This document shows, one piece after another, positions 1 through 64,000 of a stretch of DNA of 64,000 bases. The position numbers and the translations under genes were made by a program. How positions within the stretch are numbered: the stretch's first letter is position 1; each line of letters opens with the position of its first letter. The notes under the pieces were generated by a model that was given only the letters and a program-made list of their open reading frames with translations, was not told where the DNA came from and searched no databases. The DNA comes from Escherichia phage EC148. The stretch is from the sequence record NC_106721.1; one strand, given 5' to 3'.

Positions 1-19
1 ACAATTTCAACTTTAATTA

Positions 20-754
20 TTACGCAACTTTTAATTTCTCGATATATTGTTGCGGGCTGCAACTATATTCTGCGCGTTCTTCCTCGGTCATACCTTCCCA
101 ACATAATTTCAAACGATCAGCTAGGAATTGATAATCATTATCATCATCGAGGGATTCATCAATAAAGGTTTCACCTATCAATGCCACGCCGATTGATAGA
201 ATATCGTTAACGGCTTGCGCGTCCAGCGTTTTAAATCCGTATGATGCCGCCGCTGATAGTACACCCTTATGATCGTCAATCATTGTAAAATCAGCGTTCG
301 GATATAACTGTTTAAATAATTCAAAATAATAAGATTTATATACTGCGTCTTTGCTGTGGTATATTTCGCTAACTTTATCAGCTTCAAAATATTTGTGTAG
401 TGTATCACGGGAAAACACGCGGATATTACTATTACCACGACCGCGCAGACCTTGTTTACGCAAATAATAATAGTCCGACTTGCTCATTAGTCGAGCGGTA
501 CAAATAATGTTTAAAGTATTTGCGTCATTCATGCACTGGCGCATGTATTCAACTAATGGTAATAAAGTATCCTGCATTATTAAATGATGTTTGCAGGCTT
601 CATTTTTATACTTATTTAAATCTAAATTGCCCTCACTATCAAAGCAAGGCGCTACACGATGGAAAGAATTAACGATAGTGCCGTCTAAATCCCAAATCAT
701 GACGCGGGAAATATGCGGGAAGCTGCGGGAAAGATTCATGATAGCTTTATTCAT
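20..754 (-). CDS. dmp: 5'-deoxyribonucleotidase, HAD-family phosphatase (T5 dmp-like)
   Basis: 244 aa ORF with HAD motif I (WDLDGTIV) near the N-terminus; first gene of pre-early block. Confidence 0.65.
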   Translation of the reverse strand: MNKAIMNLSRSFPHISRVMIWDLDGTIVNSFHRVAPCFDSEGNLDLNKYKNEACKHHLIMQDTLLPLVEYMRQCMNDANTLNIICTARLMSKSDYYYLRKQGLRGRGNSNIRVFSRDTLHKYFEADKVSEIYHSKDAVYKSYYFELFKQLYPNADFTMIDDHKGVLSAAASYGFKTLDAQAVNDILSIGVALIGETFIDESLDDDNDYQFLADRLKLCWEGMTEEERAEYSCSPQQYIEKLKVA

Positions 755-833
755 TTGTTACGTTCTCCATTTAAGGGATTAGATTAATTCAGCATTACCC
801 GCTATTTATAAGCGGGTAATAATAAATTAACTA

Positions 834-1226
834 TTAAAGACCATAAGCCAACGCATCAGCGATAAAACTAACATCCTCACCGGATACGCTGGAACGAATA
901 CCCGCACAAGTATATACTTTCGCACTCGTTAGCTGATCATCAAGGCAAGCGGGGCAAGGCGCGACAACTGCAAAGGCTAGACCAGATTTTACCGCGTCAA
1001 TAATGATTGTTTCTTGTTTCATCGTGTCAACATAAACGCCTTTTGCTTTAATATGGCTTGTTAGTTTGCCTTGCATATATGCAAATGTTGTAACCTGCAT
1101 CGCATCATTGAAATCTAACAATTCATCAATAACGTGCCCCGCCTCGACGTGATAACGTTCACCATTAGAATAAACCAGAACAATGGAAGACTGAGCGCGA
1201 TCGAATGGAATATTTTGCTTTTTCAT
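834..1226 (-). CDS. hypothetical protein with HxE ... PCxxC zinc-binding signature
   Basis: 130 aa ORF; HVEAGH and APCPAC motifs resemble a deaminase-type zinc site but spacing (about 70 aa) is atypical. Confidence 0.4.
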   Translation of the reverse strand: MKKQNIPFDRAQSSIVLVYSNGERYHVEAGHVIDELLDFNDAMQVTTFAYMQGKLTSHIKAKGVYVDTMKQETIIIDAVKSGLAFAVVAPCPACLDDQLTSAKVYTCAGIRSSVSGEDVSFIADALAYGL

Positions 1227-1264
1227 ATTTATAAAACCCCAATTAGTTTAATAATGGATTTAAA

Positions 1265-1522
1265 TTATTTGATAATAATCTGCATCTGGTACGGCGTTAA
1301 TTCACCGTTTACGGGTAGATTATTATCACTTAGCCACTCATAAAAAGCGCTATCGTCATCAAAAGGAACAACATCATTATCACGGTAATCTACGGAAATA
1401 ACGCCATCAGTATTAGTTTTAGCGGCTAGGATAGGCCCGAAGCTGTAAACTTTATCAGATTCCATTTCATCCGGTGAAATGAATACTTTTTCGTCCAGTG
1501 TTTTGGGTAATGTAACTTTCAT
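1265..1522 (-). CDS. hypothetical protein
   Basis: 85 aa ORF co-directional with dmp/A1. Confidence 0.4.
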   Translation of the reverse strand: MKVTLPKTLDEKVFISPDEMESDKVYSFGPILAAKTNTDGVISVDYRDNDVVPFDDDSAFYEWLSDNNLPVNGELTPYQMQIIIK

Positions 1523-1577
1523 TTTTGTGACTCCTGAAATAGCGGCTATATTTCAAGCCGCTAGGGAAATAATTTAA

Positions 1578-3242
1578 TTACGCAAAGAATTTACCGTTTT
1601 TAAAGTCAATCAAAGTGCGCTGACCGTTTGCATAGGTAATTAAATGCGTCTGCGTCCAGCTTGACGCGCCAACGTTGTAACCCATATCCAGACTACCAGC
1701 TACGCCAGCGGTGTATACGCCGCCGTAAATGCTGGCGGTATGCGTATGCCCCGTGTTTAACTTGCCCAATTTCTTAAATTGTTTCGGGTTGCCACGGCTG
1801 CCGTTAATGCCGTTGTGACCGTGTACGCCGCATTCAATACCTGCAATCTTGAAAGATTGGTCAGTGGTTAGGAAAATGGCGTTAAACTCACAACCTGCAA
1901 CCTTGCGCAACGCATAATCTAGCACGTTGAAAGTATCGTCATGCTCACCGATTGCCGCGTAAATTGCAGCATTTAGGCGGTGATATAGTTCGGCGTTGGC
2001 GGGATCGTCTTTAATGTTAGCATTACGATCATCAAGCCAGCGGGATAGCGCCAAATCGTGATTCGATTCTACGATGATTGTTTGACTAAAATCACGTTCC
2101 ATTGATTCCAGCACGCGCCCCGTATCGATAAGATCATCCAGAACTTTATCACGTCCGGCGGCATACTGTTTCGCTAGGAATACACCGGATGCACGGTTAT
2201 GATGATTGCGCGATGTAAAATCATGCACGTCATGAATAAGCTGATATTTTGGTTTAAGAATATCAAGCAAACTATTCTCGCCAGCCCATGACGCAACGGC
2301 ACAATCATCATCTAATTTTTCGGCGTGAATATCGCCATACTGCAAGCCTAAAACATGCCCCGATGTTTCATAGCATCCGGCAGGAGTAGCGCAAACGTTC
2401 AGATCATAAAACACCCCGCTTTCGTCCATCGTTTCAAGCTGGCGTACAAAAAATTCCCCGTCGTCGTCGAACTCAACAATAAGCGCACCGAAGTTATGCA
2501 GCGCCTCGGCCTTTTGTCCTGCTTTCTGCTGAATGTAGTTTTTGAGCGTTGCCGTTCCGGTTGAATACATACGGCGCACTACTTCACCTTTTAAAGCTGG
2601 CACACTTTCAGCGGTGATTTTAGCGTGACCAATTGCCAGACCTTCAATATTTAAAGCCGTTGCAGTTTCTGCGAATCCAGAAAGCGGATAATCTGCGGTT
2701 GGCAAAACATTAATTTCAGCCATGAAAGCGAAACGGCGGTTATTTAAAAACACGTTTTTGCTGCAAATATATTTATCAAACGCGGAATCATATTTGATTC
2801 CATCCGCACCTTCCCCATTTTGAAAACCGTTTTTATTATAAATATACTTAGAAACGAGCAAATCAGCGCCGATAAATTTGGCATATTGTTCAAGTGAGGC
2901 CAAAAAGTTTTTATGCGGGAAAGTATTATTCTGAATCGATGTAATAATAAAGCGTTTGCCTTGTTTTACTTCCCACTGTTCAACCGTGCTAGAAACAACC
3001 CCCGCCGCTTCTGGGCGCTCGTCGTTTTTAATGGCTTTTGCTACTTTCGCCGCTTTCGGTTTCGCTGGTTTATTTGCTTCCAACCAATCACAAATGGCGG
3101 TGGAGTGTTTCGTTGTATCGTAGACCGCTTTTGATATATCGTCGCAGACTTCCAGTTTAGTAGCGCGCAGACGTTTACCATAGAAATTAAAGTCAGCGGC
3201 CATTTTCAGGATAACGGTTTGTTTTTCTGCGGAAATAATCAT
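1578..3242 (-). CDS. A1: A1-like pre-early protein, calcineurin-type metallophosphoesterase
   Basis: 554 aa ORF; phosphoesterase motifs GDIH, HDVHDF, ESNHD, GHNG/GHTH; position after dmp matches T5 pre-early order. Confidence 0.65.
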   Translation of the reverse strand: MIISAEKQTVILKMAADFNFYGKRLRATKLEVCDDISKAVYDTTKHSTAICDWLEANKPAKPKAAKVAKAIKNDERPEAAGVVSSTVEQWEVKQGKRFIITSIQNNTFPHKNFLASLEQYAKFIGADLLVSKYIYNKNGFQNGEGADGIKYDSAFDKYICSKNVFLNNRRFAFMAEINVLPTADYPLSGFAETATALNIEGLAIGHAKITAESVPALKGEVVRRMYSTGTATLKNYIQQKAGQKAEALHNFGALIVEFDDDGEFFVRQLETMDESGVFYDLNVCATPAGCYETSGHVLGLQYGDIHAEKLDDDCAVASWAGENSLLDILKPKYQLIHDVHDFTSRNHHNRASGVFLAKQYAAGRDKVLDDLIDTGRVLESMERDFSQTIIVESNHDLALSRWLDDRNANIKDDPANAELYHRLNAAIYAAIGEHDDTFNVLDYALRKVAGCEFNAIFLTTDQSFKIAGIECGVHGHNGINGSRGNPKQFKKLGKLNTGHTHTASIYGGVYTAGVAGSLDMGYNVGASSWTQTHLITYANGQRTLIDFKNGKFFA

Positions 3243-3581
3243 GATAATAAAACTCCATTAAAGGGATTAGATTAATAACGGCAATATTGCCAAATATAAC
3301 GCCTCGAATAATAGGCGTTATAATTTGCAACATTAATTTAAAGGCATAAGGCTAGAACTAACACCACAAGCAACGGCGGCAATAAAACAAATAATACGAA
3401 TCTAAATCATTTTGAAAATAAGCGAACAATAACGAGGCCGCCATAATAAACAAGCCTAGAATTAATGATTCAGTAGGATAAAAGATCATTTTAAAAACTC
3501 CTGATTTAAGGGAAGAAAATAACTATCGCTAAACAGTTATATTATTGCCCCCTCACTAAAAAAGGGGGCAAGGTATAACTA

Positions 3582-3989
3582 TTATTCGCCTGCGGCTTGT
3601 TTTACTTCATCGGCAACGCCTAACAATTGCGCTACTGCGTCCAGCGTTTCAAGTTTTGCACTTTCAAGGCTTGCCAGATCATCGGCATCTTTGATAATGC
3701 CGGAATCGATAGCGTGTTTTGCAATAACGCGTACATAATGAGCTTTGCGGATTGAACTACCGCCGCCAACTTTGCGAGGCTTATCGCTTTTTTGATATGC
3801 TTTTGCGCTGGTCAATTTTGACCGAACGGATACGGGAGAAGCCGCGCCCACTGCTTTTGCAATCTCTTTTAAACCGTCGCTATTTGCGAAATCTAAACCG
3901 TTTTCATTAATTAACTGTTGATACATGGAAACAGCTTTCTGAGTGTTTTCTTCATTCCATGCGAATTTTGCGATTTTAGCGTTAGTCAT
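3582..3989 (-). CDS. A2: A2-like pre-early protein
   Basis: 135 aa ORF downstream of A1 with the same conserved upstream leader motif as dmp and A1; size and position fit T5 A2. Confidence 0.45.
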   Translation of the reverse strand: MTNAKIAKFAWNEENTQKAVSMYQQLINENGLDFANSDGLKEIAKAVGAASPVSVRSKLTSAKAYQKSDKPRKVGGGSSIRKAHYVRVIAKHAIDSGIIKDADDLASLESAKLETLDAVAQLLGVADEVKQAAGE

Positions 3990-4085
3990 GATGTAACTCC
4001 TATTAGTTTAATTTAAGGGATTAGATTAACTTAATGTTAATCGTTATATCCCCCTGAAATAAGGGGATATAAAGTTAACACTAAT

Positions 4086-4337
4086 TTACAATACAGCTTC
4101 CCATTTTTCGTTGCGTTGAACAACCTTTACAACATCGCCGGATTTAACGCGAACGCTAAAAACGGGCTTGCCGTTGTTACTACGTTCATTTTCAGCGTAT
4201 ACCGCGTCGATTGTATCGAACGGCATAAGCGCCGCACCTTTAATACGTTCGGCCTTTCCGGTTAATTCATCCGTTTTAGTAACGAAAGGAATGAAGACGG
4301 ATTGACCAACTTTCGGCGCGGTAATAACGTTTTGCAT
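4086..4337 (-). CDS. hypothetical protein
   Basis: 83 aa ORF, co-directional pre-early block. Confidence 0.4.
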   Translation of the reverse strand: MQNVITAPKVGQSVFIPFVTKTDELTGKAERIKGAALMPFDTIDAVYAENERSNNGKPVFSVRVKSGDVVKVVQRNEKWEAVL

Positions 4338-5218
4338 AATATAAACTCCTAGTTATTTGGGGATTGTTCCGCATTACCTGCTAGAAAGTAACAGCAGGTA
4401 ATAAGTAACAATCCGCTCGCCAATATAATCAATTTTAAAGAACTCCACGTAGGCCGCTATATCCCGTTAGGGGGCGGGATGCATTATGGTAAGCACCGAC
4501 CGTCAAATTTTATCAAGTTATCGCTCTTATCGAACTGGGTACATCTTAAAACCTATCGGCTAGGTTGTCAAACAATTTTTTGCAATTTTTTATGATTTTC
4601 TTTTAGGTCAATCATAATATTTCGCCAGATCATTTCCAGACCTTGCTGGCGACCTTTCTTGTACTGCGTGAATCTATATCTTACTGATCTTTGAGCTACT
4701 GTCAACAAATTTTTTGTTTTGCTATCTAGTGCCTTAATAGGCTTGCCAGTGATCAAAAGCGTTTGTTTCATATCGTCGATTCCTTATAATGAATAAGTTT
4801 ACCGCCGATAGGCTTTAAGATGTACCCAATTTTTAAAGAGCGTGGCGGTAAACTTCCCGCCGTGTAGTTCGTCATTGCCGCCCTACGAGATAAATAATAG
4901 GGGATTCCCGAAAATGGCGCAACCTTATTTTTGTAAAGAAATGTAAAGGTAAAACTCACCGGACACCGTGCGGCGACGGCCTAAAATTAAAAGAAACGGG
5001 CGCGCGAATACCACAAAATAAAGCAAATAGGCAAGTAATTTTTTCATTTATATTTGCTTTGCCCTACTTGACAAAATCTAAAAAGCTCGTGGTAATGATA
5101 AACGGCTTATCCCCTTATGATGGGATGGCTAAAAACTTTATTGCGTTCTGGAGCGTTTTAGGCGCATTCTAGCCTTGTTGATAACTTATCCCCAAAAGCA
5201 AAAATGAAATTTTCCTAG

Positions 5219-5251
5219 TTATCCACTTGACTTTTATTTTCCAGTGGATAA
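5219..5251. promoter_or_regulatory. inverted pair of DnaA-box-like 9-mers (TTATCCACT / AGTGGATAA)
   Basis: 8/9 matches to TTATCCACA on both strands, 15 bp apart, in an ORF-free AT-rich region. Confidence 0.45.
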
Positions 5252-5505
5252 CTACTTATTTTATGAAATAAATTAATTGACTTTTATTTGTTAGTATGCA
5301 TCGGAAAGATAGCAGACTAATAATTGCTAGAATGATAATCATGCTGGTGGATTGTAACGACCTGAATTATTAGCAGACTATTAATCACGGAAAAATCTCA
5401 TTAGCCAACTAACTATTTCATGATATATAATATACATATAAATTAATGAGAAATAATAACTATAAGAAATCATCTAGCTAAGTGAGAACCACTATCATTT
5501 AAGTT

Positions 5506-5514
5506 ATACACAAA
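5506..5514 (+). promoter_or_regulatory. DnaA box (TTATCCACA)
   Basis: perfect 9-mer consensus read directly. Confidence 0.5.
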
Positions 5515-5576
5515 GTTATCCACAGCACTTTTTGACTTGACACGATAGGCGGCGATATAAGGACTTTTACACAGAC

Positions 5577-5585
5577 TTATCCACA
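5577..5585 (+). promoter_or_regulatory. DnaA box (TTATCCACA)
   Basis: perfect 9-mer consensus read directly. Confidence 0.5.
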
Positions 5586-5877
5586 GGTTATCCTACTGTA
5601 TATTTATACAGGGTAAAAAGGTAGTGTTAACAACTGCAATCAATTTTAAGCGGCTTAAATCGCATTCTAACGAGCTAAACGCTGTAAGGTAATATTAAAG
5701 TAAAGCCTCAATGCGTCGGCCTGGTGGCTTCGCCGTGGTTTGCTCTTTATTGCACCGCTGCGCGGTTATCATAAAAATAGGCGCTAGGCAAGGAAAATAA
5801 AAAGGTAAAATAATATTTGCCTATGCTAGAAATTTACCTTTATCATTCACTCACCGATTAACGAGGAGGCCGAACAA

Positions 5878-6888
5878 ATGAGGCTGTATAAACCTGATAA
5901 TGCCACCGTATTAAAGGGTGCATTGCGCAACCTGCTAGACGGTAGCAAGTCAACCAGCATTAAACATTTTATTAACAAGATTGAAACTATTCATCAAAAC
6001 TTTTTTGATGATTATGACGCTTATGATATGGATAGTTTTCTACCCTTATATAGACAAGGGGCAACGCTAGTTTTATATAATCGGGATTGCCATATCTTTA
6101 CAGGCAGGGGAGCGGGGCCGGATACCGATTTTATTGTTGCGCAGGGTAATAATATTGTTGCGTATCATAGCAATTCAGGCCGTCAATCATTTAATATAAA
6201 TAGTTTTGAGCTTATTGGACTTGATCTGATAAATGGACTTTCTAGCATTGAGGGATTTTTAGATGTTATCTGGAAGTATTTACCCGCTGGATGGCATAAG
6301 CCGGATAACGACGGATCTCAATATACCGGTATAATGGCTTTTGATGGCGACGGTAATTTTTTGTTACCACGGGAGCTATACCCATATATTTATGATGGGG
6401 ATATAGAAAGCGCTGGTTTTTCTTTCTGGAAAGATGAAGATCAGATTATTGACAGCGTAGAAAACCATGCTGTAAATTCTAACACTCAAAGCGTTAACAC
6501 TCAAACTACTGAAAACAAAGGAAAAAACACCATGACCAAGATTGCTAACATCGTTGCCGCCAATAAATCCGCTGTTGTAAATGCTGCAAAACTGGAGGCG
6601 GGTAAAATTGCATTAACTCAAATTACGAAAGTAGCGGCTAAAAAAGCACCATTCATGATCAAAGGTTATATCGATACACCTATTGGTCGTGTAGTGATCG
6701 CTAACCTGCTGAGTGTAGCGGTTGACCAGTACGCACCGACTAACCAAAAGGCGAAAGCGGTAGCGGGGGCGGCTATGGAAGCGGCAATGCTGGAAATGGT
6801 GCAAAGTTTTAACATCGCTGAAATGATTGATGAAATGGTGAAAGGTATTGATATTTCTACTTTTACCACTAACACCGAAAGCGAGTAA
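5878..6888 (+). CDS. hypothetical protein
   Basis: 336 aa ORF preceded by GAGGAGG RBS; Ala/Lys-rich C-terminal half; hairpin terminator follows. Confidence 0.5.
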   Translation: MRLYKPDNATVLKGALRNLLDGSKSTSIKHFINKIETIHQNFFDDYDAYDMDSFLPLYRQGATLVLYNRDCHIFTGRGAGPDTDFIVAQGNNIVAYHSNSGRQSFNINSFELIGLDLINGLSSIEGFLDVIWKYLPAGWHKPDNDGSQYTGIMAFDGDGNFLLPRELYPYIYDGDIESAGFSFWKDEDQIIDSVENHAVNSNTQSVNTQTTENKGKNTMTKIANIVAANKSAVVNAAKLEAGKIALTQITKVAAKKAPFMIKGYIDTPIGRVVIANLLSVAVDQYAPTNQKAKAVAGAAMEAAMLEMVQSFNIAEMIDEMVKGIDISTFTTNTESE

Positions 6889-6896
6889 TAATATTT

Positions 6897-6925
6897 AGCG
6901 GGGATTATTTCCCCGCTTTACTACT
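6897..6925 (+). terminator. hairpin terminator candidate
   Basis: stem AGCGGGGA/TCCCCGCT followed by T-rich tract directly after the 336 aa ORF. Confidence 0.45.
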
Positions 6926-6953
6926 CCCTTGTTAATTAATAGGAGGCTAATAA

Positions 6954-7448
6954 ATGGCTGAGGAAAAATACGGCTTCTCGCTAGGGGAAGTGAGCACGGC
7001 TAAACATGATATGATCATTTTAGTCGATTGTCATACTGGCTATTGCGGGGAAGGGAATACCGAGGAATACTTTGTTCCTGCTGGTACGGATCTGGACGCT
7101 TTCGCTCATGAAATGGCTATTGATAATGCTTCTCGTTTTGGTAGCGATGGCTATGAAGACGAAGAAACTGGCGAATGGTATGAAAATGAAAACGTATATG
7201 CTGGCCTTTATCATTATCAATTAAGTAAATCCGGCACATATGTAAACGGCGGCGATCCTATTAATTCCGTCATGAAATTAATTATTAAATATGGTGGCGT
7301 CGAAATAATTGATAATAAAGCGGTAATATACGCAAATCGATTAAAACAGCTTGTTTATATTCCTGATAATACCCGATGGGAGGAATACGCTGTTTTACAT
7401 GATGAATTAAAACGATGTTTCAATGTTGAATCCTTACAGGTAGTTTAA
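6954..7448 (+). CDS. hypothetical acidic protein
   Basis: 164 aa ORF with AGGAGG RBS. Confidence 0.5.
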   Translation: MAEEKYGFSLGEVSTAKHDMIILVDCHTGYCGEGNTEEYFVPAGTDLDAFAHEMAIDNASRFGSDGYEDEETGEWYENENVYAGLYHYQLSKSGTYVNGGDPINSVMKLIIKYGGVEIIDNKAVIYANRLKQLVYIPDNTRWEEYAVLHDELKRCFNVESLQVV

Positions 7449-7552
7449 TGTAAAGTTTTGTAAAGGTCGCCTTTTATGGTGGCCTTTTTTGTTATAATGC
7501 TTTTACACCAAAACGGTGGATTAAAAATTTCCCAAAAATTTGGAGGCTTAAA

Positions 7553-7783
7553 ATGGTTGCTTACTCTTCTGCTACTCATCTGTTCACCGCTCAAGGCTGG
7601 GTATCTAACCGCGCCATTATTCATGAAATGGTGCAGGAGTTCGGCATTGCTAAAACTTATAACACCATCCAAGAACTATACAACGCCGATAAAATCGATC
7701 AGCAAACGGCGGGCTTTTTGCTGGACACGCTGAAAGCGGAACACTGTACTAAAAAACAAGCTGCAAAAATTGTTTTAATGTAA
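7553..7783 (+). CDS. hypothetical protein
   Basis: 76 aa ORF with GGAGG RBS. Confidence 0.4.
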   Translation: MVAYSSATHLFTAQGWVSNRAIIHEMVQEFGIAKTYNTIQELYNADKIDQQTAGFLLDTLKAEHCTKKQAAKIVLM

Positions 7784-7830
7784 TTAGTAACGGGGGATAT
7801 TATATCCCCCACTGACTAGGAGAATAAAAA

Positions 7831-7980
7831 ATGGTTATTTTTCGAGCTATTCTGGCGGGTATCTTGGGCGCTATTTTATCGTTGTTTGCAATAGCTTTTG
7901 GCGTTCACGCCGTTATTATTGGCGCTGGCATTGCTGCGTTTTCTTATCTGCTGGGCTGCATGACTAGTAAAGGAGAATAA
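7831..7980 (+). CDS. small hydrophobic membrane peptide (49 aa)
   Basis: own translation: MVIFRAILAGILGAILSLFAIAFGVHAVIIGAGIAAFSYLLGCMTSKGE; RBS AGGAGAA upstream; below the 60 aa cutoff of the ORF track. Confidence 0.4.
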   Translation: MVIFRAILAGILGAILSLFAIAFGVHAVIIGAGIAAFSYLLGCMTSKGE

Positions 7981-7982
7981 AA

Positions 7983-8195
7983 ATGATCCGCAACGTTTCC
8001 CTTGCACGTTCGAAAGGCTTTAAGCTGGTGGATGTTAACACGTTCGAGCGGGAAGATTGTAAAATCGAATATGTAGCACGTAACAAAAATGCCTTTCGTG
8101 TTACCGAGAAAAAATTTGATAAGCGCGGCAACGTGATAGCTGAAACAGTTAAACACTTTGCCACCTTTTACGCTGCGTTTCGTGGGGTACTATGA
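7983..8195 (+). CDS. hypothetical protein
   Basis: 70 aa ORF, start 3 nt after previous stop. Confidence 0.4.
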   Translation: MIRNVSLARSKGFKLVDVNTFEREDCKIEYVARNKNAFRVTEKKFDKRGNVIAETVKHFATFYAAFRGVL

Positions 8196-8335
8196 AAAGC
8201 GTTATTGTTATTATCCTTGCAATGGCTGGCGGTTTTATCGCCACCTTATTTAAAAATGACCCCATTTCATTGGGGATCTTTATGCTTTTATCTGGCTATC
8301 TAATCGGGAGGCTAACAAATGATTCAGCAAATTAA
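8192..8335 (+). CDS. small hydrophobic membrane peptide (47 aa)
   Basis: own translation MKSVIVIILAMAGGFIATLFKND...; ATGA start/stop overlap with upstream gene. Confidence 0.4.
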   Translation: MKSVIVIILAMAGGFIATLFKNDPISLGIFMLLSGYLIGRLTNDSAN

Positions 8336-8441
8336 AACGGCTTTTCGTTTTTGGGGCGTCCTGCCTTCAATTGGTTTTATTCTGATAATTATTAGTCAGC
8401 TAATGATCATCGGCGGAACTATTTGGGAGCTATGCAAATGA
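8319..8441 (+). CDS. small hydrophobic membrane peptide (40 aa)
   Basis: own translation MIQQIKTAFRFWGVLPSIGFILIIISQLMIIGGTIWELCK; overlaps the previous peptide gene in another frame. Confidence 0.35.
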   Translation: MIQQIKTAFRFWGVLPSIGFILIIISQLMIIGGTIWELCK

Positions 8442-8782
8442 TAATTTATGAAGGCAATCGTTTTGTTGCTAATTGCCGCCCAGCATTATTAGCAAACTAT
8501 TTAAATCAGCTTTCCCCAGCTTATAAGGGCGTTATTAATATTTATGAGGGCAAGGCACATTATAAAATTAATGCGGTCGTTGCCCGTGAACTAGCGTTTC
8601 AATTTTTGACCTTTGCATCTTGTGACGTTCAGGTTATGGGTGAAGCATTAATTGCAGAAAATGAAGATGATTTTATTAATATTTTCCGCAAGGTATGTAC
8701 CGAGCGCCTGATAATGAAAGGCGCATATATTCAATCCACTGCGGATAGTATTGAAACAGCGTTTCGAAAGGTGGCGCAATGA
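8438..8782 (+). CDS. hypothetical protein
   Basis: ORF track 8423..8782; start moved to ATG at 8438 (ATGA overlap with upstream stop). Confidence 0.45.
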   Translation: MIIYEGNRFVANCRPALLANYLNQLSPAYKGVINIYEGKAHYKINAVVARELAFQFLTFASCDVQVMGEALIAENEDDFINIFRKVCTERLIMKGAYIQSTADSIETAFRKVAQ

Positions 8783-8883
8783 GATTATATATTTTCGTTG
8801 GTAATAGTAAGGCCGCTAATGATTCCGCTGGTGGCGATAACATTCGCCACTATTGGCAAAAATATATTTACTAGGGAGTTATT

Positions 8884-9078
8884 ATGAGTAATAAAATAGT
8901 TGTAACCAAGATCAGTACAATGGTTGATGTTTTTTACGTGCCAGATACGCCGGAGAATCGGCAAGCGGTCGAGCGTGGCGAATATGATAAAGTGATTTAT
9001 GATCACGATGGTTATTATCAGTATTTGGTGGATTCCTACGGGGAGGAGGAAAAAATCACGCATCGACTACCAGACTAA
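8884..9078 (+). CDS. hypothetical protein
   Basis: 64 aa ORF with GGGAG RBS. Confidence 0.4.
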   Translation: MSNKIVVTKISTMVDVFYVPDTPENRQAVERGEYDKVIYDHDGYYQYLVDSYGEEEKITHRLPD

Positions 9079-9119
9079 TAATCACGGGGCGCAACTATCA
9101 GGGAGTGCCCCCAATTTTC

Positions 9120-9140
9120 AAATGAGAATGATTCTCATTT
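9120..9140. repeat. palindrome AAATGAGAATGATTCTCATTT
   Basis: near-perfect 21 bp inverted repeat; second copy at 9616-9635. Confidence 0.6.
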
Positions 9141-9435
9141 AACCGCGCCCGCGATGGTTAGCCTGCTAATGATTAGGGTGTTACGTGTCGCCTTGTGTGA
9201 TCGTTAGCTCGCTAACTAATTTCTAAGCCTCCTCCAATTTTACCCGTGTTTTAGTATCCCCAACAAAATTAAACGCGTTAGAATGCGTTTGAGAGCGTTT
9301 TAGCTGTATATTAGAATTATTCACTGCATAGGAATACTGTATATTTATACAGTAGGATAAGCTGTTGATAAGTCTGTTGATAACGCCTCAAAATGGCTAG
9401 GATTTTGTCAAGTCAAATCGTGCTGTTGATAAGTC

Positions 9436-9444
9436 TGTGGATAA
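9436..9444 (-). promoter_or_regulatory. DnaA box (TGTGGATAA, reverse orientation)
   Basis: perfect reverse complement of TTATCCACA next to two TGTTGATAA half-matches. Confidence 0.45.
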
Positions 9445-9615
9445 CTTAAATAATAGTGTTTCTCACTTCCATTCTTAAATACGAATCAGTATCATTCGCA
9501 TTTCACTATCTAACTAATAATCATTCCACTTTTTAAATGAGAATCGTTTCACTTCCTGAATAATTCTCATTTCCATTCTTAAATGCGAATTATTATCATT
9601 CACATTCCGCTTTTT

Positions 9616-9635
9616 AAATGAGAATGATTCTCATT
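9616..9635. repeat. palindrome AAATGAGAATGATTCTCATT (copy 2)
   Basis: same inverted repeat as 9120-9140, inside a block of tandem 30-50 bp repeats (9440-9650). Confidence 0.6.
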
Positions 9636-9677
9636 ATCATTCGTATTCAGGCAAGCAGGGCAATTGCCCTGCGCTTT

Positions 9678-10278
9678 TGTGCAAATCCGACATTTGCCCC
9701 CATGGATTACGCGTGGGCGTGTATGTGCGAATCCGACAATTTTTGGTAGTGTGCAAATCCGACCCGAAAAATTTTTATAATGTGCGGATCCGACAATGAA
9801 TTTTCCTAAAAACTCCAGCAATCCGATGCTGCGCATCAATCCTGTGGAATTAACTAGAATATGTGCAAATCCGACATGGGTTTATTTGTGCGAATCCGAC
9901 AAGATTTTTGTGACTTCGATTGGAGAGTGTGTGATTGTAAGAGTTTGGGGAGAAGTTGAGAGATCGAGAAAAATTTGAGGGAACTGCGAGAGGGGCGCAT
10001 GTTTGGTGCGTAGCACCTGATTTGCGGGGATTTTGGGGAAGAGTTGAGAAGATTTGGGTTAATTTGAGATTAGTGCAGATAAAGTAAAATCTTATTAGCT
10101 AAATGGGGCAAAATAGCTTGACAAGTGAAAGTTTCTGTGGCTCTAAAAACTCAGGCAATCATGGGCCTTCGGCCCGAAATAATGCTGCCATTTTCAAGAG
10201 ATTATATGTTCCTAAAAACTTAGGCAATTGTGCAAATCCGACCATAAATTTCTAGAAACACAATGTGCAAATCCGACA
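9678..10278 (+). repeat. dispersed direct repeats TGTGCRRATCCGACA, 8 copies
   Basis: copies read at about 9678, 9724, 9751, 9781, 9862, 9887, 10229 and 10264; irregular spacing, no ORF. Confidence 0.7.
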
Positions 10279-10320
10279 GTAATTTCTGGAAATGTGTTTT
10301 CAAAAAATGTCTCCTAGAAA

Positions 10321-10400
10321 TAACCGCCCTCCCCATAACCGCCCTGTATTAAACCGCCTAGTATATGTTCCTAGAAACTTAGGAGAACCGCCCTAGAAAG
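10321..10400 (+). repeat. short direct repeats AACCGCCCT (x4) interleaved with CTAGAAA motifs
   Basis: read directly; same ORF-free repeat region. Confidence 0.5.
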
Positions 10401-10814
10401 AGTGAGTATTTCGTGAGAACTCTGGAGTTTCTAGGAAAGTGTTGTGCCATCCTAGCAGATGAGCGGCAACAGGTGTATCATCTTGAATGTAAATTATGTG
10501 GTCAAAAGTTTTACTTTTATTTTAAATATAAGATCCCCCAGGGTTCTCATATAGAGCTTTGCCCCCGCCAGAAGGTCTCGTGATGTTTCTAGCAATTTAT
10601 ATTAAATTACTTATTAACTTGTCCTGTCGCTCCGTATCCTCCGCTACAAGTTAGTAATTTTAAATTACTGAACCACCACACCTTCTGTGTGGCAACTCTA
10701 AATGGTTAATTCTATTAACTCATAGAGTTATGATAACATACATTTAGCTATCTGTCAACGAGAGTTTGTATTTGAGTCTCGGTACAGGTATTGTGCACCG
10801 AGACATGCAGGATC

Positions 10815-11699
10815 TTACAGTAACTCTTGGTATGCTTTTTGGTACGCCTCAGTGTCAGTAGGTGTATCTTTTGCTAGTGCAATTAGTTCATCTGTTATCT
10901 GAATGTTCGTATTATAACGTGTGTGGAACTCGTTAGGAATTTCTAGGTATCTATTGATGAATGCTGCAGCAAGCGGTGTGACTAAACCAATCTCTAGAGA
11001 TAGCTTAACTTGTTTTTCGTAGATTAAATATTGAGAATCAGATGGGGTTGGTGGGGTTACATCAATTTTCTCGGGTTCTTTTTCTGGAAGCAATGGATTA
11101 TTATATAATGCTTCATCTGGAAGCACAGATTTACGCTCTTTAAATATATAAGTTTCTAGATCCGATGCTTTAGATCCTGAGTATACCGCAAAGATGCTAG
11201 CTTTACCCTGTGATGCCCTAACTGGTAAATAACTAGTAGGATAGCTTCTTAATGCATCATGGAATGGACTTCCTGAGTACTTGTATGTATCTCCATAGAG
11301 ATCATCAATATTCATTCGTTCATCTTCAAAGATGTGAAATGACTTAAATGGTGGAATGGTGAAGTATTCCATCTGTAACCCATAAACTAAGAAACGATGT
11401 GCATATGCACTGATTTTTAAGACTGTGAATGCTTTTTCACCTTCTTTATGGGCGTTGCCTTTTGAAGTAACTTGGTAACGTTTACAAAACATCTCTACTA
11501 GACGTTTCTCATTAATACTAAGGGTGGAGTACAGTCGTCCACTTAATCCTATAAGTGCATCGAACATAAATGCTAGTTTATCTTTTTCTTCCTGGGTTAG
11601 TTCAGGAAATGGAAGTACTTTAGCATCAGGAACACTATTATTTTCCTTAGGTTTTGTTTTACCAGCGTTTTGTCTTAGTTTATCTTTAAAGTTATACAT
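10815..11699 (-). CDS. hypothetical protein
   Basis: 294 aa ORF, first gene of the minus-strand early block. Confidence 0.5.
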   Translation of the reverse strand: MYNFKDKLRQNAGKTKPKENNSVPDAKVLPFPELTQEEKDKLAFMFDALIGLSGRLYSTLSINEKRLVEMFCKRYQVTSKGNAHKEGEKAFTVLKISAYAHRFLVYGLQMEYFTIPPFKSFHIFEDERMNIDDLYGDTYKYSGSPFHDALRSYPTSYLPVRASQGKASIFAVYSGSKASDLETYIFKERKSVLPDEALYNNPLLPEKEPEKIDVTPPTPSDSQYLIYEKQVKLSLEIGLVTPLAAAFINRYLEIPNEFHTRYNTNIQITDELIALAKDTPTDTEAYQKAYQELL

Positions 11700-11776
11700 T
11701 ATTATCTCCCATTTTTAAGGTCTGGATGACCTTCTTTTTATTTTAGAGCCTCCGTAGAGGCTCATGTATTAGAGGA

Positions 11777-12391
11777 TTAGCTACCTCTCTTATCTTCATT
11801 AATAGCAGCTCCCAACGCCTCCATAATAGCATCCTCTAAACTTCCATGTTTACCAGGATTATTAAAATGAATAGTACAAACAGAACTCCTAGAAACTCCA
11901 GCATCCGCAGGTGCTACGCTTCGCATATCAGATTCAAAAGCTTCTTGAGTATGTTTTAGCTGTACAGATGGGCCGTAATCTTCCACAAACTTATATGACT
12001 GCGTACTACTTACCACACCCCCACAAGGAATATTGTGCATATCCGACATTAATCTTTTATCGGAGTTATTCAGCATTGCGATTGGTCCGGACGGCCATGA
12101 ATCTCGAATAGTTACTGGAGCACTAGGACGGTTCACCTCAGTCTTCACGAGTTTATAACCAGCGTCTATTAGTGCATTAATCAGGTTATCAGCCGGGATG
12201 CGAGCCGTGCCAAAAATCTTACGAGCATCTTCGAGCTTACTCTCAAGATCTTTACAGGCTTTAAGGTCGGTGTGTGCAAATGTTAGCTTCATAGATTTGA
12301 ATTGTACAGTAGCAGTTAAATCTTTAAAGCTGTAATCCCATGTGTTCAGTTCATGGTCTGGTACTACTTGAATAGGCTGTTGTGTAAACAT
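11777..12391 (-). CDS. hypothetical protein
   Basis: 204 aa ORF. Confidence 0.5.
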   Translation of the reverse strand: MFTQQPIQVVPDHELNTWDYSFKDLTATVQFKSMKLTFAHTDLKACKDLESKLEDARKIFGTARIPADNLINALIDAGYKLVKTEVNRPSAPVTIRDSWPSGPIAMLNNSDKRLMSDMHNIPCGGVVSSTQSYKFVEDYGPSVQLKHTQEAFESDMRSVAPADAGVSRSSVCTIHFNNPGKHGSLEDAIMEALGAAINEDKRGS

Positions 12392-12576
12392 TATTTATTC
12401 TCCAGTTTGTCTAACAGTTTATGGGCTGCTAGATTATATTGTTTAAGTTCACGGTTAAGGATTTGGTTCTCACACTTTAACTCTAGATTCTTGTTGTTAA
12501 GAATGTTGCAGATTAGTAGAAGTGCTAGTATTAGTAACAGAGAACCTACGAGCATTAAAAGAAAAAGAGTTTCCAT
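12391..12576 (-). CDS. small membrane protein
   Basis: 61 aa, single hydrophobic helix. Confidence 0.35.
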   Translation of the reverse strand: METLFLLMLVGSLLLILALLLICNILNNKNLELKCENQILNRELKQYNLAAHKLLDKLENK

Positions 12577-12809
12577 TATTTGATTCCCATGTAACGTTTA
12601 AGATATACGATGAAGTCTTCTGCTGTATGCTCTACACTACCTTGAGCTACGAATAGCTTGAGAGCTTCACGTTGTAGTTTGAGCCCCGCTACCTCACCAC
12701 GTAATTTTACTACATCTTCTGCTAATTCTCTGGCTCTACGCATAATAGCAAAAGATACAAGTACTATGATGAATAACATAACTACTAAAATAATTGCTAT
12801 GATTTCCAT
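12576..12809 (-). CDS. small membrane protein
   Basis: 77 aa, N-terminal hydrophobic helix. Confidence 0.4.
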   Translation of the reverse strand: MEIIAIILVVMLFIIVLVSFAIMRRARELAEDVVKLRGEVAGLKLQREALKLFVAQGSVEHTAEDFIVYLKRYMGIK

Positions 12810-13087
12810 ACTAACATCCAGCTTTTATCACACATTTGGGCATGATCTATCAATTCATTCATTGATGTATTGTTATCATAAATGCACTCTAGTATATACC
12901 TTCTGTCAAATTCGTCAACCAAATATTCTACGTTATTTATTACTACTTTATACAGATCTGGGACTAGAGAGCATGTATTTGGTATGGGGCGGCTGCTTAA
13001 TTCTATTTCATTATAGCCCCATGTTGTTTTAAATAGTTTGTTACTAAGTGCTGCTAATGGATTTGACCATATAATATAGCTACTCAC
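12797..13087 (-). CDS. hypothetical protein
   Basis: 96 aa ORF. Confidence 0.4.
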   Translation of the reverse strand: MSSYIIWSNPLAALSNKLFKTTWGYNEIELSSRPIPNTCSLVPDLYKVVINNVEYLVDEFDRRYILECIYDNNTSMNELIDHAQMCDKSWMLVWKS

Positions 13088-13526
13088 TATTTATCTCCAT
13101 TCTTAACTTTGAAAACTTATTATACCAAACTATATGATTATCGTCAATTACAAATTTATGATAACATGCTGGTACGGTATAAGTTCCATAATCCGTGACA
13201 CGCTGCACAACCTTGTGTGCGCACAGTCGACAACCATGCCCTTCTAAATGAGATCTAGCAGTTTGCCAGTAATAACCATCATGATCTGGACAATAGATCT
13301 CGACTTGCTGTTGCATTGTTTTATAATTTACATGCTCATATCCAAAGAAAGCTCCATGAACTGCAACAGCTTTCTTGATAAATATAATATTTAGTGCTTC
13401 TTGTTGAAAGTCGGGATGTAGCTGCTTAATCTTGGTTCTATTAATAGACCCATCCGATTTGATAAACCTATTTATTGGGAAGTTGTTAGCTTCCTCGATT
13501 AATAATTCATTTATTTTATCACGCAT
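13080..13526 (-). CDS. hypothetical Cys/His-rich protein
   Basis: 148 aa; cluster YCPDH ... HGCRLCAH ... PAC suggests a zinc site; nuclease identity not established. Confidence 0.4.
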   Translation of the reverse strand: MRDKINELLIEEANNFPINRFIKSDGSINRTKIKQLHPDFQQEALNIIFIKKAVAVHGAFFGYEHVNYKTMQQQVEIYCPDHDGYYWQTARSHLEGHGCRLCAHKVVQRVTDYGTYTVPACYHKFVIDDNHIVWYNKFSKLRMEINSE

Positions 13527-13527
13527 G

Positions 13528-13746
13528 TTACTTATTAAATAACTTATTTAGTTTGCAGTATAAGTCTTTTGCTTGTTCTTCGGATAGCCAAATAATATTG
13601 GGGGATGTTCCTCCACCTTTTTGAGCTAATCGTACTGTTTTATTTTTGCTTATTTCACAGGTTACAGCAGATTGATCTTCCGTAGGGCTATATCTAGCCT
13701 TTAGGTAGTTATCTAATGTTTTCATACTAAGTTCCTTGAAACACAA
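13528..13746 (-). CDS. hypothetical protein
   Basis: 72 aa ORF. Confidence 0.35.
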   Translation of the reverse strand: MCFKELSMKTLDNYLKARYSPTEDQSAVTCEISKNKTVRLAQKGGGTSPNIIWLSEEQAKDLYCKLNKLFNK

Positions 13747-13776
13747 AAGGCCAGAACAATTAAGTCCTGGCCTCTA
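13745..13776 (-). terminator. rho-independent terminator candidate
   Basis: stem AGGCCAG/CTGGCCT; minus-strand reading gives U-tract after the stem. Confidence 0.5.
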
Positions 13777-13779
13777 GAA

Positions 13780-14151
13780 TTAGTGGAGTTGTTTACCACT
13801 TCTTAAAATAGTGGCCGTTTCCATAAGATTTAACGTTATATCACGCTTTTTGATTTGTTTGTCCAGTTCATCGGTACGTTTGCCAATGTAAGCGTTAATA
13901 GCCATATTCATAGCTGAGGCGAGATCTTCTTTGGTTATCTCTTCATTATCTAAAGCTAATTTAGCTAAAGAATCGAAAGTACTAGAAAGTCCTATAAGAT
14001 CTGAGGTTTCACTGGCCAAAATAGGGTTAATATTATCTATTGTTACTTCCAACATAGAGTTAACAATATCTTCTCCGTCTACTAGACCAGATTCAATATT
14101 ACTCTCCCATTCCTTCATCTGCTCCAGCAATGGATTTTTCTTTTCTGTCAT
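13780..14151 (-). CDS. hypothetical protein
   Basis: ORF track 13780..14217; start probably the internal Met (MTEKKNP) to limit overlap with the upstream gene. Confidence 0.4.
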   Translation of the reverse strand: MTEKKNPLLEQMKEWESNIESGLVDGEDIVNSMLEVTIDNINPILASETSDLIGLSSTFDSLAKLALDNEEITKEDLASAMNMAINAYIGKRTDELDKQIKKRDITLNLMETATILRSGKQLH

Positions 14152-14560
14152 GGTAGAGGTTTCCTGTGTCAGTTGGTAAGAAAGCCGATTGAGCTTTAGG
14201 TGGATGTTGTTTAGCAATCCAGTTAAGAATCAGTACACGACTAGGAACAATATCGGTATTATACCAGAAATCATGAACCCATTGACGAGCATCCTCAAAC
14301 TTACCAAATTTATACGCTTTCTTAAACAATTCAAACCCAAAACAATCTGGTGTAAAATCTACTTCACGATATTGAATTACTTTAGAACCAGTTAAATCTT
14401 GGATAGCTGCATTAATTTCTGTATGGGAGAATTTTGTTTCGTGAAACTTATTAAAGAATCGGTAGTTGAAACGTCCGTTCGTTTCGACAAATAACTGGAT
14501 AAAGAGATCGTTAAATTGGTTATCAAACCAGTAATTCTGTAGTTGTTGTAGTGCTGTCAT
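14099..14560 (-). CDS. hypothetical protein
   Basis: 153 aa ORF. Confidence 0.45.
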   Translation of the reverse strand: MTALQQLQNYWFDNQFNDLFIQLFVETNGRFNYRFFNKFHETKFSHTEINAAIQDLTGSKVIQYREVDFTPDCFGFELFKKAYKFGKFEDARQWVHDFWYNTDIVPSRVLILNWIAKQHPPKAQSAFLPTDTGNLYHDRKEKSIAGADEGMGE

Positions 14561-14757
14561 TTACGAACTCCGTTAATTGCCACGATGATGCCTTCGTACA
14601 TAAAAGGAAGTAGTTTAGAAGTGTAGAAGATATTTTCCGTTATTCCTAGATGTCGAAAAAGTATATTAAATAATGCTGTTAGAAATACAATCTGAGGCAG
14701 TAATACAAAATACTCAGTTACAATCTTTGGTGCCTGATAAACAAGACGTTTTATCAT
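14557..14757 (-). CDS. small membrane protein
   Basis: 66 aa, hydrophobic. Confidence 0.3.
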   Translation of the reverse strand: MIKRLVYQAPKIVTEYFVLLPQIVFLTALFNILFRHLGITENIFYTSKLLPFMYEGIIVAINGVRK

Positions 14758-14856
14758 TGTTTTTAAGTCTCCTTATTACTTTGGCCTGCTCCACAATAAT
14801 AAAAACTGCGAGCACTAATAGTGCTAGTAGCCCCGCAGTAATTGGTACTAAATCAA

Positions 14857-15183
14857 TCATGGGAGACGCCATACGTAATTAGCTGTCTGTAGGATCTTAG
14901 GTGTGTCATCATGATACATTACTACAGACTTTGGTGAATAACTATCAGCTAGTTCTTTACGAATCATTTCACACTCTTCACCAGTATCAATATTTTTAAC
15001 TATCACTTTCATATTAAGTGGTGTTAATACAGAAAGTGGTTTCCAAGAGTCCTCAATCTCAATTCCTACCTTTTTCTCAATTATCATGAGAACTTCCAAT
15101 GTATCATCTGGAATACTAATATTATTATTCACAAACTGTAATATCTCATGTAAGGTATTTAATTCATTAAAATTAAGCTTCAT
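14857..15183 (-). CDS. hypothetical protein
   Basis: 108 aa ORF. Confidence 0.4.
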   Translation of the reverse strand: MKLNFNELNTLHEILQFVNNNISIPDDTLEVLMIIEKKVGIEIEDSWKPLSVLTPLNMKVIVKNIDTGEECEMIRKELADSYSPKSVVMYHDDTPKILQTANYVWRLP

Positions 15184-15418
15184 CTTTAATAATATCCTCT
15201 ACCATATCACAAGACTGTTGCAATTCATCAGCAATACGTTTAACATCGGTTTTTGTTACTTTACCGATTAGCATTACCAGTAACATAGAAAAGATAATAA
15301 AAGGTACTGGAATAACAAATAATGCTACCTTAGCTACATTCTTTGGTGTCCATGTATGGTACTTAGTAACTAGTACACCAACCACAACTAAATAAAATGC
15401 GAGAATAAACATCATCAT
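15173..15418 (-). CDS. membrane protein
   Basis: 81 aa, two hydrophobic helices. Confidence 0.4.
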   Translation of the reverse strand: MMMFILAFYLVVVGVLVTKYHTWTPKNVAKVALFVIPVPFIIFSMLLVMLIGKVTKTDVKRIADELQQSCDMVEDIIKDEA

Positions 15419-15696
15419 TTTTTAATCTCCGTAATTATCTGTGCACGCATTACTTTATTAGGTAGTTTTGTATTCCCAGCTATTGCTTCAATATTGTTTA
15501 GTTTTTCTTTTAGAATATCTGAGCGTCTTTGCGTTAGCTCAATATCTTGTTCTTGTTCTATTAAGCGACAGTGGAGTCCACTATTAGTAATACGCATACT
15601 CTCCATATTTTTTCGTATGCTTACAATACCAATAACCCCACCAATCGCTGCTAGTGTCATAAGCACTAGCAGTCCAATAAGAATTTCTATAATCAT
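15415..15696 (-). CDS. membrane protein
   Basis: 93 aa, N-terminal helix then charged coiled region. Confidence 0.4.
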   Translation of the reverse strand: MIIEILIGLLVLMTLAAIGGVIGIVSIRKNMESMRITNSGLHCRLIEQEQDIELTQRRSDILKEKLNNIEAIAGNTKLPNKVMRAQIITEIKK

Positions 15697-16118
15697 TTGT
15701 CCGTTACTCCATTACTACATTTAATGTAGGGGCTTACAGTTTCGTAGAATTTAATCTTGACTAAAGATCCGTTAACTGCTCTACAAAATCTCTTACCCTC
15801 TTCAATTTGAAGTTTGGCCTCAATTGAATCTTCCATTTTGTAGGCATCTACTACTTCAACCCCAGAATCTTTAGATAAGGCTTCATCTAGTTTTATTTGC
15901 CTGAGCACAAGGTCTGCTTCTGCAAGCATTATTTTATGTTTTGATAGTAACTTATTGCTTTCTGCCCTAGCTTTAATTTCTGGACTGATATGTTCCTCTA
16001 TTACAACTTCCTTCACTTCGTCACGTTGATTAAGTATATAGTCGGTAACACCAATCGATATTGCTAAAGAAAGCAGCGAGTTAACTGCTATAGTATAGAA
16101 AAATTGGCCATTAGTCAT
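15693..16118 (-). CDS. membrane-anchored protein
   Basis: 141 aa, N-terminal hydrophobic segment. Confidence 0.4.
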   Translation of the reverse strand: MTNGQFFYTIAVNSLLSLAISIGVTDYILNQRDEVKEVVIEEHISPEIKARAESNKLLSKHKIMLAEADLVLRQIKLDEALSKDSGVEVVDAYKMEDSIEAKLQIEEGKRFCRAVNGSLVKIKFYETVSPYIKCSNGVTDK

Positions 16119-16369
16119 TATTTCTTACCTTTCAGTTGCTTAACTTCACGCTCAAAAGATGCTGCACGACGTTCGGCAGTTGCCTGATGCTCTTTCGCAA
16201 AACGTGCTTCCTGTTTTGCGAGGTTGAACGCCATAGCATTCTTATTCAGAGAATCATACATCTTTTTCATTGCCGGAATAGACATCTTCATGAGCTGACC
16301 CTCAAAACCCTGCATGTCGAGGAGAATTGCCAGAACGTTAGCCATTTCATTTTTAGTCATGTTTTCCAT
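16118..16369 (-). CDS. hypothetical protein
   Basis: ORF track 16118..16387 starts at an ATG inside the conserved leader; true start taken as the next Met (MENMTKNEM). Confidence 0.4.
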   Translation of the reverse strand: MENMTKNEMANVLAILLDMQGFEGQLMKMSIPAMKKMYDSLNKNAMAFNLAKQEARFAKEHQATAERRAASFEREVKQLKGKK

Positions 16370-16401
16370 TAGAATTTCCTCTCTCATTAATTTATGAACT
16401 T

Positions 16402-16430
16402 ATTATACAGAATTTTAAGGCTTAAAGCAA
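16402..16430 (-). promoter_or_regulatory. early promoter, TTGCTT-17-TATAAT
   Basis: minus-strand hexamers with 17 bp spacer, followed by conserved leader AATTAATGAGAGAGG. Confidence 0.6.
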
Positions 16431-16447
16431 CTGAATTTTTTAATTAC

Positions 16448-16879
16448 TTACCAATCGTTAACAACGCCGGAGAACTCAGAAGCAAAAACCTTTTCAAATT
16501 TCTCTGCAATTTCAGGATGATCTTTGCAGATCAGCTCAATACATGCTTCTGGAGTCATTCCTTCATCTTCAGGATCACCGTAGTATTTGTCCCAAAGATC
16601 ATCAGGGATGATATGCTCCGCCAAATCTTGGAAAGAGATTAACTGATAACGTTCTGCTTCCTCAGCGATAAGAATTTCGCACAGATCTTTATCTATATCG
16701 CTACGATAATCCGCAATTAATAGGGCATTGCAAGCATGGCATTCCCAGACCATCAAACGTTCAGAGATAGGATTAGACTTATCTTGAACGTAAGACTGGA
16801 ACAAGGTTCGGAAAGTTGCCTTAACTTGTTCAAACTTATCTGCTGCTGCGAAAACTAGAGCTTTATCAACTTTGTTCAT
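16448..16879 (-). CDS. hypothetical acidic protein
   Basis: 143 aa ORF. Confidence 0.45.
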   Translation of the reverse strand: MNKVDKALVFAAADKFEQVKATFRTLFQSYVQDKSNPISERLMVWECHACNALLIADYRSDIDKDLCEILIAEEAERYQLISFQDLAEHIIPDDLWDKYYGDPEDEGMTPEACIELICKDHPEIAEKFEKVFASEFSGVVNDW

Positions 16880-16909
16880 TTTGATTCCTTCTCATCAATT
16901 TATAAAGTA

Positions 16910-16938
16910 ATTATACAGAAACTTAGGCATTTTAGCAA
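16910..16938 (-). promoter_or_regulatory. early promoter, TTGCTA-17-TATAAT
   Basis: same cassette architecture as 16402-16430. Confidence 0.55.
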
Positions 16939-17046
16939 ATAAAACTTTTAATTAAAATGCCTAATCCTGTACCAATAGCAATACAAATGATTATAAGTAT
17001 TGCTATCGCTTGTATAATTCGTTTAATAATAGCCTCAGCTATATAC

Positions 17047-17637
17047 TCAGACATTTATATCACCACGCAATACAGCAGCTACGTCTTCCCCTATTTGTAA
17101 TACCTCGCCGGTAGTACAATTAACTACTCTATCGTAACTAGTAAACTTACCAGACACAATATCTTCTAGTGGAATTGGAGTTTTACTCATTTCAAATGAG
17201 ACATTGATATAACGTGGATCACGTAGAGAAGTAGTATGTACGTGTCCGTGAATATTTAGTTTGCCACGAAGTTCATTAGGGTGCAAAGGGCAGTGAGATA
17301 GCCAAAACTTTTTGCCACCTCCAGTCTGTTTACCTAGAGCCTGAATATCGTCATAAACTTCCGCCAAGTCCCTAATGCTCAGTCCCTGACGTTCTGCATC
17401 ATGATTACCCATAATCAGTTGATTAGGAACATTGTGGATAACCGACTTTAATTTAGCTAGACCTTCACGACCTACTGCAATATCTCCTAGCAAAATAAGT
17501 TTTGTTCGTTTACCAATATGCTTGGACAAAGTATCTAGAATATACTCATCGTGCTCTTTCATGTTCTTAAACCACGGACGGAAACGTAACGCTCCAGGGT
17601 GGTCTAGGTGCAAGTCTGACCAGAATTTAACTTTCAT
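17047..17637 (-). CDS. calcineurin-like metallophosphoesterase
   Basis: 196 aa; motifs SDLHLD, GDIA, GNHD, GHVH. Confidence 0.6.
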   Translation of the reverse strand: MKVKFWSDLHLDHPGALRFRPWFKNMKEHDEYILDTLSKHIGKRTKLILLGDIAVGREGLAKLKSVIHNVPNQLIMGNHDAERQGLSIRDLAEVYDDIQALGKQTGGGKKFWLSHCPLHPNELRGKLNIHGHVHTTSLRDPRYINVSFEMSKTPIPLEDIVSGKFTSYDRVVNCTTGEVLQIGEDVAAVLRGDINV

Positions 17638-17926
17638 TACTCTTTTCCTTATTCTGTATTAAACTATCAACCCAAGAGGTTAACACTTTGGTTTTAAACT
17701 CCTCGGAAGTCTCTCCTTCCTTAAGGTCTACCTCATTAAGATAGGTAGTAAGCCTTGTTTCTACCTCTATTTCAGTAGGAGAATTAAAACAAAAATTGAC
17801 TGCTATCCCAGAATATATTACCCCCGTATCTCCTTTGACGAAAGCATTAACTAATGCCCTCCAACGAAGGGCATCAATACGCATTGCTCGTAATTCTTCT
17901 CGTACTTCTTTCATTCTATCATTCAT
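17627..17926 (-). CDS. hypothetical protein
   Basis: 99 aa ORF. Confidence 0.4.
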   Translation of the reverse strand: MNDRMKEVREELRAMRIDALRWRALVNAFVKGDTGVIYSGIAVNFCFNSPTEIEVETRLTTYLNEVDLKEGETSEEFKTKVLTSWVDSLIQNKEKSNES

Positions 17927-18801
17927 TAAAGAATCCTCTGTACACCACAGCTATCTTCCCGGAGTGTAGTAAATGTGGTGATTTTGCCCGTTTCATCATT
18001 AACTTGCGCAACCGTCAACTGCCCGTTGAAAACACCGCCAGTATCAAGGTAAACACGGTTTTTATAAAGAAGTGGGTAAGGTACTCCAGTATGCCCATGA
18101 AACACGAAATCTACCCCTTTAACTTCTGGCACTTCTACCATATATTTTTCTTTAAATCCTGAATAACGCTGGAAATACGGGTGTTCCTCACCATTTTTGG
18201 ACAAGTAGAAGCCTATTTCTTGGATTACATCTCGATCCCATAAATATGGTTCAATATGGTATCCAGGATGGTCATGTGGGTCTTCCTTAGCTGCTTCTAC
18301 TTGTGCAATAAGATTATCCCATACTGGGGTTTCTACTTCATTACCACATTCTTTGTACGTAAAAGGTACACCACCATGAACAACACCATACTTCTTACCA
18401 CGATGCCTAACAGTTAGGAATACTGGCATTTTTTCAGCCATATCTTCGGCGATATTTTTAATGGTGTCTGCATCCAGCTCTTCCATAGCCCATATACCAC
18501 CGTTATACATCCAATTAGCCCAATCTCCTGCAATCATAAATTGGTCGTGATTACCACGGACACTGATAAAATGTGGATTATACAGGAATTGGGCTAAAAC
18601 TTGTAGGTTTTGTGTGCCTCGGTCAATTAAGTCACCAACACATACTAAGCAATCTTTCTTGCTATTATACCCAGCTAATTTCAACGCATCTTCCAGCAAA
18701 TCATTGCATCCATGAATATCACCAACGAAAAACAAGTTGGCATCATCTGGCACTACTAGAGTTTTATGTACATTAAATTCTTTTTTCATAATTATTCCCA
18801 A
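17926..18801 (-). CDS. Ser/Thr protein phosphatase (PPP family)
   Basis: 291 aa; motifs GDIHGC, GDLIDRG, GNHD, HGG. Confidence 0.7.
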   Translation of the reverse strand: MGIIMKKEFNVHKTLVVPDDANLFFVGDIHGCNDLLEDALKLAGYNSKKDCLVCVGDLIDRGTQNLQVLAQFLYNPHFISVRGNHDQFMIAGDWANWMYNGGIWAMEELDADTIKNIAEDMAEKMPVFLTVRHRGKKYGVVHGGVPFTYKECGNEVETPVWDNLIAQVEAAKEDPHDHPGYHIEPYLWDRDVIQEIGFYLSKNGEEHPYFQRYSGFKEKYMVEVPEVKGVDFVFHGHTGVPYPLLYKNRVYLDTGGVFNGQLTVAQVNDETGKITTFTTLREDSCGVQRIL

Positions 18802-19037
18802 ATAACAGTTAAAATAGTTGTGCCATACTCATTAGATAGTTGGAGAGTATAACCCTCTTTATAGAGGGCTTTTATAGCTTCATAACTAATTTCATCACGA
18901 TTAAACTGTACAAAAGAACCTCCAATCTCCACAGAAGAAACTATTCTCTTTTTAACATACTTATATGGTTTCTTTCTGCTCTTAAGAATTGCAGCTCTAT
19001 TTATCCTAGCTAAACGTTTTGCTTGTTCCGCTAACAT
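18792..19037 (-). CDS. hypothetical protein
   Basis: 81 aa ORF. Confidence 0.4.
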   Translation of the reverse strand: MLAEQAKRLARINRAAILKSRKKPYKYVKKRIVSSVEIGGSFVQFNRDEISYEAIKALYKEGYTLQLSNEYGTTILTVIWE

Positions 19038-19041
19038 TTAA

Positions 19042-19419
19042 TTATCTCCAGTGGTTAGTATGCTTCTCAGCTTCCTCATCGTTAGGCTCAAAGACAACAT
19101 GGCAGTCAACTGCTTCCCAAAAAGCCTCACGGATTAAAGAGTTTTTAGCTGAAATGTCTAATTCTCCCCACTCTTCTAAAGTCTCTAGGTCTGTATCAAC
19201 TTCGGTATCACAGCCAACCAGCCCCAAAGAGACAACAATAGTAACGCGATCTTCACGCTGTTCGGGATAAACATCAGCATATTCCCAAGCAGCTTCTTCA
19301 ACATAATATTGTTGTTCCTTTTCTGGAAGTGACTTATACTTTTCTTCTGTAATACCCATCTCAACGGCGCGAGTACCACAAACTACATTGTTATTAATAA
19401 TTAGATATGCATAGTTCAT
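19042..19419 (-). CDS. hypothetical acidic protein
   Basis: 125 aa ORF. Confidence 0.4.
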   Translation of the reverse strand: MNYAYLIINNNVVCGTRAVEMGITEEKYKSLPEKEQQYYVEEAAWEYADVYPEQREDRVTIVVSLGLVGCDTEVDTDLETLEEWGELDISAKNSLIREAFWEAVDCHVVFEPNDEEAEKHTNHWR

Positions 19420-19530
19420 CGTAATACTCCTATTTCTTGAGTGGCAAAGATGTCCATTAATATGGCTAAAATCCCTGCAAAGATAGGTGGCGTAAGCATA
19501 TTAATGGCTCTCTTATCAATTTATATAAGT

Positions 19531-19559
19531 ATTATACCAAAATTTTTAGCAAAAAGCAA
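19531..19559 (-). promoter_or_regulatory. early promoter, TTGCTT-17-TATAAT
   Basis: conserved cassette; a 26 aa hydrophobic mini-ORF lies between it and the 125 aa gene. Confidence 0.5.
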
Positions 19560-19561
19560 GT

Positions 19562-19602
19562 AAAATAAAAGCCTGATCTGCTAAGATCAGGCTTTGTTTA
19601 TT
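19562..19602. terminator. bidirectional hairpin terminator candidate
   Basis: stem AAGCCTGATC/GATCAGGCTT with T-rich tracts on both sides. Confidence 0.5.
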
Positions 19603-19891
19603 AGTCCTCTGGATTATCATCCAGGAAATTTTTAATAGCTTCGTGCATAGTTTCTTTACGAAGCTGACGTCCAATCAAAATATGGTTAGCTTCTACTCGA
19701 CCATTAGGTAAGCGATCTGCCAGAACTACTACAGGAACTTGGCGCACACCAAATTTCTGCATTAATTCTGTATTATCAGTCTCTTTATGGATTTCCAAAT
19801 TATAGTCATTGACTACTTTATCAAATACTGGCTCAAACATTTTGCAAGGATTGCAAGTGGAACCTTTTAATAGGTATACTAATTTACTCAT
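19601..19891 (-). CDS. thioredoxin/glutaredoxin-like redoxin
   Basis: 96 aa with CNPC active-site-like motif. Confidence 0.5.
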   Translation of the reverse strand: MSKLVYLLKGSTCNPCKMFEPVFDKVVNDYNLEIHKETDNTELMQKFGVRQVPVVVLADRLPNGRVEANHILIGRQLRKETMHEAIKNFLDDNPED

Positions 19892-20315
19892 AGTTATTAA
19901 TGGCCTCTAAGAAGTTTTTCATAGTTTTTACGGTTGCGGTGCTCAGATCAAGATTTACACCCAAACACTCGGTTAATGCTTCCTGATAAGGAGCTTTTAA
20001 TCTGCCTTCCGGGACTTCTACCTTCTTATATTCTTTATTTTTGACCTTTTTAATCATAGTCTCTAGTACAAGAAGCGGTAATTTAGCACCTTCAATATCA
20101 GTACCCAAAAGTTCAGTTAAAATTTTATTAAGATCAAGACGAGTTAACTTTTTGCCCTTAGACATAGATGCACCTACCTTTGTATCAATAGATTTTTCCG
20201 CTTTCTTTTCGAGCTTTTTGTACTCAGGAGAGTCATGATCACGGAGTGCAATGTTTAGCTCGTAATGTGGTATACGAAAATGTTCCGCCATTTGAGTATA
20301 GAAACGATCAGACAT
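19884..20315 (-). CDS. hypothetical protein
   Basis: 143 aa ORF. Confidence 0.45.
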   Translation of the reverse strand: MSDRFYTQMAEHFRIPHYELNIALRDHDSPEYKKLEKKAEKSIDTKVGASMSKGKKLTRLDLNKILTELLGTDIEGAKLPLLVLETMIKKVKNKEYKKVEVPEGRLKAPYQEALTECLGVNLDLSTATVKTMKNFLEAINNYE

Positions 20316-20390
20316 AATATATACCTCTCTTAACTAATTTATGTATATATAATATAATAACTAGGGCTAAAAGTCAACTACTTTTTTATC

Positions 20391-20807
20391 TTAATCTACT
20401 GCATGTATAAATTTTTTCCTAACTAGATACATAGTTATTGGGTAAATTGAGTACATAAGTATCGGGGAGAAAAGGGTGAAATACGCTGTAACTCCCCCAG
20501 CTAACATCAAAGGTATTAATGCTAGAGTAAGGGCCATAAGAATCATACCGAATGAAACAGCCAAAGCTATGGATATAGGATTCTCTAGTTCCATCCATAA
20601 CCAACAATATTTCGTATCTCTATGGCAATTGCATTTACAAACGCCGAATGAACCCATAATTATATACTCTAGTCCGTGAATAACCTTTATTAATAAGCTA
20701 TTTCGGGTAGTTAATGCAATGATAGTAAAGACTATCATTAAAACGAATACTACTAGACTTATTTTCCAGATACCTAGCAGCATCATAGTGAATAGTTCTG
20801 CAAACAT
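20391..20807 (-). CDS. multi-pass membrane protein
   Basis: 138 aa with 3-4 hydrophobic segments. Confidence 0.45.
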   Translation of the reverse strand: MFAELFTMMLLGIWKISLVVFVLMIVFTIIALTTRNSLLIKVIHGLEYIIMGSFGVCKCNCHRDTKYCWLWMELENPISIALAVSFGMILMALTLALIPLMLAGGVTAYFTLFSPILMYSIYPITMYLVRKKFIHAVD

Positions 20808-20835
20808 GGCTTTCTCCTATCTTCAAAAATTATTA

Positions 20836-20874
20836 AAGCCCCCTTTGCCTAAAAAGGCGGGAATATTCCCGCCT
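20836..20874 (-). terminator. rho-independent terminator candidate
   Basis: stem GCGGGAATATTCCCGC followed by U-tract on the minus strand, directly after the endolysin stop. Confidence 0.5.
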
Positions 20875-20884
20875 CAGTTATTAA

Positions 20885-21298
20885 TTAAACTAGTTCGACA
20901 TGACCGCCATCATAGGTACCACGTTTTATTTCGTCGTGATAATCTCCCGAAGCATTCCAATCAGCACCAAAACGAAGTTTAATGCCTAGTTCTTTACCCG
21001 CTTGTTCAAAAGCCTTTTTAACTGCCCAAAATGCTTCTAAATCATTCCAATCAATTTTGCCATTAATGTATGGAGCAAAATCAAGGGCATCCCCAGTAAT
21101 ATGCTTGCTTTTACTAGGATCTTTTAAAAATGAAGTACCATTAGCAATATTCTGGGCACTTTGTGCTACTGTACGAATACCCTGTACGATCGTGAAATCA
21201 TATGGAGATAATTCTAAAGCTCTACGAGCTACTTTTTGTAGCTCTGGCTTAACGGTAGCTAATTGTTTTTCGCTATTTTTACCAAATTTAAAACTCAT
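20885..21298 (-). CDS. lys: endolysin, L-alanyl-D-glutamate peptidase (M15 family)
   Basis: 137 aa; H...D...H zinc-peptidase pattern (SKHITGD ... DGGHVEL); from memory the sequence looks near-identical to the T5 endolysin. Confidence 0.8.
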   Translation of the reverse strand: MSFKFGKNSEKQLATVKPELQKVARRALELSPYDFTIVQGIRTVAQSAQNIANGTSFLKDPSKSKHITGDALDFAPYINGKIDWNDLEAFWAVKKAFEQAGKELGIKLRFGADWNASGDYHDEIKRGTYDGGHVELV

Positions 21299-21951
21299 AT
21301 TGATCTACCTAAAGATCTCTGTTGTGGGGAACAGAGCTTTGTTAAATATTCCTTAAATTTCTCAGAATCGGCTGCATCTACAGGATTATCTTTCCAAGCA
21401 ATACCAATATATCCAGCATAGATATTGTTTAGATTGAAATATGGACAAGTGTATATGTAATTAAAAGTAACGTTCTTAAACGCAGGTATATTTAACCCCG
21501 TATATTTATTTACTCTTACACTTAAATCCGATGCGTAGTTAAAGCCCTCTAAGTGACGTCTGTATAGCTCAGACGTTTTATTTACTGCTTTATCGGCCAA
21601 GTCAGCCCTATCTAATTGCGCATTGCTTTCCCATGCAATAATGTTAGAATAATCATTAATGGCATCGGGTTTATACTTGACTACAAAAACAGCATCCGCA
21701 CCCGTTTGAGAAAAGAGTACCATGCTCTTTTCTCTAGCTACATTAGGAAAGTTATCTATCCTTTGAGTTTGAACATCCTGTAGAACCGCAGACGTGGAGA
21801 AAGTCTTTAAGAATGACATCACCTCGCTAGTATTACTAACAAATAAGAAAATAATGACAGCAACTAAGATAGTTAGCAGACGTTTAAGAAGCGATGCTGG
21901 ATCTTTCGCTTCTTGGAGCAGTACCGTTAATAATTGTAAGAACTTTTCCAA
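21295..21951 (-). CDS. hol: holin
   Basis: 218 aa with N-terminal TM helix, immediately upstream of and overlapping the endolysin gene. Confidence 0.6.
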   Translation of the reverse strand: MEKFLQLLTVLLQEAKDPASLLKRLLTILVAVIIFLFVSNTSEVMSFLKTFSTSAVLQDVQTQRIDNFPNVAREKSMVLFSQTGADAVFVVKYKPDAINDYSNIIAWESNAQLDRADLADKAVNKTSELYRRHLEGFNYASDLSVRVNKYTGLNIPAFKNVTFNYIYTCPYFNLNNIYAGYIGIAWKDNPVDAADSEKFKEYLTKLCSPQQRSLGRSI

Positions 21952-22065
21952 TTGTAACCTCCTCTAACCAGTACCATTATACTAATTTTGGAGGAAAATT
22001 ACAATGTGTTTTTAAAGATTTTCTTTGGAGCACAAAATTTTGTCGTTGTCAAGAAGAATTTTAGA

Positions 22066-22099
22066 TAAAAGAAAAGCCAGGGTCGTTAAACCCTGGCTT
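22066..22099 (-). terminator. rho-independent terminator candidate
   Basis: stem AGCCAGGGT/ACCCTGGCT with U-tract on minus strand. Confidence 0.55.
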
Positions 22100-22107
22100 A
22101 AAACTAC

Positions 22108-22707
22108 TTACTCTTCTTTATGCTCCTCTGATTGAGGTAACTGGGCTTTATTATACTGCTCAGATCGATATTTTGCCAAGATTTCAATACGCTTATGGAT
22201 TTCTTTGCTATCTAGATAGATATTTTTGTTGTCTTTTACCATCTCATCGATTTCGTCTATTGAGAAAAACGGATAGTAGACATCTAGCATCATATCTTCT
22301 ACGAACTTGTTGTAAGATTCATAGGCTTTCTTGATTTCTTGACCCTTCTCACAGAATCCGCCAGAGAACGTGTGTCCCATTAGTGTAGCATGTGGATGTA
22401 CTACCCACCCATGACAGGATAGGAAAATTGTGCAGTAAGCAGAAGCACTAGGACCAACCAGATGTCCTATAACTGTTCCACGGCAATTAGCAATTAAGTT
22501 AGATAACTGTGCAGCAGTATCAACATAACCACCAGGGCCATTAATCATCAGATTAATTTCGTCGTCCTCATTTGCTTGCATAAGTACCATTGATAAATCA
22601 CGGTATTCATCCGGCGGGCCTAATTCTTCATCAAAGAAAAAGGTATACTCATTAGATTGGCGAATGGAGTGAAACAGGTTAGTCTTTTCTTCTTTTTTAT
22701 TAGTCAT
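22108..22707 (-). CDS. ClpP-like serine peptidase (putative)
   Basis: 199 aa; GPGGYVD ... GPSASAY ... H pattern resembles S14/S49 peptidases. Confidence 0.4.
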   Translation of the reverse strand: MTNKKEEKTNLFHSIRQSNEYTFFFDEELGPPDEYRDLSMVLMQANEDDEINLMINGPGGYVDTAAQLSNLIANCRGTVIGHLVGPSASAYCTIFLSCHGWVVHPHATLMGHTFSGGFCEKGQEIKKAYESYNKFVEDMMLDVYYPFFSIDEIDEMVKDNKNIYLDSKEIHKRIEILAKYRSEQYNKAQLPQSEEHKEE

Positions 22708-22719
22708 AGTGATCCTTGA

Positions 22720-23472
22720 TTATCCAACTAGTGGTTCTAGCTCTAAGTCACAGAAGTTATAAACTTCTAGTTTAAGGTTATTGATACCATCGAATTTATT
22801 AACTAATTCGTGAGTAATATATTTTGCAGGAATACCACTTTCAGATGGATGATCTGATTTAATAGTGAACTTCTGCTCAGCGGGTACTACATTTACTATC
22901 AAAGAATCCATATCTAAATGGTTTGTTTCTCTGAGTAACTCTCCTTCATTGGGGAATCTAACATCTGTTATTACGGCGACATCTGGGTCGTCTTTAGCGA
23001 TGGATTGCTCCAGAATTATGAGCCAAATGCGTTCATGCACCAGCTGCCTTCCTAGCTCTGTCCCTACGAGCTGTAACATTTTTCTCGGAGAAATAAATAA
23101 GCTATAAAGACCGTCTTCTTTATTCTCTGATATAAGTTGTTGAGGATTAAGATATTTTTCCTCAAAAATAGGCCAAACGTACGAGAAGTCTTCAAACTTA
23201 TCGATACCGTACTTAAACCACACATCCCTGGCTCGTTCCAACTGAGATTGTGTGACCGTAAACCATTGGTCAATCTCTTTTCCCCTGCGCTCTCCTAGAA
23301 ACTCTGGAGTTACACCGAGGATTACGGATGCAAGTTCATAAACGGGCTTAGCAAAACTATAACGACGAGATAAACACGTTGGATACGTGTCATTACACCA
23401 ATCGATAATTAATTTTGCAACGGTATCTTTTCCCGAACCAGCTTCACCATGTAAACCGACTAATACTGACAT
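22720..23472 (-). CDS. dnk: deoxynucleoside monophosphate kinase (P-loop)
   Basis: 250 aa; N-terminal Walker A GLHGEAGSGKDT. Confidence 0.55.
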   Translation of the reverse strand: MSVLVGLHGEAGSGKDTVAKLIIDWCNDTYPTCLSRRYSFAKPVYELASVILGVTPEFLGERRGKEIDQWFTVTQSQLERARDVWFKYGIDKFEDFSYVWPIFEEKYLNPQQLISENKEDGLYSLFISPRKMLQLVGTELGRQLVHERIWLIILEQSIAKDDPDVAVITDVRFPNEGELLRETNHLDMDSLIVNVVPAEQKFTIKSDHPSESGIPAKYITHELVNKFDGINNLKLEVYNFCDLELEPLVG

Positions 23473-23825
23473 TAATCTTTCCTATTGTTAATTGGTGGAT
23501 AGTAAACTAAGCAACGTTTTTCTTGTAAATCTTGACGATAGAAGCAGACCATACCAGTCAGTCGTGAAATGTAAGAGTAAACTGCTTCCTCACATTTTGC
23601 TTTTGCATTCCAATCTTTGTATGGTATAACAACTACTACGCCATCTTCTCCATTTGTAGCTAATTTCTTTTCAAACTTAAAGTCAAAGCTACAAGGTTGA
23701 AGTCCTTTAGGCCAGTCTACATGAGCTTGCTTTAACTCATGAGATGGCTCTGGTTTTATTTCTTCTGCACAGCCTGTGATTGTGATTGTGGCTGCGAGCA
23801 GTACTCCAAGTTTCCAGTTAAACAC
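23472..23825 (-). CDS. lipoprotein, outer-membrane spanin candidate
   Basis: 117 aa; signal peptide plus lipobox ITGC; overlaps upstream membrane protein gene. Confidence 0.45.
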   Translation of the reverse strand: MFNWKLGVLLAATITITGCAEEIKPEPSHELKQAHVDWPKGLQPCSFDFKFEKKLATNGEDGVVVVIPYKDWNAKAKCEEAVYSYISRLTGMVCFYRQDLQEKRCLVYYPPINNRKD

Positions 23826-24205
23826 GCTAATCTTTCCTCGAACTCTTTATTCTGCTTTTTAGCAATCAATGTTACCAATCCAGGTTTTGCAGCGATAACA
23901 TCTTGACGACTAAGAGCTTTATCTAGCTGCTTAATCTTTTTGTCTAGATCTGCTTGAGAAATATTATTCATCGTGAAATACTGATTCATTCTAGTCTCAC
24001 GAAGTTCACTTTCAGCTTTCACCTTATTAAGGGAAGTCTCTAGAGAAGAGATCTTTTTAGTAGCTACTGCAAGATCTCCCGCTAAAGTCTCCACTTTATC
24101 TACTAAGTGATAAGCACCGAATCCGATGCCTATCGCTAGACCTGCTCCCAGGATATACCACTTACCGTGCCATATTCCTGAAAGAAGTTTTTGTATCAAA
24201 TCCAT
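23756..24205 (-). CDS. inner-membrane spanin candidate
   Basis: 149 aa; N-terminal TM helix then coiled-coil; 3' end overlaps the lipoprotein gene. Confidence 0.45.
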   Translation of the reverse strand: MDLIQKLLSGIWHGKWYILGAGLAIGIGFGAYHLVDKVETLAGDLAVATKKISSLETSLNKVKAESELRETRMNQYFTMNNISQADLDKKIKQLDKALSRQDVIAAKPGLVTLIAKKQNKEFEERLACLTGNLEYCSQPQSQSQAVQKK

Positions 24206-24860
24206 GCGCTGCTAACCTGTCTTTATCTGATACTTTAATCATATCAGGCTCACCAGTTCCTAGTACTCCAAAGATATACTGTTCGAGAACTTGGTGTAAA
24301 CGGTATAAGTTACTTTCAATTTCCTGCCACGGAATACCTGATTGATGGAAACGAATGTTAGTCTGAATCACGAAGTTACGAACATCATCGTTATCGTTCT
24401 TTTTAATACCTTTCACATATGCAATCGGTACACGCAGTTCGGATAAGATACGTTCTGCTTTAGGTTTTGCTTCCGCGAGCAAATCACGCATTGTTTCACG
24501 AACATCTCCGCGACTCTTATCCATTAAATAAGAGCGAGCATGCAATCCCATCTCTTCCATTTTATCGAACATAGTGTCGAGGTTGAACGTTTTGAAGCTA
24601 AATGCTGGATGCCAGCAGTACAGCTCGTGTAACCAGTAAACTTCACCTGCAACAAATAGTGGGTTTACAAAATATTCGAAATCACCACGGAAAGATAGCG
24701 AACCATCACGAAATACCTGGCGAGTATGCACAATGTTCTTTTCTGCATCATCGGTTACTTTGACCAGCAACTCTTCAGTTTTACGTTCCCAAACACGATC
24801 TGGGTCGAACAAACTGTTCTGCAAGTCATACACATCGGCGAACTTAGAAATAATCCTCAT
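24162..24860 (-). CDS. hypothetical protein
   Basis: 232 aa ORF. Confidence 0.5.
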   Translation of the reverse strand: MRIISKFADVYDLQNSLFDPDRVWERKTEELLVKVTDDAEKNIVHTRQVFRDGSLSFRGDFEYFVNPLFVAGEVYWLHELYCWHPAFSFKTFNLDTMFDKMEEMGLHARSYLMDKSRGDVRETMRDLLAEAKPKAERILSELRVPIAYVKGIKKNDNDDVRNFVIQTNIRFHQSGIPWQEIESNLYRLHQVLEQYIFGVLGTGEPDMIKVSDKDRLAAHGFDTKTSFRNMAR

Positions 24861-24891
24861 ATTTAATCCTCTTGCCTCAATCTATAAACAT

Positions 24892-24920
24892 ATTATACAA
24901 AAGTTTGGGCATCTAAGCAA
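24892..24920 (-). promoter_or_regulatory. early promoter, TTGCTT-17-TATAAT
   Basis: conserved cassette. Confidence 0.55.
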
Positions 24921-25014
24921 CTAAAATTTTATTATAAAAATAGCCCAGTCGCAAAAGTGCAGGCTGGGCTTTGTCATTATTTGCTTTTGCTAGTAAGTTG
25001 ATTTAGTATCAATC

Positions 25015-25395
25015 TTATGTAATATTAGTTTCTCTAGCTTTGCGTAGTACCCCTGCGTTTCTCCACAATTTGATGTCGGCAACTGTTTCTTTATATGGAG
25101 CAATGGTAGAACCAATTGGGCCAGCAACTAATAGTCCAAAGAACCCTACAATACGCATGTAGAACAAGCATTCTTTGGCTGTCATATTATTTACTGCTTT
25201 TTTCTGCTTTTCATCTTTAAACTTCTGTTCTTGATCATCAATACGTAGATACTTAACAAACCATTCAGCAGAATGTTCATCCAAATGTCTAATAATAGCT
25301 ATCGCATATCCAGCACCGATTAAAAACCAAGTTGTAACAAGAATTAGTAATATAGTCATATTATCTCCAGTTATGGCTAGCAGCCACCTCACCAC
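25015..25395 (-). CDS. membrane protein
   Basis: 126 aa, several hydrophobic segments. Confidence 0.4.
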   Translation of the reverse strand: MVRWLLAITGDNMTILLILVTTWFLIGAGYAIAIIRHLDEHSAEWFVKYLRIDDQEQKFKDEKQKKAVNNMTAKECLFYMRIVGFFGLLVAGPIGSTIAPYKETVADIKLWRNAGVLRKARETNIT

Positions 25396-25469
25396 TTACC
25401 GCACTAAGGGGCACGACTCCCTTATCCGTAACAGTTGCAGGTGACGCAACTCGGTCCTACGCGAGTTCT

Positions 25470-25754
25470 TTAGGTATTCTGCATTTCAGCTTTAAATTTT
25501 TTCATATTACGAGTCTTTCTATAAAAGAAAAACACAGATGTTGGGCCTAGAAGAATATCCACAATAAATATCATAGATCTAGCACATCTGAGTAATGTTT
25601 TATCATCAAGAGGAGGCAGATCTAACGGTCGAGTTTTATGTATAACGTATAATATTACATCTTTATTCTTAGAAATATACAGATCATCAACCAAGCTGTA
25701 AATAGCTACTATAGATCCAATGACGAACCAAAGGGCAAATGGAGAGATAATCAT
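25470..25754 (-). CDS. membrane protein
   Basis: 94 aa, hydrophobic. Confidence 0.4.
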   Translation of the reverse strand: MIISPFALWFVIGSIVAIYSLVDDLYISKNKDVILYVIHKTRPLDLPPLDDKTLLRCARSMIFIVDILLGPTSVFFFYRKTRNMKKFKAEMQNT

Positions 25755-26047
25755 TTCAGATCCTTTTCATTAATTAGAATATTAGTAAACAGTGGAGTAA
25801 CTCCTAGACTCATAGTAGGTCCAAACGTATTCATGGCTACCCACAATTGCATAGTAATCATCCCATCTTTAATCTCTGGATCTTTATATTCTTCGATACG
25901 TTTTTTAGCAAAGGCAACTACATCTGGAGTACTACCGTTCTTTACAACATGATCATGCCAAAACTGAGCGTTTTCACTCCGTAGGAATGTTAAAACATCC
26001 TTAGTTGCTGGAATCTGCACTGTGCTATTGATGTTTAGTCTTTTCAC
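25751..26047 (-). CDS. hypothetical protein
   Basis: 98 aa ORF. Confidence 0.4.
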   Translation of the reverse strand: MKRLNINSTVQIPATKDVLTFLRSENAQFWHDHVVKNGSTPDVVAFAKKRIEEYKDPEIKDGMITMQLWVAMNTFGPTMSLGVTPLFTNILINEKDLK

Positions 26048-26444
26048 GTTCTTCTCTCCGACGTTTAGATTCTTTCATCATATGAGCTGCTACAACTTCG
26101 TGGTAGTAGTCATTAATGTTATCTTCTGGCAAGAAATGCTTAATAGTCTCTAGCTGACAAATAACTCGATGAAGATGGTTATTTGGTAGACACAATTTTA
26201 TGCCTGCAACAAATCCAGAGAAGCCTGGAACACTGAACATGGGTTGGGCTTCTACTCTACCTTCAGGGTTGATATTAAGCTCAATTGAGATACCCATTTT
26301 CATACTATAAAGCTGGCAATATTCTCCATTACCAGACCTTGACCAAACAGTGAAATCCTCATCAATTTGATCTTGGATTTCTGTAATTGCAAATTTAATT
26401 CTAGGGTCTAAATTATTCATCTTCACCTTCAAAGTCGCAATCAT
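26025..26444 (-). CDS. hypothetical protein
   Basis: 139 aa ORF. Confidence 0.45.
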   Translation of the reverse strand: MIATLKVKMNNLDPRIKFAITEIQDQIDEDFTVWSRSGNGEYCQLYSMKMGISIELNINPEGRVEAQPMFSVPGFSGFVAGIKLCLPNNHLHRVICQLETIKHFLPEDNINDYYHEVVAAHMMKESKRRREEREKTKHQ

Positions 26445-26715
26445 AACGACAAGTAAAAGAACTGGAGCTATTAGTACGTTGGGTGGTTATTTCACCGCGT
26501 TTGCTAATAGTAATGGCTGGAGTAGAGAAGTTTTTATTAGTATAGATTTCTACTTTACCATTACGTTCCTTAACATCACGAACTTTACCATACTCGGTAA
26601 TAATGCCGTTCTGTTGGACTTTAACATTACCATTTTTCATAGAAACTTTGGTAGACGCCAGAGAACCGAAACTAACTGCGGAGATCATCAGTGCAATAAT
26701 AAACTTATTCATCTT
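26413..26715 (-). CDS. secreted protein (signal peptide)
   Basis: start taken at MKMNKFIIALMISAVSFGSLA, a typical signal peptide. Confidence 0.4.
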   Translation of the reverse strand, partial: KMNKFIIALMISAVSFGSLASTKVSMKNGNVKVQQNGIITEYGKVRDVKERNGKVEIYTNKNFSTPAITISKRGEITTQRTNSSSSFTCRYDCDFEGEDE

Positions 26716-26986
26716 CATCCTCCCCACTACAATCACGACATACATCATAATCATTGAAAGAACGTTCGTGAGCTTCACACCACCAAGAACAAGAATTGCA
26801 GAGGAACATTTCGGTTTTCTCCAGTGCTTGACCTAAAAGATCATCAGCTTCCTCAGCAGTAATCTTCAATCCGCACACATCTGCCACACGTTCTTTAATT
26901 AAACGACCTGCTTCGTGGTAAGACATACAGGTTCCAGCAACATCATGCTCAAGAACATGAACAGCACAGTCTAGACGAGTTTTCAT
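26705..26986 (-). CDS. Cys-rich zinc-ribbon-like protein
   Basis: 93 aa; CNSCSWWC ... CRDC. Confidence 0.4.
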   Translation of the reverse strand: MKTRLDCAVHVLEHDVAGTCMSYHEAGRLIKERVADVCGLKITAEEADDLLGQALEKTEMFLCNSCSWWCEAHERSFNDYDVCRDCSGEDEDE

Positions 26987-27016
26987 TTCAAACCTCTCTC
27001 ATCAATTTATAAACAT

Positions 27017-27045
27017 ATTATAGCAAGAAAAGAGAGGTTTAGCAA
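27017..27045 (-). promoter_or_regulatory. early promoter, TTGCTA-17-TATAAT
   Basis: conserved cassette. Confidence 0.55.
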
Positions 27046-27062
27046 ATGAATTATTTCAGAAT

Positions 27063-27410
27063 TTAGTCATAGCACCACCATAACCCACGCTTACGCATGT
27101 CATGATCGCGATTATAGTCGTAATTTTCTGGATCTTTCATCACGCGGTGAAGTTCTTGACGATTCCCTTGACGAACCATTTTATTAGAGTGCCACTTAAC
27201 ATTCTTACTAATGGAATTCCAGTTATAACCATCCTTTTTCTCATTACGAATGGTTGCTTCCTTCATTTCTTTTTTGATGTCGTCCCAGGATTTGGCATAA
27301 ATAACACGAATCCAGTAGCCATTTTCTTTGAAGAAAGAATATTCTTGAGAGAAGTGTTCTTTAGACTTCCACCACTGATCACCAGATTGTTTACGATAAG
27401 TACGGCTCAT
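27063..27410 (-). CDS. hypothetical basic protein
   Basis: 115 aa, Trp/Lys-rich. Confidence 0.4.
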   Translation of the reverse strand: MSRTYRKQSGDQWWKSKEHFSQEYSFFKENGYWIRVIYAKSWDDIKKEMKEATIRNEKKDGYNWNSISKNVKWHSNKMVRQGNRQELHRVMKDPENYDYNRDHDMRKRGLWWCYD

Positions 27411-27531
27411 ATTACCTCCATTAAGTCTTTTAAATTAACCTAATGTGGATGAATTTTATTATACATATATTATGTACCTTTATACAGAAAAACCCCAGAC
27501 TACTTATTCAATAGCTGGGGTTTGTTATTAA

Positions 27532-27846
27532 TTACAGATCGGGGCGTTCATCTTCGGAATAGCCTGAGCTGATTCCTTCTCCGAATCCTACAAAGCCATC
27601 AAATTCATCATTTGAGATGCCCATAATCATTGCTTCCATTTTCCTAATCTCCGAAATTTTCATGCCTGCTTTACTATTCTTATAATATTTGCGAGGGTTC
27701 CCGCACATCCAACAAGAACAGATGCAAGGAGTAGTAATGATAATACCTAACCGCTTAGGGCTTTCTTCATGTGGAAAGACTGTCCAATACTTCTTGCGGT
27801 TGTTCTTCACACGTTGCCGGTGATGGCGTCTTAATGCTCGATCCAC
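27532..27846 (-). CDS. hypothetical protein
   Basis: 104 aa, basic N-terminus and Cys cluster. Confidence 0.4.
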   Translation of the reverse strand: MDRALRRHHRQRVKNNRKKYWTVFPHEESPKRLGIIITTPCICSCWMCGNPRKYYKNSKAGMKISEIRKMEAMIMGISNDEFDGFVGFGEGISSGYSEDERPDL

Positions 27847-27927
27847 ACATTTCTCCTAAAACTTGGGAGATAAACGGAGTTTGCTCGACTACCTCACGTA
27901 GTTCGGAGAAATCGTACCCAAACCCCA

Positions 27928-28296
27928 TTACATCGCCTGAGTAAATGTACGACTAATAACGTCGTTCTGTTGTTCACGAGTCAGTGCGTTAAATCGAACA
28001 GCGTAGCCAGAGACACGGATGGTCAACTGAGGATATTTTTCAGGATGTTTCTGCGCATCCAAAAGCTGATCACAGCTTAACACATTGACATTTAGGTGCT
28101 GACCACCTTCGATTTGAGGGGCGACTTCCACTTTGACTTCACGGAAGGCTTCGGGATCGAATTGTGGTGTGATACCTTCTAGATCTTCAACTAGAACTTT
28201 CTGTTTAAGTTCACCGTTGTCGGAGTATAGCTGAATAATCTGATTTTCATGAACAAGGTTAATTACGCCAGATTTAAGATTTTGATATGCTTTCAT
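27928..28296 (-). CDS. grcA: autonomous glycyl-radical cofactor (GrcA/YfiD-like)
   Basis: 122 aa; C-terminal [10 protein letters not shown] ... [24 protein letters not shown] ... RTF matches the GrcA / PFL C-terminal glycyl-radical signature (RVSGY). Confidence 0.75.
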
Positions 28297-28338
28297 TAGA
28301 TCTCCCCGATGTTAGAATTTGGCTCAGCTATTTATTCT

Positions 28339-28533
28339 TTATACTTTTCCATAGTATACGGAAACTGTCTTACCAGTTTGGTTCATGACATATGCTACTT
28401 CATCTTCTTTTAAAAAGATGGCTTGGTCTACTCCAACTATAGCCAATCTTTTATTTCTAGGATTAAAGCTTACACTTTTGCCTGTATGAATCTGTTCCCC
28501 ATTCTTGGCTGACATTATTTTAATTGTTAACAT
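28339..28533 (-). CDS. hypothetical protein
   Basis: 64 aa ORF. Confidence 0.35.
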   Translation of the reverse strand: MLTIKIMSAKNGEQIHTGKSVSFNPRNKRLAIVGVDQAIFLKEDEVAYVMNQTGKTVSVYYGKV

Positions 28534-28570
28534 AGCTGCTCCTAAAGTTAGCTATCTCTAGCTCTTTTAA

Positions 28571-28646
28571 TGGTAGTTAGTAGTGGATTTGAACCACTGT
28601 AGTCGCTCCGTATGAAGGAGGTGCATAACCACTCTGCCAACTAACT
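28571..28646 (-). tRNA. tRNA, anticodon CAU (Met or Ile-lysidine)
   Basis: 76 nt; paired acceptor ends, T-arm GGATTTGAACC, anticodon loop TTCATAC, encoded CCA. Confidence 0.6.
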
Positions 28647-28813
28647 AGTTAATTCTTTATAGGTTAGATCTAGAAGATCTTTCTTACTGATAAGTCCTTC
28701 TCTATATTGGTCAATAAACATATCTATTCTAGAGTTCTCTGAGACTTCTATATCAGAAAGTTCAGCAAATATTTTTGCAAGTTTATCAATATCTTCCATA
28801 CATAACCTTAATT

Positions 28814-28890
28814 TGGTACTCCGGGAGGGATTTAAACCCCCGGTCTCTCGGTTATCAGCCGAGTGCTTTAGCTCGCTAAGCTACCGAAGC
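28814..28890 (-). tRNA. tRNA-Ile (GAU)
   Basis: 77 nt cloverleaf by hand; anticodon loop CTGATAA; encoded CCA. Confidence 0.6.
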
Positions 28891-28891
28891 A

Positions 28892-29119
28892 TTAACATTT
28901 TGCAGCAGAACGTTTGCCATTTCTAGGTGCACCTGGAAGTCGTGCACGTTCTGCCATTCTTCGCTTAATCTTTGAGATATTTTCTAGTGTTTGTTCTTCA
29001 GGCTTAATACCTGAAACACTACACCACTGATTACCATCCCATGCGGTAATGATCATAACACCATTACTCATGATCTTTTCTGTAAAAGTAATCCTCATTA
29101 TAGCAACTCGTCTAAGCAA
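28892..29119 (-). CDS. hypothetical protein
   Basis: 75 aa ORF between tRNAs. Confidence 0.3.
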   Translation of the reverse strand: MLRRVAIMRITFTEKIMSNGVMIITAWDGNQWCSVSGIKPEEQTLENISKIKRRMAERARLPGAPRNGKRSAAKC

Positions 29120-29391
29120 GAGGTATATTTAAGTTTACCATCTTTATCTACTTTGATTTCGACTTCCGCTCGTGGTACTTGACGAACTACACCATGAATC
29201 ATCTTATAGCGAATGCCTTTAGCTGGTTCATGCTCTTTTGGAAATACTTGCTTAACCGTTACTACCTTAAAACCCTCACGCGGTGTTAACACTACTACTT
29301 GATCACCTTCTTTGATCTTCCAAGAGCCAGGAAATTCATAGGTATAGCGTTGACCACCAGTTTGGAACACAACAGAAAGATAACGTTTCAT
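29098..29391 (-). CDS. hypothetical protein
   Basis: 97 aa ORF directly downstream of a conserved promoter/leader. Confidence 0.45.
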   Translation of the reverse strand: MKRYLSVVFQTGGQRYTYEFPGSWKIKEGDQVVVLTPREGFKVVTVKQVFPKEHEPAKGIRYKMIHGVVRQVPRAEVEIKVDKDGKLKYTSCLDELL

Positions 29392-29421
29392 TTGGCTTCC
29401 CTCTCATTAATTTATATAAAT

Positions 29422-29450
29422 ATTATAACAATAAATAAGAGAGAAAGCAA
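29422..29450 (-). promoter_or_regulatory. early promoter, TTGCTT-17-TATAAT
   Basis: conserved cassette; leader ...AATTAATGAGAGGGAAGCCAAATG. Confidence 0.6.
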
Positions 29451-29640
29451 ATGAATTTTTAATAAAGTTTAGTCACTTCATAAACTATACTACGAGATTC
29501 TTTATTACGTTCTATTAAATTAGAATATGCTTTTTCAGCTTCATTTTTAGTATTAAAGTCTATAACGTGGGAGGTATTCGCTCTATTTGATTGACTATAC
29601 CAGATAACTACTAATAATTTAAACATAATAGTCCTTAAGT

Positions 29641-29727
29641 TGGTGCTGGGCACAGGATTCGAACCTGTAACGGGATTACTCCTCCTGATTACAAATCAGG
29701 TGCATTCAACCATTCTGCCAACCCAGC
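29641..29727 (-). tRNA. type II tRNA (long variable arm), anticodon loop TTTGTAA (reads as UGU), identity unresolved
   Basis: 87 nt; Ser/Leu-like body (3 bp D-stem, 15 nt variable arm) but anticodon not Ser/Leu/Tyr. Confidence 0.45.
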
Positions 29728-29892
29728 AGAACCCGTTATTTCAACGGGATTTCTTTTTCAATAACAGGAGACTTATCAGTCATAACCGCCATTGCCATTT
29801 GTTGTAGAAATTCAAAGGTGAAGGCTACACGTTCTTCACCAATCTCTACTTCTACACGTTTCTTTTGTTTATCGATCTTGACTTTTAGGTTA

Positions 29893-30144
29893 TCAGCCAT
29901 TAGAGAGTACAGTACTGGTAGTTGGCAATACTACAGATGAAGCAACAGTGTTTAAATGCTTTCTCCAGTCTAGGTTAAATTGTTTTCGAAACTCTTCATA
30001 AGGTTCTTCTGGATAAAAGCTAAAACCTCCTTTCTCATCATTCAGGATAACAGAGCCGTCAGTTTGTTCGTATGCTCGGTATGTTTCTCCAATAACAATA
30101 ACTCGTTTTTCGGTACTTTTATTACGAAACTCAAAAACGTGCAT
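29893..30144 (-). CDS. hypothetical protein
   Basis: 83 aa ORF. Confidence 0.4.
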   Translation of the reverse strand: MHVFEFRNKSTEKRVIVIGETYRAYEQTDGSVILNDEKGGFSFYPEEPYEEFRKQFNLDWRKHLNTVASSVVLPTTSTVLSNG

Positions 30145-30160
30145 AATGTTTCCTTAAAGT

Positions 30161-30236
30161 TGGAGCGGCTAGAGGGAATCGAACCCTACTCAGCGAGGCT
30201 TGGAAGGCCTGCGGCACAACCCGTGTGCTTAACCGC
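30161..30236 (-). tRNA. tRNA-Gly (UCC)
   Basis: 76 nt; anticodon loop CTTCCAA; T-arm GGGAATCGAACCC. Confidence 0.6.
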
Positions 30237-30244
30237 TTATTGTT

Positions 30245-30320
30245 TGGCTGGAGAAGGAGGAATCGAACCTACCATTAACGGAGTCAAAGGCCGTTGTGCT
30301 AACCGTTACACTACTCTCCA
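30245..30320 (-). tRNA. tRNA-Gln (UUG)
   Basis: 76 nt; anticodon loop CTTTGAC. Confidence 0.55.
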
Positions 30321-30326
30321 ATTATT

Positions 30327-30402
30327 TGGCTGGGATGCCACGGATCGAACGTGGAACCTTCGGAGTCAGAGGCCGACGATCTGCCAATTGATCTACATCC
30401 CA
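30327..30402 (-). tRNA. tRNA-Gln (CUG)
   Basis: 76 nt; anticodon loop CTCTGAC. Confidence 0.55.
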
Positions 30403-30414
30403 ATAATTTTTATT

Positions 30415-30609
30415 CTACGGAAAAATTGTTGTTGGCTCAGATTCTTCCAAACGTTTGCCTTCATGATCAACACGAATAACGCCGCATCCTTCGCAAATCA
30501 CAACTGCACCATAACCTTCTTTGACCTCAGCTTCTGTAATCAAACCAGAAAGATCACCAGTATCTTTACCCCACATATCAATGGAGCATTGTTTGCAGAA
30601 ATCAGCCAT
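30415..30609 (-). CDS. small Cys-rich protein
   Basis: 64 aa; CxxC ... CxxC. Confidence 0.35.
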   Translation of the reverse strand: MADFCKQCSIDMWGKDTGDLSGLITEAEVKEGYGAVVICEGCGVIRVDHEGKRLEESEPTTIFP

Positions 30610-30632
30610 ATTTTATTTCCTATTTAAGTTAA

Positions 30633-30709
30633 TTTGGGGTGGCTAGTGGAATTCGAATCCACATAGGCCTGATTCACAATCAGGATCATTAACCAATTAT
30701 GATATAGCC
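30633..30709 (-). tRNA. tRNA-His (GUG)
   Basis: 77 nt (extra 5' G typical of His); anticodon loop TTGTGAA. Confidence 0.65.
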
Positions 30710-31077
30710 ACAATTGAAAACTCGCAGGGTTAGCGAAACCTTCCTCAATTAGCATGTTCTAGAATACTAATCAAGTTATCTCCTATTGCACGCAGCTCAA
30801 GACGAGTACGAATTTTCAATTGTGGCGGCTCTCAGAAACTCTTCTACTCTAGTCTTAGCAGCTTACTCCCGAACGCATGTCGGGGAAGTCTTACTAAGCG
30901 CATCAAATAGCACCGTTACACTTTGAGCCATTGGTGTATCAAGAAGCAGAAGGACTTGAACCTTCACGAGATAGACCATTTATCTCAGCCGCTTTATGAG
31001 GTATGTTGCAGGGAGTGGATGTTCCCTATAAACCTTTTAGGCAGCCCCGTCTACCGATTCCGGCATACTTCAGGATT

Positions 31078-31172
31078 TGGAGGTAGGTAAGGGGATCGAA
31101 CCCTTACACCGTATCACTACGATCAACCGATTTCAAGTCGGAGTCCAGCGCCAGCCATTGGATTGACCTACC
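31078..31172 (-). tRNA. tRNA-Ser (UGA), type II
   Basis: 95 nt; anticodon loop CTTGAAA; long variable arm. Confidence 0.5.
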
Positions 31173-31184
31173 ATATAAATTGTT

Positions 31185-31275
31185 TGGCGGAAGAGGAGAG
31201 ATTTGAACTCTCAAGCCGTTTTACCAGTCAGCCACTTTCCAAGCGGTTTTCGTCACCAATTCGATTTGCTCTTCC
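31185..31275 (-). tRNA. type II tRNA-like, anticodon unresolved
   Basis: 91 nt; perfect acceptor pairing and T-arm GAGAG-TTCAAAT-CTCTC but no canonical anticodon arm found by hand. Confidence 0.35.
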
Positions 31276-31311
31276 AATAACAAGATGATGCCTCTATCAC
31301 ACCAGGCAGTT

Positions 31312-31387
31312 ACGCCTCGCTGGGATTCGAACCCATTAAAACAGCTCAACCGAGATAGTAGGTTTAATTTACTCTGACCATCAAATT
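31312..31387 (-). tRNA. tRNA-like element, non-canonical
   Basis: T-arm GGGATTCGAACCC present but acceptor stem cannot be paired. Confidence 0.2.
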
Positions 31388-31464
31388 TGGTGCGTGACAA
31401 GGGATTCGAACCCTCAAAACCCGACTTCTAAGGACGGTATGTATGCCAATTCCATCAATCACGC
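31388..31464 (-). tRNA. tRNA, anticodon loop CTTAGAA (UAG, Leu by anticodon) on a class I body
   Basis: 77 nt; acceptor and T-arm clean; anticodon stem has one mismatch. Confidence 0.4.
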
Positions 31465-31469
31465 GTATT

Positions 31470-31548
31470 TGGTGGAGAATAACGGAATCGAACCGTTCTG
31501 ATGTCCTCGGTGCAAGCGAGGTGTCCACTCCATGCAGACCCATTCCCC
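31470..31548 (-). tRNA. tRNA-Ala (UGC)
   Basis: 79 nt; anticodon stem CCTCG/CGAGG, loop CTTGCAC. Confidence 0.55.
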
Positions 31549-31567
31549 AAATTATTTAGTTTACTAA

Positions 31568-31741
31568 GGCTATTAGCTCGGCGTAACTACAGCACCTTCG
31601 CTTCGAGCGGAAGGAACCGCGTCATCTCGCAAACCCGATACACTATTCAGTTGCCACTGAATCTAGTGGACTAATCTAGAACTTCTCCCGAATCGTAGGG
31701 ATCGTGCTTTTTGGCAGCCAGTCCTAGGTCGAGCTAATACC
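31568..31741 (-). ncRNA. structured RNA candidate closed by a 12 bp long-range stem
   Basis: GGCTATTAGCTCG at 31568 pairs with CGAGCTAATACC at 31730; internal GC-rich hairpins; no ORF; directly downstream of promoter 31787-31815. Confidence 0.3.
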
Positions 31742-31786
31742 TTAGTGAACTATGATGAGGATTTCTCCTCATCAATTTATATAAAT

Positions 31787-31815
31787 ATTATAACAAGAAA
31801 TTAAGCATTAAGCAA
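31787..31815 (-). promoter_or_regulatory. early promoter, TTGCTT-17-TATAAT, feeding the tRNA/structured-RNA unit
   Basis: conserved cassette; leader contains palindrome GATGAGGAGAAATCCTCATC. Confidence 0.55.
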
Positions 31816-31833
31816 CTGCGTTTTTCTTGAAAT

Positions 31834-31912
31834 TGGTAGATCGCCTGGGACTCGAACCCAGAACCTTCCGATTAAAAGTCGGATGCTACTAAACCTATTG
31901 AGCTAGCGATCT
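31834..31912 (-). tRNA. tRNA-Lys (UUU)
   Basis: 79 nt; anticodon stem TCCGA/TCGGA, loop CTTTTAA. Confidence 0.6.
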
Positions 31913-32101
31913 ATTAGTAACCATTATACACTTCTTTAATAGAGTGGACTTTTAAGTAAGGGTGATTAGTACTAAACTCTACCATTACTTCATCCCAATT
32001 TTTACCATAATGAGCGAGTAAGGATTTTGATGTATTCTTACCTAACCGTTTGTCACTTACTACTAATCGAAATACTTTCATTTCGAAATCCTCTATTAAA
32101 A

Positions 32102-32179
32102 TGGAAGCGGGTGCAGGAATCGAACCTACCTCTTTCTAGCTTATGAGACTAGCGATCTCTACCAGAGATCTAACCCGCA
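32102..32179 (-). tRNA. tRNA, anticodon CAU (Met or Ile-lysidine)
   Basis: 78 nt; D-stem GATC/GATC, anticodon loop CTCATAA. Confidence 0.6.
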
Positions 32180-32185
32180 ATTGTT

Positions 32186-32261
32186 TGGTCAGTGCGGCAG
32201 GACTCGAACCTGCGACCCGAAGCATCCAAGGCTCCCACGCTACCAACTGCGCTACGCACTG
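32186..32261 (-). tRNA. tRNA-Pro (UGG)
   Basis: 76 nt; anticodon loop CTTGGAT; T-arm GCAGG-TTCGAGT-CCTGC. Confidence 0.6.
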
Positions 32262-32270
32262 TTAATTCTT

Positions 32271-32468
32271 TTATTGTGGAGGAATATTAATAATTCGTCC
32301 GTCTACACAATAAACGGTACTAGGAATTGTACTATATATGTAGAAATTCTTTATATTACTCTCTCCGCCACAGAAATTTTTAGCAAATTCATACTCTTTA
32401 TTAATGGTTGAGTCAAGTTTAAAACAACCAGTAAGTAGGAATACAGACAGCAGTAAAACTTTTTTCAT
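32271..32468 (-). CDS. small lipoprotein
   Basis: 65 aa; signal peptide with lipobox LLTGC; own promoter upstream. Confidence 0.5.
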   Translation of the reverse strand: MKKVLLLSVFLLTGCFKLDSTINKEYEFAKNFCGGESNIKNFYIYSTIPSTVYCVDGRIINIPPQ

Positions 32469-32500
32469 TTTGCTTTCCTTCTCAACACTTTATAAGGTAT

Positions 32501-32529
32501 ATTATACAGAGAATTAAGCATAATAGCAA
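32501..32529 (-). promoter_or_regulatory. early promoter, TTGCTA-17-TATAAT
   Basis: conserved cassette upstream of the lipoprotein gene. Confidence 0.55.
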
Positions 32530-32679
32530 ATGAATTTTTAATAAATTTACTTATTGTGTAGGCCACCTGGAGGCTACCAACCCCACGGCTGACAAAGAAG
32601 TTTGCGAGACCTCTCTTAAGTGCCAGAATAGACCCGCCGATCTATCGGAACCTACATAATAAGTAAACTTTATAGTGTC

Positions 32680-32799
32680 ATTCTAGACAGGACTCGAACC
32701 TGTTATCACTTGTGCGGACTTACGAGAACCATTCTTTCACTCGAATCGAACGAGCTTCTGCCCTCGCCAAGCTGGTTTCCCCATCAACCACGCTAGAAT
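32680..32799 (-). tRNA. atypical 120 nt tRNA-like element (two T-arm-like hairpins)
   Basis: terminal 7 bp acceptor-like pairing ATTCTAG/CTAGAAT, T-arm ACAGG-TTCGAGT-CCTGT plus internal CTCG-TTCGATT-CGAG. Confidence 0.25.
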
Positions 32800-32810
32800 G
32801 TTTGATTGTT

Positions 32811-32915
32811 TTCAGTGCAAGAGTCCGAGTCTTGGACACGACCGCTTCGCAAGTACATAGGCAGCTTATCATGAGTCAGCACTTCCGAATTGCTAGCTCC
32901 GTGTTCTGCACTGAA
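32811..32915 (-). ncRNA. structured RNA candidate closed by TCAGTGCA/TGCACTGA
   Basis: 8 bp long-range inverted repeat enclosing about 85 nt of GC-richer sequence; overlapping plus-strand ORF looks spurious. Confidence 0.25.
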
Positions 32916-32921
32916 ATTTTA

Positions 32922-33269
32922 TTAGTTTAACCGTAAAGTATTATCTACTTCACCATTAATTGTTCGGCATTCTTCTGGGATTGCTGGTGTAGCCTTATAT
33001 TCCCACCATTCAGAACCGTCGTATTCACCACGTTCTAACCAAGTTCCATCAGTAAACCACACGTTACCATAAAGCAATTGCCCACCGAAACCAGAATCAT
33101 ATTTAAAGTCTAGATTATTTAGAAAATCTTCAATATCTTTTTCTGTATAACCTACGGGTAACACCCAAACTTCTTTGTCCCCATAATAACCGAATTCTAT
33201 CTTAATACACTTAACTTCAGAATTAATATTCTTTAAGGCAAGTAACAATTCTTCTTTAGCATTAATCAT
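32922..33269 (-). CDS. hypothetical protein
   Basis: 115 aa ORF. Confidence 0.45.
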   Translation of the reverse strand: MINAKEELLLALKNINSEVKCIKIEFGYYGDKEVWVLPVGYTEKDIEDFLNNLDFKYDSGFGGQLLYGNVWFTDGTWLERGEYDGSEWWEYKATPAIPEECRTINGEVDNTLRLN

Positions 33270-33295
33270 AGCATATTTCTCGTACTAGTTTAATT

Positions 33296-33372
33296 TGGCG
33301 CGACCGATGGGATTTGAACCCACATTCCCTCCCGTGACAGGGGAGTACCATTACCAAGCCAGCCCCGGTCGC
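33296..33372 (-). tRNA. tRNA-Asp (GUC)
   Basis: 77 nt; anticodon stem CTCCC/GGGAG, loop CTGTCAC. Confidence 0.65.
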
Positions 33373-33381
33373 ATAATTCAT

Positions 33382-33567
33382 TTACTCAGCTTTGAGTTTT
33401 TCAATAGCTGCATTAAGTTCTTTAAGAAACTTTTTTCGTACATTAAGACGGTTGAGACTTACTAGTATATCATGTTTAAGTTCTTCGATGTATTTCTTCT
33501 CAACTTCAATATTGTTGATAGTGCTATCACGATGAACTTCTAGCTGTGCAATTACATTCTTGGACAT
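33382..33567 (-). CDS. hypothetical coiled-coil protein
   Basis: 61 aa ORF. Confidence 0.3.
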   Translation of the reverse strand: MSKNVIAQLEVHRDSTINNIEVEKKYIEELKHDILVSLNRLNVRKKFLKELNAAIEKLKAE

Positions 33568-33669
33568 GCTTGTTTCCTCAGTTATTAATGAAAATGGTAT
33601 CTGTGACTGAATTCGATGTCAGCAATGATAGCTGGTTGGCTACCGGTTTACTTAACTCTACACAGAATT

Positions 33670-33752
33670 TGGCGGGCCGTGTAGGATTCGAACCTACGTT
33701 GTCTTTCGACATGGATTAACAGTCCACCGCCAAACCGCTTGGCTAACGACCC
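33670..33752 (-). tRNA. tRNA-Asn (GUU)
   Basis: 83 nt; anticodon loop CTGTTAA; unusually long (13 nt) variable region. Confidence 0.45.
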
Positions 33753-33904
33753 TAAATTTATATTGCTGACTAGGATTTTCACCTAGACGGAGTTAGCACC
33801 GTAGCGTGTAGCGGCATACCTCTCCAAACCGTGCCTCATCTTTCAATTACGGAGACAGTGTTCCTACGCGTGCCTGAATTGATTTAACAACTCTTTCAGC
33901 AAAT

Positions 33905-33980
33905 TGGACGACCGCATGAGATTTGAACTCACATAAAAAGGATTTGCAATCCTTCGCCTAAGCCATTCAGCCAACGGTCG
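33905..33980 (-). tRNA. tRNA-Cys (GCA)
   Basis: 76 nt; anticodon stem AAGGA/TCCTT, loop TTGCAAA. Confidence 0.6.
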
Positions 33981-34028
33981 ATTTATCTTGTTCTGTCATG
34001 TTGCTTCTCCAGTTCAATTTATGTAATT

Positions 34029-34057
34029 ATTATACAGAACTTTTGGAAACTAAGCAA
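34029..34057 (-). promoter_or_regulatory. early promoter, TTGCTT-17-TATAAT
   Basis: conserved cassette. Confidence 0.55.
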
Positions 34058-34337
34058 CTACATTTTTTAAAAATTTGATGCCTTTCTTTTTCTTCTTATA
34101 TTTCCACGTTAAGGGATTCTGTCGATTATGAACGCTTGAGATCTTTGTCTCGTCAAAGTTCTTCAATATCATGTAATCACAGGATAATTGTTCTAATGGA
34201 ATGTGATCACCGTCAAAAGCGTATACATAAGGCTGTTGACTAGCACGATAATGATAGACTTTGTTAATTCTACGCTTCAGCAACTTATCCGCGCAGTAAA
34301 TAAAGAAGTTTTCAGGATGCATCAGCAGCTCCCTCAA
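34050..34337 (-). CDS. hypothetical protein
   Basis: 95 aa ORF; 5' end may be shorter because the ORF start overlaps its own promoter. Confidence 0.3.
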   Translation of the reverse strand: MRELLMHPENFFIYCADKLLKRRINKVYHYRASQQPYVYAFDGDHIPLEQLSCDYMILKNFDETKISSVHNRQNPLTWKYKKKKKGIKFLKNVVA

Positions 34338-34339
34338 TT

Positions 34340-34414
34340 TGGTGCACCCTGTTCGTATCGAACGAACCTCTCAAGCTCTTCAGGCAAGCGCTAATCCATC
34401 TCAGCTAAAGGTGC
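34340..34414 (-). tRNA. tRNA-Phe (GAA), tentative
   Basis: 75 nt; anticodon loop CTGAAGA; anticodon stem has two U-U mismatches. Confidence 0.4.
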
Positions 34415-34420
34415 AAATTT

Positions 34421-34497
34421 TGGCAAACCTACTAGGACTCGAACCTAGACCGTACGGTTTTGGAGACCGACATGCTGTCCAGTAACACTCTAGGAAT
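34421..34497 (-). tRNA. tRNA-Trp (CCA)
   Basis: 77 nt; anticodon loop CTCCAAA; two acceptor mismatches. Confidence 0.45.
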
Positions 34498-34505
34498 GCA
34501 GGAAT

Positions 34506-34582
34506 TGGCGTCCTGTGCGGGGATCGAACCCACAAATCCTACCTTGAAAGGGTAGTGACTTTACCAGTTTGTCTAACAGGAC
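34506..34582 (-). tRNA. tRNA-Glu (UUC)
   Basis: 77 nt; anticodon stem CTACC/GGTAG, loop CTTTCAA. Confidence 0.6.
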
Positions 34583-34589
34583 TTAAATT

Positions 34590-34680
34590 TGGTGTTGGAT
34601 GATGGAGTCGAACCACCCGAGACCCTTCCGAGTCGGCAGATTTACAGTCTGCTTCGCTACCTCTACGATACTAATCCAAC
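34590..34680 (-). tRNA. tRNA-Tyr (GUA), type II
   Basis: 91 nt; anticodon stem GCAGA/TCTGC, loop CTGTAAA; long variable arm. Confidence 0.6.
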
Positions 34681-34761
34681 ATATTTAAAAGTATTCAAAT
34701 ACTAGTTTAAACACTTTTAGATATGTTTCCAAATTAGATAACTATTATATCAAGTTTTATG

Positions 34762-34800
34762 GCACTGAGCAAGTCAAATTTTAAAGAACTTGCTCAGTGC
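34762..34800 (-). terminator. 13 bp perfect hairpin (terminator or processing site)
   Basis: GCACTGAGCAAGT ... ACTTGCTCAGTGC immediately downstream of the TGA-containing ORF; no clear U-tract. Confidence 0.4.
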
Positions 34801-34808
34801 TGTATTAG

Positions 34809-35084
34809 TTAGTCGAACTTAGGAGCGACAGTTAAGGAGAATGGAAGTTCGAAAACTTCTTCGCCCTCATCACTAACAGTAATTACACGACCTTTAAGTT
34901 CAGACATTGAAATATCAATATCAGCTTTTGCATCTGGAGCCATGCCAGCTTCAATACATTTAGCTTTAACTTCCGGCAGAAGTTCTACATCGTAGAAATA
35001 AAGCCATTCAATCTCACCTTCCCAGCCTTCTCAGGATTTACAGATTGCACTTTCAATACCAGTTGCTATAACACGATTTTGCAT
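34809..35084 (-). CDS. early ORF interrupted by an in-frame TGA at codon 18
   Basis: promoter and conserved leader abut the ATG at 35084; 17 codons, then TGA (35031-35033), then 73 in-frame sense codons to TAA at 34809. Confidence 0.35.
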
Positions 35085-35114
35085 TCGTTAACTCCTTCAT
35101 CAATTTATATAACT

Positions 35115-35144
35115 ATTATACCAGAAATTTAAAGCAAAAGGCAA
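35115..35144 (-). promoter_or_regulatory. early promoter, TTGCCT-18-TATAAT
   Basis: conserved cassette with variant -35. Confidence 0.5.
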
Positions 35145-35174
35145 GTACATTTTTAAAAATTCTGTTTGGAGGAG

Positions 35175-35381
35175 CTAAACTCCAGATTCTTCAGCTAAGT
35201 CTAGGCTAATAAGAGATATAGCCATAATTGCTGCTCCGTGTTCTCTTTCTCCTGTCTCTTTAGCTAGGGTTATAATATCAAGAAATTGCTTATGAAAGTC
35301 TGCAACCTCTTGAGTCATACCTGCCTCAGCAATCATGCCTTTAAGCATGAAACGTTGTGCGGTAATTTCGGGATTAGCCAT
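35175..35381 (-). CDS. hypothetical protein
   Basis: 68 aa ORF. Confidence 0.4.
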   Translation of the reverse strand: MANPEITAQRFMLKGMIAEAGMTQEVADFHKQFLDIITLAKETGEREHGAAIMAISLISLDLAEESGV

Positions 35382-35556
35382 GTTGTTTCTCCAGTTTCAT
35401 GTTTAATAGTCTACAAATAAAATCAATGTCTTCATCTGTGCCTAGATCTCTATCTTCAAGAGTTGCCTTGAAGTTTTTCGTCAATTCCATGAGGATAACT
35501 TCTCTAGAACGACGTGTTGGCGGAGGTGGATGTCTATACATCTTATTTCCTTAAGT

Positions 35557-35633
35557 TGGTAGGGGTGGTGGGATTCGAACCCACAAAACCTGAATTTTAA
35601 GTCCAGTACCTATACCAATTCGATTACACCCCC
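35557..35633 (-). tRNA. tRNA, anticodon loop CTTAAAA (UAA, Leu by anticodon) on a class I body
   Basis: 77 nt; acceptor GGGGGTG, T-arm GTGGG-TTCGAAT-CCCAC; 5 nt variable loop. Confidence 0.4.
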
Positions 35634-35734
35634 ATGTAATCAGTTTATTAGTTGATACATATTATAGCCTAGTGAAAATCCTACTACTAGTCCCACAAAC
35701 CAACCAATATAATAATCTTTTAGTTTCACAGGTA

Positions 35735-35920
35735 TTATCCTCGTTCAATATCTAGGGAAACACCGCAGTTAGGATTAATACCTGTACCGTTGCAATTTGA
35801 ACAAATCCAGATATTGCAAAAAGTATCTCCTGCTTCTGCATCAGAACTTTCACCAATTCCCCTACACTCAGGGCAGGCACATTCTTCTAGCTCTTGCTTG
35901 AGTTCTTGAAACTTGGACAT
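35735..35920 (-). CDS. small Cys-rich protein
   Basis: 61 aa; CACPEC ... CSNCNG. Confidence 0.4.
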   Translation of the reverse strand: MSKFQELKQELEECACPECRGIGESSDAEAGDTFCNIWICSNCNGTGINPNCGVSLDIERG

Positions 35921-35929
35921 ATAGTCTCC

Positions 35930-36118
35930 TTAGTCAATTACTTTTGAGGCTTCAAGGGAGTCGATATAGTATACGTTTTCTACCATAATCATATAATCTG
36001 CCACTTTATCCATAGCTTGGGCCTCAGAGGTAGCTCTGGCTAACCTATATCCTTTTTTATATTCATCCGGGTATTCTCTATCTTGAATAAATACAACATA
36101 AACTATGTATAATTCCAC
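35930..36118 (-). CDS. hypothetical protein
   Basis: ORF track 35930..36265 runs into tRNA genes; start moved to a GTG with AGGGG RBS near 36118. Confidence 0.3.
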   Translation of the reverse strand: MELYIVYVVFIQDREYPDEYKKGYRLARATSEAQAMDKVADYMIMVENVYYIDSLEASKVID

Positions 36119-36138
36119 TTGTAATCCCCTAATTAAGT

Positions 36139-36216
36139 TGGTGGCTCCCCGAGGATTCGAACCTACGTACCTTCCGGTTATGAGCCGGGTGCTCATACCA
36201 TATGAGCTTGAGAACC
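36139..36216 (-). tRNA. tRNA, anticodon CAU (Met/fMet or Ile-lysidine)
   Basis: 78 nt; anticodon loop CTCATAA; third CAU tRNA in the cluster. Confidence 0.5.
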
Positions 36217-36222
36217 AGAATT

Positions 36223-36311
36223 TGGCGGAAGAAGTGGGAATCGAACCCACAAGGCTATATTTCAAACCGACAGATTAGCAATCTGCTGCAATACCGTTAT
36301 GCTATTCTTCC
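36223..36311 (-). tRNA. tRNA-Ser (GCU), type II
   Basis: 89 nt; anticodon loop TTGCTAA; long variable arm. Confidence 0.55.
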
Positions 36312-36332
36312 GAATTTATAAGATATATTATA

Positions 36333-36851
36333 TTAGAAATTTAGCTTCATAGCAAGAAAATTTTTCAAGTTTTCGGTAGACATCTCATCCACATCTACGG
36401 GAGAAACAAAGCCGTTTAATTTTCTAGCAAATTTTTCACCCGCAGGATCGTTGTCTCCGACAGCTACCAATTTAAAAGGTAATAATTTCAGTTGCTTTAA
36501 TAACGCTTTTCCTGGAGAAGAACCTAACATTGCCAGGGCTGGATAACCAGCGTTATGTAGCGCAACTGCCTTAAATACAGATTCAGCGATCAATACTACT
36601 TTTTCATCTCCATTGAGAGTTTCTAGTCCCCATACACACTGGGTAGTAGAATAAGTAAAATATTTAGCTTCAAAGGGACACTTACCATGACCTTTTGGAG
36701 CAGAAGGATTATACGTCTGATAGCCTCGCAACATCCCGGAGAAGTCATACAACGGGACTGTTAGCCATCCTTCCGGACTTAACCAGCAATGATATTTATC
36801 TGTATCAAATCCTCTGGATAAGAGGTGCTGTGTTAGCTCATCAACATTCAT
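36333..36851 (-). CDS. Toprim-like domain protein (putative)
   Basis: start taken at MNVDELT; C-terminal E ... VGDNDPAG resembles a Toprim acidic motif. Confidence 0.3.
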   Translation of the reverse strand: MNVDELTQHLLSRGFDTDKYHCWLSPEGWLTVPLYDFSGMLRGYQTYNPSAPKGHGKCPFEAKYFTYSTTQCVWGLETLNGDEKVVLIAESVFKAVALHNAGYPALAMLGSSPGKALLKQLKLLPFKLVAVGDNDPAGEKFARKLNGFVSPVDVDEMSTENLKNFLAMKLNF

Positions 36852-36881
36852 ATTTGGTTCCTCTCTCAAATTTATAGATAT

Positions 36882-36910
36882 ATTATACAGAGAATTTAGC
36901 ATTCAAGCAA
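36882..36910 (-). promoter_or_regulatory. early promoter, TTGCTT-17-TATAAT
   Basis: conserved cassette. Confidence 0.55.
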
Positions 36911-37026
36911 TCAAATTTTTTAACTTTTTAGAGGAAAATCATAGGGCACTTAAGGGTAGCAGATAAGTGGGGAGGACCAAAATTTGTGACCCCACTAAAA
37001 ATCCGGGGGCAATTTTTAAAGACCCC

Positions 37027-37055
37027 TTGACATTTTCGCTGGGGTAGTGTAAAGT
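37027..37055 (+). promoter_or_regulatory. plus-strand sigma70-type promoter (TTGACA-17-TAAAGT)
   Basis: consensus -35; differs from the TTGCTT-TATAAT early cassette; precedes the plus-strand three-gene cassette. Confidence 0.45.
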
Positions 37056-37117
37056 ATATGTTATGGATGAGTGATCAAAGAGACACACATTTTCTATATA
37101 CTAGGAGGTGTCAAAAT

Positions 37118-38107
37118 ATGACAGAAGAAGTAGCTAAGAGTCCTGAGACCGTCGCTAGCGTTGCAGCAGAACTGCACAGTCACGAGGAATCAGATAAGAA
37201 AAAGTGGGAGAAGGTCAGAGCCTACGAAGAAAAACATCGTGAACACGATGATGAAGAAGAAGATGACGATGATGAACATTGTCATAAATATGGAAAACAT
37301 AAAATGCAAGAACCAGTAAACGTATTCACTAGTGGCTTCCCTGGCCTACTGGGTGGTTACCCAGCAAACGCAGGTGCTTTCGGTGGTGAAGGTATGGGAC
37401 TATTCGGAGCTATCCTAATCGGTGCTCTATTAACCGGCGGATTCGGTGGTTTCGGTGGATTCGGTGGACGTGGTGTAGTTGGTGAAGGTACCGCAGTTGA
37501 TGCAGTACTTCAGAACCAAGATACCGCTAGTATTCTAGCAGCTATCAACACTACTCGTACAGAGGCTAACCAGGGTACTGGAGCTGTTTTAAGCGCAGTT
37601 AACAATGGTTTTAGCCAGACAACCCAAAACCAGAGCCGTGATACTCAGTCTGTACTAACTACGATCTACGGTACAGGTGCTAATCTGTCTAATCAGATCT
37701 GCCAGGAAACTCGCAACGTTATTCAGGGTCAGTTCGATCTTTCTCGCCAGATTGATCAATCTTTCGCAGCTAACCAGATAGCTCGTGCACAAGATAAGTT
37801 TGATTCTGCACAGATCGCTTTCCAGCAGACTTTACAAACTAATAACCAGTTTGCCGCTGTTCAGGCTCAGATGTGTGCTAACCAGAACTCTCTGGAACGT
37901 CAGATCGCTGAATGTTGCTGTGAACTTCAGACTGCGATCGCTGGTGTAACTACTGCGCGTATCCAGGATGAGTTAGACGCATGTCGCCTACGTGAAGCAA
38001 TCGCTGCGGGTAGCGGTGCTAACGGTCAGGTAATTAATCAAATCGCTTTAAGTCTTGGTGCTATCACTCAGACTCTGGCTGGTCTGCAGGCTAAACTGCC
38101 GGCTTAA
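37118..38107 (+). CDS. membrane-anchored Gly-zipper / Gln-Asn-rich protein
   Basis: start moved to ATG with AGGAGG RBS; acidic N-terminus, GLFGAILIGALLTGGFGGFGGFGG hydrophobic Gly-rich segment, then Q/N/T-rich repeats and a CCC motif. Confidence 0.55.
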   Translation: MTEEVAKSPETVASVAAELHSHEESDKKKWEKVRAYEEKHREHDDEEEDDDDEHCHKYGKHKMQEPVNVFTSGFPGLLGGYPANAGAFGGEGMGLFGAILIGALLTGGFGGFGGFGGRGVVGEGTAVDAVLQNQDTASILAAINTTRTEANQGTGAVLSAVNNGFSQTTQNQSRDTQSVLTTIYGTGANLSNQICQETRNVIQGQFDLSRQIDQSFAANQIARAQDKFDSAQIAFQQTLQTNNQFAAVQAQMCANQNSLERQIAECCCELQTAIAGVTTARIQDELDACRLREAIAAGSGANGQVINQIALSLGAITQTLAGLQAKLPA

Positions 38108-38128
38108 TATTAAGGGGAGGAGCCCATT

Positions 38129-38545
38129 ATGAGTAAATATGGTTTTGTAAATAACGGACTTAATCAAAGTATGGGCTCCCAGCAGCCCATTCCGGGTCTG
38201 GATAACCCCTACTTACAACAGTTGCAACAGCGTTTAGCAGAAGCGCAACAGATGCAGCAACAACTCCAGCAAAACCCTGGAAGTGTGAGTCCTATGCAAA
38301 TGATGCAGCAAATGAGCGGGCAGTCGCAAATGCCTCAACAAATGCAGCAACAGGTGCCTCAGCAGCAAGTTCAGCAACAAACCCAACAACCGCAGGTTTC
38401 TGCGGAAGGACAGGCAGTACTAGCCCTTTTCGAAGACTTCGCAAAGACAGAGGATGGGAAACAGCTTGTATCACTTATGGGTAAGTTTAATAGCTTCTGC
38501 CAAAGCCAAGTTGCAAAAGCTCAAAATGGGGGTAGTAACTCCTAA
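38129..38545 (+). CDS. Gln-rich low-complexity protein
   Basis: 138 aa; GGGGAGG RBS; poly-Q/M tracts. Confidence 0.5.
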   Translation: MSKYGFVNNGLNQSMGSQQPIPGLDNPYLQQLQQRLAEAQQMQQQLQQNPGSVSPMQMMQQMSGQSQMPQQMQQQVPQQQVQQQTQQPQVSAEGQAVLALFEDFAKTEDGKQLVSLMGKFNSFCQSQVAKAQNGGSNS

Positions 38546-38554
38546 GGAGGAAAT

Positions 38555-38749
38555 ATGTGTTGCAGAAAATCTGTTTCGTGCTGCCCAGTGCCTGTAGCAC
38601 GTTGTTGCTCTCCAGCAATGTTTACGCAAATACCGGCGTTCAATCCCTTTGCCTTTAAGCCTACTCTTATCCTGCCCCCTAGAGTAGATTTTCAGTCAAG
38701 ATTGGCCTCCCGTATGGGTGGTTGCTGTACACCGAGAGTATGGTTCTAA
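38555..38749 (+). CDS. Cys-rich peptide with four CC doublets
   Basis: 64 aa; AAGGAGG RBS; MCCRKSVSCCPVPVARCCSP ... GGCCTPRVWF. Confidence 0.45.
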   Translation: MCCRKSVSCCPVPVARCCSPAMFTQIPAFNPFAFKPTLILPPRVDFQSRLASRMGGCCTPRVWF

Positions 38750-38757
38750 ACCAAAAA

Positions 38758-38796
38758 CAAAAGCCCCTGCCGAAAGGTAAGGGGCTTTTTCTTTTG
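38758..38796 (+). terminator. rho-independent terminator
   Basis: stem AGCCCCT/AGGGGCT followed by TTTTTCTTTT. Confidence 0.65.
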
Positions 38797-38804
38797 CCTT
38801 AAAT

Positions 38805-38842
38805 ACAGAAAAGCCCGCGCTCTCGTAGGAAACGCGGGCTTG
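38805..38842 (-). terminator. rho-independent terminator
   Basis: stem AGCCCGCG/CGCGGGCT with U-tract on the minus strand after the SPFH gene stop. Confidence 0.6.
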
Positions 38843-38864
38843 GTTCGAAGATTACGTGTAACTA

Positions 38865-39812
38865 TTACTTGTTACGCATATCCATGATCATTTGACCATC
38901 GTAGCCAGTACCTACCACAGTCTGAGGTACACCACCTTGATACTTCTGAGCACGGATCATTTCAACTTCCAGTTGTTTCCAACGAATCATTTCAGGAGTA
39001 ATGGTACGTTGCAATGCGGCGTTAGCTTCAGCTTCTTTCTTAGCTGCGTACAGTTTAGCATCTGCGTCACGTTCATTAGCAATAGCTTGGTTGTTACGAG
39101 CTTCACGATCTGCTTCTGCTTGTTTAACTTTTTGCTGTGCTTCCTGTTCAACGCGAGCAAGTTCAGCTTTCGCAGCATTAACTTGCTCTTCACGAACTTT
39201 GGTATTCTGTACCTGTTCCATGATTACTGGCGGCAAGGTAATATCCTGAAGGAATACCTGCTTAACTGTGTAACCATATGGGCGCGCATACTCTTCAACT
39301 TCCTGTTGAATTGCAGTTTGCAATTGAGCCTGAATTTTAGCATCAAATAAATCTTGTGCTTTAGGTACAGACTTACCAAACTCACGAATAGTAGACAGTA
39401 ATTTTTCAGTTACATACTTGTCTAGTGCCTGATCCTGAGTACCTGCGTTAATACGGTTAATCGGTGCTTTAGAACCATCAAACTGCAACATAACAGTCAG
39501 GTCAACAGTGGATTTAAACTTATCCTGGCTAGGAACCTGAAGTTTATCTAATTTTACAGCAATATCTTTTGTACTAAAAGTATCGAAAGATGCAAACGGG
39601 TTTACAAGATGGAAGCCCGGCAATACTGGATTAGGGTCTACTTTACCCAGGAATGTTTGGGTTTTAACCGTACCATCAGAAACAATAGTATATGAATTAA
39701 AAGCTAGGATTAAACCTGCTAAACCAACTACAGCACCAATACCCCAACGTTTAATAGTACGAATTACTTTCTGCTCAGAAGTCAGTTCTTTCATATTTTT
39801 AGTAGCAAACAT
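38865..39812 (-). CDS. SPFH/band-7 (prohibitin/HflKC-like) membrane protein
   Basis: 315 aa; N-terminal TM helix, SPFH-like core, Ala/Glu/Gln coiled coil, prohibitin-like C-terminus. Confidence 0.55.
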   Translation of the reverse strand: MFATKNMKELTSEQKVIRTIKRWGIGAVVGLAGLILAFNSYTIVSDGTVKTQTFLGKVDPNPVLPGFHLVNPFASFDTFSTKDIAVKLDKLQVPSQDKFKSTVDLTVMLQFDGSKAPINRINAGTQDQALDKYVTEKLLSTIREFGKSVPKAQDLFDAKIQAQLQTAIQQEVEEYARPYGYTVKQVFLQDITLPPVIMEQVQNTKVREEQVNAAKAELARVEQEAQQKVKQAEADREARNNQAIANERDADAKLYAAKKEAEANAALQRTITPEMIRWKQLEVEMIRAQKYQGGVPQTVVGTGYDGQMIMDMRNK

Positions 39813-39846
39813 ATATTTCCTTTGTTTTAGTTACAGTTAATAAAAT

Positions 39847-39921
39847 TGGCCGAGGTGACAGGATTCGAACCTGCATAAAGGAATTTAGAAGACTCCTGCC
39901 TCTCCCTTAGACTACACCCCG
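39847..39921 (-). tRNA. tRNA-Arg (UCU)
   Basis: 75 nt; anticodon loop CTTCTAA; T-arm ACAGG-TTCGAAT-CCTGC. Confidence 0.5.
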
Positions 39922-40423
39922 TTTAAGTATTTTTAAGAACTCTCGTAAAAACTCTTAAAAATACAGACGATACCGGGAGAGTCATAAGTCTCACTCATTA
40001 AGTATTTCAAGACAAAATACAGTAACGTCTATTATTTTCCAGTTTAAGTCAGGGTGACTTAGTGGTTATGTCCTGCGGTATATTGAGGACTCGGTTAGGC
40101 TTGGGGTCATGACTTCCCACCTTTTGCTGCTACTCAACAGGAGTTATCGCGAATTACCTGTGCTATTGTGCACCATTAGTGACATCTCTCATGTCAGCAT
40201 TTCCCACTTTGTGGATAGCTTGAAAAACTACTCCGATATGGAGAAAGAACTTCACTATCCTAGAATACCTTCTAAAGTTCTTCTTTAGCCTGGACATAGT
40301 TAAATCGTAATAAAACTATTCAGCAGACTGGTTGGTTAGTCTGGAACCAACTACCGCGTGGTTTAGGCAGTGCGCAACTAACCTCGGAAGCTTTTATGTT
40401 AAAAGCATCAGTTATCCAGTTCT

Positions 40424-40493
40424 TACCGACCGTAGGATTCGAACCTACATCTTCCACCAGTTACGGCTTGATAATACCAATTATACTAGGACG
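40424..40493 (-). tRNA. tRNA-like element, anticodon unresolved
   Basis: T-arm GTAGG-ATTCGAA-CCTAC and plausible acceptor pairing; internal arms not resolved. Confidence 0.25.
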
Positions 40494-40718
40494 GCAGTGT
40501 TACTACATAAGTGATTTCCACACCCCACTATTTATAAATCAGAGAAGAGTTTAGGGGAGAGGTTTCAGACGCCTCATTTTACACGTTCTAGCCACTAACC
40601 GGGATTGCCGCCCCCTGTGTACTAGTTTTACAACTAACCCACCGACTCTATTCAATGCGCTCCGGTTGGGATTCTGCACTCAGCGTAATCGGCTCGCTGT
40701 TCCCTAATTTATGAATAT

Positions 40719-40747
40719 ATTATACAGAATTTATAAGCATTTAGCAA
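40719..40747 (-). promoter_or_regulatory. early promoter, TTGCTA-17-TATAAT
   Basis: conserved cassette. Confidence 0.55.
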
Positions 40748-40755
40748 ATGAATTT

Positions 40756-41190
40756 TTAGAAAAATTCACTAGCAATCAAAGCAGTTGTTTTACCGTCATA
40801 ACGTCCGGGAAATTCTGCCTTAATAGTTTTCATTAATAGAGCTTTGGTAATACCTGGGTTTAATTTAACCAGTTCTGCAAAATACTCACGAATCTGAACC
40901 TCAGTCAGTTGACTTGGCTGATACTCTTGCAGCATGGAATAAAGCAGTTGCTCATAGTCTACATCAGTAGGAACTTCCATACCAACTTTAATAGCGCGTT
41001 GTTTTGCATTTTCTAGAGCCTTAATCTGAGCTTTCAGATAGGCTACGAACTCGGTTCGAGTAACAATGTCTTTATCAATACGTTGCAGATCACCAATCAT
41101 GGTCTGAAGATTAAGTGCCCGTTCCTTATCACCGTGAGTACGTGCTAGACTAAGTAGTCCACGAAGGGTCATTAGAATATTTTCACCCAT
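40756..41190 (-). CDS. hypothetical protein
   Basis: 144 aa ORF. Confidence 0.45.
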   Translation of the reverse strand: MGENILMTLRGLLSLARTHGDKERALNLQTMIGDLQRIDKDIVTRTEFVAYLKAQIKALENAKQRAIKVGMEVPTDVDYEQLLYSMLQEYQPSQLTEVQIREYFAELVKLNPGITKALLMKTIKAEFPGRYDGKTTALIASEFF

Positions 41191-41194
41191 TATT

Positions 41195-41362
41195 TCATCC
41201 CCAATGCTTGGTTAAAAGATTGTTCTGTCATAACTGCTGAGACTTTGGCGAAATCAAACTTTTTAGGGTTCGTAGTTATTTCAGCAACGTTAGAAGTTTT
41301 AACAGTTTTCGTAGTACGAATACCGCGAGTGTTAACACCAATAATTACAACTGATTTCATAT
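41195..41362 (-). CDS. hypothetical small protein (55 aa)
   Basis: own translation MKSVVIIGVNTRGIRTTKTVK...; directly behind promoter 41392-41420; stop overlaps next start. Confidence 0.35.
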
Positions 41363-41391
41363 TTCGCTTCCTCTCATTAATTTATGAAAGT

Positions 41392-41420
41392 ATTATACAG
41401 AAATTTAAGTAGCTAAGCAA
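41392..41420 (-). promoter_or_regulatory. early promoter, TTGCTT-17-TATAAT
   Basis: conserved cassette. Confidence 0.55.
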
Positions 41421-41428
41421 GTAAATTT

Positions 41429-41896
41429 TTAAGTTTTAGTGACAACAGGTTTATAGAATGTATGTCCCTTAATCTTAGTTGTTTTCTTAAACTTCTTTGT
41501 CCAGTAAGGTTTATCTTTACCACTATGGAAGTATAGTGCTCCATATGTAGGATCTTGTGGTAAATCAACGTAGTATATCACTCTAGCTAAATTCTTAGCA
41601 GTTTGCCAAGCCTCATCAGTTTTATCAACTTTTGGTCTCTTAGATACCCAAGAGAACTGGTTAGACTGATATACTACTTTACAGTAGGAATCTGGGAATT
41701 TACCGGAGTTTACACGGTTTTTAGTAACATGTGCAATCGCCGTCATTCCCTTTATGCCCTCACCACGACTTTCGAAATAGATATTTTTAGCAATGCAATC
41801 TATTTCTTTTGCATCGTGCGATGCCTGACTACTAAAGCTGAAGGTAAGGGCAGCTACTAAAAGCAAAGCTGCCTTCATTCTTTTTACTCCTGCCAA
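41429..41896 (-). CDS. secreted cell-wall hydrolase, SleB/Hydrolase_2-like
   Basis: 155 aa; signal peptide; ESRGEG ... AIAHVTKNRVNSGKFP ... QSNQFSW matches the SleB-family signature. Confidence 0.5.
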   Translation of the reverse strand: MAGVKRMKAALLLVAALTFSFSSQASHDAKEIDCIAKNIYFESRGEGIKGMTAIAHVTKNRVNSGKFPDSYCKVVYQSNQFSWVSKRPKVDKTDEAWQTAKNLARVIYYVDLPQDPTYGALYFHSGKDKPYWTKKFKKTTKIKGHTFYKPVVTKT

Positions 41897-42201
41897 TCAT
41901 ATTCAACACGATTGGGATTTTCTTTATACCCTAAGTCAAGCAAATCATTACGCATATTTTGCTTAGCTACTGGGTTCGAGGTTACTAGTACCACTTTCTT
42001 TGGTCTCTGCCCAAATTCTAAGAGTAAACGAAGAATTTGATAACCTTCCATACCATCTACAGCCAAGTCATTATCCATATAAACGAAATGGCCGGTGGTA
42101 TCAGTTTTATTCAGAAACTCTACAGCGGCTTCTGGGGTTCGAATGATAATGTCCATTCCGTGAAGATTACGCACATCATCAATCAAAATATGAAAAGTCA
42201 T
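41884..42201 (-). CDS. CheY-like receiver-domain protein (tentative)
   Basis: 105 aa; HILIDDV, YMDNDL, VVLVTS pattern resembles receiver beta1/beta3/beta4 motifs. Confidence 0.3.
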   Translation of the reverse strand: MTFHILIDDVRNLHGMDIIIRTPEAAVEFLNKTDTTGHFVYMDNDLAVDGMEGYQILRLLLEFGQRPKKVVLVTSNPVAKQNMRNDLLDLGYKENPNRVEYDWQE

Positions 42202-42231
42202 AATAGCCTCGTTTCATCAATTTAAAAATAT

Positions 42232-42260
42232 ATTATACAGATAACTTAGTAAATTAGCAA
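42232..42260 (-). promoter_or_regulatory. early promoter, TTGCTA-17-TATAAT
   Basis: conserved cassette. Confidence 0.55.
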
Positions 42261-42643
42261 ATACATTTTTAAATTGTGAAACTAGTAAACCGATAAACAG
42301 CCTAGAGGCGCCACAGGCCATATCTTATGAGCCATGTACCTTTGATCTAGGGTTTGAATCATCAACGAATACTTTGCATCTTTTAGCTTTAGAAGTTTAG
42401 AAGTTTGAGTTCTTTAAACTTTTCAGCTTTCATACTTAAATGTTGATCTTTGAAGTTGTGTCGGTAATATCAACGACGCTTTGTTCTTACGTGTCAGCTT
42501 AAAAGGCTGGTGTAATAAACATAATCTCCAATAGATTATACTTTATAGTATGGTCAGCGGTCTTATTTAACCTCGTATTTCAACCGCTGCTGCGAGGTAA
42601 GATGCTTGGGCTTTCGTCTACCGATTTACTAGCTTTTAAATTA

Positions 42644-43282
42644 TTACTCTACTTCAATGAAGGTAGAGGCGTTAGACTCGGACAGAACAAAGTCAACATT
42701 TGTTGCAAAGTCCTGGTATTCCTCGTCATGCTGCTTAATCAACTTCTCCAGTTCCAGCGGATCAATCAAGAATGGAGTATTCTTGAGTTCCAGCAGGTTG
42801 AGTTGCATTTTAACTTCATCTTCGGAAGTTTTCTTATCACGGGTAGCCATGCTATCCTGCAAACGCTCATATTTAGCATCAAACTGTGCTTTCTGCGTAT
42901 TAAACTTAACCGTAGCGGCATGGAACTGCTTACGCATGTTAGCCAGCAGTTGAGCTTTAAGCTCCATAGAACGCTTAGCTTCAATTGCTTCCGCAACAGT
43001 CATTTTACGAGAACCGATCTCAACGATTGTTTCTGCATTGCTCTTAATCAGAGCAGATTTAATACGATCACGCTGAGACATCATATCCAGCAGAGACTGG
43101 AAATCAGTCTTAATACGAGTAGACAGATCAGCTACTTCGATTGCAGCGCCAACTACAACCTGGTTTTTATCCTTACCTTCACCAACAGCGATCAGAAGCT
43201 GCTGTTCAGTAGCTTTACGGATTTTAGCTTCCAGAGATTTGATAGTTGCTAGAGCGCGAGTTTTAGAAATACGAGTAGTCAT
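42644..43282 (-). CDS. hypothetical protein
   Basis: 212 aa; strongly biased codons (CGT, CTG, GGT); overlapping plus-strand ORF 42602..43252 judged spurious. Confidence 0.5.
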   Translation of the reverse strand: MTTRISKTRALATIKSLEAKIRKATEQQLLIAVGEGKDKNQVVVGAAIEVADLSTRIKTDFQSLLDMMSQRDRIKSALIKSNAETIVEIGSRKMTVAEAIEAKRSMELKAQLLANMRKQFHAATVKFNTQKAQFDAKYERLQDSMATRDKKTSEDEVKMQLNLLELKNTPFLIDPLELEKLIKQHDEEYQDFATNVDFVLSESNASTFIEVE

Positions 43283-43335
43283 TATTTGTTTCCTTATATG
43301 AGGTTTGAGATTTGAATTTGTTTAAAGTTGGTCTA

Positions 43336-43518
43336 TTACAGACCAATTGCCAGCAGAGTGCGCAGAACAGTATCGTTACTGTTATCAATTTTAGGATTAG
43401 CACGATTTAGCAGATCAAAGATTTTCTGGACACCTGATTGACGTTCAGCCATACGACGGATACCCAGATTACGAGTAGCTTTCTTACCATTTTTACGAAC
43501 ATTTTTAGATACTGGCAT
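43336..43518 (-). CDS. small basic protein
   Basis: 60 aa, Lys/Arg-rich. Confidence 0.4.
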   Translation of the reverse strand: MPVSKNVRKNGKKATRNLGIRRMAERQSGVQKIFDLLNRANPKIDNSNDTVLRTLLAIGL

Positions 43519-43558
43519 ATTTGTTTTCCTTTTATTGTTTTCTCAAATTTATGAATAT

Positions 43559-43587
43559 ATTATACAGAATTTTGGAGCCGGAAGCAA
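43559..43587 (-). promoter_or_regulatory. early promoter, TTGCTT-17-TATAAT
   Basis: conserved cassette. Confidence 0.55.
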
Positions 43588-43588
43588 A

Positions 43589-44290
43589 TCAAATTTTCAT
43601 TTTTTCGATCATAGCTGCAACACAATAGCTTTCAACTAAGGCATCAAATGCAGGATCATGCTTAACCGGATAGATCCCATAACGAATGGTGTCCATCTTC
43701 TCCATTTTAGCTTTTGCCCAGCTAATACCTTCAGCCTCTAGATCTTTGTAACTATAATCAGCTTGCATCCAGAGATTACGAAGAGATCGAACATTGCCCA
43801 AATTCCAGAATTTCCACGGAACTACCTCTTCATTGGTTCCAGCATGGAATGTGTTTGCAGAGTAGATAGTCATATCAAACTCTGGGCCATTACCATAATA
43901 CAAAGCATTTTCGCCTAGAGCCAACTCCATAATATTTTGAGCCATAGAGAAGGCAGCATAGTTTGAGCCAAATTTATTAGTGCAATGATGTTTACCATTT
44001 TGGAAGGCAATCAGTTTTGGATTACGTTCCTTCATAGCTTCCATAATGTGAATAGCAGACGGGCTATTTTTAGCTTGATCCATCCAGAATGCTAGAGTAG
44101 ATGCTGTAACTTTAGCACCAGAATTAAGCTGATCTTGTACATCCAAAGTAACAAATACTAGATCAGGGTCTTTATCAATTCCATGCATAGCCACAAAAGC
44201 GAAAGAAGGCATTGCGATATGAGTAGTACCACAATCTCCTGGAGTTCCCAGAGATTCAATATCTAGCATACCAAATGGTTTTACTTTCAT
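43589..44290 (-). CDS. hypothetical protein, possible DEDD-type exonuclease
   Basis: 233 aa; N-terminal MLDIESLGT resembles Exo I motif (D-x-E); other motifs not confirmed. Confidence 0.3.
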   Translation of the reverse strand: MKVKPFGMLDIESLGTPGDCGTTHIAMPSFAFVAMHGIDKDPDLVFVTLDVQDQLNSGAKVTASTLAFWMDQAKNSPSAIHIMEAMKERNPKLIAFQNGKHHCTNKFGSNYAAFSMAQNIMELALGENALYYGNGPEFDMTIYSANTFHAGTNEEVVPWKFWNLGNVRSLRNLWMQADYSYKDLEAEGISWAKAKMEKMDTIRYGIYPVKHDPAFDALVESYCVAAMIEKMKI

Positions 44291-44318
44291 AAGTTATCCT
44301 TTATTGTGTAGAAAACTA

Positions 44319-44555
44319 TTAAAGAGCTGTCTCTTTAATAGACTCCCACTTCTTGGGGTCTTTAAAACCAGGGAGCATATCCTCACTGACATCCCAGTTC
44401 TCTTCCATAGAGAAGTCGGGCCATTCATCCCAACTACCTTCCAACTCTTCATAACAGGTATCCATTACCTCATGACTAGAAAGTCGTGTATAATCCCTAG
44501 CTGACTTATGGGTGGTAGCACGGTTAAAATCATTCTTTGCCACAAAATTACGCAT
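44319..44555 (-). CDS. hypothetical acidic protein
   Basis: 78 aa ORF. Confidence 0.4.
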   Translation of the reverse strand: MRNFVAKNDFNRATTHKSARDYTRLSSHEVMDTCYEELEGSWDEWPDFSMEENWDVSEDMLPGFKDPKKWESIKETAL

Positions 44556-44561
44556 AGTTTC

Positions 44562-44590
44562 TCCAAATAAGAGGGGCTTTCGCCCCCTGA
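44562..44590 (-). terminator. rho-independent terminator candidate
   Basis: stem AGGGGC/GCCCCT with UUCG-like loop and U-tract on minus strand. Confidence 0.5.
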
Positions 44591-44596
44591 TTTAAA

Positions 44597-44812
44597 TCAC
44601 TTGCCCAGCAGTTTAAGGATATTTTCCATAATAGTTTGGGCAGATTTTTCACTCTTGTTGGTTTCAGCCAACTTTAAAGCGAGTTCTTCCTGCTGTTTCT
44701 GAATATCAGCTGCGATTTTTTGATCAGCCTCAATACGAGCTTGAAGCTCATCAGTGATAGTGGTAAAGGAAGCAACGATTTCAGTAACAGAACGTGGTTT
44801 CTTAGAGAACAT
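44597..44812 (-). CDS. hypothetical coiled-coil protein
   Basis: 71 aa ORF. Confidence 0.4.
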   Translation of the reverse strand: MFSKKPRSVTEIVASFTTITDELQARIEADQKIAADIQKQQEELALKLAETNKSEKSAQTIMENILKLLGK

Positions 44813-44876
44813 AAAAAATATCCTTGATTAGTTAGAGAATTAGTGGATTGTAGGGGCTTCTGCCCCTATTTATCTA

Positions 44877-45392
44877 TTACTTCGCTTTACGCTTGCGAGC
44901 TGGTTTAGCAGATTTACGAGCAGAATCACCAGTGAACTTAATGCCTACACCGTAACACAGAGCGCGAACATTATCTTTACTATACTCTACGCCAAAGATA
45001 TTTGGCTTAACAGAACCAAACTGTCCACGAGTATCGCGCAATACATCTGCTGTTGGTTTACGCTTCTGGTTAACTGCCTTCTCGTAGTCTTTCATAGACA
45101 TACCATTACGAGAGAACAATTCAGCCCCAGCGTTGAAACTCAAAGATACTGGGACAGATTTGTGGCCGTAATTTTCTACATACATAACCATTTTGTAGGA
45201 TTTACGGGTGGCATTTTTAGCTTTAGGCTTCTTACGAATCGGAGCCGGATTATTCAATGCTTGCGCAGCCTGAGCATCGGTAGGATGCTTACGCAGGTGA
45301 CGTTCCAGACGAGCTTTGCGATTAGCCTCGGTCTGCGGGAAAGTTTTAACTGCCGGGGCTGCTTGAGTTTTTGCGTTTTTCTGCTTAGCCAT
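44877..45392 (-). CDS. basic protein, possible nucleic-acid-binding
   Basis: 171 aa; Lys/Arg-rich termini. Confidence 0.45.
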   Translation of the reverse strand: MAKQKNAKTQAAPAVKTFPQTEANRKARLERHLRKHPTDAQAAQALNNPAPIRKKPKAKNATRKSYKMVMYVENYGHKSVPVSLSFNAGAELFSRNGMSMKDYEKAVNQKRKPTADVLRDTRGQFGSVKPNIFGVEYSKDNVRALCYGVGIKFTGDSARKSAKPARKRKAK

Positions 45393-45430
45393 TATTTGTT
45401 TTCCTTTTTGTTTATCAATTTATGAAGTAT

Positions 45431-45459
45431 ATTATACGAGAATTTGAAGCGTTTAGCAA
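45431..45459 (-). promoter_or_regulatory. early promoter, TTGCTA-17-TATAAT
   Basis: conserved cassette. Confidence 0.55.
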
Positions 45460-45467
45460 ATGAATTT

Positions 45468-45917
45468 TTAATTTATTAACTGTAAGCTTCTTTTAATTTC
45501 AGACCTTACTTGCATCAAAAGGACTCCTAAAGTATTATCCCCGATGCCTCGGCAAACACCCCAATATGTATCTCCCCAGGTATTTCCTTCGATCAAAGTT
45601 GCATTTTCTGTTGCTAACAGTTTATCTCTTAAATCAGGAATTGCAAACTTTAATCGTAAAAGCTCTAGCATTACATCATCTTTTACTTTATCCCAGTCAG
45701 AGCGTAGGGTTAATTTACGTCCTCTACGTTTAGCAACTCCTGCATTTAGGGAGCGGAGTACATGAGCTACATCATCTTTTTGGTCGGATTTCATAGCCTG
45801 AAAAGCATGTTCTACAGTATCAGCATGCCATATCTCATTTAGATATTCGAAAGTAATTGGTGATAAATAAAAGTTAGATAAGAAACTATAAGTACCTTTA
45901 AATTCAGTAATCTTCAT
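45468..45917 (-). CDS. NADAR / YbiA-like (DUF1768) domain protein
   Basis: 149 aa; LSNFY ... EHAFQA ... GR ... W ... ENxWGDxxWG ... G.GxNxLG ... VR matches the NADAR family pattern. Confidence 0.65.
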   Translation of the reverse strand: MKITEFKGTYSFLSNFYLSPITFEYLNEIWHADTVEHAFQAMKSDQKDDVAHVLRSLNAGVAKRRGRKLTLRSDWDKVKDDVMLELLRLKFAIPDLRDKLLATENATLIEGNTWGDTYWGVCRGIGDNTLGVLLMQVRSEIKRSLQLIN

Positions 45918-46198
45918 TTTTTACGCCCCGCATCTTTAGCCTCCTCGGCTGTATAGATATACTGATAAGCCCCTTTGGAGTAGGCTGGAGCAGTACACAT
46001 TTTCTTACGCTCAATCTCTTCTTGAGCTTTTCTTTCGCGTTCCGCTAATTCTTCGTCCAAATAAACTAAACGTTGTTCTGGAGGAGGTGGAAGACGTGTT
46101 TCTGGCTCGCCAATATTAGCCTTTCTTATTTGACGAGGTGATTGTGCACGTTTTCTCAATGGTTTAAATCCTAATGAATTTGAGTTATAGATCCGCAT
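45914..46198 (-). CDS. hypothetical protein
   Basis: 94 aa ORF. Confidence 0.4.
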   Translation of the reverse strand: MRIYNSNSLGFKPLRKRAQSPRQIRKANIGEPETRLPPPPEQRLVYLDEELAERERKAQEEIERKKMCTAPAYSKGAYQYIYTAEEAKDAGRKK

Positions 46199-46225
46199 AA
46201 AGCCCTCCTCACTTTCAATACGAAT

Positions 46226-46254
46226 ATTATACTAAATTATAGGGCTTTAAGCAA
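46226..46254 (-). promoter_or_regulatory. early promoter, TTGCTT-17-TATAAT
   Basis: conserved cassette. Confidence 0.55.
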
Positions 46255-46275
46255 GAGAATTTTTTAATTTATTTA

Positions 46276-46764
46276 TCACATCTCAGCCATTTCAGCTTCA
46301 GTAATAACTGTATTACATAAGGCGTCTACAGCCTCATTACCACTAATACCAGAATGTCCTTTAACCTTAATAAAGGTAGGGTTAGTATTATGAAAGTTGA
46401 TATACTGCTGTGTTAATTTAAATGCTTCCTGCCAAAGTTCTAGATTAAGAGGAACTTCACCATCTGCTTTCTTCCAGCCTTTCCTTTGCCAAGAAAACAT
46501 CCAACTTTCCATGCCATTTTTGCAATAAGCAGAGTCAGTATAGATAGCAATTGGTCTATTATCTTTTTTAACAGACCAACGTAGGGCTTCTACGATAGCT
46601 GTGAGTTCCATCTCATTATTTGTAGTTTTAGGATTATAACCAGATTTAGAACCTAAACGATCGTCGTTATCATCATAGACAATAAAACCCCAAGCACCTG
46701 GACCTGGATTAGACTTACAAGCACCATCTGTGTAAATGTGGAAAACCGACATTATACCTCCCAA
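46276..46764 (-). CDS. rnh: ribonuclease H
   Basis: 162 aa; RNase HI motifs YTDGAC, GPG, TNNxxEL, YTDS, KVKGHSG..GNE..D. Confidence 0.7.
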   Translation of the reverse strand: MGGIMSVFHIYTDGACKSNPGPGAWGFIVYDDNDDRLGSKSGYNPKTTNNEMELTAIVEALRWSVKKDNRPIAIYTDSAYCKNGMESWMFSWQRKGWKKADGEVPLNLELWQEAFKLTQQYINFHNTNPTFIKVKGHSGISGNEAVDALCNTVITEAEMAEM

Positions 46765-47033
46765 CTAATTTTAAGACCCATGTCTACAAAGGCGGCTTCT
46801 CGGTAGTATTGAGAGAGATGATACCCCTTATCCGATAAGGTTTTTAGTACCGATTTAGCGGCTCCTGGCATTTCTCTAGGATTATATAGCCACCTAGCGT
46901 AAGGATTATCTCGAATAATTACTTCTGTATTTCCAGACTTAGCAGCTTCTACAATCTTTTCTTCTATAAACTTTAGAAAAGCGGGTACTTCTGTTAATCC
47001 TGCAAGTTCTTGGGCTTCTTTGGCTGAAATCAT
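46752..47033 (-). CDS. hypothetical protein
   Basis: 93 aa ORF. Confidence 0.4.
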   Translation of the reverse strand: MISAKEAQELAGLTEVPAFLKFIEEKIVEAAKSGNTEVIIRDNPYARWLYNPREMPGAAKSVLKTLSDKGYHLSQYYREAAFVDMGLKISWEV

Positions 47034-47233
47034 GGCTTTTCACCTTCTGCTACACTTCTGGTTTTTGGTGGGATGGGAGGGTTAGGTTTTATAGCCGCTA
47101 ATTCCCTATCTAAGAATTCCTCTATTGCTCTATCTACAAAGTAGTCATAGGGTAAATGATAATGTTCTGATAGAGTAAGAAGTTTGTGCTCTTGGCTTTC
47201 TGTTAAATAAACTTTCTTTCTAAAGAGTCCCAT
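47030..47233 (-). CDS. hypothetical protein
   Basis: 67 aa ORF. Confidence 0.35.
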   Translation of the reverse strand: MGLFRKKVYLTESQEHKLLTLSEHYHLPYDYFVDRAIEEFLDRELAAIKPNPPIPPKTRSVAEGEKP

Positions 47234-47280
47234 ATGTGTATCTCCAATCTATAAAATATATTATATTTAAATTTCGAAAT

Positions 47281-47308
47281 TTAAATATAATAGCCCCGAA
47301 GGGCTATT
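47281..47308 (-). terminator. rho-independent terminator candidate
   Basis: stem TAGCCC/GGGCTA with CGAA loop and U-tract on minus strand after the thyA stop. Confidence 0.5.
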
Positions 47309-47312
47309 TAAA

Positions 47313-48167
47313 TTACACAGTGAATGGATATGCAATAGCAGGATGGTGTTCGTAACCACGAACAGTAAAATCATCCTTATTTACCCAGGTCAATACATCC
47401 TCCAGAGTTCGGATATTTGGATTGATTTCTAGAGTAGGAGGTGCAAAGGGTTCACGATCAAATTGCTTATGCTCCATCAAAACATTATACTGATCCTCAT
47501 AGATATGAAGATTGATAATCTTCTGGCGTGCAATCCCTGGTTTAAGGCCTGTAATCTGTGCCATTAATGCTAGAAGCGTATAGCACTGAACCATGTTAAA
47601 TACTTGGCCTAACAGGAAGTCATTAGATCTCTGGAAAGAGTTCAGATATAATGTATCTCCCAAAATAGAGAACTGATGAGTATGCATACATGGACGTAAG
47701 CAACCCTTTGAGAACTCCCCCGGATTCCAGAAGGTTAGAATTTCCCCACGATCATCAATGCCCTTTTTCAGATTATGATAAATCTTGGCTAGTTGGTCAA
47801 ACATAAGACCATCGGAATTAGTCCACTGACGTCCTTGAACACCATAGACTCGTCCCATATCATCCTCACCTTTACGGTATGGATTGTCTAGCCAAGCTAA
47901 GTTTTCATTTGCATTAGCATTCCATGTGTTAACACCAATAGCGCGGAATTGTGCTGCTGAATCATACCCACGTAGATACCCAATCATTTCCATTATTGCT
48001 TGTTTTGCAAACGCCTTACGAGTAGTAATAAGTGGGAATTCACCTGCACCTACGTTAAAAGTAAAATCTGCATCAATAATGGTGAGGCAACGAACCCCTG
48101 TTCTGGGATTCGTTACCCACTGACCTTCTGATAGAATACGTTTTCCAACTTCTATATACTGATCCAT
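47313..48167 (-). CDS. thyA: thymidylate synthase
   Basis: 284 aa; FPLITTRK and PCMHTHQF ... QRSNDFLLG ... FN ... Y.LL..M.AQ pattern typical of ThyA. Confidence 0.7.
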
Positions 48168-48700
48168 TAATAAGTAACCAATTCCTGTACAAATCGCAGG
48201 CTGTTATCACTGTTTGCGCCAGTTGCGTAAACTAAACGAGTAGATTCATAGTTGTAATCTAGAATCGTATTATCCAGATATACATCTGCCTCTAGTTTTT
48301 GATTACTAAAGATTGTGGATACAAAAGCACTTTCAATATGACCATATTGATACATTTCTAGAAGAAGGTTAGCACCACCTAGAACTACTGTCTGCTGATC
48401 TTTCAGAAATGTAGGTAAAGCATCCCCAATCTTAGAAATTGGGGTGTAAATATCATGTGTAATATCATCTGGCAGTGGACGATCAGCACGAATAAATAGG
48501 TCAGAAGCTCCAATCATACGTTCTCTAACGGCGTATGGAAGAGCTAAATAAGTACCCGCACCAATGATGATGTTATCTGGATTCAACACGTCCAGTTGAG
48601 AATAGAAAGCATCTAGTTCTTCTTTGAAGGAACCCCATGGAAGTTTACCGCGGAGGCCGAACTCCCCATTCGGCCCAACTGCATACATTGCTGTAATCAT
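48167..48700 (-). CDS. dihydrofolate reductase
   Basis: 177 aa; N-terminal [22 protein letters not shown] resembles the DHFR signature; adjacent to thyA. Confidence 0.55.
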
Positions 48701-49842
48701 AAGAAATCTCCAAATTCATTACCCAGATCTTTCAGAGTATCAGTAGAGGTCTCAGTTACCTGACCTACACGGTAGGCTGCACCAATCTGGATTTCTTGTG
48801 GAGCAGGCTGTAGAGAAGTAGTATCCAACCAGTTCATAATCCACGGAATAGGGTTTTTGGTGATTACTGGTAAATGACTAGGCCATTCTACACCGATGTG
48901 CATAAATGCATTACGTCCCACAAAATACAGATATTCTTCTAGAAGTTCTGCATTCAAGCCAATCAGACTACGACCTTTGAAAATGAAATGACCCCATTCA
49001 ATTTCAGTTTTCAGAGTTTTCAGGAGCTGTGCTGGTGCTTTAGCCACTGCTTCATCTACCAGATCTTTGTCAAATTGCTGAAACATAATCTGGATGATTG
49101 CTTTGGACATCTGAGTGTGCAGAGCTTCATCTTTAGCGATTAATTGCAGATTTTTAGCAATACCTTGCAGAATATCGTTCTCTGCTAATGCAAAGGTACA
49201 TGCAAAGGATGCGTAAAACTGCATTGCTTCCAGACCATAGATCGCAAAGTAAGCGTCTAATAGTTTAGCCTGAGTTTCACGTTTAACTTCAGGGAACTCA
49301 GTTTCTGGATATGTATTGTCGCCACGATGATCGCGTACTGCGATGAAATACTGACCTAACTGGTACAGTTCATCGAATAGTTCAACAGAATCAGCGATGC
49401 GCGCGAATGCTTCTTGGTTTTTGGTTACAGAATCAATAAATTCTGCTGGATCAGTCAGCACATTACGAATAATATTGCTATAAGCACGACTATGCAGGTC
49501 TTCAAAATAGCTCCACTGTTTGAGCATACCTTCCAATTCTGGACGACTTACAAGCGGCATAATAGCTGCTTCAGGGGCACGACTGATAAAGGAATCAGTT
49601 TGAGTTTGCCATGCTAAGTTCAGGAGTGTAATTTCCTGAATTTCTCGTGGGAGATTAGGCCATTGTTTCTTATCTGCTTCCAGACTGATTTCAGTTTCAG
49701 TCCAAAATTGAGAGCGCTGCAGAAGTGCCAGACGTTCTAGTTCTGGATGTGCTACACGTACATAATCTGCGATACCGAGAGAATCTCCCAGGAAAAGGTC
49801 GGCGTTAGTATGATCCCAATTCAGGTTTAGTAAAGTAGTCAT
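48697..49842 (-). CDS. nrdB: ribonucleotide reductase class I small subunit
   Basis: 381 aa immediately downstream of NrdA; size and position typical. Confidence 0.65.
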   Translation of the reverse strand: MTTLLNLNWDHTNADLFLGDSLGIADYVRVAHPELERLALLQRSQFWTETEISLEADKKQWPNLPREIQEITLLNLAWQTQTDSFISRAPEAAIMPLVSRPELEGMLKQWSYFEDLHSRAYSNIIRNVLTDPAEFIDSVTKNQEAFARIADSVELFDELYQLGQYFIAVRDHRGDNTYPETEFPEVKRETQAKLLDAYFAIYGLEAMQFYASFACTFALAENDILQGIAKNLQLIAKDEALHTQMSKAIIQIMFQQFDKDLVDEAVAKAPAQLLKTLKTEIEWGHFIFKGRSLIGLNAELLEEYLYFVGRNAFMHIGVEWPSHLPVITKNPIPWIMNWLDTTSLQPAPQEIQIGAAYRVGQVTETSTDTLKDLGNEFGDFL

Positions 49843-49873
49843 TGATTTTCCTCTTTCTCACTATTTCAGGAAT

Positions 49874-49902
49874 ATTATAGCAAATCTGGTAGCGATTAGC
49901 AA
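49874..49902 (-). promoter_or_regulatory. early promoter, TTGCTA-17-TATAAT
   Basis: conserved cassette between nrdA and nrdB. Confidence 0.5.
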
Positions 49903-49948
49903 GTAAAATTTCAAAGAAAAAGGAGACCCGAAGATCTCCTTGTTTTTA

Positions 49949-52384
49949 TTAAATAGTACAACCGCCTGATGCACAACCAGCTGCTTCTTCTCCAGCACCA
50001 CCACCATTTGCGGTGTTGAAGTTAGCATAATACCAAGTTTTCCACCCGTATTTAACAGCAGTCATGAAATCACGAACTACTACTGGGCCAGGAATAATTT
50101 CATTCTCAAACTTGGTGTAGTCGTAGTACATATTAGTACTAACAGACTGGCTGAAGAATTTCTGCATAGTTGCTACCCATTTGATCCACTCGATACGATC
50201 TACATCATAAGCCAATTTATAGCTCATTAACGTTTCCCAATCGGTTGCACCTGGAGCAATTGCAATTACTTTATTTACTGCACTACCCTTGATAGATACA
50301 ATCTTACGAGGTGGTTCGATAGAGTTAGTAACACCTAACAGAACAGAAGAACTTTCTCCCGGCATCTGAGCAGTCAGAACAGAGTTACGCATACCATATT
50401 TCAGAATATCTGCACGCAGAGACTCCCAGTCCATTTCTAGACCTACGGATACCAGCTCATCAACAGTTTTCTTGTACGTGTCGATTACCAGAATTCCTTT
50501 AGATGGTTTAGTACGATCAAACCACTCACATGCACCCTGTTCCTTAGCCAGGCGTACAGAGGCTTTATGCAGGAAGTAAGACAGTTTTTCAGCCTCACGG
50601 TGGATCCAGTTACGAGCTTCAATACCTTCGTAAGCCAGACCTTCTGCTGCCATTGCACCTGCTGCGTTCATTAGGCCAATACCGACATTACGACGTTTCT
50701 TAGCCGTATATTCCATAGTTGGGAACGGATAATCCTGAATTTCAATAATTGTATCAACGAATTTCAGAAGGATGTAGCAAGTTTTTTCCCACTCAGCCAG
50801 AGATTCCATGCGTCCAAGTACAACACCACCTAAGTTACACAGAGATACTTCACCAATATCCTCCGGCTTCATTTGATCAAGCTGCTCTTTTGTCTTGTAC
50901 AGCTCTGTAATGTGATGGAACGGGCGTGTAGGCTGAGTAATTTCAACACAAAGGTTTGTCATACGGATCGGATCAAGGAAGTTACCGTGACGATTAGATT
51001 CCCCAATGTGGTGAGCATACATACGTCCTGTTTCCATTCGGATACGTAGCCAAGTATCTAGGATTTCTTTTGCAGAGACTTTAGGAGCTGCAGGAACTGT
51101 TTTTCCTTCGTGGTCGATCTTTGTAAGAGATGCCACACGTTTCTCCGCTGCCACGTAGATTTCTTCAAATTTAGCCTCGTCATCACTATAAAACGCTTCA
51201 TGAACTTCTGGAGCATAGAAGTATGACATTAGCGTAATATCTTCGTTTTTAAGATAACGTTTTAACAAAAGATTGTTAAAGCTCAGAGAATAATCCATCT
51301 TATCGATTTTATTCTCATCTGTAGCACGTTGTTGCTTAACCTGCATCAATTGAATGATTTCAGGGTCGAAGTATGGATAAGACACTGTAGCAGAACCACC
51401 ACGAGTTTGCTGAGTATTGGCCTTTACTGAGCGGTCAATGTGTCGATAATACGGCAGTTTTCCGGAATGCGGGAATGCCCCATTTCGCACCGGATCAGCA
51501 ATTGATCGGCTTTCAAGATGATACCCGATTCCCGCTCTGGCTGCGACCATTTTGAAGACGATGTGCTCGGCGGTGTCGATTGAATCCAACGTGTCAGTGG
51601 AATCCACGAGACAGCAACTAGCAAATCCACGGTCACTAGAGCGCAGACCAACCAGTGGCGGCGTAGGAACGTTGATTTTGTGGAGCGACATTGCGTTGTA
51701 GAGGTCGATTGCATCTAGAATTGTCCAGTTAGGTTGAGATAACATCGCCATTGCCATACCCATGTAGGCGAATTGCGGGGTTTCATAAATTTCACCAGTG
51801 GCTATATTACGACGGGAATACTTATCAAAGAACTGCTTCAGCCCACCACTAGTAAAAAGACGGTCACGATCATGGTCGATAACCTGATTCAGAGCTTCAA
51901 ATTGCTCATCGGTAATCCATGCACTCATGTCTTCCCATGCACCTACGCTAACCATGTGGTCATGGAAGAAGCGTAAAGAAGGTGGTTCGAAAGAGTCATA
52001 AAGGCGTTTACGCATTTGCGCAAGACGTAATTCCTTTGCTGGCACATCGTATGCTGGATTATCTTTAATAAGACTTTCAGCAGCTTTAATTAATGCATCC
52101 ATCAGAGTGTCGGAATCTACAACCCCTTTAGGCAGAGTTTTTTGAGCAGCCATAGTAATGGCTGACCAGCTTACATCAACTGTTTTGCAACCATACTCTG
52201 CCCAACCATTGATTTTTTCAGGAGCAAAGTCTTCTACAGTACCGTCACGTTTAATTACTTTTTCAATGCGATGGCTCATTTGGCTTTCCTTTTTATAGTT
52301 ATCAGGATTTAAGGAATATTCTACTTTATTATCGGTCATTAGGCAAATAAAATTTTCTGATAGAAAAGGCCCGAGTATTTTCAT
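49949..52384 (-). CDS. nrdA: ribonucleotide reductase class I large subunit
   Basis: 811 aa (true start probably an internal Met); ATP-cone-like N-terminus, active-site NLCVEI, C-terminal Cys pair. Confidence 0.8.
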   Translation of the reverse strand: MKILGPFLSENFICLMTDNKVEYSLNPDNYKKESQMSHRIEKVIKRDGTVEDFAPEKINGWAEYGCKTVDVSWSAITMAAQKTLPKGVVDSDTLMDALIKAAESLIKDNPAYDVPAKELRLAQMRKRLYDSFEPPSLRFFHDHMVSVGAWEDMSAWITDEQFEALNQVIDHDRDRLFTSGGLKQFFDKYSRRNIATGEIYETPQFAYMGMAMAMLSQPNWTILDAIDLYNAMSLHKINVPTPPLVGLRSSDRGFASCCLVDSTDTLDSIDTAEHIVFKMVAARAGIGYHLESRSIADPVRNGAFPHSGKLPYYRHIDRSVKANTQQTRGGSATVSYPYFDPEIIQLMQVKQQRATDENKIDKMDYSLSFNNLLLKRYLKNEDITLMSYFYAPEVHEAFYSDDEAKFEEIYVAAEKRVASLTKIDHEGKTVPAAPKVSAKEILDTWLRIRMETGRMYAHHIGESNRHGNFLDPIRMTNLCVEITQPTRPFHHITELYKTKEQLDQMKPEDIGEVSLCNLGGVVLGRMESLAEWEKTCYILLKFVDTIIEIQDYPFPTMEYTAKKRRNVGIGLMNAAGAMAAEGLAYEGIEARNWIHREAEKLSYFLHKASVRLAKEQGACEWFDRTKPSKGILVIDTYKKTVDELVSVGLEMDWESLRADILKYGMRNSVLTAQMPGESSSVLLGVTNSIEPPRKIVSIKGSAVNKVIAIAPGATDWETLMSYKLAYDVDRIEWIKWVATMQKFFSQSVSTNMYYDYTKFENEIIPGPVVVRDFMTAVKYGWKTWYYANFNTANGGGAGEEAAGCASGGCTI

Positions 52385-52421
52385 ACCCAGGCCCTGTATA
52401 TTACCAGTCTAGCTTTTTAGC

Positions 52422-52644
52422 TTATTCAATTACTTTAGTTCTAGCTACTTCTTTTAATAGAATATCTATGGAGGTGCTCAACTCGTTATAATTGAATGGT
52501 TTATTTGGATTTGAGGTTACAATTTTCCACGCTAGGGTTGTCTTAGGACTTTCTTCCCCTTCCTTACGTGTAATCATATTAGCAGCACTCAGTGAAGTAC
52601 GATGTATTTTAGTTTTACGGCTCAGATGAACGACGTTTCCCATA
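52422..52644 (-). CDS. hypothetical protein
   Basis: ORF track 52422..52712 overlaps phoH; start moved to ATG at 52644 with GGAAGGTG RBS. Confidence 0.35.
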
Positions 52645-53406
52645 TTACACCTTCCCCATGTCTTTAAAGATGTCATAGAATGCTTTAGACTCAACAGAAC
52701 GAACGTTATCAATCAATTCGATCATTGAGAATGGGGCATTTTCGTATTTCTCATAGACTTCCATAAGGAGTGCTAGACCTGAGTCACCTTTAATGTCTTT
52801 CTGAGCTATATCTCCGCAGATAATTAAACGGCAGTCTTGCCCTACACGAGTTAGAAGACAAATCATTGCCTCAACGGAAATATTCTGAGCTTCATCGACA
52901 ATTACATAGGAGTTGTTGAAAGTTCTGCCACGAGCATGTTCGACAGCCAAAAATTTAATTTTCTGACGTTCGACATATCCCTTATAGGCATGATCGCCGA
53001 TGGCCCATTTCATACCATCAGCTATTGGCTCCAACCAAGGCTCTAGCTTTTCTGCTAGATCACCAGGAAGCATACCAAGAGACTTACCTAGAGGTTCATT
53101 AGGACGTACGAGGATCACTTGCTCAATATCTGAGTGAATGTCTACGAGTTCCTGAGCTGCAAGAACGGACGGAATAAAGGTTTTACCAGTACCTGGCTCA
53201 CCGATGCCCACAGTCACTGTGTTGTTCTTGATCATATTGATATATGATTTTTGCTCGCGGTTTTTACCTACTAGGGATTTAGCAACTGGGTTAGCGTAAT
53301 CATTAGAAAAATCAGCCTGAATTACGTTATTCTCATACTTGTTGCCACGCTTTCTTGAACCATTGCGGTTCTCTCTTTTTTGACGTGCTTTTCCCATAAA
53401 TAACAC
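52645..53406 (-). CDS. phoH: PhoH-like ATPase
   Basis: 253 aa; Walker A GEPGTGKTF and PhoH-like layout. Confidence 0.7.
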   Translation of the reverse strand: MLFMGKARQKRENRNGSRKRGNKYENNVIQADFSNDYANPVAKSLVGKNREQKSYINMIKNNTVTVGIGEPGTGKTFIPSVLAAQELVDIHSDIEQVILVRPNEPLGKSLGMLPGDLAEKLEPWLEPIADGMKWAIGDHAYKGYVERQKIKFLAVEHARGRTFNNSYVIVDEAQNISVEAMICLLTRVGQDCRLIICGDIAQKDIKGDSGLALLMEVYEKYENAPFSMIELIDNVRSVESKAFYDIFKDMGKV

Positions 53407-53470
53407 TCCTATAGTGTACTTCGCTAACAGAGGATCAACAAAAAGATCTTGTTTATCAACTTACAAATAT

Positions 53471-53499
53471 ATTATACCAATATATACAGTAAAAAGCAA
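53471..53499 (-). promoter_or_regulatory. early promoter, TTGCTT-17-TATAAT
   Basis: conserved cassette in the divergent intergenic region. Confidence 0.55.
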
Positions 53500-53691
53500 C
53501 TACAATTTTAAATAAGCCTATGATATTGCATTTAAATAAAAAATTTGCTTGCTTTTAACGTGAGATGTGTGATACTAGATAATCATTTTATATCGCGTGC
53601 ACGAGTGCGTGATTATACAATTTTTAATAGAGATTGGCAAATAAAATTTTTTGACTCAGATCATGTTACAGAACTTTATAGTAAAATATTG

Positions 53692-53720
53692 TTGACATCC
53701 ACCCTCGAATGAGTTATAAT
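53692..53720 (+). promoter_or_regulatory. plus-strand promoter, TTGACA-17-TATAAT
   Basis: perfect consensus hexamers 30 bp upstream of nrdD. Confidence 0.65.
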
Positions 53721-53749
53721 AGTAGTCTTAGTTAGAGAAGGAGAGTATA

Positions 53750-55624
53750 ATGAATCGCAATGAAGAACTAAAGTATAAAGAAATGCAGGCGTTAATTAGA
53801 AACTGCAAAGAGATTATCGAAGGGTCAGCAGATGAAGAGCTGCTGTTTAATAATGCCAATAAACCCTCAGAACGTTTCCCTACACAGAGGGATATGCTTG
53901 CAGGTGAATTGAGTAAGTATCTGATTCTAGAAGAAATGCCAATTCAGATTCGAAATGCTCATATGATTGGGGATATTCATTTCCATGATGCTGATTATGC
54001 TGCATTAGGCATGACTAATTGTTGTCTGGTAGCTCTGGAAGATATGTTGAAGAATGGTATGAAGGTTGGTAATGCTGAAATTAGCACTCCAAACTCTATC
54101 ACTACTGCGGCAGCTATTACAGCTCAGATTATCACACAGGTTAGCTCCCATCAGTATGGTGGTACTTCCGTGGATCGCCTTGATGAAGTATTAGCTCCTT
54201 ATGTTCGTAAATCCTATGACAAAAATCATGCGTTTGCAAAACGTTGGACTAAAGATGAGGCCAAAGCATCAGTAATGGCTACGGAGATGACTGAAAAAGA
54301 AGTTTATGATGCCTGTCAGGGTCTAGAATATGAAATCAATACCATGTTCAACTCTAATGGTCAGAGTCCATTTATTACCTTTGGTTTTGGTCTAGGAACT
54401 TCTTGGGAAGCACGTCTAGTACAGAAAGCAATACTGAAAGTACGCATGGATGGCTTAGGTATCAATAAACGTACAGCTATCTTCCCGAAACTGGTATTTG
54501 TACTTCGTGATGGCGTTAACATGAAACCAGGAGATGTTAATTATGACATCAAGAAGTTAGCTATGAAATGTACTGCTGAACGTATGTATCCAGATTATAT
54601 CAGCTATGATAAGGTTGTGGAAGTTACTGGTGACTATAAAGTTTCTATGGGCTGCCGTTCATTCCTAGCTGCTACAGAAGATGGTGAAACTGCCGGTCGT
54701 AATAACTTAGGTGTTGTTTCTGTAAACTTGCCTAGAATTGCTATCGAAGCTGAAGGAAATATTGATCTATTCTTTGATTTGCTTGAGCTACGTGTGGATA
54801 CAGCATTAAAAGCGTTGGAGTGGAGAGTTGATCGCTTAAAATACATTCAAGCTAAAGCTGCACCCATCCTCTATATGTCAGGAGCCTTTGGACTGCGCTT
54901 GGAGCCTGATGAATACGTATTCGATCATTTCTATAACCGTGCTTCTGTATCTCTAGGATATATTGGTTGTCATGAAATGCTACAGTTCATGTTTGGCAAA
55001 GATGTAGACACAATGTCCGAGACCAGCATCAAGTTTGTTCAGCGTGTATTGCAGTACATGCGAGATAGAGTCGATCAGAAGAAGGAAGAAACTAAGTTAG
55101 GTTATAGCCTGTATGCTACACCGTCAGAGTCCCTGTGTGATAGGTTTTGCCGTTTAGATCGTGAATATTTCCCGGAGCATGAAGATATTCTGTCCAAAGG
55201 ATACTACACTAACTCTCACCACCTTGATGTGGAACGTAAAGTTGCTCCCAATGTGAAATTTGATTATGAATCTAACTTTACTCCGATTGCTTCTGGTGGG
55301 TGTATTTCCTATGTAGAACTACCGGATATGAAACGATTCCCAGATGCACTAGAATGGGTTATTAATTATGCTGCTAGTAAAGTTCATTACTTCGGTATTA
55401 ATACTCCAGTGGATTCTTGTGGTAAATGTGGATTCTTAGGTGAAACAATAGCATCCGAAGATGGATTTAAGTGCCCTATCTGTGGTAATCATGACCCCGA
55501 AACTCTTGAAGTAACTCGTCGAGTTTGTGGGTATCTTGGAAATCCAGGTGCTCGTCCATTTAACCCAGGCAAACAGCATGAGGTTATGGGCAGGGTGAAA
55601 CATCAGGATATTCGAGCTAAGTAA
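53750..55624 (+). CDS. nrdD: anaerobic ribonucleoside-triphosphate reductase (class III)
   Basis: 624 aa; C-terminal zinc ribbon CGKCGF ... CPICG and glycyl-radical motif RVCGYLG. Confidence 0.8.
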   Translation: MNRNEELKYKEMQALIRNCKEIIEGSADEELLFNNANKPSERFPTQRDMLAGELSKYLILEEMPIQIRNAHMIGDIHFHDADYAALGMTNCCLVALEDMLKNGMKVGNAEISTPNSITTAAAITAQIITQVSSHQYGGTSVDRLDEVLAPYVRKSYDKNHAFAKRWTKDEAKASVMATEMTEKEVYDACQGLEYEINTMFNSNGQSPFITFGFGLGTSWEARLVQKAILKVRMDGLGINKRTAIFPKLVFVLRDGVNMKPGDVNYDIKKLAMKCTAERMYPDYISYDKVVEVTGDYKVSMGCRSFLAATEDGETAGRNNLGVVSVNLPRIAIEAEGNIDLFFDLLELRVDTALKALEWRVDRLKYIQAKAAPILYMSGAFGLRLEPDEYVFDHFYNRASVSLGYIGCHEMLQFMFGKDVDTMSETSIKFVQRVLQYMRDRVDQKKEETKLGYSLYATPSESLCDRFCRLDREYFPEHEDILSKGYYTNSHHLDVERKVAPNVKFDYESNFTPIASGGCISYVELPDMKRFPDALEWVINYAASKVHYFGINTPVDSCGKCGFLGETIASEDGFKCPICGNHDPETLEVTRRVCGYLGNPGARPFNPGKQHEVMGRVKHQDIRAK

Positions 55625-55630
55625 GCTAAT

Positions 55631-55666
55631 CAGCCGGGTTGCTAGTCGACCTGGCTTTTATTTTAT
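55631..55666 (+). terminator. terminator candidate
   Basis: imperfect stem AGCCGGG/CCTGGCT followed by TTTTATTTTATTT. Confidence 0.45.
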
Positions 55667-55695
55667 TTGCTTTCAGCCAAAAATTTATATATAAT
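55667..55695 (+). promoter_or_regulatory. plus-strand early promoter, TTGCTT-17-TATAAT
   Basis: same cassette as the minus-strand promoters, with leader ATTTATAAATTTGAGAGGAG. Confidence 0.55.
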
Positions 55696-55723
55696 AGATT
55701 TATAAATTTGAGAGGAGAAAGAT

Positions 55724-56104
55724 ATGGAATTAAAGCCCTATATAGTTGAATCTACATGTGGTAGTTTCCATCTGGGTGTAGATGATATTGCTGAGGCTGT
55801 CTTTGCTGCCACAGGTGATTACTCGCATATAGAGGGTGTTGGATACCCTACCATTATTGGCGATTGGGTGGGAACAAATCTAGATGTATCGCCTTATAAC
55901 CCATATTGCTTGTTTGATGAAGACAGAGATGAAGTAAAATGTAATCTTGAATTTGTGTATAATAGAGTGTTAAAAGTATACCAACGTAGCCCCAATGGGT
56001 ACGAAGATATTACTTGGAGTATTAAACAGTATCTTAAAGATGTATACTCTAGTTTTTCTGACGAAGACCTAGAAACAGTTGCAGTGGAGTTTAATAATGA
56101 CTAA
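55724..56104 (+). CDS. hypothetical protein
   Basis: 126 aa ORF. Confidence 0.45.
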   Translation: MELKPYIVESTCGSFHLGVDDIAEAVFAATGDYSHIEGVGYPTIIGDWVGTNLDVSPYNPYCLFDEDRDEVKCNLEFVYNRVLKVYQRSPNGYEDITWSIKQYLKDVYSSFSDEDLETVAVEFNND

Positions 56105-56303
56105 GAATGTGAAACACCTTAAATATCGCTTAATTTACAACGGACGTATGGAAACAGAAGATCTGGCCCAATTAGCTATTAACTCTAATGAGGTTACAGT
56201 GCGTGCACTGGCAATTGAAAAGTTGCGTGCCTCTTATGAAAATCGTGTTATGGAACTAGAGGAGAAACTTTATGGCATTCTCGAAGCCGATACTACCAGA
56301 TAA
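56079..56303 (+). CDS. hypothetical protein
   Basis: 74 aa ORF. Confidence 0.4.
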   Translation: MQWSLIMTKNVKHLKYRLIYNGRMETEDLAQLAINSNEVTVRALAIEKLRASYENRVMELEEKLYGILEADTTR

Positions 56304-56493
56304 GGGTTTAAACTCCGCTTTGGAAAATGCATTAATGCAGCAGTGGGAAACTGGCTATAAGGATGGTGTTGAATCCTGCGCTACTATGCTAGAAGTTATT
56401 GCTAATACCTTAATGGAGAAAGGCAATAAAGAATTAGCTGAGCTATTAGACAGTATTGGGCAAAACTTCAGAGAACAGGTGAAAAATGCGTAG
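56272..56493 (+). CDS. hypothetical protein
   Basis: 73 aa ORF. Confidence 0.4.
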   Translation: MAFSKPILPDKGLNSALENALMQQWETGYKDGVESCATMLEVIANTLMEKGNKELAELLDSIGQNFREQVKNA

Positions 56494-57322
56494 ATTAATT
56501 ATTATTAGTGGTGCGGGTTTGAGTGTTGAAAGTGGTGTACGAGCCTTCCGTACTGATACTGCTAGTGGTAAAGCATTGTGGGATGACTATGATCTAGAAG
56601 AAGTATGTAATATTCATGCCTTTCGTGGTAATTTTTATCATAAAACCCATATGTTTTACAACAAGCGTCGTGAAGAGCTAAAAACTGTTGAACCCAATCT
56701 TGCGCATTTGCGTATTGGTGAATGGTATAAACAATATCCAGGTCAAGTAGTAAACTTGACTACCAACGTTGATGACCTTATTGAGCGTGCTGGCGTTCCA
56801 CATAGTGACATTCTGCATATTCACGGATATTTAAAAGAGGTTGTTGTAGCTGATAGCTACAATAGTAGCAATAAACGGATTATTGATGTAGGATACAATT
56901 CTATTGATCCAGATGATTATAAATGGGTTAAACCTAATGTAATCTTCTTTGGAGAGCATGCTCCTGCATACGCAGAAATGTATAATGTTTTTGACGGTAT
57001 TACCAGTCAAGATATGATCATTGTGGTTGGTTGCTCTAACCAAGTAATTAACTTCTACTGGGAATTATTTCCTGTTCTTAATAGGACTGCTGCGAAATTT
57101 ATGGTAGTTAACTACTATGATAGTGCCCTCGCGGCGGAACCGGGCTATCAAGGTATGACTCGTAGTGAGATGTACCAGCTGGAAGAACGTGGTGTCCCTT
57201 ACTGGAGTAAAGGTGCGGTAGATGCTTTTAGTGATCCTGATTTTATTGCTCGTGTAGAAGCTCATTTAGAGGGTAGACCTTATGTGTCGAGAAGCAAGGG
57301 AAACAGATATGTCCATAGTTAA
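56486..57322 (+). CDS. Sir2-family (sirtuin-like) NAD-dependent enzyme lacking the zinc-ribbon module
   Basis: 278 aa; GAGLSVESGVRAFR, TTNVDDLIERAG, HIHG, VIFFGE match sirtuin NAD-binding motifs; no CxxC pairs. Confidence 0.6.
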   Translation: MRRLIIISGAGLSVESGVRAFRTDTASGKALWDDYDLEEVCNIHAFRGNFYHKTHMFYNKRREELKTVEPNLAHLRIGEWYKQYPGQVVNLTTNVDDLIERAGVPHSDILHIHGYLKEVVVADSYNSSNKRIIDVGYNSIDPDDYKWVKPNVIFFGEHAPAYAEMYNVFDGITSQDMIIVVGCSNQVINFYWELFPVLNRTAAKFMVVNYYDSALAAEPGYQGMTRSEMYQLEERGVPYWSKGAVDAFSDPDFIARVEAHLEGRPYVSRSKGNRYVHS

Positions 57323-57491
57323 ATCTGTGTATACACACCCCGATGATATATTTGTATGGGCGGATGGTAGTTGGTGCTATCGCTGTGAGCTGTGGGAGAT
57401 GGACTATAAATCCGATGACTATGGTGTTATATATGTTGATACGGTTGAGTATGATACGTTCTTAGAAAGGAACAAAAATGGAAATAAGTAA
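57282..57491 (+). CDS. hypothetical protein
   Basis: 69 aa ORF. Confidence 0.35.
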   Translation: MCREARETDMSIVKSVYTHPDDIFVWADGSWCYRCELWEMDYKSDDYGVIYVDTVEYDTFLERNKNGNK

Positions 57492-57984
57492 TACTCCAAT
57501 TATTTTTCTAGATATTGATGGGGTGCTCAATTCGAGCATCTCCCACCATCATGCACCTGATGACGAAAAGATTTTCTTTGGAAGTGATTGGGTTTTCAAA
57601 CCGCTTCTCAAGGCTTTTCAGGACTTTATTCGTCCTTCTCCGATAATGATTGTTGGAGTATCCTCATGGTTCTCTGTCAGGAATGAGATGGAGAACGTTC
57701 AGATTATGACCGGATTAGGTCTTATCGATCGTTTTCTTGGTACAACGGATTTTACTGGGGGTGGATTATCTAGGGGTAATTCTGTTCTTCGCTTCGTTGA
57801 AAAGCATAAGCTCAAACATTGGTGTGTTCTGGATGACGCTGGTGCTATGATGTACCAGTATCCAACGGTTATAGTCAACGGTAGAACTGGAATAAATCTT
57901 CAAGATTTAATGGCTGTTAGCTATATGCTAGAATTTAGTCCAGATCTTGAAATGTGTAAAGCCCTACAACAATTTAAGGTGTAA
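57478..57984 (+). CDS. HAD-superfamily phosphatase
   Basis: 168 aa; motif I FLDIDGVLN. Confidence 0.5.
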   Translation: MEISNTPIIFLDIDGVLNSSISHHHAPDDEKIFFGSDWVFKPLLKAFQDFIRPSPIMIVGVSSWFSVRNEMENVQIMTGLGLIDRFLGTTDFTGGGLSRGNSVLRFVEKHKLKHWCVLDDAGAMMYQYPTVIVNGRTGINLQDLMAVSYMLEFSPDLEMCKALQQFKV

Positions 57985-57986
57985 AT

Positions 57987-58415
57987 ATGTTCAATAATGT
58001 ATTCTCTAAAGAAGCTAACCCAATTTTGGTTAACTTTTGGCGTACTCTACCGGCTAGCCTGTATAATGAGGCTATTAACTCCTTGAAAATATGGTGTGAG
58101 AATAACGAAATCTCCTTTGCTTTTAAAGATGATATTGATGAGGCCCCCTGTATTGGTTTAATTGTGCAGGTAGAGGATGGTCTTGAAGAGATTGTGGGCT
58201 GGAAAGAGTTAGACGAAATGGGCTTAGTTTTTGCGTTAAATTATAAGCTGTTTATGCCTGCTAAGCATCGCCTTGTTGTTAACTATAAAACTAGTGAATC
58301 TCCTGGTTTTCAGGTTAATGAACGTTATGGTTGGTCTTACTCACCGGAAGAAGTAAATGAGGGGATTCAGAAACTTCGACGTTTCGGGTATATGATCCCA
58401 GGTTTAACTGCTTAA
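57987..58415 (+). CDS. hypothetical protein (paralog A)
   Basis: 142 aa; shares a domain with the next gene (C-x-G-[LV] ... W-x-ELD ... MGL[VI]-x-ALN ... P-GL). Confidence 0.45.
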   Translation: MFNNVFSKEANPILVNFWRTLPASLYNEAINSLKIWCENNEISFAFKDDIDEAPCIGLIVQVEDGLEEIVGWKELDEMGLVFALNYKLFMPAKHRLVVNYKTSESPGFQVNERYGWSYSPEEVNEGIQKLRRFGYMIPGLTA

Positions 58416-58424
58416 GGAGGCAGA

Positions 58425-58817
58425 ATGGAACAAGTATATTGGCGTCAGATTGATCCTAGTTTGGTGAAACGTGCGGAGAAGCTGCTACAACGTTGGTTGG
58501 GGGTAAGACAAGCCTCCTTCACTTTTCCGGAGCAGCAAATAGATGATCCCTGTGTTGGTGTTTTCCTATCCGGCTACGCGGGGGAATGGGAGTTGGATTG
58601 GAATGAGTTGTCTGCTATGGGTTTAATTGTTGCCCTAAATTTCTCTTTGTTCCACCCACGTGGTTTGGCCATATGTCGTGTGTCGGATGATGGTTGTTCG
58701 CCCCATCTTTTACAGGTGGAAGATGATATTTGGGAGTACACTCCAGATATTCTCAAAGAAGCTAAAGAACAATTAAACCGTGTTGGGATTTATGTTCCAG
58801 GCTTAAATGATGAATGA
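58425..58817 (+). CDS. hypothetical protein (paralog B)
   Basis: 130 aa tandem paralog of 57987..58415. Confidence 0.45.
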   Translation: MEQVYWRQIDPSLVKRAEKLLQRWLGVRQASFTFPEQQIDDPCVGVFLSGYAGEWELDWNELSAMGLIVALNFSLFHPRGLAICRVSDDGCSPHLLQVEDDIWEYTPDILKEAKEQLNRVGIYVPGLNDE

Positions 58818-58837
58818 TTTTTATTAGCTGAACTCTG

Positions 58838-58868
58838 ATTACCGAGTCATTTTGGCTCGGTTTTATCC
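58838..58868 (+). terminator. rho-independent terminator
   Basis: stem ACCGAG/CTCGGT followed by TTTTATCC. Confidence 0.55.
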
Positions 58869-58908
58869 GTACTCAAGACCAATGATAGCACCATCCGGAA
58901 AATTTTAC

Positions 58909-58937
58909 TTGCAGGATGCCCAAAATCTTGATATAAT
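58909..58937 (+). promoter_or_regulatory. plus-strand early promoter, TTGCAG-17-TATAAT
   Basis: conserved cassette and leader, but no ORF follows for about 480 nt. Confidence 0.5.
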
Positions 58938-58944
58938 ATTTATA

Positions 58945-59430
58945 TTGAATTGAGAGACATTAGTAAAAATTGATTTTGCTAATTTTTCTTGTTTACAATC
59001 CGCGATACGGAACAGTTAGGCTGCCCCATTAAGGGTTGTTTTAACTGTTACGTGTTAGTTTTTAAACAAATAGTTAATAGAATACTTAGCGATCTGCGTC
59101 CCATAGGAACCCTGGTAAGGCCTCGAAGCAACCTAGTATGAGGTGGTTGTGAAGTGAGATGGGAGGAGTGAAAAACTCCGAGACGTGATTCTGTAAGTTA
59201 TATTGCATCTAGTATGAGCTAGTATATGAAGCATTAGGTGAGCAAATCTGGCTTAGCGGCCATCCTCAAGGATTTGTGCGATATAGCAAAGCAGCAGCGC
59301 AGCGTGAAAGTGGAAGTTGCCACCCCCCTTCAGTATTTGCGATTAATTTGTTGAGAAATTGACAGTAACAGTTGTTCTATTCTTTCTGAATAGTCCTAAA
59401 GAAAACTTATTTTATTTCCAACACAGGAGT
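58945..59430 (+). ncRNA. promoter-driven ORF-free transcript (candidate ncRNA or long structured leader)
   Basis: only 4-10 codon ORFs in any frame; GC-richer than surroundings. Confidence 0.3.
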
Positions 59431-59436
59431 ATTGTT

Positions 59437-62226
59437 GTGTTCTCAATCCTACAAGGTCATGCAGGATTTCATCGCGATTTAGCCACAGGCAATTGGCGAG
59501 AAGTTAAAGCAGAAGACTATCTTTTTGCTAAAAGATTTTCCTCAAAGCATCCTGAAGGTAAACCAGCCTCAATGCCCTTCAAGTTTGATGTAATTGATGA
59601 AGTTGATCCTCAAACCCTAGTAGAAATGCTTCCTCTTATGAGACGTTTAACGTCTGACCCTCATATCGTTGCGGTACGAGGTCGATGTCTTGCACCTAAA
59701 AATAATGTGCGACGTAAGAAGGGCAACTTTAATGTATCTAATCCAAGTCATATAATTGCAATGGACGTGGATGGTATTGTAGATACAGGTGGTTGTAACA
59801 AGTTTGATCTTGTTGGCATGGCTCGACATATTATTAGGATGTTAAATAGTATTAGTGAGGATATGTTTCCTCTTGATGCAGGGTTTATCGCTCATGCATC
59901 GTCTTCGGCTGGGCTAAAACCAGGTATCCGAATGCACTTAATACTAGAATCTAATGTTAAAGTAACTCAGGGTCAAATCAAATTCTTATTTACATCTATC
60001 AATGAAAGTAGTAGACAAAAGTACGGCTTTGATATTGCCGACTTAGCTTATTACTCTTCCGTACAGCTCCATTATTTTGCAGATCCGTTATTTACTGATG
60101 GTATAGTAGATCCGTTTAAGGCGGAGGGTGCTTCACGTCTGGTATTTGTTAAAGGTTCTAAAGTAAATTTACCAAATAATCTGGTTGACTATGAAACAAC
60201 TAGAGGTGAGTTTAAGGAGGAGTTTTACTCTTTACTCGATCAAATTAAAGGTAAAAAAGCTGCCTCTGATAAAGTAGAGGAAACTATCAGCGAACTAGAA
60301 GAAGCTGAGGATGGGGTGTACTTGCGTATTATCCCCAAACTATACCATAGAGCATTAGAGGATGGTGTTGATTTTGCATGGCTAGAAAAAGAAATCCGTC
60401 CAGCCTTATCAGAATATATCGCAACTAAAGATAACAGTCGTAATATTCAAGATTATTTTAATAACGGTCGTAAGCAGGCTCTGAAAGCGTTTGTTAATAA
60501 TTCTAAACGCGATATACCCGATATTTTAAAAGGTATTCCACTTAAAAAGCTAGAAACTAATTCTCTAGAAACTGATAATTTCTTGAAACTAAATACTGTG
60601 CCACCAGAAGGTTATATGACTTTTGTAAAAGCGAGTTTAGGCACAGGTAAAACCACGGCGGTTGTGCGTTGGTTAGATTCAGGAGTTATTAAAGGTAATT
60701 TTTTAGCAATTACCAATACTAGAGCACTGGTATCTTCAAATGCTAAGAAATTTAGTGCAGGACAATACGATAAGTCTGTAGATATGCTTAATTTTAAGCG
60801 TGGTGCTATTGACCGTATGTCCACAACTATTCACTCTTTGCATAAGTTCAAGAGTTTTATTGGTCAAATTGATGCAATCTTTATCGATGAATGTGATGCA
60901 GTAATGAACGACCTATTATTCGCCCCGGTTGTTAAACAACGTCGTGAATGTATTCAGGTTCTTCGGGATATTCTTGCAACTGCAAAAATCATTATATTAT
61001 CTGATGGGGATATTAGTGCAGAAACAATTGAAGCATATGGTTCTTTGATTGAGTTTGATAAACCGGTTGCATTTTATAATCATCACCGTAAAATGCTATC
61101 AAAAGCTCATGCTTATGAGTTCCCTGATGAATCCAGTATTTGGGTTGCACTTCAGACTTCTCTAGAGATGGGTGAGAAATCTATCCTAGTATCTGACTGT
61201 GGGCCAGATGAACTGAATGAGAAGGGCATGGCATTGCGTCGTAATACGGGTGCGTTAGTTAAGGAAATCCACTCAAACTCTACATCTGATGTGGATATTA
61301 GACGTATTCTGGATTATACAACTAATGAGCTAATTGACCAACAAATTGATTGCTTATTATGTAGTCCATCCGTAACGAGTGGAGTTGACTTCAACTATTT
61401 TGATAACGTATTTGTTATTACTAGAACTAGTAACCAGGCGCCAAACATGCGTTTCCAAGCAATCAGGCGCGACCGTGGTGCTCAGAATATTTATTATTTT
61501 ATTGATAAATCTACGAGTGGATTCTCCGCAGGTTCTGAACAATATAACATTGATGAAGGTTGGCTGGAATTAGCACAGCAATTATACGCACGTCGTAGGG
61601 AGCTGGAGTCTAGGAACTATACTAGTACTTTACGTTATTACTTGCTTGATCAGGGTGCAACTATTGATATTTTCAGTGAAAGCTGGGGAAATATCGAAGG
61701 TGCAGGAAAAGAGTACACGGAAGAGCGAATCAAAGCCATTTTGTATTCAACTCCTGATTATTGTGCTCCACGCCATGCAGATGCGTATGAAGCTAAACTA
61801 CTTCTTGTTCGCTACTATCATCTTGAGTCTATCAAAGATGTAACAGTTGAGCATGTTGAACAATATATCAAGGATAAACCGAATGATCGAGCGGCATTCT
61901 TCCATAAGATGCACGAGATGTTCTGGGAGGATATTAAGAAGTGTTCAAATGTCACTATCAAACCATTCATAGAAGCTCTGAAAGGTAAGAAGAAAGATTT
62001 CTTCCTTAAAACAGGTCAAAGTGCTAACCCAAAATATGCCAGAATGTATCTTGGTATGATGGGTATTGGTAAGGATATGAACACGGAGAATATTGTAGAC
62101 TGGTACAGAACTTATTGTAAAATCGAGTGTATGCCAATCCCATATAAGTTTATGACTGATGAGGAAAAACATATGCATGATGAAGCAATGGCAGAGCTAG
62201 GTGCTAGAAATGACAGTGAAGAATAA
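59437..62226 (+). CDS. primase-helicase candidate (prim-pol-like N-terminus plus P-loop ATPase)
   Basis: ORF track 59359..62226; start moved to GTG with AGGAG RBS; IIAMDVDGI (D-x-D), Walker A GTGKTT, Walker B IFIDECDAV. Confidence 0.45.
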   Translation: MFSILQGHAGFHRDLATGNWREVKAEDYLFAKRFSSKHPEGKPASMPFKFDVIDEVDPQTLVEMLPLMRRLTSDPHIVAVRGRCLAPKNNVRRKKGNFNVSNPSHIIAMDVDGIVDTGGCNKFDLVGMARHIIRMLNSISEDMFPLDAGFIAHASSSAGLKPGIRMHLILESNVKVTQGQIKFLFTSINESSRQKYGFDIADLAYYSSVQLHYFADPLFTDGIVDPFKAEGASRLVFVKGSKVNLPNNLVDYETTRGEFKEEFYSLLDQIKGKKAASDKVEETISELEEAEDGVYLRIIPKLYHRALEDGVDFAWLEKEIRPALSEYIATKDNSRNIQDYFNNGRKQALKAFVNNSKRDIPDILKGIPLKKLETNSLETDNFLKLNTVPPEGYMTFVKASLGTGKTTAVVRWLDSGVIKGNFLAITNTRALVSSNAKKFSAGQYDKSVDMLNFKRGAIDRMSTTIHSLHKFKSFIGQIDAIFIDECDAVMNDLLFAPVVKQRRECIQVLRDILATAKIIILSDGDISAETIEAYGSLIEFDKPVAFYNHHRKMLSKAHAYEFPDESSIWVALQTSLEMGEKSILVSDCGPDELNEKGMALRRNTGALVKEIHSNSTSDVDIRRILDYTTNELIDQQIDCLLCSPSVTSGVDFNYFDNVFVITRTSNQAPNMRFQAIRRDRGAQNIYYFIDKSTSGFSAGSEQYNIDEGWLELAQQLYARRRELESRNYTSTLRYYLLDQGATIDIFSESWGNIEGAGKEYTEERIKAILYSTPDYCAPRHADAYEAKLLLVRYYHLESIKDVTVEHVEQYIKDKPNDRAAFFHKMHEMFWEDIKKCSNVTIKPFIEALKGKKKDFFLKTGQSANPKYARMYLGMMGIGKDMNTENIVDWYRTYCKIECMPIPYKFMTDEEKHMHDEAMAELGARNDSEE

Positions 62227-62443
62227 AAAATGGGAAACAAGGAAGTTCCCAGTAAAAGAACGTAAAGTTCCTGTTTACGACACTTCGGAAAAGCTATGTA
62301 GGGTGGTACCGCATAGATTAGCTGGCATCCCTAATATATCCGAATGGTTACTTAAACAACGGAAAACAAACGTGTCTCTTCGCATCGGCTTTGAGTTAGA
62401 TAAAGTCTATGCTGAACTTGCTTCTTTGCTCAAGGAATCGTAA
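62201..62443 (+). CDS. hypothetical protein
   Basis: 80 aa ORF. Confidence 0.4.
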   Translation: MLEMTVKNKKWETRKFPVKERKVPVYDTSEKLCRVVPHRLAGIPNISEWLLKQRKTNVSLRIGFELDKVYAELASLLKES

Positions 62444-62451
62444 AAATTTAT

Positions 62452-62480
62452 TTGCATAGTGCAAAAAATTTCTGTATAAT
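62452..62480 (+). promoter_or_regulatory. plus-strand early promoter, TTGCAT-17-TATAAT
   Basis: conserved cassette, leader ATTCATAAATTTGAGAGAGGAG before ATG 62512. Confidence 0.55.
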
Positions 62481-62511
62481 AGATTCATAAATTTGAGAGA
62501 GGAGTTTAAAT

Positions 62512-63216
62512 ATGGCTGGTTCTCGTAGAAAGAAACATATCCATGAAATCCCGGATGAAGTCTTTAAAAAGGTTATAGAGCATCTGGAGAACGGTGGTAC
62601 CAAGAAAGCAGCATGTGAAATGCTCGGCGTATCATCCAATCCAACTATGGAAAGGATGATTGAAGAATGGCAAGACCGCCAGATTCAAGTGGCTGAAATG
62701 AAGAAAAAGAAACGTGGCACACTCATTGAAGGCATTGAGTTAGCTAACGTTATTGAACAGTATTTGTCTGGTGATTCTTTTGAAGAAATTGCCGATCGTA
62801 ATTACCGCTCTGTAGCAATGGTTAAATCTGTTCTGGAACGATATGGTGCTCTGCTTCGTTTGAATGATATTGTAGATCCATTGAATCCTCCAATTATTCC
62901 TGATGATGCTGTAGCAGAAGAATTTGCAGTTGGTGAGCTTGTTTGGGTTCCTGGATACCAGTGTATCGGTGAAATCAAAAAAGCAATGGATAACCCTGTT
63001 GGTTGTTACCGTGTATGGCTTCTATCAGAAGGCAAACAACAGAACGTTCATTATATGAATTACGAGCTGGCTTCTGTTAAACATCTGGAAAAGTTAGGGG
63101 TAGACGTAAAATCTCTAGGATATAAGTGGACTCGTGAAGAAATTATTACGTTGATTAACGAAGCTGTTAAGGCTGCCCTGAAACTTGATAAAGAAAAAGG
63201 AAAACGCCGTGAGTAA
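62512..63216 (+). CDS. helix-turn-helix DNA-binding protein
   Basis: 234 aa; HTH-like GGTKKAACEMLGVSSN near N-terminus; could correspond to a D5-like regulator but unverified. Confidence 0.45.
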   Translation: MAGSRRKKHIHEIPDEVFKKVIEHLENGGTKKAACEMLGVSSNPTMERMIEEWQDRQIQVAEMKKKKRGTLIEGIELANVIEQYLSGDSFEEIADRNYRSVAMVKSVLERYGALLRLNDIVDPLNPPIIPDDAVAEEFAVGELVWVPGYQCIGEIKKAMDNPVGCYRVWLLSEGKQQNVHYMNYELASVKHLEKLGVDVKSLGYKWTREEIITLINEAVKAALKLDKEKGKRRE

Positions 63217-63460
63217 GCTAACAGATTTGCTTAAAGATGGGGAAGTAAAAACTCTATATCGTAGAAGCTGGGATAATGACAATAATGGCTTAGTGTTACT
63301 AACTTTAGACGCTGACTCAGATGTAGTTACCCAACATACCTGGGTAGCTGGTAATTATCCCTATAGTGAGGTTGTTACGTTAACAGTATGCGAAGCTATT
63401 GCTGACGATTGGGAGATTGCCAGCATTGATGATATGCTTGCTGTTGGCCTGGTGGAGTAA
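63185..63460 (+). CDS. hypothetical protein
   Basis: 91 aa ORF. Confidence 0.4.
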   Translation: MIKKKENAVSKLTDLLKDGEVKTLYRRSWDNDNNGLVLLTLDADSDVVTQHTWVAGNYPYSEVVTLTVCEAIADDWEIASIDDMLAVGLVE

Positions 63461-63477
63461 CTACAGAAAAATTTCAG

Positions 63478-63506
63478 TTGCTTAATCCTATAATTCTTGA
63501 TATAAT
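63478..63506 (+). promoter_or_regulatory. plus-strand early promoter, TTGCTT-17-TATAAT
   Basis: conserved cassette. Confidence 0.5.
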
Positions 63507-63563
63507 ATTCTCATAGTTTGAAAGAACTATTCTGTTTAATTCTTAATTAAGGAAATATAAAAT

Positions 63564-63974
63564 ATGACTACTCCAACTCAGTGGACTGATGAACTGTTCG
63601 AAAAAATGTCTTCCGAATACGTTGCTCGTATGGAGCAATTCCCAGAGGATGAACGTCCGGGTGTTAGCATGGAAATTGTTAGCGAAATTGCTCAGGAAAA
63701 TGGTGTAACTCCGAACGGTTTTCGTATGAAGTTGACCAAAGCAGGTGTATATATCAAGAAAGCTGCTGGCTCTGCTTCTAAATCTAGTGCATCTACTGGA
63801 GAAAAAGCTTCTGGTGGTTCTCGCACTTCCAAAGCCCAAGCTCATGCCGATCTTCGTTCAGCATTCTCTGATGCTGGCCTAGCACCAGATTTTCTGGATG
63901 ATGCAATTATCGACAAACTGACCGGTAAAGCGGCTGCTCATCTGGCAGAAGCAATCCGAGCTATCACTAAGTAA
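63564..63974 (+). CDS. hypothetical protein
   Basis: 136 aa ORF, Ala/Ser-rich C-terminal half. Confidence 0.45.
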   Translation: MTTPTQWTDELFEKMSSEYVARMEQFPEDERPGVSMEIVSEIAQENGVTPNGFRMKLTKAGVYIKKAAGSASKSSASTGEKASGGSRTSKAQAHADLRSAFSDAGLAPDFLDDAIIDKLTGKAAAHLAEAIRAITK

Positions 63975-64000
63975 TTTTTAGATAAATCCACCAACAAAAG

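What the first reader, a model, noticed from the sequence alone, without database searches (positions are those of the whole stretch)
9100..10620. ORF-free 1.5 kb repeat landscape at the pre-early/early boundary
The region holds eight copies of TGTGCRRATCCGACA, four of AACCGCCCT, about seven CTAGAAA motifs, two copies of a 21 bp palindrome (9120-9140, 9616-9635), tandem 30-50 bp repeats (9440-9650) and DnaA boxes (9436-9444 plus TGTTGATAA half-sites). Position and content fit the injection-stop or terminal-repeat boundary described for T5-type genomes, but the 15-mer family looks like a binding-site array for an unidentified sequence-specific protein.
Basis: partly seen in the sequence, partly recalled or inferred. 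Interest (0 to 1): 0.55.

Follow-up and report, generated by a model that had tools for sequence, protein, structure and literature searches.

The report
T5 injection-stop region and genome end
This gene-free 1.7 kb stretch is the already described "injection stop signal" repeat region at the right edge of the terminal repeat of a T5-type phage; the repeats are real and conserved as far as Vibrio phages, but what binds them is still unknown.

Summary
The window is a T5-like phage (Tequintavirus), 99.9% identical to T5_ev212, and starts about 105 bp from the left genome end. The flagged region aligns collinearly at about 91% with T5 AY543070 9321-10436. That record annotates this stretch as "injection stop signal (iss)", the end of the left terminal repeat, and the 7.9% nick.

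All belong to "Repeat Region 3", described by Heusterspreute 1987, Wang 2005 and Davison 2015/2020. The 15-mer is their "DRD" repeat. The finding is therefore already known.

Points I did not find in the papers I could read:
- The terminal-repeat boundary maps to 10143|10144, between DRD copy 6 and copy 7.
- The DRD core GTGCRAATYC, its single orientation and the module order are kept in Sugarlandvirus, Pectobacterium My1 and two Vibrio phages, while the spacers are unalignable. This points to a protein-binding array.
- A near-consensus LexA box precedes the DnaA-box pairs in all nine phages examined.
- One further conserved DRD copy lies inside a gene at 12034.

The mechanism is unresolved. 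I favour DRD as an array marking the genome end for terminase, with a direct role in injection stop or restart as a close rival.

The parts
9079..10814 (.). Gene-free junction between convergent pre-early (+) and early (-) genes. It corresponds to T5 'Repeat Region 3' / iss plus the start of the unique region.
   Evidence: No ORF over 79 aa. No CDS in T5_ev212 or T5 AY543070. About 91% collinear with T5 9321-10436 and 93% with 10529-11321.
9120..9140 (.). 21-bp palindrome AAATGAGAATGATTCTCATTT, copy 1. This segment has no counterpart at the same place in T5 itself.
   Evidence: Window 9071-9247 does not align to T5.
9335..9354 (.). Near-consensus LexA (SOS) box TACTGTATATTTATACAGTA. A second copy lies at 5594-5613 in the inverted partner repeat.
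   Evidence: CTGT-N8-ACAG found at 9337 and 5596. By inspection it matches 19 of 20 positions of TACTGTATATATATACAGTA. Conserved upstream of the DnaA boxes in 9 phages.
9337..9467 (+). IRD'-spacer-IRC' inverted-repeat unit. Its partner, IRC-spacer-IRD, is at window 5480-5611.
   Evidence: blastn hits in reverse orientation to T5 6228-6098 and 9542-9411. Named in Davison 2020.
9363..9383 (+). DnaA-box pair 1: TGTTGATAA-GTC-TGTTGATAA.
9424..9444 (+). DnaA-box pair 2: TGTTGATAA-GTC-TGTGGATAA. The second box is the exact consensus TTATCCACA on the other strand.
9460..9650 (.). AT-rich (26-29% GC) degenerate direct repeats and palindromes, the literature's DRE1/DRE2, DRB and DRC. Includes palindrome copy 2 at 9616-9636. 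The estimated first-step-transfer shear point maps near 9624.
   Evidence: Shear point 9618 in AY587007 coordinates, converted through the 80-bp offset.
9655..9675 (-). Hairpin GCAGGGCAATTGCCCTGC followed by the nick consensus CCTGCGC|T. The site of the T5 7.9% major nick maps to 9674|9675.
   Evidence: T5 nick annotated at 9748/9749. Alignment, hairpin, shared nick context.
9678..9901 (+). DRD array, copies 1-6 (TGTGCRAATCCGACA). Starts at 9678, 9724, 9750, 9781, 9862 and 9887, inside the terminal repeat.
9850..10143 (+). G-rich, C-poor block (GC skew +0.44 to +0.64). It ends in the conserved terminus element TAAATGGGGCAAAATAGCTTGACA-N20.
   Evidence: This is the only piece that blastn still detects in Klebsiella Sugarlandvirus phages.
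10143..10144 (.). Right boundary of the terminal repeat, which is the physical right end of the genome in the right-hand copy: ...CTGTGGCTC|TAAAAAC...
   Evidence: Same junction as the T5 LTR end at 10219, the PhageTerm-predicted repeat end in Sepoy, and EscoHU1. Seven IMG/VR genomes end 256-258 bp after the start of DRD6. The My1 and IW18 record ends fall 20-22 nt after the same TTGAC element.
10229..10278 (+). DRD copies 7 and 8, just outside the terminal repeat. T5 has a ninth copy 137 bp further on, which this phage has lost.
10322..10394 (+). AACCGCCCT cluster: 10322, 10337 and 10386, plus AACCGCCTA at 10352.
   Evidence: Also present to the right of the terminus in IME260, My1, Sepoy and EscoHU1, but to its left in PM135.
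10141..10436 (.). CCTA(A/G)AAACTYAGG family, which holds most CTAGAAA hits. Copies at 10141, 10210 and 10369 on +, 10422 on -, and 9804 on +.
10730..10758 (-). Sigma-70-like promoter (TTGACA-17-TG-TATCAT, 11 of 12) pointing left toward the terminus. No ORF follows it.
   Evidence: An equivalent TTGACA-17-TAGAAT is visible in IME260 (by inspection).
12034..12047 (+). Isolated DRD copy (TGTGCATATCCGAC) inside the - strand ORF 11777-12391. It is an exact DRD in T5 at 12153.
   Evidence: It sits in a conserved island within an otherwise divergent, indel-rich gene.

Best explanation
Identity (shown, about 0.95). This is the conserved non-coding control region at the right edge of the terminal repeat of a T5-like phage. 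The T5 literature calls it the injection stop signal (iss) or 'Repeat Region 3'.

Layout (shown). The modules sit in a fixed order:
- a LexA-like box followed by two DnaA-box pairs (9335-9444);
- AT-rich palindromic repeats (9460-9650), where the sheared first-step DNA ends;
- a hairpin with the 7.9% nick site (9655-9675);
- six same-orientation DRD 15-mers (9678-9901);
- a G-rich block ending in a conserved terminus element;
- the terminal-repeat boundary at 10143|10144;
- two more DRDs and the AACCGCCCT cluster in unique DNA.

DRD as a binding array (inferred, about 0.8). The DRDs are iteron-like recognition sites for one conserved sequence-specific protein.

Role I commit to (inferred, about 0.4). 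The right half of the region, meaning the DRD arrays on both sides of the cut, the terminus element and AACCGCCCT, marks the genome end for the packaging/terminase machinery. The left end of T5 is injected first. By the usual last-in-first-out rule for tailed phages, the right end should therefore be packaged first. This would resemble pac sites, in which repeats flank the cleavage point. On this reading the left half (LexA-like box, DnaA boxes, AT-rich repeats), which is the last DNA inside the cell at the pause, is the part that acts in the injection stop.
For: Identity: 99.9% identity to T5_ev212. Collinear alignment to T5 AY543070, where the LTR (1-10219), iss (9140-10149) and the nick (9748/9) are annotated. 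Davison 2020 lists the same elements, including 'nine DRD repeats'.

Terminus: the same CTGTGGCTC|TAAAAAC junction ends the repeat in T5, Sepoy (PhageTerm-predicted) and EscoHU1. The right-hand repeat copies of seven genomes stop 256-258 bp after the start of DRD6. The My1 and IW18 record ends fall 20-22 nt after the same TTGAC element. This roughly 75-bp element is the only part of 9640-10300 that blastn still finds in Klebsiella phages.

DRD as a selected site: the core GTGCRAATYC, the single orientation and the array-terminus-array layout recur in IME260 (5+6 copies), My1 (5+3), KIT04 and IW18 (6+2), with different spacers. Genome-wide in T5 the motif occurs only here, once at 12153 and as a pair at 78935/78950, always on the + strand.

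Both ends: AACCGCC-like motifs lie 20-45 bp inside the left terminus of T5, Sepoy and IME260 as well.
Against: No binding or packaging experiment exists for any of these motifs. 2026 papers still call the mechanism poorly understood.

No DRD lies near the left terminus, so DRD cannot be the only terminus signal.

The conserved extra copies inside genes (12034 here; 78.9 kb in T5) are not expected for a pac site.

Proteus phage PM135 keeps only one or two degenerate DRDs yet must still package.

Because first-step DNA is roughly the terminal repeat, an injection role and a terminus role co-localise by construction. Comparative position therefore cannot separate them.

Some records place the repeat end elsewhere: Kenya-K20 at DRD2 and one IMG/VR genome 50 bp after DRD6.
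Confidence: 0.8

Rival explanations
1. The DRD array is itself the injection stop or restart element. Transfer pauses with the array at the cell envelope or in the tail. A host or virion factor, or later the pre-early DNA-binding protein A2 together with A1, recognises the polar 15-mers to hold and then resume transfer.
For: The estimated shear point of first-step DNA maps to about window 9624, some 50 bp left of the nick and DRD1. All copies point the same way relative to the direction of DNA entry. A1 and A2 homologues exist in every lineage that has the array. From shear point to repeat boundary is about 520 bp, or about 177 nm of B-DNA. From memory, that is close to a T5 tail length, so the array would fill the tail at the pause; I did not check this figure.
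Against: If the shear estimate is right, the DRDs are still outside the cytoplasm at the pause and out of reach of cytoplasmic proteins. From my recollection of the T5 literature, not checked here, purified receptor triggers complete DNA ejection in vitro; that argues against a block built into the virion. Copies 7-8 lie beyond the repeat, and further copies sit at 12 kb and 79 kb. PM135 has A1 and A2 but almost no DRD array.
Confidence: 0.3
2. The stop is made by host proteins bound to the left half of the region. This is Davison's model: membrane-associated DnaA binds the paired DnaA boxes and holds the DNA until A1/A2 release it. I extend it here with LexA binding to the adjacent consensus SOS box. 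DRD would then be unrelated to the stop.
For: Two DnaA-box pairs and a near-perfect LexA box are conserved in the same order in nine phages from Escherichia, Salmonella, Klebsiella, Pectobacterium, Proteus and Vibrio hosts. The LexA-DnaA module is the piece of My1 that megablast still detects in Klebsiella and Serratia phages. Davison sets out the DnaA model.
Against: Proteins binding DNA inside the cell would be expected to favour entry, not block it. From memory, T5 plates on recA laboratory strains, so LexA cleavage cannot be the restart signal. A second LexA-DnaA module sits 3.7 kb upstream, in the divergent pre-early promoter region. That fits transcriptional control better than a stop. 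No binding data exist.
Confidence: 0.2
3. The region is an iteron-type replication origin, built from DnaA boxes, AT-rich repeats as the unwinding element, and same-orientation iterons (DRD) bound by a phage initiator.
For: The three classes of element occur in the order typical of iteron plasmid origins. T5 encodes a protein annotated 'putative replication origin binding protein'.
Against: DRD spacing is irregular (25-81 bp) rather than about 22 bp. There is no adjacent initiator gene; the neighbours have no recognisable function. Davison reports that T5 origins map near the centre of the genome, and that the replication genes are not expressed from first-step DNA. The array is split by the genome end.
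Confidence: 0.07
4. The repeats are decaying duplications or hide a small gene or RNA, and have no site-specific function.
For: Some records annotate many short hypothetical proteins here. A conserved promoter-like site points into the region.
Against: The non-coding block 9300-10330 is more conserved than the flanking genes across 18 genomes. The motifs persist across genera while the spacers do not. No Rfam match at E<=1. No ORF over 79 aa.
Confidence: 0.03

Closest known systems
Bacteriophage T5 injection stop signal / 'Repeat Region 3' of the left terminal repeat (Heusterspreute et al. 1987 Gene 52:155; Wang et al. 2005; Davison 2015; Davison 2020 bioRxiv 10.1101/866236)
   Same: Same locus, by collinear alignment at about 91% identity. 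Same elements: IRD'-spacer-IRC' with paired DnaA boxes, the 66-bp DRE repeats, palindromes, the DRD 15-mers, the 7.9% nick and the end of the terminal repeat.
   Different: This phage has 8 rather than 9 DRDs in the cluster. It carries an extra palindrome copy at 9120 in a segment not shared with T5. All four of its DnaA-type boxes in IRD'/IRC' are intact, whereas T5 has TGGGGATAA in one.
pac sites with repeats flanking the cleavage point (from memory: P1 pac with 4+3 hexamers; SPP1 pacL-pacC-pacR)
   Same: Short direct repeats lie on both sides of a defined cut that creates the genome end.
   Different: T5 makes exact ends with a 10-kb terminal repeat rather than headful series. No terminase binding data exist. 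There is no DRD at the left terminus. This is a resemblance only.
T7 concatemer junction (from memory: terminal repeat flanked by short repeat arrays, with a promoter needed for processing)
   Same: A terminal-repeat boundary embedded in short repeat arrays, with a conserved promoter-like site pointing at it.
   Different: The repeat is 160 bp in T7 and 10.1 kb here. The host RNA polymerase is used, not a phage one. Nothing was tested.
Iteron-type plasmid origins (from memory: P1 oriR, pSC101, F oriS)
   Same: DnaA boxes, an AT-rich repeat block and same-orientation 15-bp repeats.
   Different: Irregular spacing, no adjacent initiator gene, and published T5 origins lie elsewhere.

Membership tests
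T5 iss / Repeat Region 3 | Collinear sequence homology with the stretch annotated iss in T5 (AY543070 9140-10149) | tested here: met
   Window 9247-10360 aligns to T5 9321-10436 at 90.6%. Annotation.
T5 iss / Repeat Region 3 | Untranslated, at the right end of the left terminal repeat, between pre-early and early genes | tested here: met
T5 iss / Repeat Region 3 | IRD'-spacer-IRC' with two DnaA-box pairs (3-bp gap within a pair) and an inverted partner about 3.5 kb upstream | tested here: met
   Pairs at 9363/9375 and 9424/9436, 61 bp apart start to start, as in T5. Inverted partner at 5480-5611.
T5 iss / Repeat Region 3 | Two ~66-bp DRE repeats and a series of DRD repeats | tested here: met
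   67-nt pair 9460-9526 / 9564-9630 at 81% identity. 8 DRDs here against 9 in T5.
T5 iss / Repeat Region 3 | DNA transfer actually pauses here | not testable with these tools
   Requires infection and shearing, or time-resolved sequencing.
Terminal-repeat boundary (physical genome end) | Same junction sequence as genomes whose ends were determined | tested here: met
   CTGTGGCTC|TAAAAAC in T5, Sepoy (PhageTerm-predicted) and EscoHU1.
Terminal-repeat boundary (physical genome end) | Sequence left of the boundary is duplicated at the other genome end of this phage | not testable with these tools
   The window covers only the first 64 kb. The duplication was shown for relatives.
Terminase recognition (pac/cos-type) site | Repeated motifs adjacent to or flanking the cut | tested here: met
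   6 DRDs to the left and 2 to the right of 10143|10144. The same layout occurs in IME260, My1 and IW18.
Terminase recognition (pac/cos-type) site | Small terminase binds the repeats; the cut depends on them | not testable with these tools
   The gene next to the T5 large terminase (T5.156), taken here as the small-terminase candidate, has no Pfam match.
Iteron-type replication origin | Regularly spaced (~22 bp) iterons next to an initiator gene | tested here: not met
   Spacings are 46, 26, 31, 81, 25, 342 and 35 bp. Flanking ORFs have no known function.
LexA (SOS) box | CTGT-N8-ACAG with an AT-rich centre, close to TACTGTATATATATACAGTA | tested here: met
   19 of 20 positions at 9335-9354 and at 5594-5613. 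Conserved in 9 phages. LexA binding itself was not tested.
DnaA box | TTATCCACA or the relaxed TTWTNCACA | tested here: met
   One exact consensus box and three one-mismatch boxes. Binding was not tested. The DRD reverse complement ATTTGCACA matches 8 of 9 positions of the relaxed consensus, but DRD conservation extends 6 bp beyond it, and the Vibrio variants match less well.

The most novel reading that the evidence does not exclude
The region holds two separable machines. The first is the genome-end recognition site of Demerecviridae: the DRD arrays, the TTGAC-N20 terminus element and AACCGCCCT, read by a conserved phage protein such as the small terminase. The second is a cluster of near-consensus operators for universal host proteins (LexA and DnaA), conserved from Escherichia to Vibrio phages. 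This cluster would be the real injection-stop or pre-early control element. Neither the LexA box nor a terminase role for DRD appears in the papers I could read.
Probability: 0.2. Interest if true: 0.7.

Novelty: already known. Interest (0 to 1): 0.3.

Why it matters
Two-step DNA injection by T5 has lacked a mechanism for more than 50 years. Papers from 2026 still call the stop signal and the restart 'poorly understood'. The region is known, so re-finding it is not news.

The comparative footprint does narrow a 1.2-kb 'Russian doll' of repeats to a few short, testable elements:
- a 10-bp DRD core;
- a consensus LexA box;
- paired DnaA boxes;
- a roughly 50-bp terminus element;
- the AACCGCCCT motif.

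It also raises the possibility that part of what has been called iss is really the packaging or terminus site. T5 genome engineering now exists (Ramirez-Chamorro et al. 2021, PMC8108384, seen in the listing), so each element can be mutated directly.

Tried and rejected
- Rfam scan of 8800-11000 at E<=1 gave no match.
- Tandem Repeats Finder reports only a 12-bp x 2.4 unit (the DnaA-box pair) and a 10-bp x 1.9 unit, not the claimed 30-50 bp tandem array.
- Pfam and PHROGs on the four flanking ORFs returned unknown function only. Pfam on A1, A2 and T5.156 (taken as the small-terminase candidate) found nothing.
- A collection scan for three spaced AAATCCGA cores returned mostly unrelated contigs and was useless.
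- DRD as part of the nick signal was rejected. Only the 7.9% nick has a DRD beside it; the nicks at 22336 and 39746 have none, and the 78.9 kb DRD pair lies about 360 bp from the nick at 78573.
- The DRD pair in T5 gene D13 encodes the peptide repeat VQILQ-VQIRQ, so it may be a coding coincidence.
- DRD as a DnaA box: 8 of 9 positions match, but conservation extends beyond the box and weakens in Vibrio phages.
- By eye, DRD is not a CRP, Fis, IHF or FNR site.
- LexA cleavage as the restart signal was rejected because, from memory, T5 grows on recA hosts.
- An apparent 80-bp disagreement on the T5 repeat end (10139 versus 10219) is only a coordinate offset between AY587007 and AY543070.
- Davison 2015 (PMC4743489) is not held in the library and could not be read.
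Full report
**What the window is.** Megablast of 9000-10800 finds 457 phage records. The best are T5_ev212, SUT_E1520 and SUT_E420 at 99.9% identity, all Tequintavirus. Alignment to T5 AY543070 shows that window base 1 corresponds to T5 base 105, so the window begins about 105 bp from the left genome end. The flagged region is collinear with T5: window 9247-10360 matches T5 9321-10436 at 90.6%, and 10408-11200 matches 10529-11321 at 93.3%. The T5 record annotates the left terminal repeat at 1-10219, "injection stop signal (iss)" at 9140-10149, and a major single-chain interruption at 9748/9749 on the minus strand.

**Check of the observation.** The 14-mer TGTGCRRATCCGAC occurs eight times exactly, all on the + strand, against 0.03 expected. 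Two copies have C instead of A at position 15.
- AACCGCCCT occurs three times exactly, plus one AACCGCCTA.
- CTAGAAA occurs seven times between 10249 and 10592 on both strands, and is enriched window-wide at 33 against 14.
- The 19-bp palindrome core is exact at 9121 and 9617.
- The DnaA-type boxes form two pairs, 9363/9375 and 9424/9436; the window holds 8 matches against 1.75 expected.
- The "tandem 30-50 bp repeats" are degenerate interspersed repeats. The clearest is a 67-nt pair at 81% identity. Tandem Repeats Finder does not call them.
- No ORF exceeds 79 aa, and close relatives annotate no gene across 9079-10814.

**It is already described.** Davison's 2020 preprint (10.1101/866236) names this "Repeat Region 3" (AY587007 9194-10409). 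It lists palC/palD, IRD'-spacer-IRC' with paired DnaA boxes, DRE1/DRE2 (66 bp), DRB, DRC, several palindromes, "nine DRD repeats" and DRA copies. It credits Heusterspreute et al. 1987 and Wang et al. 2005. It puts the first-step-transfer shear point at about 9618, in DRE2, and proposes that membrane-bound DnaA holds the DNA. AY587007 coordinates run 80 bp behind AY543070, so the two T5 sequences agree on the repeat end. Papers from 2023 and 2026 still describe the stop signal as a repeat-rich non-coding region with an unknown mechanism. The 15-mer is the DRD repeat. I found no function assigned to it.

**Anatomy in window coordinates.**
- LexA-like box: 9335-9354.
- DnaA-box pairs: 9363-9383 and 9424-9444.
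- AT-rich repeats and palindromes: 9460-9650, at 26-29% GC. The shear estimate converts to about 9624.
- Hairpin 9655-9672, overlapping the nick consensus CCTGCGC|T. The T5 7.9% nick maps to 9674|9675.
- DRD copies 1-6: 9678-9901.
- G-rich, C-poor block: 9850-10143, with GC skew up to +0.64.
- Terminal-repeat boundary: 10143|10144.
- DRD copies 7-8: 10229-10278.
- CCTAAAAACTYAGG copies and the AACCGCCCT cluster: up to 10394.
- Leftward sigma-70-like promoter: 10758-10730.
- First early gene ends at 10815.

**Placing the genome end.** The window lacks that end, so I used relatives whose records carry both copies. The junction ...CTGTGGCTC|TAAAAAC ends the repeat in T5, in Sepoy (where the record says it was predicted by PhageTerm) and in EscoHU1. 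The right-hand repeat copies of seven IMG/VR genomes stop 256-258 bp after the start of DRD6, which is the same place. In Pectobacterium phage My1 and Vibrio phage IW18 the record ends fall 20-22 nt after a TTGAC element in the equivalent position. Two records disagree: Kenya-K20 places the boundary at DRD2, and one genome stops 50 bp after DRD6. The approximately 75 bp just left of the boundary is the only part of 9640-10300 that blastn still detects in Klebsiella Sugarlandvirus phages.

**Comparative footprint.** Across 18 Tequintavirus and Epseptimavirus genomes the whole block 9300-10330 is more conserved than the flanking genes, as Davison noted. The more informative comparison is with distant genera, where the spacers no longer align.
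- Klebsiella phage IME260 keeps, in order: LexA box, DnaA-box pair, 35-bp AT-rich repeats, CCTGCGC followed by five DRDs, a G-rich block, the terminus element, six more DRDs and two AACCGCCCT.
- My1 (subfamily Mccorquodalevirinae) has 5 DRDs, then the terminus, then 3 DRDs, with AACCGCCCT x2.
- Vibrio phages KIT04 and IW18, whose A1 protein is only about 31% identical, keep the order LexA box, DnaA boxes, CCTGCGC and then a DRD array. Their consensus is AGGTGCAAATYC. In IW18 one copy begins at the first base beyond the terminus.
- Proteus phage PM135 keeps the LexA box, DnaA boxes and CCTGCGC followed by ATGTGCGTAATCGAC. It has only one or two degenerate DRDs.

The invariant core is GTGCRAATYC, always in one orientation. 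This is the pattern expected for a recognition site read by a highly conserved factor.

**Where else DRD occurs.** In the complete T5 genome the motif, allowing two mismatches, occurs only at the following places, every time on the + strand:
- the nine clustered copies in each repeat context;
- position 12153;
- a tandem one-mismatch pair at 78935/78950.

The 12-kb copy (window 12034) is a conserved island inside an otherwise divergent, indel-rich gene. The 79-kb pair encodes VQILQ-VQIRQ within D13 and may be a coding coincidence.

**Mechanism.** What is shown is the identity of the locus, the module order, the boundary position and the motif-level conservation. The function is inferred.

I favour, at about 0.4, reading the right half as the genome-end recognition site. 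DRD arrays flank the cut. The terminus element is the most widely conserved DNA in the region. AACCGCC-type motifs also sit 20-45 bp inside the left terminus of T5, Sepoy and IME260. The right end should be the first DNA packaged, because the left end is the first injected; this follows from general knowledge of tailed phages.

Several points weigh against this reading:
- no DRD lies at the left terminus;
- conserved DRD copies sit inside genes;
- PM135 has almost no array;
- there are no binding data.

The close rival, at about 0.3, is that DRD acts in the pause or the restart. The array starts about 50 bp beyond the shear estimate and is polar with respect to DNA entry. However, it would then lie outside the cytoplasm at the pause. 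Position cannot decide between the two, because first-step DNA is roughly the terminal repeat.

A host-protein model for the left half (DnaA, per Davison, plus LexA) is plausible at about 0.2. An iteron-type origin is unlikely at about 0.07: spacing is irregular, there is no initiator gene, and published origins lie elsewhere.

**Verdict.** The open question is which proteins read the motifs, and that needs experiments.

Noticed in passing
window 9335-9354 and 5594-5613: Near-consensus LexA (SOS) boxes, TACTGTATATTTATACAGTA, each about 10 bp before a DnaA-box pair. Conserved in T5, Sepoy, EscoHU1, IME260, My1, Vibrio KIT04 and IW18, and Proteus PM135. Not mentioned in Davison 2020, and no held paper combines T5, LexA and SOS box.
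   Followed up: partly
window 12034-12047 (+), inside the - strand ORF 11777-12391: An isolated DRD copy in the same orientation as the array. It is exact in T5 at 12153 and forms a conserved island in a gene that otherwise varies and carries indels.
   Followed up: partly
T5 AY543070 78935-78963 (beyond this window): Tandem pair of one-mismatch DRD motifs inside gene D13, encoding VQILQ-VQIRQ, on the + strand. Nearly invariant in 28 genomes.
   Followed up: partly
window 9668-9715; T5 9748, 22336, 39746, 78573: All annotated T5 major nick sites share more than GCGC. They have CCYGCGC| followed about 30 bp downstream by RTTAC, extending to RTTACGYGTGG-like sequence at three of the four sites. 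PM135 shows the same pair. Two T5 sites also share TCTCCWRGRAAC, which resembles the CTAGAAA-type repeats of this region.
   Followed up: partly
window 10730-10758 (-): Strong sigma-70-like promoter (TTGACA-17-TG-TATCAT) pointing left toward the DRDs and the terminus, with no ORF downstream. IME260 has TTGACA-17-TAGAAT at the equivalent place. Possibly a non-coding transcript, or transcription through the terminus.
   Followed up: no
window 9850-10143: G-rich, C-poor strand (GC skew up to +0.64) with GATTTTGGGG-type units running up to the genome's right end. The same feature occurs in IME260, My1, KIT04 and IW18. In the right-hand repeat copy, the nick at 9674 would leave the last roughly 470 nt of the minus strand as a separate fragment covering exactly DRD1-6 and this block.
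   Followed up: no
window 9620-9638: GAGAATGATTCTCATTATC matches the Fur-box consensus at 16 of 19 positions. Six of the window's 34 matches at 13/19 or better fall within 9100-9700. This may simply reflect the AT-rich palindromes.
   Followed up: partly
T5 1-60; Sepoy 1-60; IME260 1-60 (left genome ends, not in this window): AACCGCC-like motifs (TAACCGCCACCCCC, TTACCGCCCCC, AAAACGCCCCTCC) lie 20-45 bp inside the left terminus. They echo the AACCGCCCT cluster to the right of the right terminus. Sepoy also has the ATGAGAATGAGTCTCAT palindrome there.
   Followed up: partly
window 10160-10190: ATCATGGGCCTTCGGCCCGAAATAATGCTGC is invariant in 18 genomes. It contains a GGGCC-TTCG-GGCCC hairpin just beyond the terminus, with no T-run on either strand.
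   Followed up: no
window 8827-8834 (+): A Chi sequence, GCTGGTGG, lies 1.3 kb inside the right terminus. Its orientation is the one that would be read by RecBCD entering from the right end. It is a single site, seen; about two are expected by chance in 64 kb.
   Followed up: no
T5 D5 (67310-68077) and A2 (3727-4134): The DNA-binding protein D5 shows three or four tandem helix-turn-helix-like modules in Pfam. By eye, the N-terminal part of A2 resembles one such module. Either protein could read direct repeats.
   Followed up: no

Follow-up and report, generated by a model that had tools for sequence, protein, structure and literature searches.

Promoter cassettes in the window

The window, a 64,000-nucleotide stretch of Escherichia phage EC148 (NC_106721.1) that is 99.9% identical to the T5-type coliphage Escherichia phage T5_ev212, contains a repeated cassette in which an A-rich tract lies upstream of TTGCTW and TATAAT, set 17 bp apart, and these are followed by an A/T-rich discriminator, ATAAATT at +1 and a purine tract (GAGAGG). 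A search for TTGCTW-N17-TATAAT with at most one mismatch gave 28 matches, compared with 2.26 expected from shuffles, and a PWM covering -46..+18 gave 26 sites above 20 bits in the window. The same PWM never reached a score of 5 in 20 Markov-shuffled windows, and no cassettes were found in shuffled sequence. Twenty-two of the sites lie on the minus strand within 16378-53510, in agreement with an earlier note on this DNA that had counted about 20 at 16395-53500; the remaining four are on the plus strand outside this range (55667, 58909, 62452 and 63478). All 26 are colinear, one-to-one, with 'regulatory promoter' features of the T5 RefSeq record NC_005859, including P-N25, P-N26, P-H207, P-D/E33, P-F30 and P11-P16, confirming that they are promoters with attached leaders. 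They share positions, order, strand and sequence with the T5 early promoters (Bujard laboratory; NC_005859). In the descriptions that follow, +1 positions outside N25 are assigned by analogy with N25.

On the minus strand, the first cassette (16378..16441; TTGCTT at 16430-16425, TATAAT at 16407-16402, inferred +1 16395) corresponds to an unnamed T5 promoter (16245..16319), and its leader ATG (16387) reads in the same frame as the real start (16369) of an 83-aa T5.032 homologue. The P-F30 equivalent (16886..16949, +1 16903), whose -10 matches the T5 'promoter P-F 30' (16779..16784) at a BLAST offset of -131, has an out-of-frame leader ATG (16895) and a real start at 16879 (143 aa). The cassette at 19507..19570 (+1 19524) is fused to an upstream terminator hairpin and followed by a 27-codon ORF from 19499; its counterpart, T5 promoter 18550..18624, overlaps T5 terminator 18607..18637. 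A weaker cassette (TTGACT/TATTAT, 20325..20388; T5 promoter 19368..19442) has a full ATAAATT leader, with +1 at 20342 and a start at 20315 (143 aa). The cassette at 24868..24931 (T5 promoter 24443..24517) lies 3' of a terminator, with +1 at 24885 (ATAGATT) and a start at 24860 (232 aa). The best leader match, ATAAATTGATGAGAGAGG, is found at 26993..27056 (T5 promoter 26722..26796; +1 27010), where a leader ATG at 27002 (4 codons) precedes the start at 26986 (93 aa). The leader ATG of the P11 equivalent (29398..29461, +1 29415), at 29407, reads in a different frame from the start at 29391 (97 aa).

Several minus-strand cassettes serve tRNA or stable RNA genes. The P13b equivalent (31763..31826, +1 31780) is RNA-only: ATAAATTGATGAGGAGAAATCCTCATC is the 5' hairpin of stable RNA 2H, and tRNA-Ala and tRNA-Leu follow. 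In the P13a equivalent (32477..32540) the leader is shifted by 1 nt (TATAAAGTG) and the start is at 32468 (65 aa), while the P14b equivalent (34005..34068, +1 34022) precedes a 10-codon ORF from 33999 and then tRNA-Cys. The RNA-only P14a equivalent (TTGCTC, 34720..34783) has a divergent leader, CTAATTTGG, and drives the tRNA-Tyr/Glu/Trp/Phe cluster. The P15c equivalent (35091..35154) consists of TTGCCT (35144-35139), an 18-bp spacer, TATAAT (35120-35115) and +1 at 35108, with a leader ATG at 35100 and a 17-codon ORF from 35084. In the RNA-only P15b equivalent (36303..36366), ATAAATT is at 36319 and tRNA-Ser starts some 9 nt past the start site, at 36311. The P15a equivalent (36858..36921, +1 36875) leads to a start at 36851 (172 aa), and the P16-17 equivalent (40695..40758, +1 40712; ATAAATTAGGGAAC), without a Shine-Dalgarno site, is RNA-only (RNAX region, tRNA-Arg).

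The P-D/E33 equivalent (41368..41431, +1 41385) has a leader ATG at 41377 (6 codons) and a start at 41360 (56 aa). The minus-strand series continues with 42208..42271 (T5 promoter 43067..43141; +1 42225, TTAAATTGATGAAACGAGG; leader ATG 42217; start 42201, 105 aa), 43535..43598 (T5 promoter 44393..44467; +1 43552; a longer, 34-nt leader; start 43518, 60 aa) and the P-H207 equivalent (45407..45470; ATAAATT at 45423; 32-nt leader; start 45392, 171 aa). Divergent leaders occur at 46202..46265 (ATTGAAAGTGAGGAGGG; T5 promoter 46337..46411; start 46198, 94 aa) and, 3' of a terminator, at 49850..49913 (GAAATAGTGAGAAAGAGG; T5 promoter 50061..50135), which leads to an nrdB homologue (start 49842, 381 aa); T5 has hegH between this promoter and nrdB. 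The last in-range cassette (53447..53510; T5 promoter 53638..53712; +1 53464, GTAAGTTGATAAAC) has a long leader to a phoH homologue.

The plus-strand cassettes are at 55656..55719 (+1 55702; start 55724, a 126-aa T5.100 homologue), 58898..58961 (TTGCAG; +1 58944, ATTGAATTGAGAGA; a long leader before the origin-binding protein gene), 62441..62504 and 63467..63530. The third is the orthologue of P-N25, the classic 'T5 promoter' (+1 62487, numbered after PMC7472727; start 62512, a 234-aa D2 homologue): TATAATAGATTCATAAATTTGAGAGAGGAG is identical in T5, with point differences elsewhere, the -35 being TTGCAT in the EC148 window and TTGCTT in T5. The fourth is the P-N26 orthologue, with leader ATAGTTTGAAAG, a 51-nt UTR and a start at 63564 (D3 homologue).

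Conservation and make-up of the leader

Column information content exceeds background at -45..+18 and is zero from +19 on. When 29 promoters were picked by TTGNNN-N17-TATAAT alone, the leave-one-out leader score was positive in 25 of them, compared with 3 of 72 other TATAAT sites (Mann-Whitney p = 1e-9). Thus, conservation does extend beyond the promoter, as had been proposed. Mean pairwise identity is 0.57 at -46..+18 and 0.51 at -6..+18 (chance, 0.26); at 57%, the cassettes form a consensus family and are not the near-identical copies described earlier, and the exact 20-mer ATTTATAAATTGATGAGAGG has only five matches at three or fewer mismatches. The hexamers and 17-bp spacer given in the earlier note hold for the consensus, but not for three in-range cassettes: TTGCTC (34772), TTGACT/TATTAT (20377), and TTGCCT with an 18-bp spacer (35144).

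We find that the conserved leader is composed of three parts and is not a single post-transcriptional element. Published numbering of P-N25 places TATAATAGATTCAT at -12..+2 (PMC7472727), so the A of cATAAATT is +1. By this numbering, the 20-mer opens with four bases of discriminator that are not transcribed; then come ~9 bases made up of the start-site motif and the initially transcribed sequence, and it ends in a purine-rich tract that is the Shine-Dalgarno site of an unstructured 5'UTR. This 5'UTR measures 21-27 nt in 17 of the 19 mRNA cassettes. The purine fraction at +1..+20 is 0.73 (background, 0.53), with 0.74 C per 20 nt (background, 3.6). GAGAGG-type tracts are found at promoter-proximal genes and at none of 85 internal gene starts.

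A leader ATG is present at +9 in 8 of 26 cassettes and seems to be incidental to the TGATGAGAGG variant rather than a conserved start codon. Of the two ORFs said to be over-extended by such an ATG, this is correct for 16118..16387 (89 aa, compared with 83 aa from the real start at 16369), the only ORF so extended. ORF 36333..36902, at 189 aa, is also over-extended, but its initiating ATG (36902) lies inside the promoter spacer (TTGCTTgaATGc, ~-27) of the P15a equivalent.

The module is absent from the T5 late promoters P-G25 and P-J5 and from the pre-early promoter P-H22, in a comparison set of only 2-3 late and 1-3 pre-early promoters; this agrees with the report that an ATATT discriminator is common to early promoters (PMC7472727). 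It also occurs in the Demerecviridae phages Spivey (Klebsiella), PM135 (Proteus) and Thalassa (Vibrio), and a search with the consensus gave 8586 places across 661 phage records. Direct observation thus covers the anatomy of the sequence, its orthology to the promoters annotated in T5, its specificity for the early class and its conservation across genera.

Probable early promoters fused to a short 5'UTR

Taken together, these results make it very probable that the repeated cassettes are host-sigma70-dependent early promoters of a T5-type phage (Demerecviridae), each fused to a very short 5'UTR. Because of this fusion, promoter, start-of-transcript sequence and ribosome-binding site form one ~64-bp unit, which, as part of this explanation, heads each early operon. 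The observation is real yet ordinary, since the cassettes are T5-type strong early promoters, long known.

The A-rich, UP-like tract at -45..-37, TTGCTW, the 17-bp spacer and the consensus TATAAT would recruit E. coli RNA polymerase very tightly, while the A/T-rich discriminator ATATTY, 6-nt -10-to-start spacing and Y(-1)A(+1)T(+2) would set the start site and facilitate melting. Escape would be the limiting step at promoters with such tight binding, and the conserved, C-poor initially transcribed sequence, in which A/U predominates at +1..+9 and purines at +10..+18, may allow fast escape and high productive output. On mRNAs, the purine tract (GAGAGG/GAGGAG, 5-9 nt before ATG) would double as the Shine-Dalgarno site, and the unstructured A/U-rich 5' end, within the ribosome footprint, probably aids 30S/S1 binding. 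Both the start site and the part that the initially transcribed sequence plays in escape are taken from literature on P-N25 alone; the remaining cassettes presumably behave like it. In that work, replacing P-N25 +3..+20 reduced full-length RNA to about one tenth and raised abortive products (PMC12464699), and N25 is described as escape-limited, with escape favoured by purine-rich initial sequences (PMC12464699, PMC5961368). The P-N25 downstream region of these accounts (Kammerer et al. 1986; Hsu laboratory; via PMC12464699, PMC5961368) is our conserved +1..+18 block, sharing its purine-rich, C-poor character and native to an escape-limited promoter. The published work concerns one promoter, whereas here the block is a family-wide consensus over 26 promoters that recurs in three other Demerecviridae genera.

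Some features count against this explanation. ATAAATT itself is A/T-rich, not purine-rich. General work on initially transcribed sequences detected no motif apart from purine content (PMC5961368); that this specific word persists in phages of enterobacteria and of Vibrio alike is therefore a stronger conservation than 'purine-rich, easy escape' would lead one to expect. Moreover, restriction of the module to the early class also fits a regulatory target.

Such a target would arise if ATATTY-ATAAATT were mainly a cis element for phage-encoded temporal control, read by a T5 factor on RNA polymerase or DNA (e.g. the gpT5.026, A1, D5 or C2 proteins) that switches early promoters on or off as a class. 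Besides the class pattern, which rests on the few late and pre-early promoters noted above, gpT5.026 lowers RNAP binding to the N25 -12/+2 strand ~8-fold, a gene 026 amber mutant has raised early and lowered late transcripts, and the authors of that study proposed that it is the ATATT discriminator by which early promoters are told apart (PMC7472727). The module recurs across the family, as does a gpT5.026 homologue, e.g. in Klebsiella and Proteus phages. However, effects of gpT5.026 on transcription in vitro are two-fold or less (PMC7472727), and P-N25 needs no phage factor to be very strong in uninfected E. coli (PMC12464699). The apparent 8-10 bp palindrome TTTATAAA is also asymmetric (0.17 bits at -2 and 1.08 at its partner, +4; C at -1 in 7 of 24 cassettes), which argues against a dimeric DNA-binding site. 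We regard temporal control as the main role of the module as rather unlikely. We give a considerably smaller chance to the idea, essentially that of the earlier note, that the conserved RNA 5' end (AUAAAUUGA) acts post-transcriptionally on mRNAs, as an S1-binding/standby translational enhancer or 5'-end stability determinant. Since the leaders are A/U-rich, unstructured and of near-fixed length, +1..+9 does fall where 30S/S1 touches the mRNA, 16-25 nt before the start codon, and the Shine-Dalgarno tract lies directly 3' of the motif. Nevertheless, the tRNA/stable-RNA-only cassettes (31815, 36355, 40747) keep ATAAATT without a Shine-Dalgarno site, even where, as at P15b, the tRNA begins ~9 nt after +1; this argues against ribosome standby and for a 5' part that works in transcription or at RNA 5' ends generally. 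The motif is at 0 of 85 internal gene starts and thus tracks promoters, not ribosome-binding sites, and of the window's 42 copies of ATAAATT, 17 lie 4-8 nt 3' of a TATAAT. No structure was predicted for the leader RNAs (mean z = +0.09) and none matched an Rfam family, leaving the suggested RNase site without support; the earlier interpretation as a whole is partly supported.

It is hardly probable at all that sigma70, retained by a -10-like element ((T/C)ATAAA at -1..+5, or TAAATT at +2..+7), causes a promoter-proximal pause at ~+10-20 for translation coupling or factor loading. The cassettes do share a consensus -10, a 6-nt spacer and Y R(+1) Y, the marks of strong, escape-limited E. coli promoters, with the sigma70 proximal-pause promoters G1p and G1d, which combine strong recruitment with limited escape, and a TATAAT-like hexamer begins 11 bp past the real -10, the spacing reported for pauses of 16-20 nt (PMC7876045). 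This likeness is one of sequence, and the hexamer is imperfect: at -1..+5 it does not end in the T of TATAAT, and 7 of 24 cassettes have C at -1. In an A/T-rich stretch, such matches are expected by chance. None of the papers searched links N25 to sigma-dependent pausing, and native N25 escapes fast on supercoiled DNA (half-life 0.3 min; PMC12464699).

Comparison with other cassette systems

The arrangement resembles the PeSL (promoter-early stem-loop) cassettes reportedly described in T4-type phages by Arbiol et al. in 2010: many short early-promoter units, often just 3' of a terminator hairpin, flanking small variable genes. Homology breakpoints relative to T5, however, are no commoner at cassettes (9 of 26) than at other gene starts (22 of 76; p = 0.63), and so give no evidence of cassette-driven gene shuffling. 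Homing-endonuclease insertions present in T5 are missing from the window, and some downstream genes differ from those of T5 or are shortened, with ORFs of 10, 17 and 27 codons after the P14b, P15c and 19559 cassettes, respectively.

Conserved promoter cassettes and their T5 counterparts

A search of the window for TTGCTW-N17-TATAAT with up to one mismatch gave 28 matches, compared with 2.26 expected from shuffles, and a PWM scan of the window found 26 sites scoring above 20 bits, whereas the best of 20 shuffled windows scored below 5. Twenty-two of the 26 cassettes belong to the minus strand and fall within 16378-53510, and four, at 55667, 58909, 62452 and 63478, belong to the plus strand (a single number denotes the position of a cassette's -35). 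The -35, spacer and -10 pattern is exact in 19 of the 22 minus-strand cassettes, and the remaining three deviate by a single change or by having an 18-bp spacer. Both count and range agree with an earlier note made from the sequence alone, which had reported about 20 near-identical cassettes at 16395-53500. "Near-identical" is an overstatement: the mean pairwise identity of the cassettes is 0.57, and the exact 20-mer given in that note as the conserved leader (the stretch after the -10) has only five matches at three or fewer mismatches.

In an alignment of 24 sites on the -10 hexamer, columns carry information in excess of background between -45 and +18 and lose it at +19 and beyond. An A-rich, UP-like tract, AAAAAwTTnA, occupies -45 to -37, with A in 21-23 of the 24 sites at -45 to -42 and T in 20-23 at -40 and -39. 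Between the conserved hexamers TTGCTw and TATAAT, the spacer has conserved C at -25 and -24, A at -21 and -20, T at -16 and G at -13. Downstream are the discriminator columns A-6, T-3 and Y-1, ATAAATT at +1 to +7, and a purine tract at +11 to +18 with GAGAGG at its centre; the consensus of discriminator and start is ATaTtT-ATAAATT. As a control for ascertainment bias, promoters were picked by TTGNNN-N17-TATAAT alone and the 24 nt after the -10 were scored leave-one-out. The leader score was positive for 25 of 29 promoters and for 3 of 72 other TATAAT sites (p = 1e-9), and one of these three exceptions is the cassette at 35144, which has an 18-bp spacer. The cassette observation, including conservation beyond the promoter, is thus confirmed, and the interpretation placed on it is supported in part. 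A degenerate copy of the cassette is present in the pre-early (terminal repeat) region at 5385-5460 (+), where TTAGCC-N17-TATAAT, with the -10 at 5425-5430, is followed by atacatATAAATTAATGAGAAATAATAAC. It combines a high leader score (17.4 bits) with a weak -35, and neither a Shine-Dalgarno site nor a gene comes directly after it; a relic and an unannotated weak promoter are both conceivable.

The T5 RefSeq record, NC_005859, has colinear 'promoter' features of 75 bp, many of them under historical names, and BLAST offsets and sequence comparison place every cassette within such a feature. On the minus strand, the named counterparts are P-F30 (16938), P11 (29450), P13b (31815), P13a (32529), P14b (34057), P14a (34772), P15c (35144), P15b (36355), P15a (36910), P16-17 (40747), P-D/E33 (41420) and P-H207 (45459), and on the plus strand they are P-N25 (62452) and P-N26 (63478). 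The other cassettes correspond to unnamed annotated T5 promoters, and the matched cassette is also annotated as a promoter in some other phage records, such as that of BF23. Judged from position and sequence, the cassettes are identifiable as the long-known family of T5 early promoters, already annotated in the reference genome. T5 early promoters rank with the strongest that E. coli RNA polymerase is known to use; P-N25 serves as a standard model of promoter escape and underlies the commercial 'T5 promoter' expression vectors. For N25 and several further T5 promoters, the literature establishes E. coli RNAP-sigma70 transcription from the predicted +1, with early timing (PMC7472727). Our literature search found no genome-wide start-site data for T5.

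Leader anatomy and start codons

Klimuk et al. give positions -12 to +2 of N25 as TATAATAGATTCAT (PMC7472727), and this numbering places +1 at the A of cATAAATT. The 20-mer of the earlier note therefore resolves into three parts, namely four untranscribed discriminator bases, a start-site motif with initially transcribed sequence (ATAAATTGA), and the purine tract. In 17 of 19 mRNA cassettes, 21-27 nt separate +1 from the start codon, so that the conserved block makes up nearly the entire 5'UTR. Leaders have a purine fraction of 0.73 versus 0.53, and C occurs 0.74 times per 20 nt versus 3.6. The purine tract is complementary to the 3' end of 16S rRNA and lies 5-9 nt before the start codon, with duplex energies of -5.6 to -12.2 kcal/mol for 16 promoter-proximal starts. 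On mRNAs, the purine tract doubles as a Shine-Dalgarno site.

A general Shine-Dalgarno preference of the phage is rejected as the explanation: the 85 internal gene starts carry neither ATAAATT nor GAGAGG and have ordinary GGAG/AGGA-type sites instead, which links the leader to promoters. A structured RNA leader, such as a riboswitch, attenuator or thermosensor, is likewise rejected: when 19 leaders were folded from +1 to codon 6, the mean MFE was -2.5 kcal/mol and the mean z score +0.09. An Rfam search of the window returned tRNAs only and no curated leader family. Among the cassettes that drive only tRNA or stable RNA, the P13b, P15b and P16-17 equivalents keep ATAAATT and have no Shine-Dalgarno site; at P15b, tRNA-Ser starts about 9 nt past +1. 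The leader of P14a, also an RNA-only cassette, is divergent. ATAAATT occurs 42 times in the window, and 17 of these copies sit 4-8 nt after TATAAT. Taken together, retention on RNA-only cassettes, absence from internal starts and proximity to TATAAT indicate that the 5' module tracks promoters and not ribosome-binding sites. The conserved stretch is not the single shared post-transcriptional element suspected from the sequence. The P13b-type transcript opens with AUAAAUUGAUGAGGAGAAAUCCUCAUC (31780-31750, minus strand), which folds into a perfect 8-bp hairpin; this is the 5' end of what in T5 is the 'stable RNA 2H' region.

An ATG is found at +9, as TGATGAG or TAATGAG, in 8 of 26 cassettes. Only at the cassette at 16430 does this ATG read through into the gene in frame, which lengthens the product from 83 aa to 89 aa; the shorter form equals T5.032 in length. 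The other leader ATGs open frames of 4-23 codons, one of them on the RNA-only cassette at 31815. The leader ATG is rejected as a functional start or upstream ORF, given its presence in only 8 of 26 cassettes, its inconsistent frames, its occurrence on an RNA-only cassette and the lack of an upstream Shine-Dalgarno site. Two ORFs had been thought over-extended because of a leader ATG, and this holds for the one at cassette 16430. The other, 36333..36902, starts instead at an ATG within the promoter spacer (TTGCTTgaATGc); its real start is 36851, which gives 172 aa, the length of T5.076. For annotation, the cassettes are of value in that they mark operon heads and true start codons and explain both over-extended ORFs. 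Very short minus-strand ORFs of 10, 17 and 27 codons follow three cassettes, at 33999-33967, 35084-35031 and 19499-19416, respectively. At P14b and P15c, the genes annotated in T5 measure 42 aa (T5.070) and 91 aa (T5.072), respectively; gene decay, a different gene or a small peptide could each account for the short ORFs.

Promoter escape and the early-class module

RNAP is held extremely tightly by N25, for which promoter escape is the limiting step, and the 'antiDSR' variant of N25, in which +3 to +20 is replaced, yields about one tenth of the full-length RNA and more abortive product (PMC12464699; PMC5961368). Purine-rich initial sequences favor escape because pyrimidine-rich ones bias RNAP to a pre-translocated, backtrack-prone state (PMC12464699; PMC5961368). 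Strong E. coli promoters that are escape-limited are marked by a consensus -10 and, after a spacer of 6 nt, a start motif of the form Y R(+1) Y (PMC7876045). In the 24 aligned sites, the start motif is T/C at -1, A at +1 and T at +2. The N25 escape data and the promoter marks make the best-supported mechanism one in which the unit would combine a strong sigma70 promoter with an initial transcript optimised for escape and, within a minimal and unstructured UTR, a Shine-Dalgarno site. The published NAD-capping consensus has purines at -2 and -1 and S at +2, and the cassettes, with T/C at -1 and T at +2, do not match an NAD-capping promoter.

The ATATT-ATAAATT module is missing from the T5 late promoters P-G25 and P-J5 and from the pre-early promoter P-H22. 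This extends the remark of Klimuk et al. that an ATATT discriminator is common to early promoters (PMC7472727). For a cross-genus comparison, we selected promoters by TTG-N20-TATAAT only and scored them with the leader PWM trained on the window, using the 99.9th percentile of each genome's background as the threshold. In Klebsiella phage Spivey (Sugarlandvirus), 80% of promoters exceeded this threshold, as did 57% of those in Proteus phage PM135 (Novosibvirus). Variants with TTGCTA-N17-TATAAT-agttacATAAAGTTGAGAAACGGAGA and ATAAATTGA are present in Vibrio phage Thalassa (Ermolyevavirinae). A search with the consensus cassette found 8586 places in 661 phage records, at most 22 per genome, with hosts typical of Demerecviridae. 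ATATTY-ATAAATT(G/T)A at -6 to +9 is kept in early promoters of Demerecviridae infecting Enterobacteriaceae, Morganellaceae and Vibrionaceae, a distribution indicating that the module is old. Its conservation family-wide as an early-class module may be the only part of these observations not stated before.

General studies of initially transcribed regions find no sequence motif other than purine content (PMC5961368). ATAAATT is A/T-rich and not purine-rich, and its conservation across host families is not fully explained by general rules for initial sequences. The T5 protein gpT5.026 weakens RNAP binding to N25 -12/+2 about 8-fold, and its loss raises early transcripts and lowers late ones (PMC7472727); homologues in Spivey and PM135 are 44% and 26% identical, respectively, to the window's protein, which is encoded at 14099-14560. 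It is conceivable, though we think it improbable, that ATATTY-ATAAATT(G/T)A is a class-recognition element and not a by-product of promoter strength, read by a phage factor that acts on RNAP, for example of the gpT5.026 family, which loosens RNAP contacts at -5/+2, and times early transcription, or else that it is a sigma70 -10-like pause or retention signal. A sigma70-dependent pause element would consist of a -10-like hexamer about 11 bp past the -10 and would give a pause at +10 to +20; here, (T/C)ATAAA at -1 to +5 equals TATAAT at 4-5 of 6 positions, with the final T missing. A symmetric operator built on the palindrome TTTATAAA is unlikely since only the downstream half is conserved (0.17 bits at -2 versus 1.08 bits at +4). 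The early-class specificity of the module and its conservation from T5 to Vibrio phages could guide experiments on gene-class switching in T5.

Surroundings of the cassettes

Ends of T5-homology HSPs fall near cassettes 11 times, compared with 2.9 expected under a uniform model, and often exactly at cassette edges, as might be expected of PeSL-like mobile or recombinogenic cassettes. However, the excess disappears when other gene starts serve as the comparison (9 of 26 cassettes versus 22 of 76 other starts, p = 0.63), and we therefore see no evidence of cassette-mediated shuffling. G+C-rich hairpins with a T-run directly precede several cassettes, at 19570-19610, 24931-24975 and 49913-49950 (-) and at 55620-55656 (+). 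At these, the terminator T-tract merges into the A/T-rich upstream tract of the promoter, and in T5 RefSeq terminator and promoter features overlap at the matching sites. The divergent control region of the phoH/nrdD homologues, at 53605-53640 (-) and 53700-53750 (+), contains a TTGCCA-N17-TATAAT promoter with the G+C-rich, palindrome-like CACGCACTCGTGCACGCG downstream in place of the ATAAATT leader. The nrdD promoter is of the TTGACA type, and neither of these two early-region promoters is of the cassette kind.

Compared with Escherichia phage T5_ev212, a 20-kb slice of the window (26000-46000) shows 99.9% identity along its entire length; with many T5-like phages, the identity is 96-99%. The window holds the left terminal repeat with the pre-early genes, the minus-strand early region with a cluster of 21 tRNAs, and the first plus-strand replication genes. 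Two tRNA-like Rfam matches on the minus strand, at 40424-40495 and 36142-36216 (35.5 and 40.3 bits), were not called by ARAGORN; in T5 these sites are annotated as RNAX and tRNA-Ile2. The HNH homing-endonuclease genes hegH and hegI, present in T5 at 49536..50060 and 62318..62836, are absent here (window positions 49867-49872 and 62206-62213), and in T5 hegH is inserted at the start site of the cassette that serves as the nrdB promoter. OR848676.1 and other short 'Listeria phage' database records carry T5-type sequence, one of them with 96.7% protein identity to gpT5.026, and some 'Campylobacter phage' records also match the 20-kb slice. Such entries appear to be mislabelled or contaminated.

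What the first reader, a model, noticed from the sequence alone, without database searches (positions are those of the whole stretch)
27928..28296. GrcA-like glycyl-radical spare-part protein encoded with a class III RNR elsewhere in the window
The ORF carries the full glycyl-radical C-terminal signature of GrcA/YfiD. Together with NrdD (53750-55624) it gives the phage two glycyl-radical components, while no NrdG-like activase (CxxxCxxC radical-SAM) was seen in this window. This suggests reliance on the host activase and a possible role in keeping anaerobic metabolism running during infection.
Basis: partly seen in the sequence, partly recalled or inferred. Interest (0 to 1): 0.4.

Follow-up and report, generated by a model that had tools for sequence, protein, structure and literature searches.

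The report
T5-type phage GrcA spare-part protein
This T5-like phage carries a small, well-conserved copy of the bacterial "spare part" protein GrcA that repairs oxygen-damaged pyruvate formate-lyase; the gene is real, but it is already annotated in sister phages and its T4 counterpart was characterised in 2001, so it is ordinary.

Summary
[quoted passage not shown] It matches E. coli GrcA (PDB 6owr) at E 1.6e-29. Its last 62 residues are 77% identical to the C-terminus of E. coli PflB. The RVSGYAV loop is intact, with the radical glycine at G97.

The window is a Tequintavirus, 99.5% identical to phage T5_ev212, where this gene is already named "putative GrcA". It is T5.056 in T5. It is 52% identical to T4 Vs.6/Y06I, one of the only two spare-part proteins validated biochemically. 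About 1,580 phage records carry a homologue, and dN/dS among T5-like alleles is 0.055.

NrdD at 53750-55624 is confirmed and keeps its catalytic and glycyl-radical residues. No NrdG- or PflA-like activase exists in the window or in the rest of the near-identical genome. Counts across phage records suggest this holds for enterobacterial T5-like phages generally, and nrdD-only phages were already noted in 2013.

The phage therefore probably depends on two host activases: PflA for GrcA and NrdG for NrdD. In other phage lineages grcA sits inside the nrdD-nrdG operon, which hints that it safeguards formate, the reductant of this RNR type.

Verdict: already known, low interest.

The parts
27928..28296 (-). 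grcA-like gene (T5.056 orthologue), 122 aa. The N-terminal ~55 aa form the recognition region. Residues ~56-122 form the glycyl-radical domain.
28006..28008 (-). Codon GGC for the predicted radical glycine G97 within RVSGYAV (equivalent to GrcA G102 and PflB G734).
   Evidence: sequence; alignments
28302..28305 (-). GGAG Shine-Dalgarno, 5 nt upstream of the grcA ATG.
   Evidence: read directly
53750..55624 (+). nrdD, class III (anaerobic) ribonucleotide reductase, 624 aa, with no ATP-cone. It keeps C91, M300, C302, the Zn site C557/C560/C575/C578 and the radical glycine G594 (RVCGYLG).
49949..52384 (-). nrdA (class Ia RNR large subunit), context for the nrdD-phoH-nrdAB cluster. nrdB lies further left in the T5_ev212 annotation.

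Best explanation

Proposed mechanism, by homology. In an infected cell under anoxic or micro-oxic conditions, host pyruvate formate-lyase (PflB) that has been hit by O2 is cleaved at G734 and loses its radical domain. The phage protein binds the damaged enzyme, using its N-terminal half for recognition. Host PflA (PFL-AE, radical SAM) installs a radical on G97. The phage C-terminal domain then takes the place of PflB residues ~693-759 and restores pyruvate + CoA -> acetyl-CoA + formate.

Why a phage would want this (inference). T5 destroys host DNA early, so the host cannot resynthesise PflB or its own GrcA. A phage-made spare part would keep fermentative ATP and acetyl-CoA supply going. It would also keep formate supply going, and formate is the reductant of E. 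coli/T4-type class III RNR, which this phage also encodes.

The phage encodes no activase, so GrcA would depend on host PflA and NrdD on host NrdG.

Shown here: homology, intact motifs, purifying selection, absence of any activase gene. Inferred: activation by host enzymes, rescue of PFL, physiological benefit.
For: Sequence: GrcA (6owr) E 1.6e-29 and PflB C-terminus E 6e-26. It shares 48/62 identities with the PflB C-terminus and 47/62 with GrcA. The Gly loop RVSGYAV is invariant across 20 phage and 14 bacterial homologues.

Full-length family match: phrog_1209 at E 1e-46, and 52% identity over the full length to T4 Vs.6/Y06I. Y06I and YfiD are the only validated spare parts; both receive their radical from PFL-AE and rescue O2-cleaved PFL (PMC8683613).

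The N-terminal halves alone are homologous to bacterial GrcA N-termini (hhalign 92.8%, E 4e-7). That region of YfiD is needed for cPFL binding and radical installation (PMC8683613).

The AF2 model's C-terminal half matches the YfiD NMR structure and PFL.

dN/dS is 0.055 overall, 0.097 for the N-terminal half and 0.011 for the C-terminal half, across 29 T5-like alleles.

Activase specificity follows the Gly-loop sequence (PMC13450708, section 2.5). No activase is found in the whole near-identical genome.

The T5 NrdD radical domain is closer to E. coli NrdD (41/64 identical; 24/30 around the glycine) than T4 NrdD is (31/64; 18/30). T4 carries its own NrdG.

Operon evidence: grcA is embedded in nrdD/nrdG operons in Aeromonas phage Ah1 and in ~350-kb phage contigs.
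Against: There is no experiment on any T5-type protein; open-access literature searches for T5.056 or a T5-like PFL gene found nothing.

The NCBIfam GrcA equivalog score is 120 bits, below its cutoff of 170, and that match covers only residues 50-122.

The N-terminal half is diverged, carries a T5-specific insertion, and is predicted to be a beta-sheet, whereas YfiD 1-60 is disordered. Recognition could therefore differ.

In T5 and T4 the gene is about 25 kb and 17 kb from nrdD, so the formate link has no local genomic support in this window.

Co-occurrence of grcA and nrdD across phages was judged only from counts by host-genus name, not genome by genome.
Confidence: 0.75

Rival explanations
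1. The main selective benefit is dNTP supply. Phage GrcA exists to keep PFL making formate, the obligatory reductant of the phage's NrdD1-type class III RNR, rather than to sustain energy metabolism in general.
For: E. coli and T4 NrdD are the formate-type NrdD1 enzymes (PMC4493059; Mulliez 1995, cited in PMC13450708). T5 NrdD is 54% and 49% identical to them and keeps the MGCRSFL finger loop and C91. grcA lies between nrdD and nrdG in three jumbo-phage contigs, and directly after nrdG in Ah1 and L074. Every phage group seen with grcA (T5-like, T4-like, ~350-kb jumbo, Aeromonas) also shows NrdD hits.
Against: grcA is not linked to nrdD in T5 or T4. Many nrdD phages lack grcA (Vibrio Demerecviridae, Felixounavirus, ICP1). 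Operon embedding is seen in only 4 of 79 IMG/VR loci plus Ah1. No genome-by-genome co-occurrence test was done.
Confidence: 0.35
2. The protein is a decoy or inhibitor. By mimicking the PFL radical domain it sequesters host PflA or occupies PflB, redirecting pyruvate flux rather than repairing PFL.
For: The phage-specific N-terminal half is diverged from bacterial GrcA and predicted to be folded. Phages often encode mimics.
Against: The radical glycine and the whole Gly loop are invariant across phage homologues, and the C-terminal half has dN/dS 0.011; a decoy would not need a catalytically competent loop. The T4 homologue restores PFL activity in vitro (PMC8683613).
Confidence: 0.07
3. It is a spare part or radical donor for another glycyl-radical enzyme: host TdcE, or the phage's own NrdD, compensating for the missing NrdG.
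For: T5-like phages lack NrdG but have GrcA. Reviews note that spare parts for other GREs are conceivable (PMC8683613, PMC13450708). Some records label the gene '2-ketobutyrate formate-lyase'.
Against: The domain is PFL-type (RVSGYAV; 77% identical to PflB) and unlike the NrdD C-terminus (RVCGYLG plus a Zn ribbon). T5 NrdD keeps its own radical glycine and Zn site. T4 has NrdG and still keeps Vs.6. TdcE rescue is possible but would be the same mechanism.
Confidence: 0.05
4. It is a non-functional captured fragment of host pflB or grcA.
For: The C-terminal part is 75-77% identical at DNA level to E. coli grcA and pflB.
Against: Purifying selection is strong in both halves. The ORF is intact, with a good RBS, in hundreds of T5-like genomes and about 1,580 phage records. 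The phage-specific N-terminal half is conserved between T5 and T4 lineages.
Confidence: 0.02

Closest known systems
T4 Vs.6 / Y06I (autonomous glycyl radical cofactor of phage T4; Wagner et al. 2001, as cited in PMC8683613)
   Same: Same size (120 vs 122 aa) and the same MKAYQ start. It is 52% identical over the full length, has an identical Gly loop and belongs to the same PHROG family. Both are standalone early-region genes not adjacent to nrdD.
   Different: The T4 C-terminal 185 nt are 97.8% identical to E. coli grcA DNA (59/62 aa), implying recent exchange with the host. The T5-type C-terminus is an older, separate lineage, 47-48/62 identical to GrcA, PflB and Vs.6 alike, and ends in TFTQAM like PflB. 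T5-like proteins have a 6-residue insertion in the N-terminal half. T4 encodes its own NrdG; T5-likes do not.
E. coli GrcA/YfiD (PDB 6owr; TIGR04365)
   Same: Two-part architecture with the glycyl-radical domain in the C-terminal half. It is 73% identical over 74 aa, G102 corresponds to G97, and the N-terminal halves are detectably homologous.
   Different: It scores below the NCBIfam equivalog cutoff (120 vs 170 bits). The N-terminal half is only ~25% identical. AF2 predicts a beta-sheet there (pLDDT 75-79), whereas YfiD 1-60 is disordered by NMR (PMC8683613).
C-terminal glycyl-radical domain of pyruvate formate-lyase PflB (residues 699-760 of the translated gene)
   Same: 77% identical with no gaps, and the fold matches 2pfl.
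   Different: It lacks the ~690-residue catalytic barrel, so it cannot be an enzyme on its own. GenBank labels such as 'pyruvate formate-lyase', 'acetyltransferase-related' or 'ribonucleotide reductase subunit' are misnomers.
Phage nrdD-only class III RNR arrangement (Dwivedi et al. 2013, PMC3653736)
   Same: nrdD, phoH and nrdAB are clustered and there is no nrdG, exactly as described for T5, SPC35 and EPS7.
   Different: Nothing material. This work adds that Vibrio-infecting Demerecviridae (phage Cody) do keep nrdG.

Membership tests
GrcA/YfiD autonomous glycyl radical cofactor | Small standalone protein (~120-130 aa) rather than the C-terminus of a full-length GRE | tested here: met
   122-aa ORF with its own RBS and stop. 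No PflB-like barrel lies upstream; the upstream neighbour is a 64-aa ORF followed by tRNA-Met.
GrcA/YfiD autonomous glycyl radical cofactor | C-terminal domain homologous to PFL residues ~693-759 with an RVSGYAV Gly loop and the radical glycine | tested here: met
   Pfam Gly_radical E 4e-17. PflB C-terminus 77% identical. G97 aligns with G102 of GrcA and G734 of PflB. Foldseek hits 6owr and 2pfl.
GrcA/YfiD autonomous glycyl radical cofactor | N-terminal ~60-residue region homologous to that of YfiD (needed for cPFL binding and activation) | tested here: met
   hhalign of the N-terminal columns only, phage profile against bacterial GrcA profile: probability 92.8%, E 3.9e-7, 52 columns. Similarity is weak (25% identity).
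GrcA/YfiD autonomous glycyl radical cofactor | Score above the curated NCBIfam equivalog cutoff (TIGR04365, 170 bits) | tested here: not met
   120.2 bits, match limited to residues 50-122. It is therefore a diverged phage subfamily, not a strict equivalog of bacterial GrcA.
GrcA/YfiD autonomous glycyl radical cofactor | Glycyl radical installed by PFL-AE (PflA), and restoration of activity to O2-cleaved PFL | not testable with these tools
   Biochemical property. It has been shown only for E. coli YfiD and T4 Y06I (PMC8683613).
Phage Vs.6/Y06I family (phrog_1209) | Full-length match to the phage family profile and to T4 Vs.6 | tested here: met
   phrog_1209 E 1.3e-46 over residues 1-122. 52% identity to T4 Vs.6 over the full length.
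Class III RNR system (NrdD + NrdG) | NrdD with thiyl Cys, reductive-half Cys, finger-loop Met, Zn-Cys4 and C-terminal RVCGYLG glycine | tested here: met
   C302, C91, M300, C557/C560/C575/C578 and G594 align with E. coli C384, C175, M382, C644/C647/C662/C665 and G681.
Class III RNR system (NrdD + NrdG) | Cognate radical-SAM activase NrdG encoded by the same genome | tested here: not met
   No hit better than E 0.26 to T4 NrdG, E. coli NrdG or PflA in 1,031 ORFs of the window plus the rest of T5_ev212, and no CxxxCxxC in a plausible ORF. NrdD is found in 2,907 phage records against NrdG in 2,280. The deficit is close to the 545 records with NrdD >=60% identical to this one, i.e. T5-like.

The most novel reading that the evidence does not exclude
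Phage GrcA is a dedicated accessory of anaerobic nucleotide reduction. By keeping host PFL alive it guarantees formate for the phage's formate-dependent NrdD. On this reading, enterobacterial T5-like phages run a complete anaerobic dNTP pathway using two borrowed host radical-SAM activases (PflA and NrdG) after destroying the host chromosome. The embedding of grcA inside nrdD-nrdG operons in at least two other phage lineages would be the genomic trace of this coupling.
Probability: 0.3. Interest if true: 0.45.

Novelty: already known. Interest (0 to 1): 0.2.

Why it matters
The finding has little value as a discovery. The gene family, its phage members and the nrdD-only arrangement are all on record.

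It has some value as a pointer. Only two spare-part proteins have ever been tested, and the T5-type protein is a separate, strongly conserved lineage with a distinct N-terminal half. It could help explain what that enigmatic region does.

The pairing of grcA with an activase-less nrdD gives a clean genetic system: T5 deletions combined with host pflA, pflB, nrdG and grcA mutants. That system could test whether phages depend on pre-existing host radical-SAM activases, and whether PFL-derived formate limits anaerobic phage DNA synthesis in the gut.

Tried and rejected
1. An activase hidden in the window. The only sizeable ORF with a CxxxCxxC string is 27532-27846(-), the orthologue of T5.055 (104 aa, CICSCWMC). 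I rejected it as an activase: it has no Pfam hit, phmmer against NrdG and PflA gives E > 5, it is too short for a radical-SAM fold, and it belongs to phrog_4499 of unknown function.

2. The 126-aa ORF just after nrdD (55724-56104). It has no Pfam hit, matches phrog_11748 of unknown function, has three scattered Cys and is not an activase.

3. A conserved grcA partner gene. The 53-aa ORF overlapping the grcA stop (TAATG) resembles the T4 vs.6/vs.5 layout, but neither it nor T5.055 shows any similarity to T4 Vs.5.

4. A promoter or terminator specific to grcA. The consensus scans were no better than shuffles. The T5 reference annotates promoter P11 upstream and a terminator after T5.055.

5. Literature. 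Searches for T5.056/T5.055, for 'pyruvate formate' with T5-like, and for nrdG with T5-like returned nothing. Wei 2014, Bowman 2019 and the T4 genome review are not held.

It was rerun without that row.

Full report
**What the window is.** A 3-kb stretch around the finding is 99.9% identical to Escherichia phages SUT_E1520, SUT_E520 and T5_ev212. The whole window aligns collinearly with T5_ev212 (LR597659.1, Tequintavirus, Demerecviridae), positions 281-64508. Identity is 99.5% over 59.9 kb and 92-94% over the first 4 kb. The window is therefore the left 60% of a T5-like genome: pre-early genes, the early and tRNA region, the nucleotide-metabolism cluster and the start of the replication genes.

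**The observation.** ORF 27928-28296 on the minus strand encodes 122 aa. A GGAG Shine-Dalgarno lies 5 nt before the ATG.
- It matches Pfam Gly_radical at E 4e-17.
- Among NCBIfam models the best hit is GrcA TIGR04365, at 120 bits over residues 50-122.
- In the PDB it matches E. coli GrcA (6owr) at E 1.6e-29 and the C-terminus of pyruvate formate-lyase at E 6e-26.
- Residues 61-122 are 77% identical to E. coli PflB 699-760 without a gap. Residues 51-122 are 73% identical to GrcA 54-127.
- The Gly loop RVSGYAV is intact. The radical glycine is G97 (codon 28006-28008), aligned with GrcA G102 and PflB G734.

**It is a full-length GrcA homologue of the phage type.**
- The protein matches phrog_1209 over its whole length at E 1e-46.
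- It is 52% identical over the full length to T4 Vs.6. Vs.6 is the protein Y06I that Knappe's group showed, together with E. coli YfiD, to receive a glycyl radical from PFL-AE and to restore activity to oxygen-cleaved PFL. These two are still the only validated spare-part proteins (PMC8683613; PMC13450708).
- A profile of 20 phage homologues aligns with a profile of 14 bacterial GrcA proteins from end to end.
- When only the columns before EGGQHLN are compared, the N-terminal halves are still detectably homologous: hhalign probability 92.8%, E 3.9e-7. This matters because YfiD residues 1-60, though disordered, are needed for binding cleaved PFL and for efficient radical installation (PMC8683613).
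- An AlphaFold2 model (mean pLDDT 72) gives the expected helix, Gly-loop hairpin and helix in the C-terminal half. Foldseek returns the YfiD NMR structure and PFL as the top hits.
- The N-terminal half is predicted as a small beta-sheet at pLDDT 75-79. That differs from the disordered YfiD N-terminus, but the confidence is only moderate.

**The gene is under selection and widespread.**
- Among 29 distinct T5-like alleles fetched from IMG/VR, the median dN/dS is 0.055: 0.097 for residues 1-60 and 0.011 for residues 61-122.
- tblastn finds a homologue in 1,581 phage records. These are T5-like, T4-like, Aeromonas phages and ~350-kb jumbo phages.
- The T5-type C-terminus is about equally distant from GrcA, PflB and T4 Vs.6 (47-48 of 62 residues; 75-77% at DNA level).
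- By contrast, the last 185 nt of T4 vs.6 are 97.8% identical to E. coli grcA, which indicates recent exchange with the host.

**It is already annotated.** The same gene is called 'putative autonomous glycyl radical cofactor GrcA' in T5_ev212, DT571/2, slur09 and JLBYU40. Elsewhere it is mislabelled 'pyruvate formate-lyase', 'acetyltransferase-related' or 'ribonucleotide reductase subunit'. In the T5 reference it is T5.056, 'putative acetyltransferase-related protein', identified through InterPro IPR001150. It lies between annotated promoter P11 and a terminator after T5.055. I found no open-access paper discussing the T5-type gene.

**The second glycyl-radical protein.** ORF 53750-55624(+) is NrdD: Pfam NRDD E 1e-172.
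- It is 54% identical to E. coli NrdD and about 49% identical to T4 NrdD.
- It lacks the N-terminal ATP-cone, as T4 NrdD does.
- It keeps C91, M300, C302, the Zn-site cysteines and G594 in RVCGYLG.
- E. coli and T4 NrdD belong to the formate-dependent NrdD1 type (PMC4493059). The identical MGCRSFL finger loop suggests the same for this enzyme; this is an inference.

**No activase.**
- No ORF in the window resembles NrdG or PflA. The only sizeable ORF with a CxxxCxxC string is the 104-aa T5.055 orthologue next to grcA, and it has no radical-SAM features.
I therefore reconstructed the complete T5_ev212 genome and searched all 1,031 stop-to-stop ORFs of 40 aa or more. I used T4 NrdG, E. coli NrdG, E. 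coli PflA and a profile built from the three. Nothing scored better than E 0.26.
- At family level, NrdD is found in 2,907 phage records and NrdG in 2,280. The shortfall is close to the 545 records whose NrdD is at least 60% identical to this one. The shortfalls by host-genus name (Salmonella 397 vs 126, Escherichia 1,053 vs 933) match the numbers of T5-like phages.
- Proteus phage Stubb (Novosibvirus) has the same nrdD-phoH-nrdA-nrdB layout with no nrdG nearby.
- Vibrio phage Cody (Demerecviridae, Ermolyevavirinae) does carry nrdG in its RNR cluster.
- Dwivedi et al. 2013 already reported that many phages have only nrdD together with nrdAB, and described T5's phoH-containing cluster.

**How it most likely works.** By homology with Y06I and YfiD, the phage protein binds oxygen-cleaved host PflB. 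Host PflA then installs a radical on G97, and the phage domain supplies the missing radical domain. This restores acetyl-CoA and formate production.

Activase specificity follows the Gly loop: PFL-AE acts on RVSGYAV but not on RVCGYLG (PMC13450708, section 2.5). The phage therefore needs two host activases, PflA for GrcA and NrdG for NrdD. The C-terminal 64 residues of T5 NrdD are 64% identical to E. coli NrdD (80% in the last 30). T4 NrdD, which has its own NrdG, is 48% identical (60% in the last 30). All of this is inference from sequence.

**A lead beyond the finding.**
- In Aeromonas phage Ah1 the gene order is nrdA-nrdB-x-nrdD-nrdG-grcA-nrdC-nrdH, and the grcA start overlaps the nrdG stop.
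- In three ~350-kb IMG/VR contigs grcA lies between nrdD and nrdG. In a 235-kb contig it directly follows nrdG.
- PFL is the main source of formate, and formate is the reductant of NrdD1 enzymes. The simplest reading is that phage GrcA protects the reductant supply of the phage's anaerobic RNR.
- In T5 and T4 the genes are not adjacent, and many nrdD phages lack grcA. I therefore hold this at about 0.3.

**Verdict.** The feature is already known: annotated in near-identical genomes, with a characterised T4 homologue and a published nrdD-only arrangement. Interest is low (0.2).

Noticed in passing
window 27532-27846 (-): A 104-aa Cys-rich ORF (CICSCWMC), orthologous to T5.055 and matching phrog_4499, lies directly downstream of grcA in the same transcription unit. 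It has a GTG start with a GGAG SD. T5_ev212 annotates only a 35-aa piece of it. It formally fits CxxxCxxC but has no radical-SAM similarity; function unknown.
   Followed up: partly
window 27767-27928 (-): A 53-aa ORF (phrog_31464) starts on a TAATG overlap with the grcA stop and overlaps T5.055 by 80 nt. Between the window and T5, the T5.055 frame is invariant in the overlap while this frame changes, so its 3' part is doubtful. It has no similarity to T4 Vs.5, which occupies the same position after vs.6.
   Followed up: partly
L005 6179-6363 (T4 vs.6) vs L008 (E. coli grcA): The last 185 nt of T4 vs.6 are 97.8% identical to E. coli K-12 grcA DNA, while the 5' half is phage-specific. This is an apparent recent gene conversion or recombination between phage and host.
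   Followed up: partly
L013 (Aeromonas phage Ah1) 2367-5384; L044 8039-11082; L074 7679-10351: The grcA homologue is embedded in the class III RNR operon: nrdD-nrdG-grcA in Ah1 and L074, and nrdD-grcA-ORF115-nrdG in the ~350-kb contigs L044-L046.
   Followed up: partly
window 56486-57322 (+) and 57478-57984 (+): A Sir2-family ORF (Pfam SIR2, E 8e-25) and a HAD_SAK_2 domain ORF sit just downstream of nrdD. Two DUF7415 ORFs follow (57987-58817), which T5_ev212 annotates as 'phage exonuclease'.
   Followed up: no
window 28339-28533 (-): A 64-aa ORF (phrog_3909) lies between tRNA-Met and grcA. It is absent from the T5 reference, where tRNA-Met directly precedes T5.056.
   Followed up: no
L011 (Vibrio phage Cody) 3883-9483: This Vibrio-infecting member of Demerecviridae keeps nrdG in an nrdD-x-RNR-RNR-nrdG cluster, unlike the enterobacterial T5-like phages. 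This suggests nrdG was lost, or never acquired, in the latter.
   Followed up: partly
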